In this document: positions 1 through 64,000 of the stretch, one piece after another
Numbering within the stretch: position 1 is the first letter of the stretch
How the letters are laid out: every line of letters starts with the position of its first letter
Assembly (NCBI RefSeq): GCF_002113885.1
Contig: NW_018480068.1
Location: forward strand, 115,565 to 179,564
Direction of reading: 5' to 3'
Length of the DNA: 64,000 nt
DNA from: Mizuhopecten yessoensis
Taxonomy: Eukaryota
Program-made: the position numbers and the translations under genes
The notes under the pieces: generated by a model
What the model was told of the DNA's origin: nothing
Database searches by the model: none
Seen by the model: only the letters and a program-made list of their open reading frames with translations

Positions 1-161
1 GGATGTTGTACTAGAGACTAGAACCTACACAGTAACTGAGTACAGGACGTTAACACTCACCCTTGAGGATGTTGTACTAGAGACTAGAACCTACACAGTT
101 ACTGAGTACAGGACATTAGCACTCACCCCTGAGGATGTTGTACTAGAGACTAGAACCTACA
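1..161. repeat. 66-bp minisatellite fragment (same unit as 2081-2939)
   Basis: Unit ggatgttgtactagagactagaacctacacagtaactgagtacaggacgttagcactcacccctga with period 66; ends at the N at 162. Confidence 0.95.
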
Positions 162-162
162 N

Positions 163-580
163 CGATCATCATTAATCCCACTGTCAAAATATCATTGATT
201 CATCATTAATCCAACTGTCAAAATATCATTGTTTCATCAATAATCCCACTGTCAAAATAGCATTGGTTCATCATTAATCCCACTGTCAAAATATCATTGG
301 TTCATCTTTAATACCACTGACAAAATAACATTAGTTCATCATTAATCCCACTGTCAAAATATCATTGGTTCATCATTAATCCCACTGTCAAAATATCATT
401 GGTTCATCTTTAATACCACTGACAAAATAACATTAGTTCATCATTAATCCCACTGACAAAATATCATTGAATGATCATTAATCCCACTGACAAAATATCA
501 TTGGTTGATCATTCATCTAAATGTCAAAATATCATTAGTTCATCATTAATCCCACTGTCAAAATATCATTGGTTGAGCAT
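163..580. repeat. 34-bp minisatellite
   Basis: Unit atcattaatcccactgtcaaaatatcattggttc, about 12 copies. Confidence 0.95.
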
Positions 581-1168
581 TAACACAACATTTTGACAGT
601 CCAGTACAAATGATCATCAGATATATATTTACTACAGTGATCCTGTCTCAACTGATCCCTGAACAATGGAGAAACCTGTATAAACAAACCTGTATAAGCT
701 GGACACCTATATAATACAGATATCCAGCAACTTTAATTTGTATGTGCCAATGTAAAACCTGTCCATTCTAGACTAAACTTGATGTCCTGACGGTGTAAGT
801 ATAGACTGGTATAACAGTACCATTATTTCTATCAATAACTTGAGAGACAACCAGGAAACTAACTAGTGTTTAGATTGAACTGTCGTTCAGGAAGTAATCA
901 AGTTTATTCAAAAGATTAATAAAATCAACAGAATATAACCCACATGAAAAAAATAGATAGAATTCTCCTTAGTTTTATTTTAAAAATTTATTATAATTAA
1001 CTGTTTATATCTCACATGAAAGTGGGGAAAATACTGTTTTTGTATTGTTGATCCTCGCGAAAATTACAATCACTAGATGCCATACTAGAGACTAGAACTT
1101 ACACAGTAACTGAGTACAGGACGTTAGCACTCACCCCTGAGGATGTTGTACTAGAGACTAGAACCTAN

Positions 1169-2079
1169 GTATTGGTTCATCATTAATCCAACTGTCAAAA
1201 AAATAATTGGTTCATCATTAGTCCCACTGTCGAAATATCATTAGTTCATCATTTATCCCATTGTCAAAATATCATTGGATAATCATTAATCCCACTGTCA
1301 AAATATCATTGGTTCATAATTAATCCAACTGTCAAAATATCATTAGGTCATCATTAATCCCACTGTCAAAATATCATTGGTTCATCATTAATCCAACTGA
1401 CCAAATATCATTGGTTCATCATAAATCCCACTGTCAAAATATCATTGGATCATCATTAATCCCACTGTCAAAATATCAATGGTTCATAATTAATCCAACT
1501 GTCAAAATATCATTGATTCATCATTAATCCCACTGGCCAAATATCATTGGTTCATCATTAATCCCACTGACAAAATATCATTGGTTCATCATTAATCCCA
1601 CTGTCAAAATATCATTGAATGATCATTAATCCCACTGTCAAAATATCATTAGTTCATCATTAATCCCACTGTCAAAATATCATTGTTTGATAATTAATCC
1701 CACTGTCAAAATTTCATTGAATGATCATTAATCCCACTGTCAAAATATCATTGATTCATCATTAATCCCAGTCAAAATATCATTGGTTCGTCATTAATCC
1801 CACTGTCAAAATATCATTGGTTCGTCATTAATCCCACAGTCAAAATATCATTGGTTCATCATTAATCCCAGTCAAAATATCATTAGTTCATCATTAATCC
1901 CACTGTCAAAATATATCCTTGTTCGATCATTAATCCCACTGTCAAAATTTCATTGAATGATCATTAATCCCACTGTCAAAATATCATTAGTTCATCATTA
2001 ATCTTAATGTCAAAATATCATTGGTTGATCATTTATCCCACTGTCAAAATAACAATGGTTCATCATTAATCCCACTGTC
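1169..2079. repeat. 34-bp minisatellite, second block, bounded by single Ns
   Basis: Same 34-bp unit, about 27 copies; preceded by a 66-bp-unit fragment at 1084-1167. Confidence 0.95.
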
Positions 2080-2080
2080 N

Positions 2081-2939
2081 AATTAGAACCTACACAGTTA
2101 CTGAGTACAGGACGTTAGCACTCACCCCTGAGGATGTTGTACTAGAGACTAGAACCTACACAGTAACTGAGTACAGGGCCTTAGCACTCACCCCTGAGGA
2201 TGTTGTACTAGAGACTAGAACCTACATAGTAACTGAGTACAGGACGTTAACACTCACCCCTGAGGATGGTTTTCTAGAGACTAGAAACTACACAGTAACT
2301 GAGTACAGGACGTTAGCACTCGCCCTTGAGGATGTTTTACTAGAGACTAGAACCTACACAGTTACTGAGTACAGAACGTTAGCACTCACCCCTGAGGATG
2401 TTGTACTAGAGACTAGAACCTACACTGTAACTGAGTACAGGACGTAAGCACTCACCCCAGGGGATGTTGTACTAGAGACTAGAACCTACACAGTAACTGA
2501 GTACAGGACGTTAGCACTCACCCTTGAGGATGTTTTACTAGAGACTAGAACCTACACAGTTACTGAGTACAGAACGTTAGCACTCACCCCTGAGGATGTT
2601 GTACTAGAGACTAGAACCTACATAGTAACTGAGTACAGGACGTTAACACTCACCCCAGGGGATGCTGTACTAGAGACTAGAACCTACACAGTAACTGAGT
2701 ACAAGACGTTAACACTCACCCCTGAGGATGTTGTACTAGAGACTAGAACCTACAAAGTAACTGAGTACAGGACGTTAACACTCACCCCTGAGGATGTTGT
2801 ACTAGAGACTAGAACCTACAAAGTAACTGAGTACAGGACGTTAACACTCACCCCTAAGGATGTTGTTCTAGAGACTAGAACCTACACAGTAACTGAGTAC
2901 AGGACGTTAACACTAACCCCAGGGGATGCTGTACTAGTG
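2081..2939. repeat. 66-bp minisatellite overlapping the ATG7 exon 15 donor
   Basis: About 13 copies. The rightmost copy contains the last ~22 nt of ATG7 exon 15 and its donor. Confidence 0.95.
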
Positions 2940-5900
2940 AGACAAGCAGCTCCACAGCCAATGCACTGGCTAAGTAACTCATCCCTGGACGAGACACAGT
3001 ACACTGCTGATCCAGAGTTCGGTCCCTTGTTGACTGTAAATATACAAATTAAAGGATGAATACCAGGTTTTAGGTTTTAGAATATACACATATGCTTCAG
3101 ATCATCAGAATTTAACTATATACCACTAAAGATGAATACCAATAAACTGATATGGGGTGGATTTTAAATGATTTCCTTAATTTTCCCCTCCCTCTTCCTG
3201 CCCTTAAAAGCAACCTTCCATCGAAAAAATTGAGGCCCCTTTACCCAAAGGTGCTCCACGCAGAATTTGGTTAAAATCCCTCCCATCAAACTAAAGGAAA
3301 AGGGTTTTAAAGATTTACTTTAAGTTCCCCTATTGGGCCCACCCCTTTGCCCCCACGGAGGCCATACCCTCTGTTTATTCAAAATTGAGTCCCCTTTGTC
3401 CAAGGATGCTCAAGGCCAAATTTAGTCAAAATCCACTGAGACGTTCAGGTCTATTAGCGTTTTAAAGGATAAGTTGACCGACGGACCTCACTGGCCCTGT
3501 GGCAGGTGAGTTAAAAACTTCAACAAAAACAGACTATTTAAGATATCTGAGTTCATAATGATGAACTATACTTACATTTCCTGGAGCGACAACATCATTA
3601 CAGAAGTAGCATCCAAGTTTGTCTCCGGGAATGATCATGTAACTAGAGAGTGGCTCTACCTCAGAGGGAGTGTTGCCCTCCGTGTCAGATTTCAGGCCGT
3701 GTCTCATTACCAGGAATGTGTCAAAACCCAGAGCCGCACAAATCACTATCTGGAATGCGAGATAACATTGGTAATTAACCTATTAAAAAAAATCAGAAAC
3801 ATGGATCTATATTTAGCTTCATTTTTCCTTATAAGCTCTTTTACTCTTCGTTGTTTCTTCATTACTCTGTAAAACTTTTTTTGAAATGAATAACTTAATT
3901 TTCATATTCACAATGACAATTAACAATTTCTGTAACCTTCTTATGAGCAGCAGCCATGACAGTTGGTAACCAACGACTCTCTCTGGTATCCAGGAGGAGG
4001 AACACTGCATCATGAGATTTTATTAGATCTTCCAGTTGTTGGACATCCTTCTTAGTGCCTTCTAAGGCCCCTCCTGTTTGAGGAATGTAAATCATGACCA
4101 TTACATGAGTATTATTACCGACAGAATTGTTTTAAAGAAAAGTCAATAATGTATGCCCAAAGCAAGCTTTCAAACTTCTATTTCTTTTCTTATAAACAAT
4201 GATTTCACAAAGGTCTCCCTTAGCAAAATAAATCATTACAATATAGCTATTTTGAGAGTGTTTTTACAGGCTCATCTCAAGCTCCCTCTATGGTAGGGAG
4301 TAAGACACATATGTCTATCCCTCATATTTGCCTGTTTAGTGTTTCCCAGATAAATACAGTAGATCTTGTATAAATATCTTGTATAGTACCTGAAACAGGA
4401 TGGCCTGGCATCGGAATCGACATAGAAATTCCCTGAGCATCCTGTTAAAATAATTAAAATATATTATTAGTGCAAACCTTACTTTTTTTATTTAATTTTC
4501 AATCTAGACTAGTGTGAAAATTGAATTTGCAAACATCAAATTTTATTTTCAATACTCAGATAAATTTTCCTGTGTCCAACAACAAGGTCAACGTATAATT
4601 TAAAATAGATTTAAAGGGAAATAACTACAATCGTCATAGACTATGCTGCAATTGTACAGATATAAAAAATACAGTAACAGTCTAGTGCTACCTGATTAGT
4701 AGTCTGTATTGATTGTAATTCAATGGATATAAATAATTTTTGACAAACCAAATGCCCTGGACAAAATTGATAGTAAAATTTCTATCAGAATTCCAGCTAC
4801 TTACAACTCCTGGGAATATTTTCTGTAAAGACAGAGCTGCTGCCTCAGCCTTCGGCCTGCCCCCCTGCATACAGTCTTCAAACACAAACAGGCTCTGTCT
4901 CACAGGATTGGAGTAGGACACCGTACCATTGTCGACCAGAGTTATCTTCCTTACTCCCCATCCCTGGTGACAGAATATTTTAAATGAGATGTAAATATTG
5001 CTATAATTTTTTGTGCAATTTTTGATAAAATAGTATTAACTGTGTAAAGCAAGAAATATTGCGATTTTCTTTCATTTACTGATAATATGTTTTTTACAAA
5101 GGCAATGTACTGAGCTAACAACAGCTTCAACACTGGTTTCTGACTCTAGCAATCGCAGTATCATTTACTTTCTTCTCATGTTTACCAAAATAATCCTAAT
5201 TACTAAAAACACAAAATTATTTTTTATATAGAATTCTTACCAACAGACATCTTGCAACATTGCACCCCAGAGTTCCAGCCCCAAGTAGTAGACATTTTGT
5301 CTTTGAGATTTGGTCAAGGTCAAGTTCTGGCAGGAGTCTCCACCTCATCAACTTCAGATTGAGGTCTACTGCTGATGCTGCAAGCCTTTTAATATGGAAT
5401 TAGATTTATGGCTGTGTAAAAAGTCTATTTCAGAAGAAATTTGAATTTTTTAACAGTGAAATTGTTTTTTTCTATGTTTATCTTTAAATGTTCATATCTA
5501 GTTCTAAGTAGCATAGTTAAGTTCAAACTTAACCTATGTCCTACTGTATGCAATTATTCTTATCACACACCTACTTAACTCATTCACCCCTGAAATTTCC
5601 TAATGAACTATTCCAACCTTTGAATTGGAAGAGTTCAAATGTGTCTTCAGGGGTGAATGAGTTAATCTTTACATTATTGATACATGCATTCTTCAGACTA
5701 CGTAACATGGAATATTTTATCACACAAACGTATCATAAAGCTCAACAAGACATCCTTTTTGGCTAAAATCGGTAATTATCCACTGGTCCAATTGATGAAT
5801 TAAAACAAATCTTAGTCTGGAATACCATATAGAGCATAATTAGTTCCAAAAAATTATCGGAATAATTGAACAGATAATATAAATTACTTTTTTCAAATGA

Positions 5901-8900
5901 AACAAAGTAATAAACTTATAATCAAGACTGCATTTTGCATCTACAATTTCTTTTCTTTTTTAAATAGCAATTTTTTAAAGAATGATATTTTTTAAAGAAA
6001 ACCAAACATGTCTGTACTTAGATGGGTCCATGCTGGAGCTTAGATTGACGATCCTAGGTCCTAGCTTTTGTCGTTCGTTTTTCTCCCATCCCACACATTT
6101 AGGACATTCTGTTCAATAAAAAATAAAGATCAGAAAATGAAATTAAAACCAATGAAATTGTTTTTTGTAATACAAATAGTTCAAACCACAACAGGTGAAA
6201 ATTGGATGGAAATTTTTCCCTTCAAATATCTCATTGTACGCTCAATTGGATGGAAATTTTTCCCTTCAAATATCTCATTGTACGCTCAATTTTAAACTCT
6301 TGAAACATGCCTGTTTATACAGTATATCAGACCTGGGGGGTTTAGGGTAACTTTGTGTCTAGGAGGTGTATACACACAGTTTATGTATATCTTAATTTTT
6401 ACCATGCAGAACTTCCCCCATGGACATTTCAAAATGTTGGCAAGTATGCTTTGTAAACATGTTTCCTCTTCTGTGATCTCAACCCCAACCCCCCCAGATC
6501 TCATGCTACCATCTATCCCAGGAACACATACAGAAATGACTTATTAGCGACACTTGAGCTGTGTATCCCTTCTCAGTAGTGCTTAAAATTACACTGTTTT
6601 AAATTCCAGACCTCATCCCAAACTATGGTGATTCTATTCATGACAAATTTGTTAAACAGGAGGCAATGGTCTAAATTGCTAATCCAGATTGCTTTTTTTT
6701 TCTTTTTTTAATCAGATTTAACCAAAGCAATGTTTCAGGAGGATCAAGGTTACAGTAAATTAAGCAAATTTCACATTCCTTCATTCCCGTACCCTATGGA
6801 ACAAATACAATGAATCTATGCCTCATACTTCTCAAGAAGTTATTTTAAAATTCTAACATGCTTTAACTCTGATCTTGACATTAGGTCAATGTCAATTATT
6901 TGAACAAATTTGATAGCCCTCTTACCCAGGTGGCTATAGAACAAATATTAAGACTATAGATCCCGTGGTTCTTTATAAGATTATTTGTTACATGAAGAGT
7001 TTAAATACTTCTGACCCATGTCTTGAATGTATGCAAGGTCATTTATTTGAACAAATGTGGCAGCTTTTAACAACAGCAAGTTACAGTACAAATGTTATGA
7101 CTAAGCTTTATGTTTCTGCAGAAAAAAACCTGTTTAAATAAAAGTTGAGGAGATACCTACAGAAGACAGTTGCTGTGTTATCACACAACCCACTATGTAA
7201 CAGGTAAGCTGATTTATTTACATACCTGTCAATTCTTTCATGGATGTAAACTTCACGGTAAATACGAGACTGCTGGTTATGTTTCTAACTCCATCTTTAC
7301 TGCGATCTCGGAAACATAACACCTGGATTTCACTGAGGTTATCTCCCCTGAAAATAGATTTAGTACAGTAGGATGAGCAAAGCTTCACTGATTAAAACTG
7401 TTTGATTCATAGTAATAAAAAATATACTCAAATGATACACTGTAAAAGCACTCTCCAGTTGACTATTCATACAGTTTACTGGTCATATCTTAGGTATGAG
7501 AGCATTTCTGAACAACTAGAGTACTGACCGTTAGTATTATGAGAATAATGACCATAGTACAATGACAATGATGATAATGACCACTCATGAGCTAGAACAC
7601 TCATCATTTGTGGGCTACGAAAATACTTAAAAACATTGCAGGCTATACAAAAACATGTTCCAATCATATTCATGTTTAAAATACTGACCATTTTTGGGCA
7701 ATAAGAGCTAGGTAATTCCTGAGAGGCCAGCCCGGATGGCCGTCCAATGTACATGGGTCAGCAAAACCAAATGTCACCTGTCAGAGAAAAAAAATATTAC
7801 ATGATAATAACTGAATTCTAGATCTAATATATCTACTCAACCAACTAAAGAAAAATTGAGTTTTCAGAAAATTATATATACCAGGTATCAATTAAATAAA
7901 TGCAATAAACATGTAAGAAATCTTATTCTAGATGTAAGAGTAAACAAACTTTAAAATTGCAATTCATAATCCTAATTACACATTATATAACTGAATCAAT
8001 ATCTTACACTCAAAGAGGAAGGACAAATTGAGACAAACCTTTTTGGAATCAGCTAAATGTTTATCCATACATTTGACCTCTTGAACTTGGACCTCTGTAT
8101 CCATGGTAATAAGGAAGTAACCGACAAATGAGGAACATGATGACTGAAACCTATCATAAGAAGATTCCAGGAGTTTGATCTGATGAAAAAAAAGGAAAAG
8201 AAATCAATATGCAGCAGAAAGTTGACAAAAAAGTTCAAAGAATTCACTGTTTTAAACGTTAACTTTTTAATGTCATCATGATATTATTCTTTGAGGTATC
8301 GAAACTTTAATATCAAAACAAGGGAAATCAAAATGACTATAGAAAACGGGAATGGTTATTATCTCAACACCCTGTAAGTCATCTTAATAATTATAGTCCA
8401 CAATTTCCTCTATTTACTGGCAATATAATCACGACAAATCTGAACTCAAGCCCATATGTCTACAATGGAACAATCATGATGTCTGTATAATCTTGAAAAC
8501 TTGGTATGGATAGGAAATTGTTCAAATATTGCTCTAAAATGATGGTAGGACTGTTTGAGGTGGGACTTTCCTGGGAAAAATGGCAAAGTTAACTGCACAA
8601 GGCAGGGCTTAGTGGAGGGAGATAAGTGTTACCTTAGGTTCAACTAGGAACAAGTGTTACCTTAGATTTCACCAGGGACAAGTGTTACCTTAGATTCAAC
8701 AGGAACAAGGGTTACCTTAGGTTTCACCAGGAACAGGTGTTACCTAAGATTCACCAGGAACAAGTGTTACCTGAGATTCAACAGGAACAAGCGTTACCTT
8801 AGATTCACAAGGAATAAGTGTTACCATTGGTTCACCAGGAACAAGTGTTACCTCAGGTTTCACCAGGGACAAGTGTTACCTTAGATTCACCAGGAACAAG

Positions 8901-11900
8901 AGTTACCTTAGATTCACCAGGGACAAGTGTTACCTTAGGTTTCACCACGAACAAGTGTTACCCTAGGTTTCACCAGGGACAAGTGTTTCCTTAGGTTTCA
9001 CCAGGAACAAGTATTACCTTAGATTCACCAGGAACAAGAGTTACCTTAGATTCACCAGGGACAAGTGTTACCTTAGGTTCAACTACGAACAAGTGTTACC
9101 TAAGATTCACCGGGAACAAGTGTTACCTTAGGTTTCACCAGGGACAAGAGTTACCTTAGATTCAACAGGAACAAGGGTTACCTTAGGTTTCACCAGGAAA
9201 AAGTGTTACCTTAGATTCAACAGGAACAAGGGTTACCTTAGGTTTCACCAGGAAAAAGTGTTACCTTAGATTCAACAGGAACAAGGGTTACCTTAGGTTT
9301 CACCAGGAACAGGTGTTACCTAAGATTCACCAGGAACAAGTTTTACCTTAGGTTTCACCAGGAACAAGTATTACCTTAGATTCACCAGGAACAAGAGTTA
9401 CCTTAGATTCACCAGGGACAAGTGTTACCTTAGGTTCAACTAGAACAAGTATTACCTTAGGTTTCACTAGGAACCAATGTTACCTTAGGTTCAACTAGAA
9501 CAAGTATTACCTTAGGTTTAACTAGGAACAAGTGTTACCTTAGGTTCTACTAGGAACAAGTGTTACCTTAGGTTCCACTAGAACAAGTGTTACTTTAGGT
9601 TCAACTAGAACAAGTATTACCTTAGGTTTCACTAGGAACCAATGTTACCTTAGGTTCAACTAGAACAAGTATTACCTTAGGTTTAACTAGGAACAAGTGT
9701 TACCTAAGATTCAACAGGAACAAGTGTTACCTTAGGTACAACTAGGAACAAGTGTTACCTAAGATTCACCAGGAACAAGTTTTACCTTAGGTTTCACCAG
9801 GAACAGGTGTTACCTAAGATTCACCAGGAACAAGTTTTACCTTAGGTTTCACCAGGAACAAATGTTACCGTAGGTGTCACCAGGAACAAGTGTTACCTTA
9901 GGCTTCACCAGGAACAAATGTTACCATAGGTTTCACCAGGAACAAGTGTTACCTTAGGTTTCACCAGGGACAAGTGTTACCTTAGGTTTCACCAGGGACA
10001 AGAGTTACCTTAGATTCAACAGGAACAAGTGTTACCTTAGGTTCAACTAGGAACAAGTGTTACCTAAGATTCACCAGGAACAAGTGTTACCTAAGATTCA
10101 ACAGGAACAAGTGTTACCTTAGATTCACAAGGAATAAGTGTTACCATTGGTTCACCAGGAATAAGTGTTACCTTAGGTTTCACAAGGAACAGGTGTTACC
10201 TTAGGTTTCACCAGGAACAAGTGTCACCTAAGGTTTTACCAGGAACAAGTGTTACCTTAGATTCACCAGGAACAAGTGTAACCTTAGGTTTCACCAGGAA
10301 CAAGTGATACCTTAGGTTTCACCAGGAACAAGTGTTACCTTAGGTTTCACCAGGAACAAGTGTTACCTTAGGTTTCACCAGGAACAAGTGTTACCTTAGG
10401 TTTCACCAGGAACAAGTGTTACCTTAGGTTTCACCAGGAACAAGTGTTACCTTAGGTTTCACCAGGAACAAGTGTTACCTTAGGTTTCACCAGGAACAAG
10501 TGTTACCTTAGGTTTCACCAGGAACAAGTGTTACCTTAGGTTTCACCAGGAACAAGTGTTACCTTAGGTTTCACCAGGAACAAGTGTTACCTTAGGTTTC
10601 ACCAGGAACAAGTGTTACCTTAGGTTTCACCAGGAACAAGTGTTACCTTAGGTTTCACCAGGAACAAGTGTTACCTTAGGTTTCACCAGGAACAAGTGTT
10701 ACCTTAGGTTTCACCAGGAACAAGTGTTACCTTAGGTTTCACCAGGAACAAGTGTTACCTTAGGTTTCACCAGGAACAAGTATTACCTTAGGTTTCACCA
10801 GGAACAAGTGTTACCTTAGGTTTCACCAGGAACAAGTGTTACCTTAGGTTTCACCAGGAACAAGTGTTACCATAGGTTTCACCAGGAACAAGTGTTACCA
10901 TAGGTTTCACCAGGAACAAGTATTTTCTTAGGTTTCAACAGGAACAAGTGTTACCATAGGTTTCACCAGGAACAAGTGTTACGTTACCTGAGGTTTCACC
11001 AGGAACAAGTGTTACCTTAGGTTTCACCAGGATTAAGTGTTACCATAGGTTTCACCAAGAACAAGTATTACCTTAGGTTTCAACAGGAACAAGTGTTACC
11101 ATATGTTTCACTATGAAGCAATGATACCTTAAGTACAAATAGGAACATAGGTTCCACTAGGAACAAGTATTACCTTAGATTTCCTTTGTTGGCCCTTATG
11201 ACCTACCCTGTATTGATGTGCCGTTTTGATAATAATAGTAATAATATTCACTAGGAAGTTAGGAACAAGTGTTACTTTAGGTTTCACTAGGAACAAGTGT
11301 TACCTTAGGTTTTACCAGGAACAAGTGTTACCTTAGGTTCCACTAGAACAATTGTTACCTTAGATTCAACTAGGAACAAGTATACTTTAGGTTCAACTAG
11401 AACAAGTATTACCTTAGATTCAACTAGGAACAAGTGTTACCTTAGGTTCCACTAGAACAAGTGTTACTTTAGGTTCAACTAGAACAAGTATTACCTTAGG
11501 TTTCACTAGGACCCAATGTTACCTTAGGTTCAACTAGAACAAGTATTACCTTAGGTTTAACTAGGAACAAGTGTTACCTTAGATTTAACTAGGAACAAGT
11601 GTTACTTCAGGTTTCCTTTGTTGGCCCTAATGACCTATCCTGTGTTGATGGGCCGTTAACCATTTACAAATAATAATAATTATATTCACTAAGAACAAGT
11701 GTTACCTTAGGTTCCACTAGGAACAAGTGTTACCTTAGGTTCCACTAGGAACAAGTGTTACCTGAAGTTTCACTAGGAACAAGTGTTACCTTAGGTTCCA
11801 CTAGGAACAAGTGTTACCTTAGGTTCCACTAGGAACAAGTGTTACCTGAAGTTTCAATATGAAAAAAACAATACCTTAAGTTTGAATAGGAACAAATGTT

Positions 11901-14900
11901 ACCAAAGGTTCCACTAGGAACAAGTGTTACCTTTGGTTCCACTAGTAACAAGTGTTACCTTAGATTCACCAGGAACAAGTGTTACCTTTGGTTCTACTAG
12001 TAACAAGTGTTACCTTCGGTTCTACTAGGAATAAAAATCATTAGTAAGTAAGTATCAACAAGCATAACATAAAATCAAACCTGTTCTGCAGAAAATGCTT
12101 TATCCAAGGTCACTGGTGTCGTTACCATGGAAATGTCAAGTGGTGGACAAAGACATGGAAATGCAAACCAGTAGTAATAGACGTATTTTTTCAGGTCCTG
12201 CAAATGAAGAATAATATCTGTACACAGTAATCAACTATCATGTAATTTTAAAGAAAGGCTTTTTCTTTTAAATATTTTTCTGCAAAAAAAAATCCGCCAC
12301 AAAGATGCTGCAATACTCCCATTGTTTATTTTATATCTATTTTTTCTCACTTTGATGCAAATATACTCATATTATATACATATTCTTTAATGAAGAGGAT
12401 TTACATAGTTGATATATATTAAATATATGTACTTACTGCATATGTAAGGAGTAGAAATCGTGACAACAGGGTCGGATCTTCCACGGCCTTCCCACTGACA
12501 ATGTCTTCCCATATCTATAATACAATTCAATATCTAAACAATAACTTTACAGTCCATATTAAATATAAATACAGGGGTGTACAATTTATTTATTTTTAAA
12601 CTAGTATGCAGACAGATTTAATAAATTCTAATAGTCTGAGTGATATTTTCATAAAAGCAAATAGAGAAAATTTTCATCCAAAATCAAATTTACTAGCACT
12701 AGGCATTGGGATAATAGAATTGCACACTTCTGTATTACATTATTATATACCGTACATTGATTGAGAGGTTTGAAGCTAAATCACTTAGCCATCCTGTTAC
12801 AAAAATAACTGACTGAATCTGTGTCCTGAAATCACCTAAATCACTGCATCATCGCAAGCCACCAGTTTTAATCTACTGATGTTCCTACAATCGGGACTGG
12901 ATTAAAACCTGTGGTATTCAACAATGCAATCTCTGATGATCATTAAACACCTCTACGATTGCTAGGGCTGCAACGATAAATCCTTTCATATCGCAATATT
13001 TTCTTGTGTATCGTATCAAATTGTTTTGTTTGTGTGTATCACGATACACTAACTACTCAAATTATCAATCAGTTTTTATCAAACTCTAAAAAAGTGTACG
13101 CATATTTTTTTAATCCTTCTGTAAAGATGTGGTCCACTATGTGCAGTCATACCCAAAACTTCTAGAAATTATACAAAAATACATTTCGATAGTATTTATT
13201 ATTGAAGTCTATGACAAAACTCAATATAGTCCTGTACTCAATCAGTAGGAAGTTGACCTTTTAAGCAGTCAGATATGTCATACCGTGATACGTATCATAT
13301 CGTAAGCATCACATGTACACAGCGATACACATCGAATCGTGAGGTATGCGTATTGTTGCAGCCCTAGAAAATCAGTGTACCTGTTTGCCTGATTGCTCCA
13401 GGAGACTTTTTTTGTCACATTCTTTGAAACTGTCAATTGTATTTGTATTGTGCAGTGTTCCTACAGTCTTGAAACATCTGGTTGGGGTTTTGGAAATTCT
13501 GAAAATATCAATACATTTATTGGTATACACACAGTGTATACCCAAAATACACACTATCAGCCATGAAAATTAGAAATTGGGTAAATTGTAGTTTACATAT
13601 AGGCTTGATCAGATCTTGAAAATGAGTAAAAAAGCATTTCGTTGTCAAAACAATGCTCTTATAATACCTATAATTCACTCATGAATACATAATCCTTTAT
13701 ACAATAAACAATACAAAATCACAGTAGATTACATGTCACTATACAATGCTATTTACTATTGTGCCTAATTCAGAAACATGATTATTTGTAGTATTTTAAC
13801 TTACGTTTATGTTCTTTTACATCCAGTTAGCTAATTTGCTTATGTCAGAGACAAAATTAACATACATCTTTTTTTTGAGATGGAGACGAAATCAGGGAGG
13901 GCCAAAATTGCAGGCACCCACCCTGTTCCCAGTAGGGAGGGGGCTTATTTGCAAGAGGGGGCTTATTTGCGGTCAAATACGGTATGATATTCAGATGTAT
14001 TTGCATTATAGGTATATTTGCTTGACATTTTGGAAATAATGCATTGCTATACCAGGTATGTTTAATATTTTTTAAATGCAATTAAGCTCAACAATGAGTT
14101 AGAAATCAAAATGCATGATACATTATTATATAAAACATACATGTAGGTACTTTATGGTAAATTGAATTTGAATATAATAATAACAATTTGAGGTTCTTAT
14201 ATACTGCTTTATCACAACCAAGTTCGTAGGTCATCTCAAAGCGGTTCACAAATTATTATCCGCAGTTATAGGGCCTTTGCAACCAGCCAATATCTTTCTC
14301 AACTCCCTGGGGAGCATACAGCCGGTGCTGCCATTTTGGCACTCACAGCTAGTATTCTACAATTCTAGCACTGCCCAACCACGTACTCATTTACAGCTGA
14401 GTAGACTGGAACAAGCGGAGTAAAGTATCTTGCTCAAAGATACAACACAGTGCCTTGCCGCGACTCGAACCCACAACCCTTCGGTCACGAGCTCGGCGTA
14501 AAAAGACTTTTTCGCTATTCGTAGTTTCTGTTATAGTAACTTACTCGTCAAAGGCAGTATACTCCACATTCATACGGCATGGTACACCAACAGGATCACC
14601 TGTAGCAATTATAGGTCATTAAGTGATGTTATGGACAGCTTCTATTTTCAAAAACTTCTTCATAGTAATTAATAAACCCAAGTAGCTGAAGGAGATTCAA
14701 AATTAATTGACTATGGACAAACAAACAATAGTTGCATGCGTTTCCCTTTTTCCTTACCTATTTTCTACCCAAATAGCAAACCTGAAAGGATTACGGTCGC
14801 CTTCTAGCTTTGAGCTGGAGGGAATTTCCGTTAAGCTCAATGGTAGAGCGTCCGACTAGGAACCTGGAGATTGAGGGTTCAATCCCCGGTGGAAGCACAC

Positions 14901-15502
14901 TATTCTCTTTCCTGTTACATAACTAATAAGAAGAACATCTACCCCAATATTTTAAGGGAAGTGCAGGTACAGGTATTTTTACTTTCAGTTTTTGGTTTGT
15001 TTTCACAGGAATGTTTAAGATAATGTGTTTTACATGCGTTCAAAAGATGTATATAAGCAACATAGTTCTTTTCATAGTAAGATGTCATGACTAAGACACA
15101 CACGTGATCAGATCACATGGCCTAGCTTGTTGACATTGGATTAACTAATTTTGATATTAAAATAAGATACAATGTGCTTAGAGATGGCTATTTAAATGAA
15201 ACACAGGTACATATCGCAAATGAGAAAAAAATACTAATTCACTTATATCTTATTCGCTATAGGTTACATGTGCCGACAGTAACATTTATATTTTATATCA
15301 TTTTATACTAATATCATATAATCATAATCATTATCAGTTAATAGTGACAAGAGGTTGCCTCACCATTGAAATAAAATCCATGTATAGGTTTCGGTGATTC
15401 GTCGAGTCCATAAATATTTAACTTGTTATCTGACAGTTTGTGCCAAAATCCTGCATCGAGAAAACTGCTGAAGGGGGCAAATTGGAGAGCTTTGTTAGCC
15501 AT
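2918..15502 (-). CDS. ATG7: Ubiquitin-like modifier-activating enzyme ATG7 (autophagy E1); 15 coding exons, 3'-partial
   Basis: Exons in transcription order: 15364-15502, 14545-14599, 13381-13498, 12437-12514, 12081-12197, 8039-8179, 7689-7777, 7226-7347, 6018-6108, 5241-5385, 4805-4963, 4390-4441, 3937-4073, 3576-3749, 2918-3033. All are GT-AG and phase-consistent (577 codons + 2 nt). Diagnostic peptides: [115 protein letters not shown], and [16 protein letters not shown] (catalytic Cys). The C-terminal exons lie left of the window. Confidence 0.97.
3140..3517 (-). mobile_element. Helentron-associated non-autonomous element (HINE-like) fragment
   Basis: Shares internal repeats (ttcccctattgggcccc, aaattgagtcccc, caaggatgct) and the caggtgag(c/t)taaaa terminus with the element at 35242-36275. 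Confidence 0.65.
5575..5665. mobile_element. 91-bp TTAA-flanked MITE (piggyBac-like)
   Basis: TIR ttaactcattcacccctgaa...ttcaggggtgaatgagttaa; related copies at 20437 and 25553. Confidence 0.75.
8626..12030. repeat. 27/28-bp minisatellite, about 3.4 kb, in ATG7 intron 5
   Basis: Unit gtgttaccttaggtttcaccaggaacaa, with a homogeneous core at about 10320-10860 and diverged flanks. A non-unit insert (tttcctttgttggccc...) occurs twice, at about 11180 and 11612. Confidence 0.97.
12962..13367. mobile_element. Non-autonomous TIR element (MITE), about 400 bp
   Basis: ctagggctgcaacgata ... tattgttgcagccctag inverted termini, with subterminal cgata/tatcg motifs. Confidence 0.75.
14172..14498 (-). mobile_element. 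tRNA-derived CORE-type SINE with L2-like 3' tail
   Basis: On the minus strand: B box GGTTCGAGTC; CORE-like gttgtatctttgagcaagatactttac...ctcagctgtaaatgagtac; tail tgtgaaccgctttgag...ataaagcagtatataag followed by a short (att)n run. Confidence 0.75.
14826..14895 (+). repeat. tRNA-like (pseudo-tRNA / SINE head) sequence
   Basis: A-box region aagctcaatggtagagc with a perfect D stem (GCTC/GAGC) and B box GGTTCAATCCC. Acceptor, anticodon and T stems are imperfect. Related copies at about 18718, 18981, 49861 and 50160. Confidence 0.7.
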
Positions 15503-15544
15503 CTGTCAAAAGTGAAACCAGTCGCCGAATATAATATACTTCCA

Positions 15545-15611
15545 GTCACGTGATAGCGTACAAAAACTTCCGGGTAACAGCAGTTAATAAAGATAACATT
15601 TGTGATTGGTT
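15545..15611. promoter_or_regulatory. ATG7 proximal promoter motifs: CLEAR/E-box, ETS, CCAAT
   Basis: GTCACGTGAT at 15545-15554, ACTTCCGGGT at 15566-15575, TGATTGGTT at 15603-15611; all within 110 bp of the ATG7 ATG at 15502. Confidence 0.6.
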
Positions 15612-15629
15612 AGAATTTCTCTTGTCTTT

Positions 15630-17249
15630 TCGATACGGTGGTAAATCTTGTACGCCTTTCCCGGTCCCGGACTAAAATCCCGTACCAGGAATAATATGAA
15701 ATAGGCACAGCCCATAAACGAGTGCACATCGTTCAGTAATCTTTGTGATGATAGTGTAGATTTCGGGCGCCTGCGGCGCCCCCAGCTAAGAACTTTTAAA
15801 AAGGTAACAAAACGAACAGAATCCCTCCTTAGGACATAGTCACTGAATATTCTTCCATGATAATGAAATGAATAGTAAGTAGTTTAAAAAAATGTATTTT
15901 ACTTAAGAAAACCTGTCAGATATTCCATGTAGGCCTTTTTTGTTGTTATTAATTTACTATTATTTTAACACCCATGTCAATATATCGCCTGATCTATTTA
16001 GGGCAAAATTTTCACAAGACAAAATGAAAGAAATAGGATCTACTGTGCATAGAAAATATATGTTAACAAGGAAAAGTATTGCAAGGCAACCCATAGACCC
16101 CAGAACCACCGGTTAAGAATTTCTATACAAAAACAGTACACTTATGTCAGGAAGCATATATATAGGTCACAGTGATGTCAAAGTGACCTACTTCACTACA
16201 CCATCCCAAGATATCCTTGTTCACCAAATCTGGTTGCTCCAGGTGAAAAAGCATAGACTATTTTCAAAAGTAAAGGTCAAGTCATACGTCACAGCACGGT
16301 AGGTAGATAGTGGGGAAGTATACATTCTTGATAGTTTGATAGGAAATACGAAACAGATGGGTTTAACCGGAGTGAAGAGTTAGAGGTTGACACCACTTGC
16401 ATGAGACAACATCTTGTGGAATCAGAGACGTATAATACACTATACGTCTCTGGTGGAATGTATTTCCAATTGGATCTTTACTAAATTTTCTAAAAATGAG
16501 TAGGCATACGCAAAAGAAGACTTCTTTATCGTTTGATATTTTATTGATTGCGAAGCAGATGGGTGTCATATCTCCTTTTGAAAAAGAACACAACTATTTC
16601 AATCATAAAACCATTTTTTAGAGTTATAATAAAAATAACCATTTTTACTAATGATGACCAATCATAATGATGATCAGGAATTCTGATTTTGTGAACTATT
16701 ATTAATCTTATATATATATAGATTAAAAAAATTGGGCTCTTATGTAGGTAGAATTGCGTCCTCGTCGCAGAGCCTGGTAACATTCTAATAGAATGGCTAA
16801 GAGTTCTACTTGATAACGACATAGCTTGACAGAGTGATGTCCCCTTAGTACGGGTACGGGAGTAAACAAAACTCCCGCGATCACAACAAAGTCAGAATTG
16901 CATGTGAAATATGTCGTTTATTTCAACGAAACTTACATAGTTATAATTTTCTCTAAATATCTAATTATATAAGAAAAACCGTGATCTTAACGCTTGACTG
17001 CGGCGTGCAAGTTTTACCCCCTTGGAATACACATTATCGTCAATTACTAAATAATTAGATAATAATAAAAAAAATCTAAATTCCACATTTAGAAAATAAT
17101 GTTTGAAATTATTATATGATTCTAAAATATATATAAACTACCAATTAACGAGATATTGAAGTGTCTTTATATACTTGGTACGGGGTTTCAGTCCTGGACC
17201 GGGAACGGCGTACAAGATTGATCTACAAGATTTATCTACCACCTTTCGA
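15630..17249. mobile_element. About 1.6-kb TIR-bounded non-autonomous DNA element between ATG7 and paralogue A
   Basis: Imperfect inverted repeats of about 60 bp: tcgatacggtggtaaatcttgtacgcctttcccggtcccggactaaaatcccgtacca versus tggtacggggtttcagtcctggaccgggaacggcgtacaagatt...ctaccacctttcga. Confidence 0.7.
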
Positions 17250-17552
17250 TACCTTTCTAGCTTCATAAATAAGACAATTTAATCCGAATGACAACAACAC
17301 CCATGCTGTTGCGTCATGACATGAATAGATTATTAGGTTGACCAGTGGTCAGTCACCAGCGGCGGCAGTTAGACGGACTGAATGTTGCTCCATCCAACTT
17401 ACGAAGACACTACCATAGCAAATTTCTAGAACTTGGTTCACTTCATATTTTTGTGTCGCGCAATAGATATACACTCCGCGGGCTTTTCAAACGGAAAACT
17501 TTGTGTACTATAGAAGAAATTTTGACAGATCAGCTGTCCCATAAACCGCACC

Positions 17553-20500
17553 ATGCATCAAGTTAGTTTCGTTTTGGTGTTCTTTAACACGCTCTTGTTT
17601 TGCACGTGTGGACCAGGATTTGCTGACGTTGACAGAAGTAAATATGAGGATGGAAAATCCCGTTTTGAAGTCATTGATAGTCAGGCAAGGTTACCCAAAT
17701 ATGGGCAGTGTTGGCAGAGTGCTATAGCGGTCATTCAGAAAGGCTGCAAACAGCTGACACATATTGTACAAAACCGATTAGCTTTGGCCTATTTAAACTG
17801 TTTTCTTGAGGATCAAGGCCGCTTGACCTATCCATGCGACGTGGAAGAATCAATCTCATCCTGTACAAAACATATGTCTGATGTTGACCGAGGATCTTTT
17901 ACAACGTTTTTTACATACACCCAAAACATTTGTTATTTTCTAGAATCACAGATTTGGCATCAAGAAACAGAACAAACCATAACACGATTAGCTCACAGTT
18001 CTGAAAATGTGGCTGACCGTCTTGAGGAAAGTAGCAAATTACAAGAAGCTATGATTGGACAACAAAATTTAACTCTACAAAATCAGGAAATCATTCTAGA
18101 TAAAGCTGCAAATTTAAGTGACATAATATCAACATCATCGGATAACATGCATGAACTGTATACAGAATTTAAAAAATCTACAATTGAACAAAAGCTGTTA
18201 ATAAATGACATGTTTGATAAAGTCACCAAGCTTCAAACTATGGTGCTTGGAGAATTTTCAGGATTTTATTCCATGATATACTATACAGTTTCTGTGATAA
18301 TGTCCTACCTATTGACCTCATCACAAAGGACGGCAAGTGCTCGATTCTGGCTGTTTGGTATTTTAACCATTGGAATAATTGCTGAGAGGGCCATGGTTTC
18401 CATCCTCAATGGTGCATCATCATTTCACGTCGACATACCCATGGAGACGGATCTTGAAGTAAATTATTTTAAAGCTTGTTAAGAAATATCATGCATTTTG
18501 ATGAAATCAATTTTAGCTGATAAGCCTTGGTAAAAAGAAGAGATCCTTGGGTATAAACAGGTTGCTACTATAATGAAAAGAGTATTTGCAAATTGGGAAA
18601 AATTTATGTAACTATACAGTATAGATGGATGGTTAACCTGTTTTTTCATTTTTACCTTGCTGTGGTAAAATACTAGCTATTTCTTACTGACTCTGCTAAG
18701 TAGAATTTAGAATTTCTCTCCAGCTCATTTGGCAAATAGTAAAACTAGTAAACCAGATGTTCCGAGTTCAACTTCGAGTGGAGGCATTGAAAAAATGACC
18801 CCTGTTACATTGGCTCCCATGTAGGGACCAGAGAAATATTGACAACCCAGAATAAATACTTTCACAAGAATCGCTATATGACACTTAGAAAACTTTGAGT
18901 GAGTTTTTTTCCTGGAGGGGGAGACTATGTCGCCCTGGTAAAATACTTACACTTCTTACTGACTCGGGTAGGGATAATTCGTCTTTAGCTTAATTGATAG
19001 AGCATAAGACTAGTGAACTAGAGGGTCTGGGTTTGACTCCAGTTCCCTTTCTAAACATATCCCTGTTTAAATAGGCCAATGTTTAACCCAGATATTGTCT
19101 TAACTGACCCTGTCTACCCCAGATACTGTAAAAACTGCACCCTGTCTTGCCCAGATAACGTATATAAGTAAGCTTCATGCCTAATCCAGGTTCTGCATGA
19201 ATGTGTTATTGGACCATGTCACTAAGACAGATACAGTCTATCTAGTTGCCTCAAAATTAAAGTTCTAGAGCCAATAAAAGGCTGCTTCCTTTAGCACAAA
19301 ATTGCTCGTTTTCCTCAATTAAAGAAAAATTTGGGAATATTAACAATTTCTTATTTTGATAAAAAGCAATTGATGTAGGAACAGACTTGCAAAATCTAGG
19401 TAGAAAAAACACTGAAACAATCTGTACATTCCAATCTTTCCATTTTTTCAGCGCAATATTGCTTTGTATTGCAGTTAACACTTTTTTTTCTGAAAGAAAT
19501 TCAACTTATTAATTAATTGCATATTTTGCCATTCAAAGGTAGGAAAACATCAATACCTTGGTCACTGTATATACATTTGTAGTTACATTTCCGTAGCTAC
19601 AAAGTGAATATTGTCTTTCGCTTTTAACTGCGAGACTATTCACTAATATTAGTTTGTAATTTCCAATGTGTATGTCAACATGCATGATAGCCATTACTAT
19701 GTGAACTTACTGTAAATCTACTGTATTGTAATTGTTAAGTGCCATAGAACTTTTTTGGGGGAATTTTGTTGCCATTCCCGTTGAAATTAGGAGTAAAGTA
19801 GTTATCTCAAATTGTCTTCAAAATGTCCCAATGTAATTTAAACAAAACGGTTTGTTTTCAGTGGATTATACAACATTTAATATCTAGAATAAGACTATAC
19901 CTAAACTGTATATCACGATTACATCTGAATTTCTAAGACAATAATTTATTTATTTGAACAACCAAAAAATTTAGGGGTTAAAAATCAGATTTATTTTATT
20001 AACTCCCGATTTCAGACATCATCTGGTCAGTTCCAAAACCACGGCTCTATTACCAAAATAGTGGATACAAGCCCTGCACAGGGATTTTCCAACCAAACAT
20101 TTGGTCCCCTATTTACCAGTGAGTGGCAAGCTATCGTGATACATGTTATGTTACACCAGTCCTGTGGTAATATATATCAATACAGCCTCTCCGTGTTGTG
20201 ACACTCTAATGCTGTAACCCATGATTTGGTATTTGAAGGAGATGGTGTACACCAACCAGTGGCTTTGCAGAAAGGTATGCGGAGGTTTGGCATTGGTCAT
20301 CCTAGCCATATTTGCATACCGTTATCGTGACATCAACACCATCAACAATGAACTCCTCATGGACATAAAACGACAGAACTCGGAGCTCCGGCAATACCTC
20401 TTAAACACAACACCGACAGGTGAGTATACTGGTACCTTAACCCTTTCACCCCTATATAACTTTGGTAGACTTGGCCATGCATTGATATGGACGTGTCCAT

Positions 20501-23097
20501 TATGGTCTACAGTGGTGAAAGGGTTAAGATCACCGGTGGGGGGAGGAGGAATTCAGTCAATTTGTCTGTGTGAGTCTTATGAAGTCTAAACTGTGTTTCA
20601 TGTACACCAACCTAAGATGACTGTTTGACATCTTTAGTTAAACTCTGGGAACCAAAAGAAAATTTATTAACAAATTACTTGATTAATCATCCAACGCATG
20701 AATTTTAGTATGTACATTTGTACGACTGAACCAGTAAATCACAAAGAGTTTCGAAATTGCATTTTTATTTTATTTTAGCTAACAATGAGGTTTTCAGGAA
20801 AACTAATCGTGTAAGATTGTATAAGTATTAGTCAAAATATGGTATGAACTTATAGGTGATGTCAAAATATGGTATGAACTTATAGATGATGTCAAAATAT
20901 CTTCACTGAAAATCAGAAAGGTATCATGATTATCATATTTTGTATTGTATTAATTTGATAACTTGATAACCCAAATATTAAACAAATGTAGCATTTAATG
21001 ATTGTATTGTATTATTTCTTGTCATTCTAACAGACAGTCACATGTGTCCTGAAATACTAGTACATGTACTGTTGACCAATAGTTATGAAATAAGTGATTT
21101 TTATGCCCCACCGGGAATGTAGTCCTAAAGGGTTGGTATGTTGTATGTGTAATACTCACAGGGTATAGCTTATATTTACTCATCCCATTGTTGGTTTTGG
21201 GAGCTTCAGAAGAAAAGCAGGATAATCACTATGTATTACACATGTGTAATTATGTCTGTTCAGGTACCTTTGGATTAAAAAATCAGGAGTTTTCTAATTC
21301 CCAATCCAGCATGCTGACCTCCTCTTCTCCATTGGCAGTAGCTGCAGATTGTAAGTATGAATCTGGTGGTCATAGCAACAGTAAACTGCTCCAGTATTGT
21401 AATCAGTGGAAGTTATCATTACCTGTAAGTCACTGTGGAGGAATCAGAAATATACTAGTGGATTGGCTGATAGTCGAAAATAATCCTGAATCAAGATACA
21501 CCTAATTAATTCATTAGGAAAGTTTTACAACCTTTTCAAATCTTTTAGAATGATGCAGAATGGCATTTTCTTATGTTGAAATTACTTTAAACAAACATAA
21601 TTCCTAACCTTGATTAAAATAGTTAATTAAGAGGTAATTTACAACTCGGAGACTAGAAAGGGTTTTAGTGTCATTCAAAACAATATGTGTTCAGTATTTA
21701 ATTAAAAATTAGTAACCTCCAACAGAAAGAAGGGATATTATTTATCGAACCTTTTACACCGGAAATATTAAAGTAAATATGTGACAACTGTTGAAATTGT
21801 ATTGTTGATATGGTTATAGAGGCTTAAAGCCTGACTCCATTATAATGAGTTGTAATATATTTCTAATTTTAGCAACAGGATATGAAACTGATTCTGCTGT
21901 TAGTGACTGCAGCTACTTCACGGATACTGAATCTGTAACCACGGGAACAGACCACACCTTCCAGCCAGCACTGACCAACTGGGAGGACTCGGAGAATGAA
22001 ACCTGTTCTTCTGTCACGCCGTCGGATATTTCTCGGATTACTCAACAAGTGACTGATTTTGGAAAACCATGTTCTGACTTGCCCTTAAATATTGATACCT
22101 GGGCCAAAACTGGTTTCTACAGACATTCTACACCAATTGCAAGTAAGTTTTATTTCCCAGTCGAACTGCCAGAAGTTACATACAAATAAAGTTTAGTAAT
22201 AAAACTATGTCTACATCAGGTGTATGTCTAAAAAAAGACCAGGGCTATTTCAGAAGTAAATATTTGGGAAAGAGGCACAATTGTAGCCCCCACTACCCAC
22301 AATTGTGTTTTTCCTATGGCCCACAGTACAACATTTAAGATTTTAGACCATGTGATTAACCATGACAGCACTCAGGTGTGTGATCAGACAAGTCTTATTA
22401 CTTATAACGTCTGTTTCTTGTCATGCCGTGTTAAATTTAATATATAATAAAAAAATAAAAAAATAAAATGAGGGGGGGGGGGGGATAAGGATACAACATT
22501 TTTCTTTTCTATTGTGTATTTTGTATTTTAAATCTTGCACTCAACTTTTTTTTTTTCAGAAAATAATGGTTCCGATCTTGATTCGTCCATAGCAGAATCT
22601 GTCAAACAAAGGCGGAATAGATCACAGACACCAGAGCAAGTAAGTTCTCACACTGCAAGATCTTAGTGTTTTTCTTTCAAAGCATGCAGTACTTTTACTA
22701 ATACATGTACTAGTATTATAGATTTGAGACGTGTGCATATACAAAAGGTTGAAACGTGTAAATTGTTATCAATAAAACTCACAAATGAGACCCCAGAAGG
22801 ATATGTATTGACACGAATGAAATCATACATAAAATATTCTTTGGAATGTTTGAATTTCTTTTCCATTCTTTACAGTGTACCAGCGATACAACGCCAAGAT
22901 ACTGTTTTAGACCGAGAACTAGACGTTTAAACGACAATCCTGTCACAAGATCGGAGTCTCCAAGGACATTTTCACGTGTGGTCAAACAACTGGAACGGAT
23001 TGCAGTGACAAACAGCATGTTGGCCACCACTTACACCATCAAAAGGAAAAGTAATATCTCCGATGTGTCAGATTATGATGGCGGTGAACATCGGTGA
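17553..23097 (+). CDS. GEX1/Brambleberry/Kar5-family nuclear envelope fusion protein, paralogue A (about 581 aa, 6 exons)
   Basis: Exons 17553-18458, 20239-20419, 21264-21350, 21873-22142, 22560-22639, 22876-23097; GT-AG, phase-consistent, 1746 nt including stop. Architecture: signal peptide; six-Cys domain CW-x-GC-x-RLALAYLNCFL-x-GR-x-YPC-x-C-x-TQNICYFL, matching the GEX1/Kar5/Bmb cysteine-rich domain; helical coiled-coil region; three hydrophobic segments (FYSMIYYTVSVIMSYLL, FWLFGILTIGIIA, VCGGLALVILAIFAY); Ser/Thr/acidic tail. Confidence 0.88.
18690..19070 (+). repeat. Degenerate dimeric tRNA-like repeat
   Basis: Two tRNA-like heads (cagctcatttgg...gagttcaact and tagcttaattgatagagc...gggtttgactcc), each followed by ccctgtt(t)a. 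Confidence 0.55.
20437..20527. mobile_element. 91-bp TTAA-flanked MITE (piggyBac-like)
   Basis: ttaaccctttcacc...ggtgaaagggttaa, 18 bp downstream of the paralogue A exon 2 donor. Confidence 0.75.
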
Positions 23098-25552
23098 TTC
23101 TGTACTGCGACTGAAAAACTTACCTCTGTGTGGGGTCAGTGCTGCTCAATGTGATAGCTGGGTTTGAAAAATGTTGGAAGTAATGTCTAGGTGCATATAT
23201 TTTAACCTCTTTAATGCAACCAACTTTTTCTCTGAAAATTCCCAATACACCCATTGTATGTAACTAAATTGTGATAGGGAAATAAGTTCTTTGGAGGTTT
23301 ACCGAGAAATGGTTTCTTGTAAAAATGTAATATCAGCATGATCAAGTCTAGATTGTTTGTCTTGGGCTAAAACTTCTACAGTAGAGTTGTTGGTCATCTC
23401 GTCACAGACACAGCTCAATGACCTTGTGGTCACAGTTCTTGCCAATACTCAGGTGTGTCACCAGACATTTTCTTAATCTTTTATACAATATACAACATTC
23501 ATTAAAGTAACCACCTCTAATTGTGTTCAAAGAAATATCTTGATTACTAATTAATCATATACAACACATTATAATGCTTATCACATAATGGTGTATAAGA
23601 AAATACTAACATCTCCATATAAACAGATGACATAAATATTGAAATTAATTATATTTGATTGTAGAGTGTTCCATGTCAAGTGACAGCTTTCATTCCATAA
23701 AGCTGGTATTGAATACATGTCCAAATGTTTATTTACGTGTATACGGTATGTCTGTTCCATTGACTACACATTACCACTAAAGGATAAACAATGTGTGTAT
23801 TTACTTACAGTAGTGTGCTATATTCTAATAAATCAACAAACTACATATCTACCAGTATGGAGCCTGTATGAAATCCATGTCAGTGATTTTTCAGCCTAAA
23901 TTTTACAGCAGGCTGTTCCTACATGAATTGTGAAATATTTGGCATTATTTTTACTATAATTGGGAAATATTCCTGGGTTTTTTTCCTCACTTTGGGAATA
24001 TTAAGCACTTTTTAGCCAGGGGAAGCAGACTGTATTTGACTGTGAAACTAGGCAAACAAATCACTGCATGTTTGCATGTTTTTTAATTTTCTTTTCTTGT
24101 TTACATATTTTGGTGTGCTTCAAAATGTTATTGCTGTTTTTATCCTTAAACTTAACTGAAAGTGTTTTTATTTTTTAATCTTGATTTTACAGATTGCTGT
24201 ATCTACATAAATTTGGAAAGGTATTCCTGTTTTATTTTGTCAAGAACAGTGCTTCACCCTGTATTCGACTGTAAAACAAAATCATGATGTGATAATGTAA
24301 ATTACCTGTTTTATAATTTGATTGATTTTTCACAGCTTTTATAATTATAAGATGTGTGTGTGTGGGGGGGGGGNTGATCTGGGGGGGAAATCCTCATATT
24401 GTCAGGAAATGAATGTCGGATGACTGGATTATGGAGTTGGTATGTAATCGGGTTAAAAAAAACAAGGATCAATTGTTTTATTTTATTTGTTTTATTGTTA
24501 AATATAAAGAATATGTTTTTCCCCTCAATATGGAGATGATCTATTTTGAAATATATACAGCAACTCTTATTGACCAGCTGGACGTTAGTTTGACTAACAA
24601 TTATGAAGAAAGAATCCTTTATTTTCAACGATTTATGTGTTCAGGTATATTGATCAAGAAATGACCAAAATTTACTAACATGGTTTTGTTGTTAATGTTG
24701 TATTTTGTTTTGTGTTTAAAAAACATCTTTTTTAAGTAAGAAAAGGTTTTTATCATATTGACTATGTCGTGGATTTTGCATATTTTTATAGTTTTATGTT
24801 TGTCTCAATAGATATTTTAATAGTTTTATGTTTGTCTCAATAGATATTTTAAGGAAAACAAATCAGTGCTCATTAGGACTTGTATGCATAAATATTTGAA
24901 ATACAGATATGTTTAATTCAATTATTAATATGATATTTTAAGTTACTTTTTTGTAATCTGGTGAAATTACATTATTCTTGTATATCTTAAAACAGAAATG
25001 AATATTGTATTTAAATCAAATTTGCCATGATACCAAGTTTCATTGTCTATATTTTGAAGTTGAAATTTTAGGATTATCTGTGCTATTGTCTGTAGGCATT
25101 TTAACAGGAATTGACATTTAATGTCAGATTATTTATTGACATTTCATGATTATTTATTGTTATAACATTTAATTGATTTTCTTTTAAATTTTGGAGAATT
25201 TTATTGTGGTATTATGTATAAAATGAGTATACATGTATATGGAAAGTAAATAAAGACACTTTGATATTGATTTGACATGTTTATACATATTATATATACA
25301 TTTGTTTTAAGATTCTAACACAAGATGACCTTGGTACAAGGTGTTGAACGTTTTCCTTCCCCACTAGTACTCTTTACCCTTGACATAAACACTGCTACAG
25401 CAGTAAGTGCTGTTTGATACATGAAGTACATGTGAGGGAGAGATTAGATGTCTTTTAATTGATAAACATAATTGGCAAATCACCTTTACGATAAATTTGA
25501 CCTGGAAAGAAATGACATATCATCTCCTTATGCATAATTATAAATATGTCAC

Positions 25553-25649
25553 CTAACCCTTTCACCCCTATGTAACTTCAGTAAACTCTTCCATGCTTTG
25601 ATCTGGATGAGTCCATTATGGTCTTCAGTACTAGTGGCGAAAGGGTTAA
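25553..25649. mobile_element. About 97-bp MITE, same family as 20437
   Basis: ctaaccctttcacccctat...gtccattatggtct...ggcgaaagggttaa; internal sequence aligns with the 20437 copy. Confidence 0.7.
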
Positions 25650-25815
25650 ACAGGGAATGGTGACATGTACTTTTTGGTCCATTTCCTCTCATCATCATGT
25701 TTAGCTCACCTGGCCCAACCTTGTTTTCTTGTACTCCTTCGATAAACTTGTATGGCACTAGCAGGTTTAAAATTGAAAATAAAATAGGTGAGCTATTAAG
25801 GCCCATGTGCTTCTT

Positions 25816-27675
25816 ATTAGCTCACCTGGCCAGGAAGACAAAGTTGAGCTGATGCCATACCTTGTCATCTGTGTGTCTGTCAGCAATTCCTTTAACTGAC
25901 TCCCTTGTTTGAACCACTGAATGGAATATTGCCAAATCTGTCTGGAGGAATCATCCTAATATGCAAGGGATTCAAAATTGTACGAATGGAGGAGGATAGA
26001 TTGGTGGGTCCAGAAAGAAGTAATTTGACCATGTTGCCTTAAAGAACTTCTCTTCTGTAACTATTGATTGAAGTTGGTAGGGAATAAACATTGTACAAAT
26101 TGAGCAACTGAACTCAAGAGGGGAGGACTAAAGGTTCAGTTTTTCCATATTGCTTTTATGTGACTTCACTAGAATTATGTGAGGTTATAACTTAAAAAGG
26201 AGATCCCACACTGGAACATATATATAATTGTTAAAGATAAAAATGAATACATTATATGCTACCAGGATTGATCTAGGGTCTAGCCCCACCCTGTTACACT
26301 CTATAAACATGTATCAACTGCTTGGTATGAAGAGATGACCAAATTCATGATATTAGATTCGACTCTTGACTAATATCCTGGGTCACAACTTAGAAACAGA
26401 TGAGATCTTCTCCGTATAACAATATATACATTTACTAAGTATAAAGAAACAAATACTCTCCCTATAACAATATATACATTTACTAAGTATAAAGAAACAA
26501 GTACTCTCCGTATAACAATATATACATTTACTAAGTATATGGAAACAAATACTCTCCCTATAACAATATATACATTTACTAAGTATATAGAAACAAGTAC
26601 TCTCCCTATAACAATATGTACATTTACTAAGTATAAAGAAACAAATACTCTCCCTATAACAATATACACATTTACTAAGTATAAAGAAACAAATACTCTC
26701 CCTATAACAATATACACATTTACTAAGTATAAAGAAACAAGTACTCTCCGTATAACAATATATACATTTACTAAGTATAAAGAAACAAGTACTCTCCGTA
26801 TAACAATATATACATTTACTAAGTATAAAGAAACAAGTACTCTCCGTATAACAATATATACATTTACTAAGTATAAAGAAACAAGTACTCTCCGTATAAC
26901 AATATATACATTTACTAAGTATAAAGAAACAAATACTCTCCCTATAACAATATACACATTTACTAAGTATAAAGAAACAAATACTCTTCCTGTAACCATC
27001 TACACATTTACTAAGTATAAAGAAACAAGTACTCTCCCTATACCAATATACACATTTACTAAGTATAAAGAAACAAGTACTCTCCGTATAACAATATATA
27101 CATTTACTAAGTATATAGAAACAAGTACTCTCCCTATAACAATATGTACATTTACTAAGTATAAAGAAACAAATACTCTTCCTGTAACAATCTACACATT
27201 TACTAAGTATAAAGAAACAAGTACTCTCCCTATAACAATATATACATTTACTAAGTATAAAGAAAAAAATGCTCATATGCTACCACATTTGCTCTGACGT
27301 GTTGGCCCACCCAGGGAGACTTGGATCCTGAGACATACTTTTGACAGAGATTTTCACCCCTAACCAGATATACAATTATTGCTGGTCATAAAGAGAAGAA
27401 TATAATCATGCTACAAGAATTGGCCTCTGGTTATGCATGAACCCTTAAACCTTAGGAACTTAGTCCTTTGGTCATAACAGTGAAACAGTTGCGATCACCA
27501 CCCTATAACAAATATAAAATTGCTGAGAATGAATATTTGGATACACATACTTTACCAAGATTGTTCTAAAGGCATAGCCTACTCCTGGGTCTTATTTGCA
27601 ATATCACTGTGGAAATATTTTCCTGCTATTGCTTAATATTAAGGAGAGCGATACAGACCCTCCAGGCCTCTTGTT
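25816..27675 (+). mobile_element. Degenerate HINE-like element enclosing the 48-bp array
   Basis: Starts ttagctcacctggcc...gagctgatgccat...tcatctgtgtgtctgtc; ends aggagagcgatacagaccctccaggcctcttgtt. Confidence 0.5.
26409..27267. repeat. 48-bp minisatellite, about 18 copies
   Basis: Unit tctccgtataacaatatatacatttactaagtataaagaaacaagtac; it produces spurious 16-aa-periodic ORFs in three frames. Confidence 0.96.
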
Positions 27676-28370
27676 TATTGATATCATTCCAATGCACCAC
27701 AAGGTAACCATATCTAGCTTTCTGACCTGAAAGCCACGGTTACGTCCCCTTAATACGCAGTAATCGCCAGAAAGTTACTGCTCACCTGATTTTTATGATT
27801 TTAAATATATTTGGCCTTGGAGGCGGATCGAAGTTGTTGTGTCACAGTATACCAAGTTGTATAGCCCTACATTACATATATAAACAGGGAACTATTAGGA
27901 GTCGTCTACATCCCCTAAACTTGTAGAAGTTAAATTATGTTTATTACATACATCACAGGTACTAGCCAATATTATACTTGGGTATCGCGTGACGTCACGA
28001 TTTACTGGGCCGCACACTGGACGGCAACTCGCGAGACTCGGCGACTCTGCGAGTTGAGAGTTCACAGTGAATCGAATGAGGCAATGACGACCATTAGCAG
28101 GTGTAAACAATCGACAAAAACAAGTAATTACCGCTCAAGTTTGGATAAAGAATCATCAGAAAGGTACACAGAGAGGCTTAAATTAATATTGACAGACGAG
28201 GCTAGTACCTGTGGTCATAGCGCTGCAAAAACGTAAAGCGTTGCTAAAATATTTGGGAATCATTGATCGATTGATAACCGTTGTTGTATTCAAACGAAAA
28301 GGGAACAATGTTCGAGTTTATACAACATCTAATGCTTGGAGCAGTATTTCATAAAATGCGACGAAATATT

Positions 28371-28900
28371 CATTTTACAACAGGTTGTGTGATTTCCCCA
28401 TCATTTTACAACAGGTGGTGTGATTTCCCCATCATTTTACGACAGGTTGTGTGATTTCCCCATCATTTTACCACAGGTTGTGTGATTTCCCCGTCATTTT
28501 ACGACAGGTTGTGTGATTTCCCCATCATTTTACTACAGGTTGTGTTATTTTCCCCATCATTTTACAACAGGTTGTGTGATTTCCCCATCATTTTACGACA
28601 GGTTGTGTAATTTTCCCATCATTTTACGACAGGTTGTGTGATTTCCCCATCATTTTCCAACAGGTTGTGTGATTTCCCCATCATTTTACAACAGGTTGTG
28701 TGATTTCCCCATCATTTTACGACAGGTTGTGTGATTTCCCCATCATTTAACAACAGGTTGTGTGATTTCCCCAACATTTTACCACAGGTTGTGTGATTTC
28801 CCCATCATTTTACAATATGTTGTGTGATTTCCCCCATCATTTTACAACAGATTGTGTGATTTCCCCATCATTTTACAACAGGTTGTGTGATTTCCCCATC
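28371..28900. repeat. 31-bp minisatellite, about 17 copies
   Basis: Unit catcattttacaacaggttgtgtgatttccc. Confidence 0.95.
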
Positions 28901-28908
28901 TTCCAAGG

Positions 28909-29023
28909 CATTATAGCCTTACCAGACAGTGTGTCATTATTATAGCCTTACCAGAAAGTGTGTCATTATTATAGCCTTACCAGACAGTGTGTCATTATTA
29001 TAGCCTTACCAGACAGTGTGTCA
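28909..29023. repeat. 29-bp tandem repeat, about 4 copies
   Basis: Unit cattattatagccttaccagacagtgtgt. Confidence 0.9.
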
Positions 29024-31800
29024 ATGATGGCAATTTCTTCATCAATTGTGTTTGGTTTGCTTTCTGAGTCCAACTCTATTGTTTAAGTATATTGTCTATT
29101 TTTCGTGCTAAAAACTATTCTTGTCCCCTCTGAGGTATGCATCCCTAGTTTTCGTGCTATTGTACTTTATCCAAAAAGCTTTTCTTACTCCTTTAAAATT
29201 ACAATCTGATGAGGTTTTATGAACATTCCGTAGCTGTCCTTTGAGACTAAAAGCAAACTTGTTAGCAATGCTGTATTCTATGTCTTGAAATGTTCTCATT
29301 TTACCCCCATTGTTCTAGGAATGCATATTTTTATCCAGTAGTTTTCTCACATTCGGCTTCGTTTTTAAAATCCTCGAATCTTTCTTGACGAATATCATTT
29401 GGAGTGATTTTGGCATTTGTCATTCCTTGCTTTTTGAATAAGTTCAGTGCAGTTGTTTTCGTTCCTTTCGGGATTCCACACCTGTGGATGTCTCCCGCCA
29501 GTTTCCCTTTGCTTCTACTGAAGAGAAGGCGATGATTGTGGATTCGCGGATGGTTGGAGAAAATGTCTTCTTGTTCCTTCTAAGGATATATACTGTTAAA
29601 ACTTGGAACTGCAAACTTCAATGTTGGTACAATTGTATGTTTTGCTTTCTGAAATACACCCTACCTGAAACTCAGGTATAACTAGTCGAAAACCGAAATC
29701 CTACCTGCCAGAACAGCATGATTTCCCGTTGGTACCAAATGATAAATATATTGCCGCACAAGAACCTCTCCACAATATCAAGAAACTGCAAATAAAATAT
29801 GCTCTTCAACAGAAATACGTCACAAGCCAATTAATATATTCATTTAAATCTGTCTGTGTTCATAGAGATGTGAACTGCCTATTGAACCTTGCGATTCAGC
29901 GACCGGGGATGATGTCGCTTAAACAAATATATCTATTTGCTTTTTCGTTACATATATTGATATTCGACACATAATTGTATTACGTGAGGCAATTATCTGT
30001 ATATTGGCATAAGCGGTTTCTCCAAAAATAGATGTAGAGCATTTCCTGTCACTGCAATTCGTAAATTGACGTCGGTGCTAAGCTTATACCAACAAGGGAC
30101 AAGATCTGTATCTATATATAGAGACACCCTTCTAAAGAATACAATTACATAGTCTACAGTCATAGTAACGGTCACTTTGCTGGTAATGTACATTCTCTGT
30201 ATTTGTCTAGAAAATCAACATTTTTTCACAACTTTATTATCCTTTACAATATTTTCCTTAAAGCGTTCCTGAAACAAGAGAAATTTCTAATACGTTACAA
30301 GTGCAAAGTTTAAGTTTAAATGTTTAAATTCAATATCAAACAAAACTAACACACAATAGTTGTAAGAGATTGCTGAGTGTTGACATATTGGACTGCATTC
30401 GGTGCACTTTTAGGAGTATTTTAAAAATCAATATCATGTTATCTTATTTATTACTGCACATTATTCAACTGTTTCGATAATGTTATATCACATTTGAACA
30501 TTTAAAAATTGCGATATACAAGAGACACCCATATACGTACCAACATTTCTATTTTTGAACCACACTCATTCAATTCACAATGTTACTGCTATATAATTAC
30601 TTATCATTGAACATCTGTTCTCTATGGAACTGTGTAGCTATCTGTACTTGACTCGCAAAAAATACTCAGAAATCATGTTATTAATATGTTTAACCAACTA
30701 TATGTACTATTGTAACTTTTATAATTGAGCTGACAGCAGAGGAAATTGTACAATTTCCTACAGTCAGAATAAATCTGTGTATCAGTGTATCTGTGTTATC
30801 AACTAACGAAAAGTGGCCATTCAAGGGCCGGACATGAGTGAATACATACTGGGCGCGACACCGACTCTAAAACACTTGATAAGAGAATGCATGTGTTGTG
30901 TCTCACCGCCACATGTGTGTTATCGTTGATAAGTTTATGTAACATGCACCGGATTACGTGTGGTGAATGATCATATTTCACTTTACTCATATGGTAACAC
31001 CATAGTAAACATTTTCTTTCGCCATCTATTTAAGTTTTATTTTCTCTATTCCTCGTGAATTAAATAATTACTTATGTTTATTGACGCCCTGGGACACATT
31101 TGTTTAATATTTAGGTACTATATACATATTCTTTTATTTAAGTTCTTACCTGCTATAATGTTTTGAGACCAAATGACCAAAATAAGTAAAAATGTTAAGT
31201 GTTTCATCCGATCGCCAACGACCTTATTTAAATTCTGACTAAATCAATATAAGATTTGAAGTGGTGGTGGTGGTGATTCATAAATAAATTTAGGATCGCT
31301 ACCTGCATTTAAATGATATCGGGTTGAATAAAATAGGCAACGAGGTTGGTCGACGTAACGCCCTCAATTTGTCAAGTTGACATATGATATGTGCATGCAT
31401 AGCTTCTACCAAGTTTGCCCTGGACACTTAAAAACCCGAGAGCTATAGCAGTTTACGAATTGATAATGGACGGTGATTCTTGGTAATGTGCTGAATACTT
31501 TTGATGCAGATACTTTTCAAAAGTTACCAGACAGAATGCGATGGGATGATATCTTAAAGGGAAACATTCTGGCCACTGTTAACGGAGGATGCTCTGCTTA
31601 TACAAGGACTTTTAAATGTTCACTGGTGTGACGACTTTAGGAACAGTGCTCATCACTTTTGAGACGGATGTTTTACACGTGCATGAGATTAAACCCTATT
31701 CGATGAGGCCATATTTTTATGGATTATACAATTGCCCAATATAACAGAGTGGTACCATGTACACGTAGATATTTACCGATTCTTCATTGTAAAACACAGC

Positions 31801-34800
31801 ATGCACAGCATGAACATTATGCTTGTGCTGAGTTTCAGTACTATCAGTTTATCATGGTGTGCGAATGTTTTTTTTAATTTAAACAAGAATAAATATGAAG
31901 AAGGTCGAAATCTGTACGAGATCATGAACAGCCATACCAAGCGTCCCATATACGGTCAGTGTTGGAAGGACACCCTAGTGAAAATCAAGACTGGCTGTCG
32001 GGACTTAACCGATGTTGTTCAAAGTCGTATGGCGTTATCATATCTTAACTGTTTTCTCAAGGTTAATGGGAGGACCGTTTACACGTGTGGTGTAGAAGAT
32101 CCTGTTCATGAGTGTACACAAGCCATGTCTGATACAGACATGAGTACATTTGCGACATTTTTTACTCAAACACATAACATTTGTTATTTTCTTGAAGCTC
32201 AAAATTGGCAGAATGAAGCAGAGCAGACGATATCAAAATTAGCAAAAAGTTCGGCAAACGTGGTTGAAATTTTGGAAGACAGCGCAATTCACCAACAAGC
32301 AATAATACACCGACAAAACCTCACTTTAGAAAATCAAGACATAATTTTATTGAAAGCGACCAATCTTAGTAATGTAATTTTAACAGCGTCTACAAATGTC
32401 TTCGATTTTTTTTCTGTATTGGAAAAGAGGACATTTGACCAGAAACTCTTGATAAATGACATTTTCGATAAGGTTGCAAAGTTGCAGACGACCGTCCTGG
32501 GAGGCTTTTCTCGATTTTACTCCTTGGTATATTACACCTTGTCTGTTATAGTGTCCTGTTTATTGACTTCTGCCAGCCGAACAGCGGGCGCAAGGTTCTG
32601 GCTGTTAGCTATAATGACAGTCAATATCATAGTCGAGAGGTTGTTTATATATTACTTCAGTGGATCTTTCTCTGTAAAGGAGGTCAATAAAATGACCGAG
32701 GCTGAAATTGAGGTGAGTATATCTTACCTTACCTTATGTACATTGTCAAATATTGCAACGATTGAAGCCCAAATCAATAAAGATTAATGATATTTTGCAT
32801 AGTTTCTGTTATCAACAAGCATACCTTATGGCATGGTGCGGCGTCCGTCGTCCGTCCGGCGTCAACTTTTTACTTTAAACAACTTCTTCTGAATATCAAA
32901 GTTAAACCAAAATACCAAGTTTGATCAAATGAATGACCTTGACCCACTTTCAAAGTCACGGGGGTCAAATGTCATAAAATCTTCAAACGACTTCTTCTCA
33001 ATACCCAAAAGGCCCAGGGTACTGATATTGGGCCTGTAGCATGCTGGGATGAAGTGTTACTAAGTTTGTTTAAATTAATGACCTTGACCCACTTTTAAGG
33101 ACATAGGGGTCAAATGTCTTAACATCTTCAAACAACTTCTTCTCAATAACCAAAAGGCACAGGGTACTGATATTGGGCCTGTAGCATGCTAGGATGAAGG
33201 GTTACCAAGTTTGATCAAATAAATGACCTGACCCACTTTCATGGTCACAGGGTTCAAATGTCTTAAAATCTTCAAACCACTTCTTCTCAATAACCAAAAG
33301 GCACAGGGTACTTATATTGGACCTGTAGCATGCTGGGATGAAGGGCTACGAAGTTTGTCCAATTGGATGACTTTGACCAACTTTCAAGGTCACAGAGGTC
33401 AAATGTCTTAAAATCTTCAAATGACATCTACTCAATAACCAAAAGACCAAGGGTACTGATATTGGGCCTGTAGCATGCTGGGATGAAGGACTACCAAGTT
33501 TGTCCAAGTTAATGACCTTGACCCACTTTCAAGGTCACATGGGTCAAATGTCTTAAAATCTTCAAACAACTTCTTTCAAATAACCAAAAGGCCCAGGGTA
33601 ATGATATTGGGCATGTAGCATGCTCGGATGAACGGATGACAAGTTTGTTCCTAAGAATGACCTTGACCCACTTTCAACTTAATGTCCTTGCTCACAACAT
33701 GGTCACAGGCGTCATACGTTTAAATCTTTTAATAGGTTCTTATGAATCAAACACTGATATTCTGCCTTTAGCTGTATTTTAGTCCACTTTTAAGATAACA
33801 AGTGTGAGATAAATACCAGGTGAGCGATGCAGGCCAGTTGGGCCTCTTGTTAATTTTTGTTGTTGTAAAAACTTAATGCTTTTCATACTATTAAAAATGA
33901 CACTTATCGCATTGCATTTTATTTTTGTTTACTGTCAAAAGGTTGTCCATTGCACGTGACTATTTTTCCATTCCGATATTTCACACCGGGTATCCCGATA
34001 CAACAAACACGGAGCAGACTCAAATCGGGAAAGTGAGCGGAAGTGTTTGGGAAATTAAGCTGAACAACGGTCTCTATTTCAATTTATTTTCTACTACTTT
34101 CAAGAATGGTCATTAGTGTACATACCTGTGAAATAAAGAATTGAAACGACGACATTGAAGGTATTCGATGCATCATGTTTTTATACTTTAACTTTAATGA
34201 GGTTTTCCTTTGAAACTACAAGACGAGTATTATGTGCGCTTTGGAACTATTTTACGTAGTAATGATTGGAGACACCTGTGAGTAATACCGTGTTGCCTTT
34301 TTGGATTGGTTGTAATTTTGATGCACAATAACCCACATATTCAGGTAAAGGTTGGGCATATCGTACGCGGATAAAACGGACACAATAAACAATTGTTATT
34401 ATTTGAATGCATGATTTTCGCGCAGGTGGTCTAAACAGAACTTAAAAAAACATTTTGCGCCCAAAAAACATTGTATTTCTATATTGTTAGTAACTTTCTT
34501 CAAACAAATTATCGGCTGAAACTCTGACTGTGCGTTCTTTGTGCCCAAAAATGACAACTCCTATCATAAAAACGCAGATTGTTTTTGCGAATTGTAGTTT
34601 CTGAAATCTGTGTTACTATTTTCAGTAGATGTCACCAAATCTTACTTACTGTGTAAAATAGTTAAGAGAGTACACACAACTATTTATAGGTAATACAATG
34701 GTAAAAAAAGAAAGAAAAATAAAGTGTCAAAATTAAATGAAGCACCAAATACCTTCAACAATGTCGTTTCAGCTGTAATTTTCACAGATATATCTACACC

Positions 34801-37800
34801 AATGAGTGGCCTTGACAGTAGTAAATAAACTGAAATATAAACCAATACCTTTAATTTTCCAAAAACTGTCATTAACTTGTTACAATATTGATAAATTTGA
34901 CTATGTGGAATTTGTACCTGATCTGGTTCAGTGTGCCGGAATACCTGGTGCGTATTTAAAGCGTGGCATCACGTTTCATAAACATCATAGTAAGAAAACG
35001 TCGGTGATATTATGATTGGTCTAATTTGTCAAAGTATAAATATATAAACGTTATTTTCAGATTTACACCTTAAACATGTATTTCATAAGTAAAATGTAAC
35101 GTCATAATATGCAAAAAGAATCATACTGTTGTTTGCTATTTATAAAGGATGGGTGTCTATAAGGCCCTTTTTTGGGCCCCGGTATATTCGGATTTTCACC
35201 TCCCTATTTTGTTCAAAGATGTCCTATTGTATAACAAGCGGAACAAGAGTCCTAGAGGGCCTGTATCGGTCACCTGAAATATGTTAAAAATTATTGGTAT
35301 GAAGTAAAGATATAGCACTCCATGGTAGGTGCTGTAAGTACATAAGAAATTCAGAAAGATCCATCCAGTACTTGAGATATAACGAGAACAAACTTCAAAC
35401 AGAGCCCCACCCTATGCCCCTAAGGGGGTCATACCCAACAAGTATACAAGAACCGAAGGATGCTCCAGACTAAATAAGGATAAAATCCCTTAATCCCGAT
35501 GGTCGAAGAAGGATTTAAACGGTTTTACCTCTATTCCTCCTATTGGGCCCCGCCCTTCTGCCCCCTGGGAGACCACATCCACTGCTTATACAAAATTGAG
35601 TCCCCTTGGCTCAAGGATGCTCCAGACTAAATTAGGATAAAATCCCTTAATCCCTATGGTAGAAGAAGGATTTTAAAGGTTTTACCTCTATTTCCCCTAT
35701 TGGGCCCCGCCTCTCTGCCTCAGGTGGGGGGGGGGGGACAAAATCCTGTCATTCCTACAGAAGAAGAAGAATTTTGAAGATTTTGCTATATTTCCCCTAT
35801 TGGGGCCCTCTTTTCTGTCCCCAGGGGGGGCACACTCGCTGTTTTTACGAAATTGAGTCCCTTTTGCCCAAAGATTATCCAGACTTAATTAGGATAATAT
35901 CCCTTAATATCTATGGTAGAAGAAGGATTATAAAAGTTTTACCTCTATTTCCCCTATTGGGCCCGCCTCTCTGCCTCAGGTCCCAGGGGGTTCCCCTTCA
36001 CCTACGGATCCTTCAGACCAAATGTGGAACAAATTCTTTCATTCCTACAGAAGAAGAAGGATTTTAAAGAATTTGCTATAATTCCCCTATTGGGCCCGCT
36101 CCTCAGCCCCAGGGGGGCCAGACCCACAATTTATACAACATTTGTTCCCCTTCCCCCAAGGATGCTTCTGACCAAATTTGGTCAAAATCTGCTCAGTCGT
36201 TCATGACTAGTAGTGTTTTAAAGGAAAAGTGGACTACGGACGCTGCTGTATGGCATAAGCTCAGGTGAGCTAAAAGAAAACTACGGTAAAACTTTTACCG
36301 AAAGTGGTATTCTTAGGGTACCAAAAGGGGTAGGGTAAATCACAAATATAGTTTCCTGTTTTCAAAATGATCTTAAAAACAAAAATAATACCATTTCTGT
36401 TTTTGAAAACATGTATAAATTAGACAAGCATATGTAAGAGAATGAAAAATGACAGGAATTCAATCGTCACCTAAAGATTGTTTATAAATAACGAAGGATT
36501 AAGACAGGGGGTTGTTTCAGGTAATTTCCAAATGAAAAAAGTTTTGATTTCTCAATAATTTCCTTTGTTATTAATATTTTGACTGGAAATTTACAACTTT
36601 ACTCATTTAAGTAGACTTACATAAATTCCATATTGACTACATACTTTCCTTCTGTTTCATACCGAGTTATGGCTTCTGGACACATATCAAACTTGGCTAT
36701 TTCAAATATCTCTCAATCTTAAGCAAATTAAAAGGTGCAGGACACCCTTTATATGCTATAAGTATAAGATATCAATTGTTAGTATTGTATATTACATATA
36801 TCATATAATATTTTCTCAACATCTGTGGCTGAAGTGAGTTCCAGGTCCTGATTTGTGTTTTTTACTTATCAAAGTTACCTTACAGATCAAAAATGGCATT
36901 TGCCATCACAACTACTGTGAAAATGATTGATTTAATATATGAAGTTTGATTTGCTTAGTTTTTCCGCTTGTCATATAATAGGACATTTTTGAACAAAATA
37001 GGGAGGTGAAAATTCGAATATACCGGGGCCCTAAAAAGGGCCTTATAGACACTCATCCTTTGCATTATTCGCTGAAATATATATATTTGCATGAAAATGA
37101 ATAATTTGTTATCAAGGAGACCGTTTACACATACCAATGGTTGTGTAGAGAGGTGAGCGCAATCCTGTCTATTGCTGTCCTCGTCTTCTACATATACATC
37201 TACAGAAACCTCAAAGTCATCAACAACCAGCTGCTGCTGAAACTGAAGAAACAAAACTCGGAGCTCAAACATCAAGTCAAGGAACTCTCTAAAGATATTT
37301 CTATAATTCGTCATTACATCATGAATCAACCAATCGCAGGTGGGTACTACGGGAACACGTTCTAGACGGTTGTGCAATAAGTGTTTATTTACATATTTGT
37401 ATTCAATTTAAATGTTCGGCATCTTGGAAGAGTAGAACCTAGCCTTATCAACTGTGAAATTTTAACTACATAATCAGGGACGGTTGGTATGTAAACAGGC
37501 ATATCAACTGTGAAATGTTATCTACATAATCTAATCAGGGATAATTGGTATGTAAACAGGCATATCAACTGTGAAGTGTTAACGACACAATCAGGGATGG
37601 TTGGTATGTAAACAGACATATCAACTGTGAAATTTTAACTACATAATCAGGAACGGTTGGTATGTAAACAGGCATATCAACTGTGAAATGTTATCTACAT
37701 ACTCAGAGATGGATGGGATGTAAACAGACATATCATCTGTGAAATATTAACTACATAATGTACATAATCAGGGACGGTTGGTATGTAAACAGACATATCA

Positions 37801-40800
37801 ACTGTGAAATGTTATCTACATAATCAGGGATGGTTGGTATGTAAACAGACATATCAACTGTGAAGTGTTAACGACACAATCAGGGATGGTTGGTATGTAA
37901 ACAGGCATATTAACTATGAAGTGTTAACTGCATAATCAGGGATGGTTGGTTTGTAAACAGGCATATCAACTGTGAAATATTAACTACATAATGTACATAA
38001 TCAGGGATGGTTGGTATGTAAACAGACATATCAACTGTGAAGTGTTAACGACACAATCAGGGATGTTTGGTATGTAAACGGGCATATCAACTGTGAAGTG
38101 TTAACGACATAATGTACATAATCAGGGATGGTTGGCATGTAAACAGACATATCAACTGTGAAGTGTTAACGACATAATGTATATAATCAGGGATAGTTGG
38201 TATGTAAACAGGCATATCAACTGTGAAAATATTATGACACAATCAGGGATGTTTGGTATGTAAACAGACATATCAATTGTGAAGTGTTAACGACACAATC
38301 AGGGATGGTTGGTATGTAAACAGGCATATCAACTGTGAAGTGTTATCTACATGAATGTACATAATCAGGGATGGTTGGTATGTAAACAGACATCAACTGT
38401 GAAATATTATCTACATAATGTACATAATCAGGGATGGTTGGTATGTAAACAGGAATATTATCTGTGAAATGTTCTCTACATAATCAGGGATGGTTGGTAT
38501 GTAAACGGGCATATCAACTGTGAAGTGTTAACGACACAATCAGGGATGGTTGGTATGTAAACAGACATATCATCTGTAAAAAAATATTAACTACATAATG
38601 TACATAATCAGGGATGGTTGGTATGTAAACAGGCATATTATCTGTGAAATGTTCTCTACATAATCAGGGATGGTTGGTATGTAAACAGACATATCAACTG
38701 TGAAATGTTATCTACATAATGTACATAATCAGTGATGGTTGGTATGTAAACAGACATATCAACTGTGAAGTGTTAACNCAGGGATGGTTGGTATGTAAAC
38801 AGGCATAGCATCTGTGAAGTGTTAACTACATAATATACATAATCAGGGATGGTTGGTATGTAAACAGACATATCATCTGTGAAGTGTTAACTACATAATG
38901 TACATAATCAGGGATGGTTGGTATGTAAACAGGCATAGCATCTGTGAAGTGTTAACTACATAATATACATAATCAGGGATGGTTGGTATGTAAACAGACA
39001 TATCATCTGTGAAGTGTTAACTACATAATGTACATAATCAGGGATGGTTGGTATGTAAACAGGCATATTAACTGTGAAGTGTTAAGGACATAATCAGGGA
39101 TGGTTGGTTTGTAAACAGGCATATCATCTGTGAAATATTAACTACATAATGTACATAATCAGGGATGGTTGGTATGTAAACAGGCATATCAACTGTGAAG
39201 TGTTAACGACACAATCAGGGATGGTTGGTATGTAAACAGGCATATCAACTGTGAAGTGTTAACGACATAATCAGGAATGGTTGGTATGTAAACAGACATA
39301 TCAACTGTGAAGTGTTTACGACATAATGTACATAATCAGGGATGGTTGGTATGTAAACAGGCATAGCATCTGTGAAATGTTATCTACACAATCAGTGATG
39401 GTTGGTATGAAAACAGGCATATCAACTGTGAAGTATGAACTACACAATCAGGGATGGTTGGTATGTAAACAGGCATATCAAATGTGAAGTGTTAACGACA
39501 CAATCAGGGATGGTTGGTATGTAAACAGGCATATCAATTGTGAAGTGTTAACTACATAATCAGGGATGGTTGGTATGTAAACAGACATATCATCTGTGAA
39601 ATGTTATCTACATAATCAAATCAGAGATGGTTGGTATGTAAACAGGCATATTATCTGTGAAGTGTTAACTACATAATCAGGGATGGTTGGTATGTAAACA
39701 GGCATATCAACTGTGAAATATTATGTGAAATATTAACTACATAATCAGTGATGGTTGGTATTTAACTAGTGTGGAAGGTCAACCATCGTCAAATTAAGTC
39801 CACTTTGTTACAGTCTGGTAGTGAACTGGCCATTACTATTGTATACAGATTAAGAAAAGGAGTCTGGATATCATTTCAAATTCTGGACGTAAAAGAAATG
39901 TATGTTTTACTTGAAATGATATTTTGATGAACAAATATCACATTTTCTTCTGTATATGCAATTAATCGATCTGTACTCCTATATATATACTCCTTTCTTT
40001 CAGTATTAACATATTTTATTGACATGAGGACAGTCGAAAGGATATAGGTAAACATAAGGCCAGTTTATTCTATCAATATTATCTCTCGATTCTTTCTAAG
40101 ATCGGAACACAAAATGTGTCTGAATCCTAAAGAAATTGTTCAGGGAGCCAAAACTTTTATCAAACTGCAATAAACGATATTGTGTACGATGCTAGACTGT
40201 TGTTGGTTATATACAAGACCCAGATTTGGCTTTGTCTATGCAAGATAATCGATGGTTATAAAGTTATTGAATTTTCGTTCTACCTAGACTGTTTTACTGT
40301 GAAATCGAATATTTTCATGGGGTCCAAATTTTGTGGTTTCCCGAAAAACACCATTTCGAGGGTGCATGCATTCGTGGATCACGTGTTCCGACTCATACGG
40401 AGTATGGCTTTGTTAAACTTCGATGCAGATTACCCACGAAATCAACGAAATTAAAAACCCCACGAAAAATAGTGATTTCAGTTATTATTAAAAAGTGAAG
40501 AAATAGCATATGGTTCTCATCAAGGTTTTATTTAAATGTGTATGTTTTAAGTTTAATTCATTTTGCGTATGCAAATGGTAAAGTTTCTTGAATCCGTTTA
40601 GTAAACTAAGCGAGTATGAAAATAGACATCTACACTGTATGTAGCATTTAACTAGTTCTATTTGACATTGGAATGGTTAAATTATACTTTTGAATGCTAC
40701 AGATTCTGACGATTCGGATGCTGAATCATCAAGTAAAATCCTTCCGGCACGAAGGAAACAGAAGAAGTCGATATCTCCTCTACAGGTAAATACGTGATCT

Positions 40801-42323
40801 CACAGTTGTTGAAGACAGAATGAAAATGCTGTTGAATTGATAAAATATGATAGAAATAAAAGTAATTATATTGAAAATTGTTTTCTGGTCGATCAATTTT
40901 CAATGCTTTTTATAGTCGAAGTGTTTTATTAGTTTAAGTATTTTTTTGAATATTGTGGCTCATGGTAAAGAAGGGCGAGTGTCTAACTAATATTAGACAT
41001 AATTATGTTTTCCTTGCACAATCGTTCATATTTGTCATATTTAGTTAGGTCTTTGTTCGTGGTTCACAGCAATGTGTTTGTTTGTTTATTCGTTAAATAT
41101 ATGTTACACCAAACGTTAACAGTTATGGATTTAACAAAAACTTGTTAGATATCCAGTTCAAATAAATAATAGAAGAATCAGAAACAACAAAACGTGAATG
41201 GTTGAAGAAGGTATATTGAATATTACGTTTGAAGTATGAAGGACCGGTGAAAACATAGAAATGATGTGTTACCAAAAGGCTACCAAAGAATTCGGGAATA
41301 AAAATGGAAGATTGTTATCATTACTATTGGAGAAAGCTGTAACATAGATGATAAATAATAACGTCAGTAAATCTTGAAATGTGTACCATTGATATGTAGG
41401 TTTTGCCAACGACGGCCAACGCCAACGAAACTAATATAGAGGCAGACGATCGGAGTGAAATCACTGTGGAAACTAGTGATCGGGAGCAAGCGGTAGCCAC
41501 TTCCGGTACAGAGACATCATCTACAAGTTCCGGTGCCGAAGGATCAGGAAGTAGGTCAGAGGGACTTGGAACTTCTCCAATTGCAAGGAGATCAATGACA
41601 ACGTCCGACACAGAGAGATCGGTATCCACTTCCGGTGCAGATATGACTCCCTTAGTAGACACGCCACAGGTAAATGTCTAGAATCATTCAAATTTAACTT
41701 TTACACATAGGAGGGTAAGCTGAAAATAATACAAAATTTAAACAATAGGTCAGAGTTGAAACAGGACTATTTTTTGGAGAGATACATGATTAATCCTAAA
41801 AAACGCTTTCTGTCTTGCACTATGATATGTTTTAACCAAGAGAACGTATTTACTTAGGGACACGCATCAAATAAAATAAAAAGTCGTTCCCAAGAAGTAT
41901 CCCCCGAAAACCAATCTTTACTCAGGAGTTTCCCATATACACAGTGAGACTACACCAAATCAACCCTGACACTATGAATGTTTAAAATCATGTGTTCATT
42001 AATTGTACATGATGGTCAAGTCATGTATCTTTAATGGTCAGAATCGTTTATGTGTAAATTTTAATTATTGATCAGAATCATTTATGTATTAATTGTAATT
42101 ATTGTCCATTATAATGTATGTGTTAATTGTTATTATTGATCAGAATAAATTAGGTGTTAATTGTAATTAACGGTCAGAATAGGTAGATGTTAATTGTCTT
42201 ATAATTTATCATTATCATGTTTGAGTTAAATGCAATTATCTGCATCATGGTATGTGTTGTTTGCAATTTCAGTCATCCGGGTATTCGCTAAGATCGATGA
42301 GTCGTCCGAGAACGCCACCGTGA
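31801..42323 (+). CDS. GEX1/Brambleberry/Kar5-family protein, paralogue B (about 510-525 aa); last exon uncertain
   Basis: Exons 31801-32712, 37117-37339, 40703-40785, 41400-41669, then probably 42273-42323 (SSGYSLRSMSRPRTPP*) or alternatively 41858-41947. Exons 1-2 are clearly homologous to paralogue A: all six Cys, RMALSYLNCFL, THNICYFLE, KLQTTVLG, LLTS..RTA.ARFWL, QWLCR, KQNSEL. Introns 1 and 2 have the same phases as in A. The start codon could be the ATG at 31801, 31810 or 31819. Confidence 0.82.
32815..33851 (+). mobile_element. HINE-like element with a 145-bp internal tandem array (about 5 copies)
   Basis: (cgtc)n microsatellite at 32841-32863; 145-bp units starting aatgaccttgacccactttcaaggtcac; terminus caggtgagcgatgcaggccagttgggcctcttgtt with a short palindrome. 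Confidence 0.8.
35145..37060. mobile_element. TIR element (about 100-bp TIRs, Kolobok-like by inference) carrying a nested HINE
   Basis: aaggatgggtgtctataaggcccttttttgggccccggtatattcg... versus ...cgaatataccggggccctaaaaagggccttatagacactcatcctt; a partial third copy is at 45960-46143. Confidence 0.8.
35242..36275 (-). mobile_element. HINE-like element nested in the TIR element
   Basis: aacaagagtcctagagggcctgtatcggtcacctga ... about 156-bp internal repeats ... gctcaggtgagctaaaa. Confidence 0.8.
37446..39765. repeat. 56/65-bp minisatellite, about 40 copies, in paralogue B intron 2
   Basis: Unit tatcaactgtgaagtgttaacgacacaatcagggatggttggtatgtaaacaggca, with an optional 9-bp atgtacata insertion. 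Confidence 0.96.
40295..40484. mobile_element. Tc1/mariner-type MITE (degenerate)
   Basis: tactgtgaaatc...ttttcatgggg / ccccacgaaaaatagtgatttcagtta inverted termini with TA ends. Confidence 0.55.
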
Positions 42324-43979
42324 CATGTTATACTCCTACGTCCCAGGATGCTGATGGCCTGCATCATGATATCTATAATCCTAGCTCATTGTTGGTTCAC
42401 TTTCTTAGGTATGATAGTAGGTGACAAGGTTAAAAAAAGATAATAATTGTCCTAATTATGATTTGACAAAAATTATTAAATCACCTATCCACATTTCATT
42501 AACAATGAAGTTAGAAAAGGCTCTCCAGTGGCGAATCAACTGTGACATGTGCCATGATGAAAAATCCGGGGAGAGACTCGTATTTTATGACTGAGGAAAG
42601 TATAAATCAGCGTTTTTCTAATAGTGTCTTTCTGGATACGCCGCAGTGGGCCAGTTCTAAATCGAGACGAGGGGGTTCAAAGACTATCGCACATTTATGA
42701 CAAAGCATTAAACAAAGCGTAGCTTAATCGAGTAATTTCGGTACATATATAACCACTATTGTACTATACATACGCTTAAAGCGTAGCCGAATCGACACCG
42801 ATTTTGTGGACAACTCGTACACATTTTACACCCTTGTGTGCATACGCTTCACTGGTCCTTTGTCTGATGAAGATGACAGTGTACATATCGTATGAGTCAT
42901 CGAAACGACGTCACATAGAAAAGTCTTTTGGTTGTGTAAAAAGAACTTTTCATAGTGTATAAATCAGCGACAGTTAAAGTATGTGGAAGTGTTTCCTGAG
43001 GTGACCATTATTGTTCTAATGAAAGTAAATGTCATTTCATCAAATTTTAGAAGAGGGGGCTGTTGTATATAGTTAATTTTAAGTTCTGTGAGATGAATAT
43101 GACCAAAGTAATTGTCGAAATTATTGTTCTTTATTAAAATATATTTCTGAATGTGAAATTAAGAAAACTCGTGCAAGCATCTGATTTTCTGTTTTATTAT
43201 TAAACTGATTGTAAATTGTAATTTGCTATTTCATTATATTTACCATCGTATGGCATTGCCACTAAATTCATATAGGCTATGCAAGTACAATTGATTTTTA
43301 TATGAGATGAGCAGATTCCAAAATGGTAAATATAAGTATTGAACTGCCTTCAGCAGGCAGTCATAGGATGATGTGTTAACACTTGTAACTTGATTGAAAG
43401 TGTCATTAGTTTACACCTAATACTTAAAGCCTGAATTTTTCGCGTTTAAGAATACACCATACAGCTGTAGGTTTGGAAGCTTAGTCGAGGTGTATAGCCT
43501 CCTTGTAGCTTATATAATGGCGTCTGAACGCTTTATTTTAGTATGCTTTTAAATTAAAAAGACTGATTTTATTGATATGTTGTTGTTATTTATTGTTGGT
43601 TTATATTTGCGTTTTTAAAAACTCATTACAATGCAACCGCTTGAAAACACTGGAGGCTCATTTAGTTTATTTGGTTCTGAATATTGTGCTGTCAAAATTC
43701 CCCCGTTATTTGTCCTTCATTGTTATTCTTTATATTTTGCTCGGTGCAGACTGACCTGATTTCTTGTGAAAAAAACATGACTTAATCAACATTTTCTAAT
43801 CTCCAAACTTAATTAATAATTTTCCAACATTAAATATGTTGATGAGCTGTTGGGATTAAAAAAAAGATTTGATAAATTAACGTCGAACAAAAAATAGAAT
43901 TATGACGAAAAGAAATCGCCACAGGTATGACTAAATAAATGGGTTAAAATTGATGTAAAATCTTTCTATCTCTTCTTGA

Positions 43980-45503
43980 AACAAGAGGCCCATGGGCCTT
44001 AACGGTCACCTGAGTCTATAGTATTTATTTTTGTTGTTGAAATATGTACCAATTTGAGTAAAAAATAGTATAATGTTAACTTAACTTTGTCAGGACCATG
44101 AGCTGATCATTCCTAGACCAATTTTAAGTGAGATCGGCCTATTAGAACTTAGTAGCAAAATAGCGGCCATGGCAGCCAAATTGTATTTCTGATTGACCCG
44201 AAAAATAACAACACTTTGTCAGGACCATGATTCGATCATTCCTACAAAGTTTCAGTTCAATCGGCCAAGTAGATCTTTACTTTAAGTTTGAAATAGTTTT
44301 TCAAAATGGCAGCCGTGGTGGCCATATTGGATTNNNNNNNNNNNNNNNNNNNNNNNNNNNNNNNNNNNNNNNNNNNNNNNNNNNNNNNNNNNNNNNNNNN
44401 NNNNNNNNNNNNNNNNNNNNNNNNNNNNNNNNNNNNNNNNNNNNNNNNNNNNNNNNNNNNNNNNNNNNNNNNNNNNNNNNNNNNNNNNNNNNNNNNNNNN
44501 NNNNNNNNNNNNNNNNNNNNNNNNNNNNNNNNNNNNNNNNNNNNNNNNNNNNNNNNNNNNNNNNNNNNNNNNNNNNNNNNNNNNNNNNNNNNNNNNNNNN
44601 NNNNNNNNNNNNNNNNNNNNNNNNNNNNNNNNNNNNNNNNNNNNNNNNNNNNNNNNNNNNNNNNNNNNNNNNNNNNNNNNNNNNNNNNNNNNNNNNNNNN
44701 NNNNNNNNNNNNNNNNNNNNNNNNNNNNNNNNNNNNNNNNNNNNNNNNNNNNNNNNNNNNNNNNNNNNNNNNNNNNNNNNNNNNNNNNNNNNNNNNNNNN
44801 NNNNNNNNNNNNNNNNNNNNNNNNNNNNNNNNNNNNNNNNNNNNNNNNNNNNNNNNNNNNNNNNNNNNNNNNNNNNNNNNNNNNNNNNNNNNNNNNNNNN
44901 NNNNNNNNNNNNNNNNNNNNNNNNNNNNNNNNNNNNNNNNNNNNNNNNNNNNNNNNNNNNNNNNNNNNNNNNNNNNNNNNNNNNNNNNNNNNNNNNNNNN
45001 NNNNNNNNNNNNNNNNNNNNNNNNNNNNNNNNNNNNNNNNNNNNNNNNNNNNNNNNNNNNNNNNNNNNNNNNNNNNNNNNNNNNNNNNNNNNNNNNNNNN
45101 NNNNNNNNNNNNNNNNNNNNNNNNNNNNNNNNNNNNNNNNTGGCGGCCATATTGGATTTCTGATCGACCCGAAAAATAACAACACTTTGTCAGGACCATG
45201 AGGCGATCATTCCTACCAACTTTCAGTTCAATCGGTCCAGCAGAACTTGACTTTAAGTTTGAAATAGGTTTTCAAAATGGCGGCCGTGGCGGCCATATTG
45301 GATTTCTGATCGACCCGAAAAATAACAACACTTTGTCAGGACCATGAGGCGATCATTCCTACCAACTTTCAGTTCAATCGGCCCAGCAGAACTTGACTTT
45401 AAGTTTGAAATGTAAAATGTTAACGGACGACGGACGACGGACGACGACGGACGAAAACGGATAGCAATAGGTCACTTGAGCTAAAGCTCAGGTGACCTAA
45501 AAA
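43980..45503 (-). mobile_element. HINE-like element with a 146-bp internal array, spanning the assembly gap
   Basis: acaagaggcccatgggccttaacggtcacctgagt terminus; 146-bp units (ggcggccatattggatttctgatcgacccg...); (cggacga)n microsatellite at 45424-45453; ctcaggtgacctaaaaa terminus. Confidence 0.8.
44334..45140. other. Assembly gap (807 N)
   Basis: Run of N inside a 146-bp tandem array. Confidence 1.
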
Positions 45504-45959
45504 GCGCATGTACATGTTACCAAGGTGGTCGTGCAAACCAAGTTGCTACATGATCTAATAAGGGACTTGTTCTCAAATTGGAGAATGCACAATAAGGGGA
45601 TCGTGTATACAATGTCTGGTCGTGATCCTTAATGGAGTTCATGAGAAGTAGCTTTAACAACAAGACATGAAAATTCCAAGATGGCAAAGGCAGTCATTTT
45701 GTTTTTATATCGAATTTGAACATGTACAACTATGGACCATGGGAATCACGTATACCAAGCTTTATAATCATTTTATTACTTTCCGAAAATAAAGGAATGT
45801 TACAAGCAATATTTTTGATAAAATTCAAGATGGCCAAGTTGCTATTTTGTTTTTTCCAAAATGTGTAAATTTCAAGCTGGCACAACTAGGTACTAATTAA
45901 ACCATATATACCAAGTTTCATCATAACCCAATTAATATTTCCTGAGAAACATGTTCACA

Positions 45960-46143
45960 AAGGATGAGTGTCTATAAGGCCCTCTTTGGGCCCCGGTATT
46001 TTCACCTCCTTATTTTGTTCAAAGTTGTCCTATTGTATGACATGCGGAAAAACTAAGGTAAAACTTAGACTGAAAGTGGGTTTCTGGGGGTACCAAAAGG
46101 GGTAGGGTTAATCACAAATACAGTTTGCTGTTTTCAAAATGAG
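45960..46143 (+). mobile_element. Truncated copy of the left end of the 35145-37060 TIR element
   Basis: aaggatgagtgtctataaggccctctttgggccccggta...ggtaccaaaaggggtagggttaatcacaaata...ttttcaaaatga. Confidence 0.8.
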
Positions 46144-46543
46144 CTCGGGTTGGAGATTTCTCTGTCACACCCTCAAGGTAGGGGAAGATTCTATTAGTCT
46201 CCCCCTTGGGTTGAGACGGGGGATTGACCCCCGGATTCCCCTATTCATAACAATGGTATGACGTCATGTCATCAATACAATGACTTCAGGTCAACAGCCC
46301 ATCAATATCACCTGAATTTAGCCTGTAACGTTATCATTACATTGTGTATATGATACACAATGGGAGAACAGGGTAAGAGAAAAAGATTCATTCACCACCT
46401 TGTGGGTGAGAGATTCTATTAGTCTCTCTACATGTGTTTTCAAAGAAGAATATCAGAAGTATGTCTTAATGTCAAATAAAAGGATAAAGCCACCAGTATC
46501 TTATCCCCTTTCTTTAGTAACCCTTGTAAAACATACCATCAAC

Positions 46544-46725
46544 CAGGGGGGCCTGATAATTTGTTACAGCTATATTTTAACCTAAACTGGGGTGTTCAGA
46601 GTAATTGAACCCCCAATGATCACATTTTACTGAAAATTGATCTAAACCCCTAAAATGTGTAATATTATTCTGAACACTCCAGTTTAGGTCCAAATATAGC
46701 TGTAACAAATTATCACGTCCCTCTG
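46544..46725. mobile_element. hAT-type MITE, 182 bp
   Basis: About 55-bp TIRs cagggggg-cctgataatttgttacagctatatt... / ...aatatagctgtaacaaattatcacgtccctctg; 8-bp TSD ccatcaac / ccttcaac. Confidence 0.8.
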
Positions 46726-47171
46726 CCTTCAACAGATAGCTAGGAAGTCATTCAACTCACATTGCTATGTTCCTCTTGGATTTATCATTCAAACTAAAAG
46801 CAGAGGTGCAAACTTATTAAGTATTTTTAATGTTGCAAAACGAAGACAGATCAAAAATAAGTTTACAACATTAGTTTCTTTAAGTATAATCAATAGAGTA
46901 CTAATTATAAGTTATGGACAAATTTATTTTCTTTACCTGATACAATGATTAGACCATTTCTCTTGATAAAGCTACTGAGGTATAAAATTGCATGTCAAAT
47001 TTAATGCACAACAGGAATGCAGCAGAACACACTAGCTGCATCAATGATACATGTACCATCAGTCTGCTTCAAAATGGGGAAAAAGTTCAATCAGACAATA
47101 ATTTAAAAGTACACTGTAATCAAATGATTGTATTGATCTATGTTATGGCCGACGTCATCAATGGACAACTT

Positions 47172-47625
47172 TGACCAGGGATGTGGGGTTCACCAGGGAT
47201 GGGGGTTCACCAGGGGTGGTGGCTCACCAGGTAATGGGTTCATGCAGAATAGGTTCATCAGGAATGGGTTCACCAGGAATAGGGGTTCACCAGGGATGGG
47301 GGTTCACCAGGGATGGGTTCACCTGGAATGGGGGTTCACCAGGGATGATGGTTCACCAGGTAATGGGTTCACCAGGATGGGGGTTCACCAGGGATGGGGG
47401 TTCACCAGGGATGATGGTTCACCAGGTAATGGATTCACCAGGAATGGGGGTTCACCAGGAATGGGGGTTCACCAGGGATGGGAGTTCACCAGGAATGGGT
47501 TCACCTGGAATGGGGGTTCACCAGGGATGGGGGTTCACCAGGGATGATGGTTCACCAGGTAATGGGTTCACCAGGAATGGGGGTTCACCAGGGTTGGGGG
47601 TTCATTAGGGATGTGGTTTCACTGG
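47172..47625. repeat. G-rich degenerate 16-20-bp minisatellite
   Basis: Recurrent ggttcaccagg(g/a)atggg(gg). Confidence 0.92.
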
Positions 47626-47859
47626 TAAGGCTCTTACCTATGGCAGCGATGTTTGGAATCAATGGTAGGGCAGGGTATCCAATCAACAGTAAAGCCCCGC
47701 CTTCTTTTCCATATTTAGTACCCAGGTGTGTCACAGGAGGGTACAGGTGGTCAAGACCTGAATCTGTATTTTGCTGTTTTAGTCAATTTCATTGAAGTAG
47801 AACGACCACAGAGTCTGATGTCACATGACTGCTGATTCTGATGTCGAAGGTAGTGAAGC

Positions 47860-48290
47860 AACATGACCGTGGGGTCTGATGTCTCTGGGGGTAGAGTGGG
47901 TCTGGTGTCTCAGAGGGTAAAGTGGGTCTGGTGTCTCAGAGGGTAAAGAAGCATGACTATGGGGTCTGGTGTCTCCGAGGGTAAAGTAACATGACTATGG
48001 GGTCTGTTGTCTCAGAGGGTTAATTAACATGACCTTGGGGTCTGATGTCTCAGAGGGTAAAGTAACATGACTATGGGGTCTGATGTCTCCGAGGGTAAAG
48101 TAACATGACTATGGGGTCTGGTGTCTCCGAGGGTAAAGAAGCATGACTATGGGGTCTGGTGTCTCCGAGAGTAAAGTAACATGACCTTGGGGTTTGATGT
48201 CTCAGAGGGTAAAGTAACATGACTATGGGGTCTGATGTCTCAGAGAGTAAAGTGACATGACTGTGAGGTCTGGTGTCGGAAGGAGTAAAA
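47860..48290. repeat. 38-bp minisatellite downstream of the TMEM187 stop
   Basis: Unit catgactatggggtctggtgtctccgagggtaaagtaa, about 11 copies. Confidence 0.92.
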
Positions 48291-48407
48291 AAACAAGACT
48301 TGTGTGTCTTTGATGTGGTCAGCAGCGACATAGTCAAACTTAAGGAAATTACAGTTCAAATATATCGTTTTTCAATAAAAAATTCTGATGAGTTCACGAT
48401 TTTTTTC

Positions 48408-49223
48408 TCATTTGGATTTTTTTGTTTCAGCATCAATTTTTCTGTAAGTTAAAGCCATAAAAAACTTGTTGACGTAATGTATTTGTAAAACGTCCCCTAC
48501 TTTTGATAAAAAATGCCCAGACACTTTCGTAAAAACTGGATGTAAACTTGAAAGATGTAGATCTAGTAATTTTAAGACAACAAACCCTGTACAACTAAGC
48601 AATGCACACAAAAATGGTTTATGTGCCTCTGTGGTCGAATATTTTCGATAGGACAGAGCAGCTCCAGTGATCGCTAACACAATGTGTAGACCAAGTGCAA
48701 TTTCAAACCCAATCTTGTAATACAGAGTCAGAGTATAGCTAGACACTGACAAAGCTGTGGCAACGTAGACTCGTAAATTACTCCAGCCATTGGAAAGATA
48801 TCGTCCCCATATATACACCCACATGAAAAACGGCAGTGTTACCCACTGATCCAAAATCGCATAGCGATGTTGCTCCGTAACAATCCGTATCATTTGGATC
48901 GGACCATAAATACAGGCCATGAAATTGAACACGTAGAATGTATAGGCATCAGTTTCAGTAATCTGTTCTCTGTCATGATGGTTAAATACGACTGCTAACC
49001 AGTACGCTCCCACTATGATATATCCAAAGTTCACCAGTGTATTCAGTGGCATTTTAAGCCATTTCGGTAGCACCATCTTCAAAATGGGACTTGCTCTCTC
49101 AGCATAGTGTTTCAGCCCTGTCTCTGTGAATGCACGATCAAATCCTCCGTTAAAAACAAGAAAACAAATAATGGCTGTTGCCATGGTTACCGTCATGAAA
49201 GCTCGAAGGAATACAGGAGCCAT
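48408..49223 (-). CDS. TMEM187: Transmembrane protein 187 (271 aa, single coding exon)
   Basis: Uninterrupted multi-TM ORF with TMEM187 motifs HYAE, MPLNTLVN, YGPIQ, LDQWVTLP, GFEIALGLH, LSCTGFVVLKLLD, SGHFLSKVGDVLQIH. An acceptor (ctttttcag) just upstream at 49289 implies a 5'UTR intron. Confidence 0.93.
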   Translation of the reverse strand: MAPVFLRAFMTVTMATAIICFLVFNGGFDRAFTETGLKHYAERASPILKMVLPKWLKMPLNTLVNFGYIIVGAYWLAVVFNHHDREQITETDAYTFYVFNFMACIYGPIQMIRIVTEQHRYAILDQWVTLPFFMWVYIWGRYLSNGWSNLRVYVATALSVSSYTLTLYYKIGFEIALGLHIVLAITGAALSYRKYSTTEAHKPFLCALLSCTGFVVLKLLDLHLSSLHPVFTKVSGHFLSKVGDVLQIHYVNKFFMALTYRKIDAETKKSK

Positions 49224-49362
49224 ATTTTTCGTTTTCGTGATTCACTCTCCTGGTTATGTGTCACATGAAATTTTGTGCTGAAGCTGATCTGAAAAAGCAG
49301 ATGGAGAAAATAGTCAAAAGCTGTGCAGGGGTACTGCATAATTGTATCTTCATGGTGAATGT

Positions 49363-49433
49363 CATCTTCGCTAGCCAAGGGTTCGCTTCGTATACACTCC
49401 ACTTACGAAGCGAACCCTTGGCTAGCGAAGATG
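49363..49433. mobile_element. 71-bp perfect fold-back element (Mutator-like MITE)
   Basis: 30-bp perfect stem catcttcgctagccaagggttcgcttcgta with an 11-nt loop; 9-bp TSD ggtgaatgt / ggtaaatgt. Confidence 0.8.
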
Positions 49434-49860
49434 GGTAAATGTATCCAGAAGCATAACGTTAGATGAAATGAACAAAAACAGCCAAAACATCCAGTAAGTG
49501 AAATAAGAGGTTATGTAGTTTTTATAAATATACGTATATCTTTATGTTTCAATACCTTAAGCTATATCATTGGTTCCTGAAGTGAAGCAATATCAGCTGA
49601 TATCACTTGGGTTATGATAAGTTATGTTCCTCATCTGTAGATTATCTTGGGTCTAGTCAATTTTCCAACCATCAATTTTTTTAAGTTGCATTGCTCATTA
49701 TATATATACATTTTATTTGATGTCGCCCCTTGTTTTTTGAATGGTATAATCTGATAGCTCAAGTCTCAAAGCTTGTTTTCCGTTGAAAACTCTGTGAAGT
49801 GATGTTTCACTAACAATGTAATATCAAAAGTAACAGAGGTGATTAAATTGCAATGCCCCT

Positions 49861-50230
49861 TCTAGGGACCTCTGCTGAAGCTTTCTACTGCTTGAGCTAA
49901 AGACAAATTCCCTCTAGCAGAGTCCTTTGTTTGGAACAACTGACCATCTCTTTTCATTTTTTTTTGAAGCGGAGGTATCTGCACCCCTGCCAATTTTTTG
50001 TCTTAAAGGAGTCACTTATTTCAGACAATTAGGATCGAAACAGCTAGTGTTTGACCAGGGTGAGATATACTTCCCTTTGTGAAAGCAAGCCAGTGTATTT
50101 CTTACATTTCCCAAGTCATTAGATGGGGACCAATGTAGCATATGTCTTATTTGTCAATGCCTCGGATAAGGATTGAACTTGGAACTCTGAATGCATTGGT
50201 CGGAAGTACTGAGCTAAAGCCAATTCTCCT
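49861..50230 (-). repeat. Second degenerate copy of the dimeric tRNA-like repeat
   Basis: Minus-strand heads aggagaattggctttagctcag...aagttcaatcc and ctagagggaatttgtctttagctcaag; the spacer shares tacattgg..cccat and tttcacaa with the 18.7-kb copy. Confidence 0.5.
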
Positions 50231-50646
50231 TTAACCAAGGTGACATCAACACTTGTCATTTGTGTATTAACAAGACTGAAACAGTTGTTTTAGTGATATG
50301 ATATTCTAGGTATCATATTTTATTCTTTAATATCATATGGCTATATGATAGTGTAATCAACGTCAATTATAATCTATATCTACAGGGGAAAATGCTGAAA
50401 TTTGAGAGCAGTGGGTCTTTTCACACATTTTTCAGTCAATATCAAAATAAGATGGGCAATTCTATGTAAAGTTAAAAAAAAATTGGAACATAATTTGTGA
50501 ACCACTTTGAGACGACCTATATAAATAAGAACCCCAAATTATTATTATTATTATTATTATTATTTTTATAACATGAAGGGGTCAATTTCAGTTTGATGGG
50601 GTAAATGGCCCCATGGTGCCTAGTCCGCTAAAACTGACCATAATCA

Positions 50647-50719
50647 CAGGCTTCATAATCCTGATCGGTCGCCTGTTTATAGACCATTAACAGGCCACCG
50701 ATCAGAATTTTGAAGCCTG
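50647..50719. repeat. 73-bp imperfect inverted repeat (small MITE-like hairpin)
   Basis: caggcttcataatcctgatcggtcgcctgtt ... aacaggccaccgatcagaattttgaagcctg. Confidence 0.7.
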
Positions 50720-50739
50720 CTATTAGGCCAGTTATTGAG

Positions 50740-51382
50740 TTAAGGTCATAGGAGTGTATTGCTAAAAGGAAATAGGAAGTACATCCCTAGTTTAAAATCC
50801 AATGTAGGGAGATCACAATTTCCACATATTCTAATGTTTAATATTAAACGGATGAATATTGTATGTTTATTATTGAAAGAACAGTGTGTTCTTTCAATAT
50901 TAAAGTATTTCAAAGCAATCCAGGCATTAATTCAGTTGTTTTTTAATCAATGGGTCACATGTGTCCATTTTTCTGTACTTCAGGAAACCGGCTACCTATT
51001 TCATTACTGTGAAGATTTTCAAGAACGATAACTCTTACATGCAATTACTATGTGTATATGGTTTTATTATAAAATGTCAATTTTTAATCGTTTATAGATA
51101 ATTAATTTTACACAATTACAGCATTTATGAAATTGATATACATTAATGCAATACTAATCTATGTCAGTATCATTTTTATTGACATTATTTTGCAAAAGAT
51201 TGTGTGTTTCATTTTTTTTTCAAAATTCACTCCTTTTTACATAAATTTCCATTTAAAATCCTTAAAATTCTGACAACCTATATTTTCTTTGTGGCAGAAT
51301 TTTTTCCTTACATCAAAGCAATATAACTACAAAATTTGAAGAAATTCTACTGAGAAATGGCAACATAATCCTATTACCTTAA
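50740..51382. mobile_element. TTAA-flanked non-autonomous element (Kolobok-like), 643 bp
   Basis: ttaa-ggtcataggagtgtattgc ... gcaacataatcctattacc-ttaa. Confidence 0.65.
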
Positions 51383-53280
51383 AGCAGACTACATGACTCC
51401 CTTCAGGATTATCCCTGTTATCTAACGTGAGTGCAGGCAAATTCGCCATGCACACAAATTCGCCACTCAGAGTGTGACGAAAATGTCATATGACGTCATA
51501 ATAGTCATAAGATGTGACGTAAATAACGTCACCATAGTTTTCAACACAGTTAAAGCCTTCAAACATTTTGACAAGAAGAGGTATAAGAAGGGAAGTGTTA
51601 TATTATTAATTAAAACAGTTATGAAATATCTTGTAACACAACGAATCTTAAAATATTTGTCTGTGCGACGGACATCTCGTCAACTAAACTCATTAATCTG
51701 AGGCCTATTGGTTGTGATTAAGTGTAAATGCATAACATTAACATAGAAAATACCTATATCTCAACGGTAATTGCAGTTTTATGGTCGACTGAGCCGGAAA
51801 GATTTGTGTATACTATAGTTTAGAAAAGAAATCAACCAGTATCTTTTAAAAAGTATTGTTCGCTTCTAACATCCAGCCAACTTACGACACTTTAATTAAA
51901 ACACCATCTAGAAATGTTCTAGATTTATATTTGAAAAGAATTTGTTGTCGGCCTGAAAGCATTGTTGTACAATCCCATCATGGCTGTATGTATAGACCGA
52001 CAGTTACAAAAGACTGATTTGTACATGAAAAATTAGTACTTTAACAACACCTAGCTGGGACAGTGTTGAATACGATTTCAAGCCCAAATATTGTTTTAAT
52101 TTTCAGATATTTTCTGTCGACGTGCAAGACAATCGGGGATGTACATGTGACAAATGATCTAAAAGTCTGAGGGGGGGTGGGGGACGCGTTCAAAGCCCTG
52201 ACCCTCTCATCCGGACCCGATAAAAAACATAATTTTGGGCACCAATTTGGAAGTTTTTATCTGATCAAGACTGGGTCTTTATTGCGATGCTTGTGAATTG
52301 ACCCCATCTAGGCCAATCCCTAGACACCTACATTATTTGCAAATTAGTGAAATGTTTGATGGTGGCGAAACTGCCTGCATCTTTGAGCAAAACGAAACCG
52401 GAAATGGAGTGGACAGAATTAAGAAGCACCTCAAGAAGCGACTGACGCTTACAACGGTGTCACAATCAATGAACCAATGAACCAAAACCACGGAAGGTCT
52501 GATGACGTCACAAATGTTGCTGTGTGATGTCATTCATGCGTGTTTACAACAATGTTTATGTATCTAGGCATTTCGGTCAAATCTACTTCTGTACTGGTGC
52601 TCGTCGGCATTTTGATACATGTGTTTTTGGACAAATTATTAACTGAAACCCTTACTAATAAACTGGCATAATCTTCGACACGTCGAAGGTGGCCGAAAAT
52701 TGGAAGAAGAAGAATATGACTGCATTTAGTCCTACGTTAGATATCTTTTATGGCATTTACATTTACATTTACGGCGATACTGCAAAGGGCCGTCGAACAG
52801 CATCAACTTGCAGGTAGACTGAGGAGTCTGAGGCTGTGGCAATTGGTAACTTGACCAAGGGGTTGATTTTCGCTGTTTATATTAAAAAGAACTGTTATAT
52901 GTGAAAATACATTATCGCACAGTTGTTTGTTATACACACGTTTACCTTAACGCCGTGGAGGTGAAGAAAACGTTAGGTCTACTTTCCTTTTTGATGCTTT
53001 TCGGAATATTTTTGATTCGTCGAGTGGTAAAATCTAAAAGTCCGAGTTATTCCGAACGACTACTAAAAAAATGCTTTAACATTTTCTATGTTATAAAATT
53101 AAACAAAGTAGACATTTTTACCGCTAATTCTTCGAAATACCTATATCAGCAAGACAAAAATTGATAATTATGAAAAATAATTCTAAAAATTATAGATCAT
53201 GTGATATGTAAATGATTGTTTTGATGAGCAGGTTCGTGCGCGGATGATATGCGCATACCACCAGCATTGTGGGTAAAACA

Positions 53281-53871
53281 AATATGGCGGCACCCATCTT
53301 GAAATGGAAGCGCCTTACCAACGTTTCTGGACCGTGCCCACGACCTCGGCACGGACATCGGGCTGTTGCAATCAAGGAATTAATGGTAGTTTTCGGTGGT
53401 GGAAATGAAGGAATCGTTGACGAACTACACGTTTATAACACAGGTGGGTTTGTTATTATTCTCTAGGATGGCCGCCATTACTGATTGAAATGTCAAACAT
53501 TGGCGCCACCTTTATTTTCTTTATATGACAGTCAAATAAATCGTAGCATCATTGGAAAATTCAACAAAGTGTCACAAAATGATTTAAAGAATAATTGTTC
53601 ACATAACAACAATCGTAGAACCTTTTTATTACTGAATTTTGTGTTTGTTTTGCTAGTTCCGAAGGATCCAATATGGCGGCGCCCTACTGTCACAAACGAT
53701 GTAAATAATGATTGGTGTGGCGCTTGAGATCGAGAACATGTTTGAATTGAATGTTACAGCATGTACATTGTATTCTAAAGTTTAATTTAATGGTGCTGAA
53801 TTTGATAAATACATTTTAACTTAAGCTTTAGCTGTTCGCCGATTTTAGACGCTACAGAAGCCAAGATGGCG
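53281..53871 (+). promoter_or_regulatory. Cluster of YY1-type motifs at the HCFC1 start and in intron 1
   Basis: AATATGGCGGC at 53281-53291, GATGGCCGCCATT at 53467-53479, CAATATGGCGGC at 53669-53680, CAAGATGGCG at 53862-53871. Confidence 0.5.
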
Positions 53872-56800
53872 ACCGGTTCTCGGCGGACATTACAGACAAC
53901 TGAGACACGAGATTTACAAATTTGTCAAATTATTCCATAACTTTTATCATCATGCATTATTTTTATTGTAACTTAACAAATAATTGGTGATTTGACTTTT
54001 AGTCAAACGTTACAAAAATGTTGTGAAAATACATTAAAATATAAATTATGCAAATTTACTAGAGTTAAGGCGCCACCGCAACGCTGGGCTAGGAACGATA
54101 ACCCTGTTTCGGTAGGGTCTATACAGATAACCATTAAATGGCATAATGAAGGAATTTAATTTTTGTTGTCTTTTTCTTCACTTAAGAATGGATAAATAAT
54201 AATGAATGATGAATGAATCAATATGATTAAAGCATTATGCATCAATGTGTTTTTTTTAAATGTATATAATTTCTTAAATTCAGCCACCAACCAATGGTTT
54301 GTGCCTGCAGTACGGGGTGACATCCCACCTGGATGTGCTGCCTATGGCTTCATATGCGATGGTACCAGAATTCTAGTGTTTGGTGGAATGGTCGAGTATG
54401 GAAAATACTCCAATGAACTTTATGAACTCCAGGCCAGTCGTTGGGAATGGAAAAGACTAAAACCAAAACCTCCAAAAAGTGGCGCTCCTCCCTGTCCGAG
54501 ATTGGGTACAATATTGGTTTATTTTAAAAAAGAATCTAACGCAGCATTAATGAGTACCTGTTTATATGTTTTAAGTTCTTTTGAATAATAAGAGGATTCT
54601 TGTTTCAATTTAAAAAATGATGAATCAAGGTACATATAAAGTATTAATAATTTTATATTTTACAAACATTCTAATAATAAATCTCTTCTATATTTCTTCT
54701 CAACATTTTCAATTATTTTCCATATTTCTTCCCCAGGACATTGCTTTACACTACTAGGAAACAGTGGTTACCTGTTTGGAGGTTTGGCCAATGACAGCGA
54801 AGATCCTAAGAACAATATACCTAGGTGAGATGAAGTTGTAAGAATACATTAAGAAAGACTTATGCCAAAATTTACACTTTCTGAGTTAATATTAAGCTAA
54901 AAGATACTAAGAATGTTTCAACAAGTCCTTCATTGAGGCTGGTCAAATAATAATACAATTCATGTAGGAAAAAAGTATTATCATGATTTGTCTGTCTGTT
55001 GCAGATATCTTAATGATCTGTATGTGTTGGAGCTAAAACCTAACTCATATGCACTGTCCTGGGACCTACCAGTGACAATTGGCCAGCCCCCACCTCCTAG
55101 GGAGTCTCACACCTGTGTGGGGTATGCAGAGAAGGACGGCAAACGGCCACGCCTTATCATCTATGGTGGCATGAGTGGTTGTCGCCTTGGAGACCTGTGG
55201 CAGCTTGATATCGGTATGAATAACAAAAACAGTTGGTAGCGTGGTTTTTTAAACTAATAAACTCTACTTATTACAAACTGGTGTTATTGCTGCAGAAATG
55301 TCTAGATAGAAAAACAATAATTTGGCCTTAAATATAAAAAAAAATCAACCTTTAATATTTGTTGTATATATTTCAGACACTTACACATGGACGAAGCCGG
55401 TAGTACAAGGAATCGCTCCTCTCCCCAGGAGTTTACACTCCTCCACTGTCATAGGAAACCGAATGTTCGTGTTCGGCGGATGGGTACCTTTGGTGATGGA
55501 TGATGTCAAAGTCGCCACACACGAAAAGGAGTGGAAGTGTACCAACACGCTAGCCTCACTCAATCTAGGTAAAGGTTCGACAGGAAAAGCAACAGACTGG
55601 TCTTGGTTACTTTGGATAAAAATAATTGTTGTGATAGCAACAAGATGGTCTCGCTCAGTCTAGGTTGGATTTACTTGATCGCGGTAACCCTAGTCTCACT
55701 CAGGTTTGTCATTACTCTAAAGGAAACAAGGTTAATCTAGTAGTAGTAGTAGTAGTAGTAGTACAGTCAAGTTTTAAAAAAACTTATTCGACCAGAACAT
55801 CTGAACTTTCCCCCAAAAAATGTTGGTTTCAGATGGATGGAAGGATTTGCTGAGATTTTTTTCTCAATTCCTAGACTTTTATTTGTAAAAAGTTGCCTGC
55901 AGTTACTGTAGGTAGATGTTGAACACTAAGCCAACGTATGTAATTTTAACATCTATTGGGATTTGAAGTTTGAATTGTTTATTTCTTTGCCTAGATTCAA
56001 TGATGTGGGAGCCCCTTGCCATGGAGGTGTTTGAAGATGCTCTGCCACGTGCCCGAGCAGGCCACTGTTCAGTGTCTATCCACTCGCGTCTCTACATCTG
56101 GAGTGGGCGGGATGGCTACAGGAAGGCTTGGAACAATCAAGTGAGGACCTCACGATGATGTCTTATTTCAAGCGCTCCAAATTCTGGAAATAATGATGTT
56201 CTGCAAAGAACCAAAACTCTAAATATGATAATATTTAAATAATAAGGCATAGTAAAGAATTACAAACCTAAAGTGAAACATTTTTTTCTCCAGTCCTGGG
56301 TATGAAGTGTGTTCCTGAATAAAAGATGAAGGACTTCCCTCAGTATGTCTGCTACTGAATATTAATATTGATGTAAAAGAGGTTTCAAGAAAGTTTCTTT
56401 AAAGCTCCAATCAAACATGAAGAACGTTTGAAATCCTACATTCTTAAATCAAAAGAAGACATGAAAATATAAACGAGGAAAGTAGATTTAGCTGCTTTAC
56501 TACACCATCAGTTTATCCCAAATGTAGAAGGTGTCAATTCCCAAACACACAAGAAACCATTGAAAGAAAATATGTTATCCAAAAAAGCTAGATTATTAAA
56601 ACAAATATTATTACCAAATAATTTCTGGAGTATATCATATTTGGTGTACATGCTGTTTTATGAAGAATTGACCTAGTTTGTATATCTGAATTGACCTAGT
56701 TTGTAAATCTGAATTGACCTAGTTTGTATATCTGAATTGACCTAATTTGTATATCTGAATTGACCTAATTTGTATATCTTGTTCTATTTTAGGTTTGTTT

Positions 56801-59800
56801 CAAGGATCTCTGGTTTCTTGAGACGGGTATGTATCTCGCCTTAAGTTAAACTAAAGTCAATAATTTTAAGAATTAAAAGTTTGGTGATGCAGTCACAACT
56901 TCATATTGCCTCATAATTGACTCAAAAACCTATATCTGTTTCATAATGGAGTTCAACAATCGAAATTCTAAATTAAATTGCCTTGTAATGGAGTTGACAA
57001 TAGTTATATTGAACTATTTTATAATGTAATCAAAACACAGTATCTTACATTGTCTTTTAATGAAATTGACAATCATTATTTTGCCTTCACAGAGAAACCT
57101 CCAGCACCGTCGCGCGTACAGTTAGTGCGTGCCAGTACTAATACACTGGAGGTGTGTTGGGGTGGAGTCCCCACGGCTGATGCCTATCTCCTACAGCTTC
57201 AGAAGTACGACTTGCCCCCTGCTCAGGCCATGACCCCTACTGCTGTTCCCCAGACCAACCCCCTAGTCAAGGCCATTGCCTCGCCCACCACCCCAAACAT
57301 CATTAGGACACCCACACATGGTAAGGGAGGTCACTATATAACCAATCTAAGATTTCTAGCTAGTAGGAACCTTAATCGTCAACTTTTGTCCGGAGGTGGC
57401 ATAAGATGGATTGGACTATGGTCACAGACTGGAACCTGACTATTACCAAAAATCACACTTACTGGATTAAAAAATTGAGATAATCTCTGCTCTGGAAAGT
57501 CAGTGGACAGTTAAACATTTTTTGCGCTATGATACAGTAAAATACAAGGGAGGTAAAGCAACAAAGAGATTTTCCTTGTCCAGATATGAGTGGGGGGAGG
57601 GGGGATGTGGGTAGAACATTTCTCTTTCCAAATCCTACCTTCAACAATTGATAAATTGTGTCTCTATTGTGTAAACATTGGTGCTATAGATCTACCACTA
57701 ATTATGCTCACTGACATTTGTTGAAGCGCAGCTCTACATTTCTCTCTGAGTTGTTCTATGGATGATGTTTTCTGTGCTTTTCTATACTAGGAATAACCCA
57801 GATCCGTTCTGTTGCGGGGGCTTCAGCCCTGGGTTCTGTGGCAATCAACTCCCCGCAGACAATCCGAGGTAGACCCTACTCCTCATTTGCATGCCTACAA
57901 CGCATATTTAGTTGGGTGTATGGATGTGAAATCCCGTTTTATTTTATTTTCTTCTCAGAGCATCAGTATTGTATCCATCATGTGATAGCTTATTTCTTCC
58001 AAAATATTTTCATGTTTGCTGGGGAAATGTTTTGCCTATGCATTTCCTGTTTGAAGCTGCTGGTGTAAGTTTTTGCAGTCATTGTATATTTTTATTTGAA
58101 TGTCGTGTCTAGATTTAAATTGAATAATCAATCCATTATAATAATAATCAAAATAAAACAATTCTGCTGTCTAATGCCTTTGTGAACATAGATGCCTGCT
58201 TCATTAAAACCCCTGTTGAAGCAGCATTTGTTAGTATTAATGTATGTGACATTATCCTTTTGCTTTCATTTTACTATTATTTTTTATGTGAATGTCTTGT
58301 TTATTTTAAGCGGCTGGTAGACTAACCCCATTTCGTGTTGTGATGCTGTTTTGGAATGCCTTTGTCTTTTATTTACAGCTGTGTGTTTATGCTGAGACTG
58401 TTTCCCCTTGGTATCAGTTTATCCCCATGAATGCTTATAGTGTTCTTCTTGCATACAACTTTTTACTGAAATTTTAGATGAATTGAAAACGAGGACACTT
58501 TAATAATAAGTTTGAAGTCATGCTGGTATTTTGTGATACAGCTGATTTGGAGCTAGAAAAAGATTTGTATTGAGTAAGACCTTGTTGTAATGGTGAAGGG
58601 TTTAATAATTTATATTCCTCAAATGTGAATAATGTTAGATTTTACAAAACAAAAAAATTTCATCGATATTGGCGAAATGTCACGGTTTAAGGAGTTTCCA
58701 CCCTTCGTAATACACATGTTTTTCTTTTCTTATTTTCCTGTCGTCATTTCCGTATTGTGTATCAGGCATTCCATTACCATGGTGTAAATTATAGTAACAC
58801 CGGGTAAACAATAGTACACGTGCGTGACGATGATATGTCAACACCCGATATTGAGACTTAACTTGGAAATGTGTAATCACACTACTTCAGAAATAAAGCT
58901 TATGATACAAAGACATTAATTAACTCACGGGCAAACACTGACATACGATCAGAGGACTTCAAGAATGTTGTATATGAGGCCATGGAATGCAGACTGATGT
59001 GTTTTGTTTACCGACCTCACCTGTACGTATCACGTGCTAACAGTAGTTTACAAGCTCTTGGTCGCTACGACTTTTGTTGTCGAGCGAGTTACGCTCTGTC
59101 AGATAAATCGGTTCACAAATGCAATAACAATAACTCTGTTAAAAAGTGGTTTGTAAAATATCAAGATCCCTATAAAATGCAAGTGCATGTGCGTGCACGT
59201 AATAACGGCATACCATGCGATAGCCTATGGTTACATATGTACCTGACATGTTAATATACCATGCGTAAGCAGGCTATGGAATGATGTCCAAAGTGTACAT
59301 GATTGAGAGTAATTTTGTTCCATAAAAGAACAGTAAATTGACAATTAAATCTAGTAATTTAAATTACTTCCGTCGTTTTTTGGTATAGTAAAGAAAATAA
59401 GTGTCATTGTATAAATTCTATCCCTCTGCAAAAAGTTCCGTTTTTTTTCAAGGTAGACAACTCTCATCAGGATCAAAATTATTGTAAAATGTAAAATAAA
59501 TTAATTATAAAGACTTTGTGTGCATTTGGTTCAATTTTTCAGTCTTTTTGTATGAAACAATGTGTCCTGTTTACTTTTAGCTTGTATTTAGTAACTGTTA
59601 TTCATACAATTTCAATAAAAAACGCTTTTTGTAACATGTTGTAGATATTTTATAATAAATAAAATATTTGTAGGGTTGATTAGCAATGTTTCTTTTCATT
59701 ATTTTATTGTTGTTATAGTTTTGAACAATGCCACACGCTCAAAAAATGTAAAAGTGTTGAATTTGACAAAAATTCAATATTTCGGTATTTTTTACAAAAA

Positions 59801-62800
59801 AATCCCCAGGTTATCGGAATGCTTAGATTTTCATAAAATCATCTCTGCATAGTGACATAACCATTATGTGAAACTTTCATTGAATTCTTCTGGCTAATTG
59901 CGAAAAGGTGGAGCCTCCTTAAAAAGTTAATCTTTTAAACATTATAAGATCACTGAAAATTAACATTATAAAACATGTTTTAAATTGCAAATCTAAGATA
60001 AGCATTGTTATTGATTGTATAGTGTGACTTTGTACTCGGTATTGGTTGTTGGGCTATTAACAGAAGGCTTTGTGTTTTGTCTTAAGTGTAGTATAGCTGA
60101 CAGCTTTCAGGGTCTCACAGTTAGTGGACAAAGGCTTACTTTATGATGGCTGTCTTAAGAAAATTATTTCTTGTATGTAAATAATTTGATGTGTATGTAG
60201 TCAACGTTATTATTGACTTTTATTGTTGTTTACTGTACATGAATTTAGATGGTGTTATTTCATGATACTCATCTTCATGGTAGGACAAATTTAATACAAC
60301 AGTCATCCAGGGGGTTACACTCACTTCTGCTCTCTGCACCCCAGGAATATGTTGTAGCAAAATTGAAGGCACACGGCTAGTTAGTTGATTGGTCTTGGGT
60401 AAAACAAAATCTGACCAATCATTAGGCTGATGCCTGGTCTCGGGTAAAACAAAATCTGACCAATCATTAGGCTGATGCCTGGTCTCGGGTAAAACAAAAT
60501 CTGACCAATCATTAGGCTGATGCCTGCCCTTTTAAGATTAAAGAGGAGCAACATCCAACTTTTAAGCCAGTCATTTTACCGTTATGCAATAACAAGATTC
60601 TTTTGATGTACATCAAAGGATTAAACTAGTCTTTTTGTCTCATCTACAATATGGCACACACTAGGCCTTCAATTTTGCTATGACATATTCCTGGGGTGCA
60701 GAGAGCGGAATTGAGTGGAACTCCTTGAGGATTGAGGATGTACAGCAGTAGGTATAGAATGTACCTAACAATCTCGGAACTACAACTCAGCAATACACTT
60801 ATCCGTATTTTTGCACATTAATGGAAGAATAGCACTCTGGGAAATCAAAGCTGTATCTTATATAGAATATCTACTTACGATTAAGATTTTAGAAAATGAC
60901 AGGAAAAAACTATTGATAGGTAGTTAGTCAAGAATAAATTAACAATAGGCTAATTATTACTTTATCTCAAACCTAAGTGCAAATCAATATTAATATATGC
61001 TGCTGTTTATCCTTATACAGATCTGTCCACTGGTCAGTAAAGTGAGGACTGGTGTATATATAAATATACAATATATTGAAATTTAACAAATGGCATTTTT
61101 GTTAATGAATTGTTAAGAAGTCATTTAATTGTTAACGTTTTACTCACAGTTACTGCTGTTGCGGCTCGCCAGAAGACGCCTATAACCATGACGCCAACAA
61201 GTAACATCCGCGTTGCCACCCCACAAGTTGTGAACGTCACTCAGGCTGGCCAGAGAGTTCCAACTATTGTATCATCGGTAACTAGACTCGACATACAAAT
61301 AACTGTACCTGAAATAAAATCAGTCACTTCTATGATAAATAAATATAGATTGGTTTTAGAATGCTTTAAAGAAAGTTTGAATTTAAGTTGAAAATATTTG
61401 AGATTTCTGGTCTTTTTCTCAGATAAAGGTAAAATCATTTGAAGTGGTGGTTCTTCTGATAACATTTTGCTGGAGTATGTATTAAGAGGGTATTCACCTG
61501 TTAAAGAGATTGTTTGATATCTTCAGGGTGGTGGTCAGATGACTGGTATCGCGGCTCTGGCTGCTGCGGCGGCTGCCACACAGAAGATTCCTGGTACATC
61601 TAGTACCACAACAACACCGGTGTCTGGCATCAAGGTTGTCACACCAACGATTGTGACACCTCAGGGTGTCAAAGTCACACCAGTTCCTGGAAAACTAGGT
61701 ATTTTGTTGTACTGATATCCTGTCGTACATTTACTGTCGGTGTAATATTCATCCAACTGTTTAAACATTTATGAAGTTCTCGCACAATAATGTTATTAAA
61801 ATAAAGGAACACTAACAATGATCATTATTATATCTCTGATCATTGGTTTGGTGTAGTATGACACTGATTTGTTGTAAATACAGCGTTCTTTTCTGCTTTT
61901 TCTTCAAATTTTGATGAACTTGTCTCATTCCTAGGTACACAGACAGTACGTGTGGCCACCCCTGGGTCTACCATCCTCAAGACTCCCGGCAGCATCCAGC
62001 AGACTATTGGCGGCAAACAAATCATCACTGTACACAAGGCAGGGGGCGGCTCAAGTACCGGTCAACCCCAGATTGTCACCCTTGTCAAGACAAACCAGGG
62101 CATGCAAGTTGCTACAGTACGTATACGACCTCAAAGGTCATTCCATCGAGCTCTACCATAAATCTAGATACTTGGGCATACAGAATAAGGTAGTTTGAAC
62201 TTGCTGTGTCTTTAACTGATTGCTTTTTAGTTCTGACAGGTTTTATTTTGATGTTTTTTCGATTCTGACAGATCAAAATTTTGATTTAATGTCTCAATAT
62301 CGATTCTAACTCTTATTCTATTTACAGAGTTAAGGGCCAGACACTTTCTTAACTTGTTTACTTCTAGTATGACAAACAGGGCATAAAATATCCGAATTTG
62401 TTTTCTATTGTCATATGGAAATAAATCATGGGCATAACATGAAAGAATAGGAAAACAATTTACACATCGAGTATGGTGTACAGGACATTTCGGTGTGTCT
62501 AATTTTAGCACTGTGATCCAACTGCTTTCAAACACAAAAATATGACAACATTAAAAATAAACCAATTACGATATTAAGCATTTGGAGATGAAATAAATTT
62601 CTTACTGAAAACAATTTTGTTTTCAATACTGCAAATCACTTAGACTAAAATATAGATATTTTTGTGTTGATTCGAGAAAGATATTCGTGAATTCTGGTGT
62701 GTCATAGAGTTTTTTTCAAACACTTAAACAGATGACATTTATCTGTTGTTGTCCCCTTTACCAATGCAGAACATTGCTATTAAATCTGTTGAAGGGTTAT

Positions 62801-63131
62801 AGCTGTACTGTTTATCATTGTTATCACAGGAACCAATGTTCCATAGTACTTTTTGAAAGATGAAACTCTGTGCAACATAACACAACTTGCATGTTTAGTG
62901 AGACTAAGTGGTTGATCTGGGAACATGGTGTCTATATCTCACTGTTTTCTTGTTCTGATGTTTTAGACAAAAGGACCCCTTCCACAAGGTGCCACAATTG
63001 TGAAGCTGGTGACGACCCAGGGGAGTGGTACTGGTAAACCTACTGCTATCCTCACGACTAGCCAAGCCGGCCAGACACCGTCCACGATACTGGGCATCAG
63101 TAGCGTGCAGCCCCAGGGCACTGCCACACGG
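53284..63131 (+). CDS. HCFC1: Host cell factor 1 (Kelch domain, SAS1N/Fn3, basic region); 13 coding exons, 3'-partial
   Basis: Exons 53284-53443, 54284-54505, 54737-54824, 55005-55213, 55377-55568, 55995-56140, 56793-56826, 57093-57320, 57791-57868, 61150-61277, 61527-61698, 61935-62116, 62967-63131; GT-AG, phase-consistent, 668 codons. Peptides: [131 protein letters not shown]. Confidence 0.97.
56665..56779. repeat. 23-bp tandem repeat x5 abutting the HCFC1 exon 7 acceptor
   Basis: Unit gaattgaccta(g/a)tttgtatatct, ending 13 nt before exon 7. Confidence 0.9.
58687..59922. mobile_element. TTAA-flanked non-autonomous element (Kolobok-like), about 1.24 kb, in HCFC1 intron 9
   Basis: ttaa-ggagtttccacccttcgtaat ... 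attgcgaaaaggtggagcctcc-ttaa. Confidence 0.7.
60311..60724. mobile_element. MITE with about 60-bp TIRs and an internal 45-bp x3 repeat
   Basis: cactcacttctgctctctgcaccccaggaatatgttgtagcaaaattgaaggc / gccttcaattttgctatgacatattcctggggtgcagagagcggaattgagtg; internal tggtctcgggtaaaacaaaatctgaccaatcattaggctgatgcc x3. Confidence 0.8.
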
Positions 63132-64000
63132 GTAACTCAACGTTTTTGTCTGGTTCGAAATTTAGGGAGAAAAAAATTCAAATACTTGCCAACTCTCCCT
63201 ATTTTGGAGGGAGACTCCAGATTTTGGACCCTAACATTGAGCATTTTCAACCAGTGAATTTGCTAAACTATTTCTATGATTTGATGATTTCATCTGAATG
63301 AACTGCTCAAAAGATGCCATTTAAAAGTGGTGTTTACCCCTAGTGGGTACATACACACATTTTATTGAAGTTTTTAATCTCCCCCATGGAAATTTTTAAA
63401 AAGTTTGCAATTGTATGCTGTCAGAACTTAATTTAAATACAGAAATAAAATGCCATGGTGCATATCTGATTGATGCTGGATGTTGTATATAAGAAAACAT
63501 TACAATCGATTATGAAATCACAATTCTTACTTTATTACTGATGACAATTTCTGACAGATTAAACACAAATCTCATAAACATCACAATGAACCCTCAATCT
63601 TCAACTTCTAAATTAAGGGTTTGATGTCAAGTTTCTGGAAGTTTTTGAGAAACCAAATTAAGTTGGAATAGACTGTAAATATACAACTGTTGGGACTGTA
63701 AAAAAACACAATTTTGACAGAGATGAGAGAAAAATAATCTTCAAGTCATATCCATGCTGGACTATAAAAATGCTATGAAGTAGAAATGTGGAAAATCTGT
63801 GGGAAATCAAGATGAAAAACCTGTAAAGCTTCTGTGAGATTTGTGATTCATGCTTGAATGTATCTTTTGATAGTTCATATCTCAAAAGCATGGGTTGAAG
63901 TTTATGGATATTTAATTTCATTGCTGAAAACGAGTCTGGTAAGACATGGTTTCAACCTTTTGCTTAAAAATTATCTTTTTCAAACTTGGTTAAACGTTAA

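Follow-up and report, generated by a model that had tools for sequence, protein, structure and literature searches.

Nuclear-envelope location and a requirement in nuclear fusion have been established for Kar5, GEX1 and Brambleberry (Bmb). The GEX1 proteins of plants and protists are described with a signal sequence, a Cys-rich domain (CRD), coiled coils and three transmembrane (TM) segments (PMC10609895, PMC7586128), and Bmb with two TM segments (PMC10609895). For Kar5, a luminal coupling of the inner and outer membranes has been proposed (PMC4291462). Mps3 anchors Kar5 at the spindle pole body, and the use of a nucleosome motif is not known for Kar5. How these proteins reach the right membrane and fuse nuclei is the question addressed by the tail motif described below. 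In scallops, pronuclei have been reported to fuse, as seen by light microscopy (PMC3215693).

Two tandem genes of the scallop Mizuhopecten yessoensis, A and B, encode proteins with the same signal sequence, CRD, coiled coils and three predicted TM segments as plant and protist GEX1 (Arabidopsis GEX1). Compared with plant GEX1, the animal subfamily adds a disordered tail carrying a Y-x-L-R-x-R motif, and in the scallop it is represented by two diverged tandem copies. The CRD model gave a structural TM score of 0.78 to the plant GEX1 cluster and of 0.72 to a chordate cluster of 605 aa named 'putative Brambleberry', indicating a similar fold in zebrafish Bmb. The closest chordate cluster, however, was an uncharacterised one of 504 aa (0.95), ahead of Brambleberry (0.72), in an Atlas ranking and not a Bmb tree; the herring and shark members have 466-487 aa. 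Brambleberry orthologues are recognised by two TM segments, whereas three are predicted in both scallop proteins. The CRD is also common to yeast Kar5p/Tht1 (Pfam PF04163), and the Atlas feature scores of 0.82-0.89 to Tht1 clusters are leads only. From these models, A and B are members of an animal GEX1-like subfamily with three predicted TM segments, which appears separate from Brambleberry; the 'brambleberry' label on some family members is automatic database naming. Since A and B are apparently not Brambleberry orthologues, the zebrafish karyomere function is not simply transferable. A role in pronuclear and karyomere fusion would be expected by analogy with Bmb, and a nuclear-envelope location and fusion role are presumed by carry-over from Kar5, plant GEX1 and Bmb. 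In the literature searched, these genes are unnamed and no functionally tested member of the three-TM subfamily was found; Ning et al. 2013, outside that literature, may describe two animal subfamilies.

The reading that we favour, at somewhat better than even confidence, is that A and B are chromatin-tethered nuclear-envelope proteins of GEX1 type forming an asymmetric pair, in which B would be a diverged specialist without the C-terminal helix of A.

Two intact copies in tandem

A and B are same-strand paralogues whose ATGs, at 17553 and 31801, lie 14.2 kb apart; 8.7 kb separate the stop of A from the start of B (Table 1). The gene order around the pair is ATG7 - A - B - TMEM187 - HCFC1. Gene A encodes 581 aa in 6 exons and gene B 512 aa in 5 exons. 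All frames are open, and the models are those of RefSeq XP_021343218 (P0001) and XP_021343217 (P0052), respectively. The tandem pair in M. yessoensis is real and both copies are intact, as the preliminary description of this DNA had stated. A profile search of the window (the whole stretch of DNA analysed, 64 kb) returned A and B alone as genes of the family, and no remnants of the A tail exons in the B introns or downstream of the B stop.

Over 332 core codons, A and B are 52% identical, in agreement with the strong divergence, to about half of residues, estimated previously by eye. The six CRD cysteines (53, 65, 83, 95, 104 and 127 in A; 54, 66, 84, 96, 105 and 128 in B) are invariant in A, B and the aligned members (97- and 90-sequence alignments). 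Intron 1 is in phase 0 and intron 2 in phase 1 in both genes, with the same AAG/GAG acceptor; the cysteines, phases and acceptor had all been correctly recognised before. The shared acceptor and intron positions are as expected from common descent, and another bivalve has intron 1 at the same site (read-through ORF P0033 compared with spliced P0054).

The signal sequence corresponds to a hydrophobic stretch at residues 6-24 in both proteins, detected by hydropathy and folded as a helix in the models. After the CRD, predicted helices (110-183 and 199-254 in A; 111-190 and 202-255 in B) form a luminal coiled coil. Three TM helices are predicted in both models, at about 235-254, 263-291 and 298-330; by hydropathy, TM2 and TM3 are clear and TM1 is weaker. 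The sequons 172/187 and 173/188 are kept in both. Given the three predicted TM helices and the signal peptide, the tail would lie on the cytosolic or nucleoplasmic side, if this topology is right.

Pfam gave no family above cut-off for the A or B core and no Tht1 (PF04163) match to exon 1 of either gene; Tht1 was also absent among the 25 of 84 Pfam families shown for 90 members. A search of the PDB by sequence found no solved relative, Foldseek returned nothing at E<=0.001, and VIA-align produced generic helical bundles only (best Z 9.4). Prediction of a complex between the A and B cores scored 0.06 in two single-sequence runs without controls, a value that speaks neither for nor against an A/B pair.

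Gene B is transcribed and spliced. The joints 40785>41400 and 41669>42273, both GT..AG, were read in contigs of RNA-like runs, the exon 2/3 join was present in 4/4 runs examined, from 4 studies, and exon 1 was detected in 14 RNA-like runs of 7 studies (0.93-1.00 of words). None of the listed runs is recorded as RNA, their RNA-like nature being shown by the spliced joints in the four examined. In four runs almost none of the B words occurred, which was given no weight. The contig depths, about 7 to 136, are unfit for ranking expression. The joints, together with XP_021343217, confirm the 3' exons of B that had been proposed from the sequence.

Table 1. Features of genes A and B (positions in the 64-kb window)
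Feature	Positions	Strand	Remarks
A exon 1	17553..18458	+	signal peptide, six-cysteine CRD, luminal coiled coil, TM1, TM2 (aa 1-302); phase-0 donor
A exon 2	20239..20419	+	TM3 and post-TM helix (aa 303-362); AAG/GAG acceptor (20238/20239); phase-1 donor
A exon 3	21264..21350	+	phase 1-1; disordered tail; agrees with XP_021343218 (P0001)
A exon 4	21873..22142	+	phase 1-1; acidic S/T block; W-x-x-TG motif common to other molluscs
A exon 5	22560..22639	+	phase 1-0; acidic stretch followed by a basic one, with TPEQ at the end
A exon 6, last coding	22876..23097	+	motif and C-terminal helix; stop 23095-23097
A motif copy RYCFRPR	22897..22917	+	family Y-x-[L/F]-R-x-R, Y517/R520; candidate anchor to the acidic patch of the nucleosome
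A-only ESP..F..V..LE..NS element and predicted helix 537-569	22954..23058	+	ancestral in molluscs; missing from B; pLDDT about 90
B exon 1	31801..32712	+	signal peptide, CRD, coiled coil, TM1, TM2 (aa 1-304); phase-0 donor
B exon 2	37117..37339	+	TM3 and lengthened post-TM helix; AAG/GAG acceptor (37116/37117); phase-1 donor
B-specific 14-residue coil extension	37267..37308	+	placed by alignment by eye
56-bp satellite in B intron 2	37446..39717	.	fills the intron; outside the protein
B exon 3	40703..40785	+	phase 1-0; DSDDSD acidic block; PARRKQKK at 40744-40767
B exon 4	41400..41669	+	phase 0-0; S/T/G-rich disordered spacer
B exon 5, coding part	42273..42323	+	stop 42321-42323; 3' UTR continues to 42828 in one contig
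B motif copy GYSLRS	42279..42296	+	Y500/R503; nine residues upstream of the stop

The tails and their common motif

The tails of A and B are unalignable pairwise, the local score of 39 being reached by 1095/2000 shuffles. This part of the preliminary description held, as did the features it had named in each tail: an acidic S/T block and RYCFRPR..NP..ESP in A, and a longer post-TM coil, PARRKQKK, an S/T/G-rich exon 4 and a GYSLRS end in B. Its view that the tails had been replaced did not, since only B changed and the motif was kept. On comparison of the sequences, A retains the ancestral mollusc tail, and the tail of B is remodelled and shortened with retention of the motif. B has neither the W-x-x-TG motif nor the C-terminal helix.

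Exon 2 of B is longer than that of A by 42 nt (14 codons), and the predicted post-TM helix spans residues 336-373 in B versus 334-359 in A; the two-heptad coil extension is common to Mizuhopecten B and Argopecten B. The DSDDSD acidic block is kept in Argopecten B. PARRKQKK was rejected as a B-specific NLS because it is missing from Argopecten B and basic patches occur in A too. The sequences GYSLRS (B) and RYCFRP (A) are copies of the same family motif and lie in the same last exon after a phase-0 intron. The end of the Argopecten B tail, whose motif copy is RYSLRSR, matches the A-type tail profile (i-E 5e-5, with 2 sequences searched), whereas that of Mizuhopecten gave E 2 and no alignment. 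B exon 3 has the same phases, 1-0, as A exon 5 (p 0.019 among 12 comparisons, which fails correction). The exon comparison suggests that B lost the two phase-1 exons of A; in an alternative register, the fourth exons of the two genes could correspond instead.

Across the family, the motif is present in 82/101 tails, against a mean of 2.85 and a maximum of 7 in shuffles. The consensus is YNLRxR: YNLR.R occurs in 53/101 tails and the exact YNLRSR and YNLRPR in 12/101 each, so that one or the other of the validated hexamers is present unaltered in 24/101 tails. Y517 and R520 (A numbering) are conserved to 90% or more across 97 sequences, and the bearers include sponge, annelid, nemertean, amphioxus, louse, shark and herring. 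Nineteen of the 101 long members are without the motif in the annotated sequence; C. virginica reads YNMR. In 21/82 members, including those of sponge, louse, shark and herring, the tail ends <=25 residues past the motif. The scallop copies are off consensus, with YCFRPR in A and, in Mizuhopecten B, YSLRSM, which has no Arg two places past the anchor. Both have a Tyr three places before the Arg and a hydrophobic residue just before it (Y517-C-F-R520 in A, Y500-S-L-R503 in B). In both models the motif region is a low-pLDDT coil, which would face the nucleoplasm or cytosol if the three-TM topology is right. The density of S/T-P is twofold within 15 residues of the motif (80 tails), and 0/500 random placements were as dense. 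The motif is short (four to six letters), and basic motifs could also function in import or in docking of another kind.

A candidate nucleosome anchor

Lamin A, with YNLRS, and PFV Gag, with YNLRPR, are described as binding the acidic patch via Tyr and Arg (PMC12527912, PMC12125541, PMC6021111). The lamin A tail and prototype foamy virus Gag have the same Tyr-x-Leu-Arg core as the family consensus YNLRxR, also in a disordered region. Both are, however, unrelated to the family, in which the motif sits on a membrane protein and binding is predicted only. In the family literature searched, 'YNLR' was absent and no link between motif and family was found.

In the mechanism that we propose, A and B would each reside in the ER/nuclear-envelope membrane, and the Y-x-L-R-x-R motif, borne on a long disordered tether, would dock into the H2A-H2B acidic patch. 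The Arg would serve as the anchor and Tyr and Leu would occupy the pocket, which is the arrangement in lamin A and foamy-virus Gag; the neighbouring S/T-P sites may act as a cell-cycle switch. Docking would concentrate the protein on chromatin-coating membranes (pronuclei, karyomeres), and the luminal CRD and coiled coil could act in fusion by linking the outer to the inner membrane, in line with the Kar5 proposal. In B the chemistry would be the same, minus the putative partner or self-association surface of the C-terminal helix of A. Without this surface, B would therefore be a specialised version (in stage, tissue or strength) and not an obligate second subunit. If true, a membrane protein joins the small number of nucleosome anchors known from the nuclear envelope. 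The scallop pair is a natural deletion experiment, as the motif is retained in B and the C-terminal helix is gone.

The strongest competing reading, unlikely but deserving weight, accepts the evolutionary account and takes Y-x-L-R as a signal for import, for retention or for phosphatase/kinase docking, with no chromatin tether. The shortness of the motif and its basic flanks fit such a role, and the Arg-rich tail of plant GEX1 has been suggested to be an RXR ER-retention signal (PMC7586128). However, the invariant Tyr, Leu and Arg have the spacing of the lamin A acidic-patch motif and are not a basic run, and the exact validated hexamers in 24/101 tails argue in the same direction. The chromatin-tether reading also has a broader form, which we advance tentatively and hold to be rather unlikely: a second, non-Brambleberry GEX1/Kar5-type protein, present from sponge to fish, would bind nucleosomes via a lamin-A-like YNLRxR under proline-directed phosphorylation and couple chromatin capture to nuclear membrane fusion, and scallops would have split it into full-length and helix-less copies for different fusion events.

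Age of the pair and fate of B

Argopecten irradians carries both the A and the B type, and a Mizuhopecten-only duplication was rejected (p-AU 0.001); by these comparisons, the duplication is older than the Mizuhopecten/Argopecten split. Between A and B, 41/57 four-fold sites differ, which is near saturation. The dN/dS ratio is about 0.1 (bootstrap median 0.10, 97.5% 0.22; 332 codons), a pairwise value for both branches and not B alone. Furthermore, the B core is 72% identical to its Argopecten orthologue versus 42% in the tail. These data bear out the earlier proposal of an old, selectively retained pair; an untranscribed B or a dN/dS near 1, named there as evidence to the contrary, was not observed, as B is spliced and the ratio is about 0.1.

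The trees used 23 rows in one case and 20 in another, of 32 aligned. The stem of B measured 0.84, and the path between the two scallops 0.45 for B versus 0.19 for A. Relative-rate tests found B faster in 16/16 comparisons (p<0.05 in 14), and of 73 family-conserved core columns, 10 were broken in both B sequences and 2 in both A sequences. By these estimates B is the fast copy, at two to three times the rate of A. As an instance of asymmetric divergence, the A/B duplication is by itself modest. B fell inside the bivalves with a support of 100/99 and had a scallop-side sister in 866/1000 bootstraps; a placement of B outside all bivalves was not rejected in two tests (p-AU 0.073 and 0.14). On the trees, B probably arose on or near the scallop stem, with a loose dating. 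Octopus and P0027 fell inside the bivalves in two trees, a position that we regard as a long-branch artefact. Synapomorphy counts were too few for placing B, and a metagenome scan for orthologous DNA found none.

It is improbable that B is a largely redundant duplicate, of dosage type or relaxed, with ordinary drift of its disordered tail. B keeps the six cysteines, the sequons, the three TM helices and the motif, it is still faster than A after the Mizuhopecten/Argopecten split, and an end <=25 residues from the motif is, from its occurrence in 21/82 members, a viable ordinary form. However, after a long stem the same 10 consensus-breaking residues were fixed in both B orthologues, the exact two-heptad insertion fits a shift followed by constraint, and the gene was retained over saturated synonymous time.

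The preliminary description had favoured a fusion system with two components or with a partition by sex or stage, for example between egg and sperm pronuclei or between karyogamy and karyomere fusion. We consider this reading, with the two components taken as obligate, quite improbable. Two old, intact and constrained genes, with B spliced, would suit it, as would the different tail end and the B-specific changes fixed in two genera. Against it, both the core and the tail of A resemble those of the one gene present in other molluscs, and A thus bears no sign of a half-function ceded to B. In the searches made, other molluscs manage with the A type alone, and non-exhaustive searches found only this type for Pecten maximus and Ylistrum balloti. 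The detection of B exon 1 in 14 RNA-like runs from 7 studies, of unlabelled tissues, indicates no narrow window of expression. That B is a much older, pre-bivalve paralogue lost or missed elsewhere is highly improbable: A is no further from abalone (55%) than from B (52%) and the constraint outside all bivalves was not rejected (p-AU 0.073), but the B type was seen in two scallops alone, the position is tandem, the free trees put B in bivalves, and the sister set lay outside them in 8/1000 bootstraps.

A 3' UTR scan for maternal-mRNA elements gave small counts in AT-rich DNA and was given no weight.

The tail motif and the two tails

The motif Y-x-[L/F]-R (family consensus YNLRxR) was surveyed in the best 150 representatives of 802 matches, including 101 proteins of at least 400 aa. 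Past residue 340 it occurs in 82 of these 101 long members versus 2.85 in shuffles; 53 contain YNLR.R, and YNLRSR and YNLRPR were found in 12 each. It is absent from 19, several of them plainly truncated or mis-modelled. In an alignment of 97 sequences, picked from full-length-looking proteins, the Tyr and the Arg each show at least 90% conservation. In the 80 tails scored for S/T-P dipeptides, their density is twofold higher at up to 15 residues from the motif, a level reached in 0/500 random placements. In lamin A, YNLRS docks on the H2A-H2B acidic patch, the Arg serving as anchor and the Tyr and Leu lying in a pocket (PMC12527912); in foamy-virus Gag, nucleosome binding and the capture of mitotic chromatin depend on the same Tyr and Arg, within GGYNLRPR (PMC12125541, PMC6021111). 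The consensus of the GEX1-like tails shares the YNLR core with these sequences; the scallop copies, YCFRPR in the conserved paralogue A and YSLRSM in the fast-evolving paralogue B, depart from the family consensus. For the interest of the pair, the motif counts for more than the duplication. A S-S-D-E/D-like acidic tag lies in the last 15 residues of 22 of the 101 long members, and a clear copy is absent from both scallop genes.

The preliminary description regarded both tails as replaced. They are indeed not pairwise alignable (score 39; 1095/2000 shuffles as high). The A tail is nevertheless ancestral, because its layout (acidic block, W-x-x-TG, Y-x-L-R, NP..ESP..F..LE..NS) is seen in an alignment of molluscs and horseshoe crab; in the structure model its last element is a confidently predicted helix (537-569). 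B lacks W-x-x-TG and the C-terminal helix, stops nine residues past the motif and, in both scallops, has a post-TM helix 14 residues longer. The last exon of each gene starts with the motif, preceded by a phase-0 intron, and the A-type tail profile matches the end of the Argopecten B tail (i-E 5e-5); the Mizuhopecten B tail gave no match to this profile. The B tail is thus remodelled and truncated, with the motif retained, rather than swapped. Such short ends are common: 21 of the 82 motif-bearing members stop within 25 residues after the motif, and examples come from sponge, louse, shark and herring.

Activity, constraint and origin of B

B is a live gene. Among 24 listed runs, none recorded as RNA, 0.93-1.00 of its exon 1 words are present in 14 RNA-like runs from 7 studies; exon 1 is also present in six runs of unspecified kind, and four contain next to none of these words. 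Four runs were mapped to 39800-43950; each has exon 3 joined to exon 4 and exon 4 to exon 5, plus a loose end identical to the end of exon 2. The run contigs give about 320-400 bases before the ATG, provided the model holds. The stretch 42631-42866 of the 3′ UTR is covered by numerous unrelated contigs in each of the four runs and is likely a dispersed repeat. Argopecten irradians has a B orthologue (XP_069141990, plus the Logan protein P0062) and an A orthologue, on contigs of equal length. The A-B comparison gives a pN of 0.29 and a pS of 0.74, with differences at 41 of 57 four-fold sites; the bootstrap dN/dS, a check proposed in the preliminary description, is 0.10 (97.5%, 0.22), a figure pooling both branches.

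The cores of the Mizuhopecten and Argopecten orthologues are 85% identical in the case of A and 72% in that of B; the tails share 150/208 and 54/129 aligned residues, respectively. Unique changes are more numerous in B in 16/16 relative-rate tests, 14 of them at p<0.05. Of the 73 core columns conserved across the family, 10 are broken in both B proteins, for instance by E to G before TM1 and D to N after TM3, and two in both A proteins. In a tree of 20 of 32 rows, long outgroups omitted, B is nested in bivalves (100/99), in a cluster (85/84) that also contains the scallop A sequences and three further proteins; its sister contains scallop-side sequences in 866/1000 bootstraps. Constraints joining B to four named pectinid A proteins (0.31), to these plus P0054 of another bivalve (0.50), or placing it outside all bivalves (0.073) were not rejected. 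A duplication within Mizuhopecten only was rejected (p-AU 0.001). Among the matches listed by word-based searches limited in length and number of candidates, Pecten maximus and Ylistrum balloti have A types only. Two near-identical A-type copies of Tegillarca granosa, P0044 (KUTeg_021107) and P0061 (KUTeg_020590), fall in the same 90% cluster, on contigs of equal length, and are explained either by recent duplication or by faulty assembly.

Family placement and putative function

The Kar5/GEX1/Brambleberry layout, as defined in PMC10609895, PMC7586128 and PMC9324357, comprises a signal, a Cys-rich domain (CRD), coiled coils and two or three TMs; A and B have this layout. Neither gave a Pfam match to Tht1, nor any match to solved structures in sequence and structure searches. 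The Atlas model of the B CRD has a TM score of 0.95 against an uncharacterised chordate cluster, as compared to 0.78 for plant GEX1 and 0.72 for Brambleberry, a separate chordate cluster. Together with the three TMs, this model-based ranking suggests that animals have a GEX1-like subfamily alongside Brambleberry. The members P0162, P0029 and P0020 are filed under misleading source names (mitochondrial ribosomal protein VAR1, imp4-like), and surveys may have overlooked the subfamily for this reason.

By analogy, A and B are most likely ER/nuclear-envelope proteins whose candidate tail motif would grip nucleosomes and whose luminal part would couple membranes, as proposed for Kar5 (PMC4291462). 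They would act during pronuclear or karyomere fusion (PMC4003239); scallop pronuclei are reported to fuse (PMC3215693). B would be a diverged specialist without the terminal helix of A. For the egg/sperm partition or two-subunit A/B machine proposed in the preliminary description, we found no positive evidence. Among the papers searched, none dealt with the A/B genes or with the motif in the GEX1-like family, and PMC10120013 and PMC7041684 gave nothing further on molluscs.

Gene models and locus

The spacing, common strand, six cysteines, intron phases and AAG|GAG acceptors described for the pair were all confirmed in the window, and the core identity of 52% agrees with the earlier estimate. 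The common acceptor is simple descent; intron 1 has an identical site in another bivalve. As read from the window, A encodes 581 aa in six coding exons and B 512 aa in five, with open frames and every intron GT-AG; the Mizuhopecten yessoensis proteins XP_021343218 (P0001) and XP_021343217 (P0052) are identical to the respective models. A six-frame profile search detected no third copy in the window.

Coordinates of the exons, flanking genes and satellite arrays
Feature	Position	Strand	Remark
A exon 1	17553-18458	+	window reading
A exon 2	20239-20419	+	window reading
A exon 3	21264-21350	+	window reading
A exon 4	21873-22142	+	window reading
A exon 5	22560-22639	+	window reading
A exon 6	22876-23097	+	window reading
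B exon 1	31801-32712	+	window reading
B exon 2	37117-37339	+	window reading
B exon 3	40703-40785	+	window reading
B exon 4	41400-41669	+	window reading
B exon 5	42273-42323	+	window reading
ThiF-domain gene exons	3534-7757	-	Pfam match at 4691-5035
TMEM187, single coding exon	48408-49217	-	flanking gene
HCFC1	from ~53200	+	flanking gene
Satellite array, 28/56 bp unit	8624-12021		
Satellite array, 48 bp unit	26409-27265		
Satellite array, 31 bp unit	28370-29023		
Satellite array, 145 bp unit	32913-33677		
Satellite array, 56 bp unit	37446-39717		
Satellite array, 146 bp unit	45141-45411		

At 31801-31923, the GenBank model OWF35097 (P0032, 471 aa) begins at Met42 and thus misses the B signal peptide; the 512-aa RefSeq model includes it, and no additional in-frame ATG precedes its start. 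From its motifs we take the flanking ThiF-domain gene on the minus strand to be probably ATG7. HCFC1 and TMEM187 form a head-to-head pair, presumably the same layout as in human. Two of the satellite arrays lie in B introns.

What the first reader, a model, noticed from the sequence alone, without database searches (positions are those of the whole stretch)
17553..23097. An animal nuclear-fusion protein that looks like plant GEX1 rather than vertebrate Brambleberry
Seen in sequence: signal peptide, six-Cys domain, coiled coil and three TM segments, then YRYRDINTINNELL directly after TM3, YLLTSSQRTASARFWLF between TM1 and TM2, and TTPRYCFRPR in the last exon. From my recollection, not a search, plant GEX1 proteins have three TMs, Y.LTS.K.T...R..L between TM1 and TM2, YRDYE.LN..ML after TM3 and a C-terminal RY(N)(L/F)RPR motif. 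Established: GEX1/Kar5/Bmb mediate karyogamy and karyomere fusion. Inference: this lineage retains a GEX1-type subfamily distinct from bmb, a candidate, apparently uncharacterised pronuclear or karyomere fusion factor. The whole luminal region and TM1-2 sit in one 906-nt exon.
Basis: partly seen in the sequence, partly recalled or inferred. Interest (0 to 1): 0.8.

Follow-up and report, generated by a model that had tools for sequence, protein, structure and literature searches.

The report
Scallop GEX1/zeat1-type nuclear-fusion gene
This is a real, expressed scallop gene for a nuclear-envelope fusion protein of the GEX1/Kar5/Brambleberry family; its fish counterpart is zeat1, not brambleberry, and that counterpart was shown in 2025 to be needed for fusing chromosome-containing mini-nuclei in early embryos, so the gene is genuine but not new in kind.

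Summary
Window 17553-23097 (+) is a spliced, transcribed gene of Mizuhopecten yessoensis. RNA contigs give six coding exons, one 87-nt exon more than a reading by eye, and a 581-aa protein. It has a signal peptide, a six-Cys domain, a coiled-coil hairpin, three hydrophobic segments and the quoted motifs.

- The gene belongs to an animal-wide family (945 phmmer hits) found in cnidarians, molluscs, arthropods, echinoderms, amphioxus, hagfish, shark, amphibians, reptiles and fish.
- The zebrafish member is LOC564674. I show this is zeat1 (Nat Commun 2025): the published gRNA matches its first exon, and both are 455 aa.
- zeat1 is a maternal-effect nuclear-envelope protein needed for karyomere fusion. 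That paper treats bmb as a separate, long-diverged homologue.
- So a type distinct from bmb exists. It is not special to this lineage, and its orthologue has been characterised in zebrafish.
- The quoted motifs are family-wide in animals, zeat1 included.
- Public records already auto-name relatives. A tandem paralogue 14 kb downstream is annotated "Protein GAMETE EXPRESSED 1".

I never obtained a plant GEX1 or true Bmb sequence, so the tree that would settle the subfamilies was not built. A third, very divergent family gene lies on another contig.

The parts
17300..17552 (+). 5' UTR (at least this much; the RNA contig runs beyond the stretch that was laid)
   Evidence: The X7 RNA contig is continuous from before 17300 into exon 1 (table 8).
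17553..18458 (+). Coding exon 1 (906 nt, aa 1-302): signal peptide, Cys-rich domain, coiled-coil hairpin, TM1, loop, TM2
   Evidence: ORF; GT donor at 18459; junction 18458>20239 in 3 contig runs and in raw reads; phmmer E 2.6e-167 to the Pecten orthologue.
17691..17957 (+). Cys-rich domain (aa about 47-135; Cys 53, 65, 83, 95, 104, 127)
   Evidence: Cys positions; invariant or at least 90% conserved in A1 and A2; pLDDT 93-97; matches a plant GEX1-like cluster at TM 0.47.
18258..18416 (+). TM1 (weakly hydrophobic), loop LLTSSQRTASAR, TM2
   Evidence: Hydropathy; helices ending at 254 and at 263-288 in the model; loop motif conserved from cnidarians to fish.
20239..20419 (+). Coding exon 2: luminal linker, TM3 (20260-20316), juxtamembrane YRYRDINTINNELL helix
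   Evidence: Junctions 18458>20239 and 20419>21264; hydropathy 1.88; helices 299-331 and 335-360 in the Pecten model.
21264..21350 (+). Coding exon 3 (87 nt, 29 aa, Ser-rich); missed when the region was read by eye
   Evidence: Junctions 20416(+3)>21261(+3) and 21350>21873 in RNA contigs X7 and X13; AG/GT and reading frame checked.
21873..22142 (+). Coding exon 4 (acidic, Ser/Thr-rich tail, predicted disordered)
   Evidence: Junctions; low pLDDT for the equivalent part of the Pecten model.
22560..22639 (+). Coding exon 5
   Evidence: Junctions 22142>22560 and 22639>22876 in 3 runs.
22876..23097 (+). Coding exon 6 with the RYCFRPR motif (22888-22917), a conserved C-terminal helix and the stop codon
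   Evidence: Junction; family consensus YNLRxR with Y, L and R at least 90% conserved; helix 529-562 at pLDDT about 94 in the Pecten model.
23098..23250 (+). 3' UTR (at least this much)
   Evidence: RNA contigs continue to the end of the laid stretch.
31801..42320 (+). Tandem paralogue (gene 2), fast-evolving, annotated in GenBank as 'Protein GAMETE EXPRESSED 1 [Mizuhopecten yessoensis]'
   Evidence: Own-genome search E 4e-97, 52% identity; P0025 is 100% identical; exon hits at 31924-32739, 37111-37338, 40735-40788, 41400-41669 and 42270-42320; long branch inside the pectinid clade.

Best explanation
Window 17553-23097 (+) is a functional six-exon gene of the Yesso scallop. It encodes a 581-aa membrane protein of the GEX1/Kar5/Brambleberry nuclear-fusion family, of the animal-wide type whose zebrafish member is zeat1 (LOC564674).

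Inferred topology:
- A cleaved signal peptide puts the N-terminal part in the ER lumen or perinuclear space. That part is the helical six-Cys domain (probably three disulfides) on an antiparallel coiled-coil hairpin.
- TM1 and TM2 form a hairpin with a short basic loop (LLTSxxRTxxAR).
- TM3 leads into a juxtamembrane helix (YRYRDxNxxNNxLL).
- A roughly 170-aa disordered acidic, Ser/Thr-rich tail follows.
- The conserved RYxLRxR motif and a terminal helix end the protein on the cytoplasmic or nucleoplasmic side.

Inferred function, by orthology to zeat1 and by family: the protein sits in the nuclear envelope of gametes, eggs and early blastomeres. There it promotes fusion of nuclear envelopes, meaning karyomere-karyomere fusion and possibly pronuclear fusion, through luminal CRD and coiled-coil interactions that couple or bridge membranes.

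Shown here: the gene structure, transcription and splicing, the architecture, and family membership by sequence and fold. Inferred: localisation, timing of expression, and the fusion role.
For: - Splicing and transcription.
- Joined frame: intact 581-aa frame (joined only in a local script), 78% identical end to end to Pecten maximus XP_033745388.
- Family size: 945 hits.
- Tree: topology follows the animal phylogeny, with deuterostome, lophotrochozoan and arthropod clades. Taxa were named.
- Similarity to zebrafish P0210: exon 1 aligns over 253 residues without a gap, 33% identity, E 1e-55.
- P0210 is zeat1: the gRNA from the Methods of PMC12006353 matches once, exactly, 75-94 nt into its CDS (0 matches expected by chance). 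The paper's supplement gives 455 aa and a 'GEX1/Brambleberry domain'.
- zeat1 function: maternal-effect mutants fail karyomere fusion and the protein localises to the nuclear envelope.
- Fold: the exon-1 model matches a Streptophyta 'GAMETE EXPRESSED 1-like' cluster at TM 0.47 over 167 residues and a Chordata cluster at TM 0.54. Unrelated rows score 0.31 or less.
- Language-model search: the nearest Pfam-bearing cluster is fungal Tht1/Kar5, score 0.88.
- Architecture: CRD, hairpin and TM domains as described for AtGEX1 and OsGEX1 in PMC9324357.
Against: - Pfam Tht1 (PF04163) does not match the protein or anything in the genome.
- No solved structure is related.
- No plant GEX1, yeast Kar5 or true Bmb sequence was compared directly.
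- The structural TM-scores to plant clusters are below 0.5.
- The tissue and stage of the RNA runs are coded, so germline or maternal expression is not shown. The one raw-read run gave only a handful of reads on the exons.
- TM1 is only weakly hydrophobic.
- Many molluscs do not fuse pronuclei before first mitosis (my own knowledge), so the relevant fusion event in the scallop is uncertain.
Confidence: 0.75

Rival explanations
1. The scallop gene is co-orthologous to both bmb and zeat1. Under this view bmb is only a fast-evolving vertebrate or fish-specific duplicate of the same ancestral animal gene, and there is no ancient 'GEX1-type versus Bmb-type' split in animals.
For: - The top 150 representatives form one species-tree-like family.
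- UniProt's automatic names mix 'Protein brambleberry' and 'Protein GAMETE EXPRESSED 1' within this one family.
- PMC12006353 sampled only fish when it placed bmb and zeat1 in two clades.
Against: - bmb-type proteins do not appear among the 150 best representatives or the 120 best hits of herring zeat1, so bmb is much more distant than any animal zeat1-type protein.
- The scallop has a third, very divergent family gene on another contig. It could be the bmb-type counterpart.
Confidence: 0.3
2. The protein keeps the family fold but in molluscs does a different ER or nuclear-envelope job, for example membrane shaping or tethering in somatic cells, and is not a nuclear-fusion factor.
For: - Spliced transcripts occur in several RNA studies whose tissues are unknown.
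- The gene has been duplicated, and one copy evolves about ten times faster, which shows some functional freedom.
Against: - Every tested family member acts in nuclear fusion: Kar5, GEX1 in Arabidopsis, Chlamydomonas and Plasmodium, Bmb and zeat1.
- All six Cys and the membrane-proximal motifs are strictly conserved.
Confidence: 0.1
3. The locus is a decaying or non-functional copy, and the annotated tandem neighbour is the working gene.
For: Only the neighbour appeared under a name in the first protein search.
Against: - The window gene has an intact frame across six spliced exons.
- It has a very short branch and 78-84% identity to Pecten.
- The neighbour is the long-branch copy.
- The first search could not see proteins longer than 528 aa, which explains why the 581-aa product was missing.
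Confidence: 0.02

Closest known systems
Zebrafish zeat1 (LOC564674, XP_693095, 455 aa; PMC12006353, Nat Commun 2025)
   Same: - Same animal-wide family.
- Gapless 253-residue alignment over the CRD, coiled coil and TM1-TM2 (33% identity, E 1e-55).
- Same LLTSxxRTxxAR loop.
- The RY(N/S)LRxR tail motif is present in a fish zeat1-type protein (herring P0125).
   Different: - The scallop protein is longer (581 aa), with a longer disordered tail.
- Its whole luminal part plus TM1-2 lies in one exon.
- The zebrafish N-terminus and TM1 fall below my hydropathy threshold.
- Function is demonstrated only in zebrafish.
Plant GEX1 (Arabidopsis Q681K7; PMC7586128, PMC9324357)
   Same: - Signal peptide, six-Cys CRD, coiled-coil hairpin and three TM segments.
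- The exon-1 model matches a Streptophyta 'GAMETE EXPRESSED 1-like' cluster (TM 0.47, 167 residues, rmsd 3.5).
- Depositors named the tandem paralogue and a sea-cucumber homologue after GEX1.
   Different:
Zebrafish Brambleberry (bmb, NP_001257483.1; Abrams et al. 2012)
   Same: - Same superfamily and the same kind of phenotype, failure of karyomere fusion with maternal effect.
- Called 'the only homolog of zeat1'.
   Different: - A separate gene: bmb maps to chromosome 25 (PMC7179931), and the paper places it in a separate fish clade.
- Described with two TM domains.
- Too distant to appear in my hit lists.
- The sequence was not obtained.
Fungal Kar5 / Tht1 (Pfam PF04163)
   Same: - Signal peptide, six conserved Cys, coiled coils and C-terminal TM segments (PMC4291462).
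- A Tht1 cluster is the nearest Pfam-bearing cluster in the language-model search (0.88).
- 21% of members of the matching plant structure cluster carry Tht1.
   Different: - The Pfam Tht1 model does not match at E<=1.
- Kar5 has two TM domains and no RYxLRxR tail described.

Membership tests
GEX1/Kar5/Brambleberry nuclear-fusion family | N-terminal signal peptide | tested here: met
   Hydrophobic stretch at residues 6-24 (KD 1.75) and helix 2-18 in the model. No dedicated signal-peptide predictor was available.
GEX1/Kar5/Brambleberry nuclear-fusion family | Cys-rich domain with six conserved cysteines (Ning 2013, as cited in PMC4291462 and PMC7586128) | tested here: met
   C53, C65, C83, C95, C104 and C127. 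All are invariant or at least 90% conserved in 91- and 74-sequence alignments.
GEX1/Kar5/Brambleberry nuclear-fusion family | Coiled-coil region after the CRD, forming a hairpin in the AtGEX1 and OsGEX1 models | tested here: met
   Helix 110-254 in the exon-1 model; hairpin H110-195 and H199-254 in the Pecten orthologue. Coiled-coil propensity was not scored separately.
GEX1/Kar5/Brambleberry nuclear-fusion family | [quoted passage not shown] | tested here: met
   Three hydrophobic helices at about 236-255 (weak), 267-285 and 310-328.
GEX1/Kar5/Brambleberry nuclear-fusion family | Profile or sequence homology to a named member | tested here: inconclusive
   - Pfam Tht1 gives no hit.
- Homology to zebrafish zeat1 is strong (E 1e-55), and the paper reports a GEX1/Brambleberry InterPro domain in zeat1.
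- The fold matches a plant GEX1-like cluster at TM 0.47.
- No direct alignment to AtGEX1, Kar5 or Bmb was possible.
GEX1/Kar5/Brambleberry nuclear-fusion family | Nuclear-envelope localisation and a requirement for nuclear or karyomere fusion | not testable with these tools
   Known only for Kar5, GEX1, Bmb and zeat1 from the literature.
GEX1/Kar5/Brambleberry nuclear-fusion family | Expression in the reproductive phase (gametes, or maternal product) | tested here: inconclusive
   Spliced mRNA contigs occur in three studies, but the samples are coded and no tissue or stage is given.
zeat1 / animal GEX1-type subfamily, as opposed to bmb | Groups with zeat1 orthologues rather than with bmb | tested here: inconclusive
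   zeat1-type proteins are among the best hits, and the tree follows the species phylogeny. bmb-type proteins never appear. No bmb sequence was available, so the contrast was not tested in a tree.
zeat1 / animal GEX1-type subfamily, as opposed to bmb | Motifs LLTSxxRTxxAR (TM1-TM2 loop), YxDxNxxNxxLL (after TM3) and RYxLRxR (tail) | tested here: met
   Present in the window gene and in the family consensus.

The most novel reading that the evidence does not exclude
Animals may ancestrally carry two deeply diverged members of this family that act together.

- One is the GEX1/zeat1 type, represented by this gene.
- The other is a divergent type. In the scallop it is the intron-rich gene on contig C5506. 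That gene has a signal peptide, a CRD with Cys spacings x17, x11, x8, x22 identical to the family's from the second Cys on, coiled coils and TM helices. In fish the counterpart may be bmb.

This would explain why maternal loss of either bmb or zeat1 alone blocks karyomere fusion in zebrafish. It would also predict a heteromeric fusion machine conserved from molluscs to fish. Scallops would additionally hold a rapidly evolving tandem copy of the zeat1 type, possibly specific to one sex or gamete.
Probability: 0.3. Interest if true: 0.6.

Novelty: new member of a known kind. Interest (0 to 1): 0.35.

Why it matters
Karyomere and pronuclear envelope fusion in animal embryos is understood through only two zebrafish genes, bmb and zeat1.

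This work shows that the zeat1 type is the widespread animal counterpart of GEX1, present from cnidarians to reptiles. Broadcast-spawning invertebrates with accessible eggs carry it, which makes the mechanism testable outside fish.

It also corrects database naming. Automatic names apply 'brambleberry' to proteins that are zeat1 orthologues.

For the scallop itself the gene is an ordinary, conserved reproductive gene. The tandem fast-evolving copy and the third divergent paralogue are the parts that add something.

Tried and rejected
- Pfam on all exon ORFs gave no hit at E<=1. PF04163 against the whole genome gave only noise.
- PDB by sequence and by Foldseek gave nothing related.
- I first took zebrafish P0210 for bmb because UniRef names it 'Protein brambleberry'. 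I rejected this after the cluster look-up (XP_693095, LOC564674), the bmb map position on chromosome 25 and the zeat1 gRNA match.
- I tried to reach plant GEX1 and Bmb with my last word-indexed search. It used the 965-aa Artemia fusion protein so that the length filter would exclude the many 450-530-aa animal proteins. It came back blank.
- Abrams 2012 and Ning 2013 are not held in the paper library.
- The Atlas feature search on a 62-aa exon of the third gene was uninformative, and Pfam on its exons gave nothing.
- Rfam on the very high-depth spot in intron 2 gave nothing.
- My first five-exon model, made by eye, was replaced by the six-exon RNA-supported model.
- The joined protein was handled only in local scripts. 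No database search or fold was run on it. Searches and folds used exon 1 by reference, and the Pecten orthologue served as the full-length proxy.


Full report
**What is there**

I laid contigs of three RNA runs from three studies, plus one raw-read run, on 17300-23250. They show five GT..AG junctions:
- 18458>20239
- 20419>21264 (reported as 20416>21261, cut +3)
- 21350>21873
- 22142>22560
- 22639>22876

One 1892-nt contig (X13) and one 2554-nt contig (X7) carry all six exons in order. The 87-nt exon 21264-21350 is not visible by eye. With it the CDS is 1746 nt and the protein 581 aa, with an intact frame and AG/GT at every boundary. Joined only inside a local script, the product is 78% identical from residue 1 to 580 with Pecten maximus XP_033745388 (573 aa).

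**Which organism**

The genome is Mizuhopecten yessoensis or something indistinguishable from it. The GenBank protein 'Protein GAMETE EXPRESSED 1 [Mizuhopecten yessoensis]' (P0025) is 100% identical to a second gene in this same window.

**Architecture**

- Residues 6-24 are hydrophobic, consistent with a signal peptide.
- Six cysteines (53, 65, 83, 95, 104, 127) follow. In 91- and 74-sequence family alignments they are invariant or at least 90% conserved.
- AlphaFold2 on exon 1 with that alignment gives pLDDT 87, a compact helical Cys-rich domain (pLDDT 93-97) and a very long helix.
- The full-length Pecten orthologue resolves the long helix into an antiparallel hairpin, 110-195 and 199-254. 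Next come TM2 (258-292), TM3 (299-331) and a juxtamembrane helix (335-360). A disordered tail of about 160 residues follows. A confident terminal helix (529-562) sits just after the RYxLRxR motif.
- This is the layout described for AtGEX1 and OsGEX1 models in PMC9324357.
- TM1 is only weakly hydrophobic in all members. That may be why some members are described with two TM domains.

**The family**

Pfam finds nothing. phmmer of exon 1 against 1.8 billion representatives finds 945 proteins at E<1e-3 and 149 at E<1e-30.

A FastTree tree of the best hits resolves into deuterostome, lophotrochozoan and arthropod clades, as expected for one orthologous animal family. Cluster look-ups name these members:
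- Nematostella
- Lingula
- molluscs
- Strigamia, a spider, Artemia and a collembolan
- a tardigrade
- a sea cucumber
- Ptychodera
- amphioxus
- hagfish
- a shark
- frogs
- a turtle and lizards
- many fish

The loop motif is present in the zebrafish protein.

**Is the fish member bmb? It is not.**

- UniRef calls zebrafish P0210 'Protein brambleberry'. Its record, however, is XP_693095, 'uncharacterized protein LOC564674'.
- bmb maps to chromosome 25 (PMC7179931).
- PMC12006353 (Nat Commun 2025) describes zeat1. It is a maternal-effect gene whose product localises to the nuclear envelope and whose loss blocks karyomere fusion. [quoted passage not shown]
- Its supplement gives a 455-aa protein with a GEX1/Brambleberry domain, a first-exon gRNA, and bmb (NP_001257483.1) in a separate fish clade.
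- The published 20-nt gRNA target occurs exactly once in the fetched LOC564674 locus, 75-94 nt into the CDS, with 0 matches expected by chance.

So LOC564674 is zeat1. Scallop exon 1 aligns to it over 253 residues without a gap (33% identity, E 1e-55).

**Link to GEX1 and Kar5**

- The exon-1 model searched against ESM Atlas structures hits a Chordata cluster (TM 0.54). It then hits a Streptophyta cluster named 'protein GAMETE EXPRESSED 1-like', of which 21% of members carry Pfam Tht1 (TM 0.47, 167 residues). A second Streptophyta cluster scores 0.45. Unrelated rows score 0.31 or less.
- The language-model search puts a fungal Tht1 cluster as the nearest Pfam-bearing neighbour (0.88).
- No PDB relative exists.
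- I could not obtain a plant GEX1, Kar5 or Bmb sequence by reference. My last protein search, designed to get past the length filter, came back blank.

**Other family genes in this genome**

Exon 1 finds exactly two loci, both in this window. The second (31801-42320) is the annotated 'GAMETE EXPRESSED 1'. It sits inside the pectinid clade on a branch about ten times longer than that of gene 1, yet keeps all six Cys and the loop motif.

A family profile also picks up a weak hit on contig C5506 (E 0.017). Inspection shows colinear minus-strand exons:
- a signal peptide with the first Cys
- two CRD exons whose Cys spacings (x17, x11, x8, x22) equal those of the family from the second Cys on
- two coiled-coil ORFs
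- an ORF with three hydrophobic helices

This is a third, very divergent member with an intron-split CRD. It is a candidate counterpart of bmb, but I could not identify it further.

**Verdict**

- A GEX1-like type distinct from bmb exists, and this gene belongs to it.
- The type is pan-metazoan rather than a lineage-specific retention.
- Its zebrafish orthologue was functionally characterised in 2025.
- Public records already label relatives, including the neighbour, as GEX1.
- The motifs mark the animal family as a whole.

The most likely function is nuclear-envelope fusion in eggs and early embryos. This rests on orthology, not on any demonstration in the scallop.

Noticed in passing
window 31801-42320 (+): This is a tandem paralogue of the finding's gene, annotated in GenBank as 'Protein GAMETE EXPRESSED 1'. 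The annotated protein starts at an internal Met (31924). The open frame upstream encodes a plausible signal peptide (MNIMLVLSFSTISLSWC...), so the public model looks N-terminally truncated. Exon 1 sits on a branch about ten times longer than that of gene 1. The C-terminal motif is degenerate (GYSLRSMSRPR).
   Followed up: partly
G000:C5506:1051666-1061297 (-) (loci L006, L009): This is a third, very divergent GEX1/Kar5/Bmb-family gene with an intron-split Cys-rich domain. The Cys spacings x17, x11, x8, x22 are identical to the family's. It also has a signal peptide, two coiled-coil exons and an exon with three hydrophobic helices. It is a candidate bmb-type counterpart. The exon boundaries were set by eye and have no RNA support.
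   Followed up: partly
window 20484-20682, core about 20495-20528 (intron 2): A core of about 35 nt reaches word depth near 100,000 in all three contig runs and about 70-80 in each read direction in the raw reads. Loose ends lie on both sides and many different flanks occur. This points to a short piece shared with very abundant or very numerous transcripts, probably a dispersed repeat. Rfam gave no hit.
   Followed up: partly
window 26409-27265, 28370-28900, 32913-33677, 37446-39724: Minisatellites lie between the two paralogues and inside introns of gene 2: 48 bp x18, 31 bp x17, 145 bp x5 and 56/121 bp x38.
   Followed up: no
window 21707-21872: In run X1 the contig that carries exons 4-6 begins inside intron 3 (21707) instead of showing the 21350>21873 junction. 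This may be intron retention or an alternative start in that sample.
   Followed up: no
L005 (Danio rerio CM111186.1:9170006-9208081): Zebrafish zeat1 (LOC564674) carries the UniProt automatic name 'Protein brambleberry', and many fish zeat1 orthologues are named brambleberry or brambleberry-like. These names mislead, because bmb is a different gene.
   Followed up: yes
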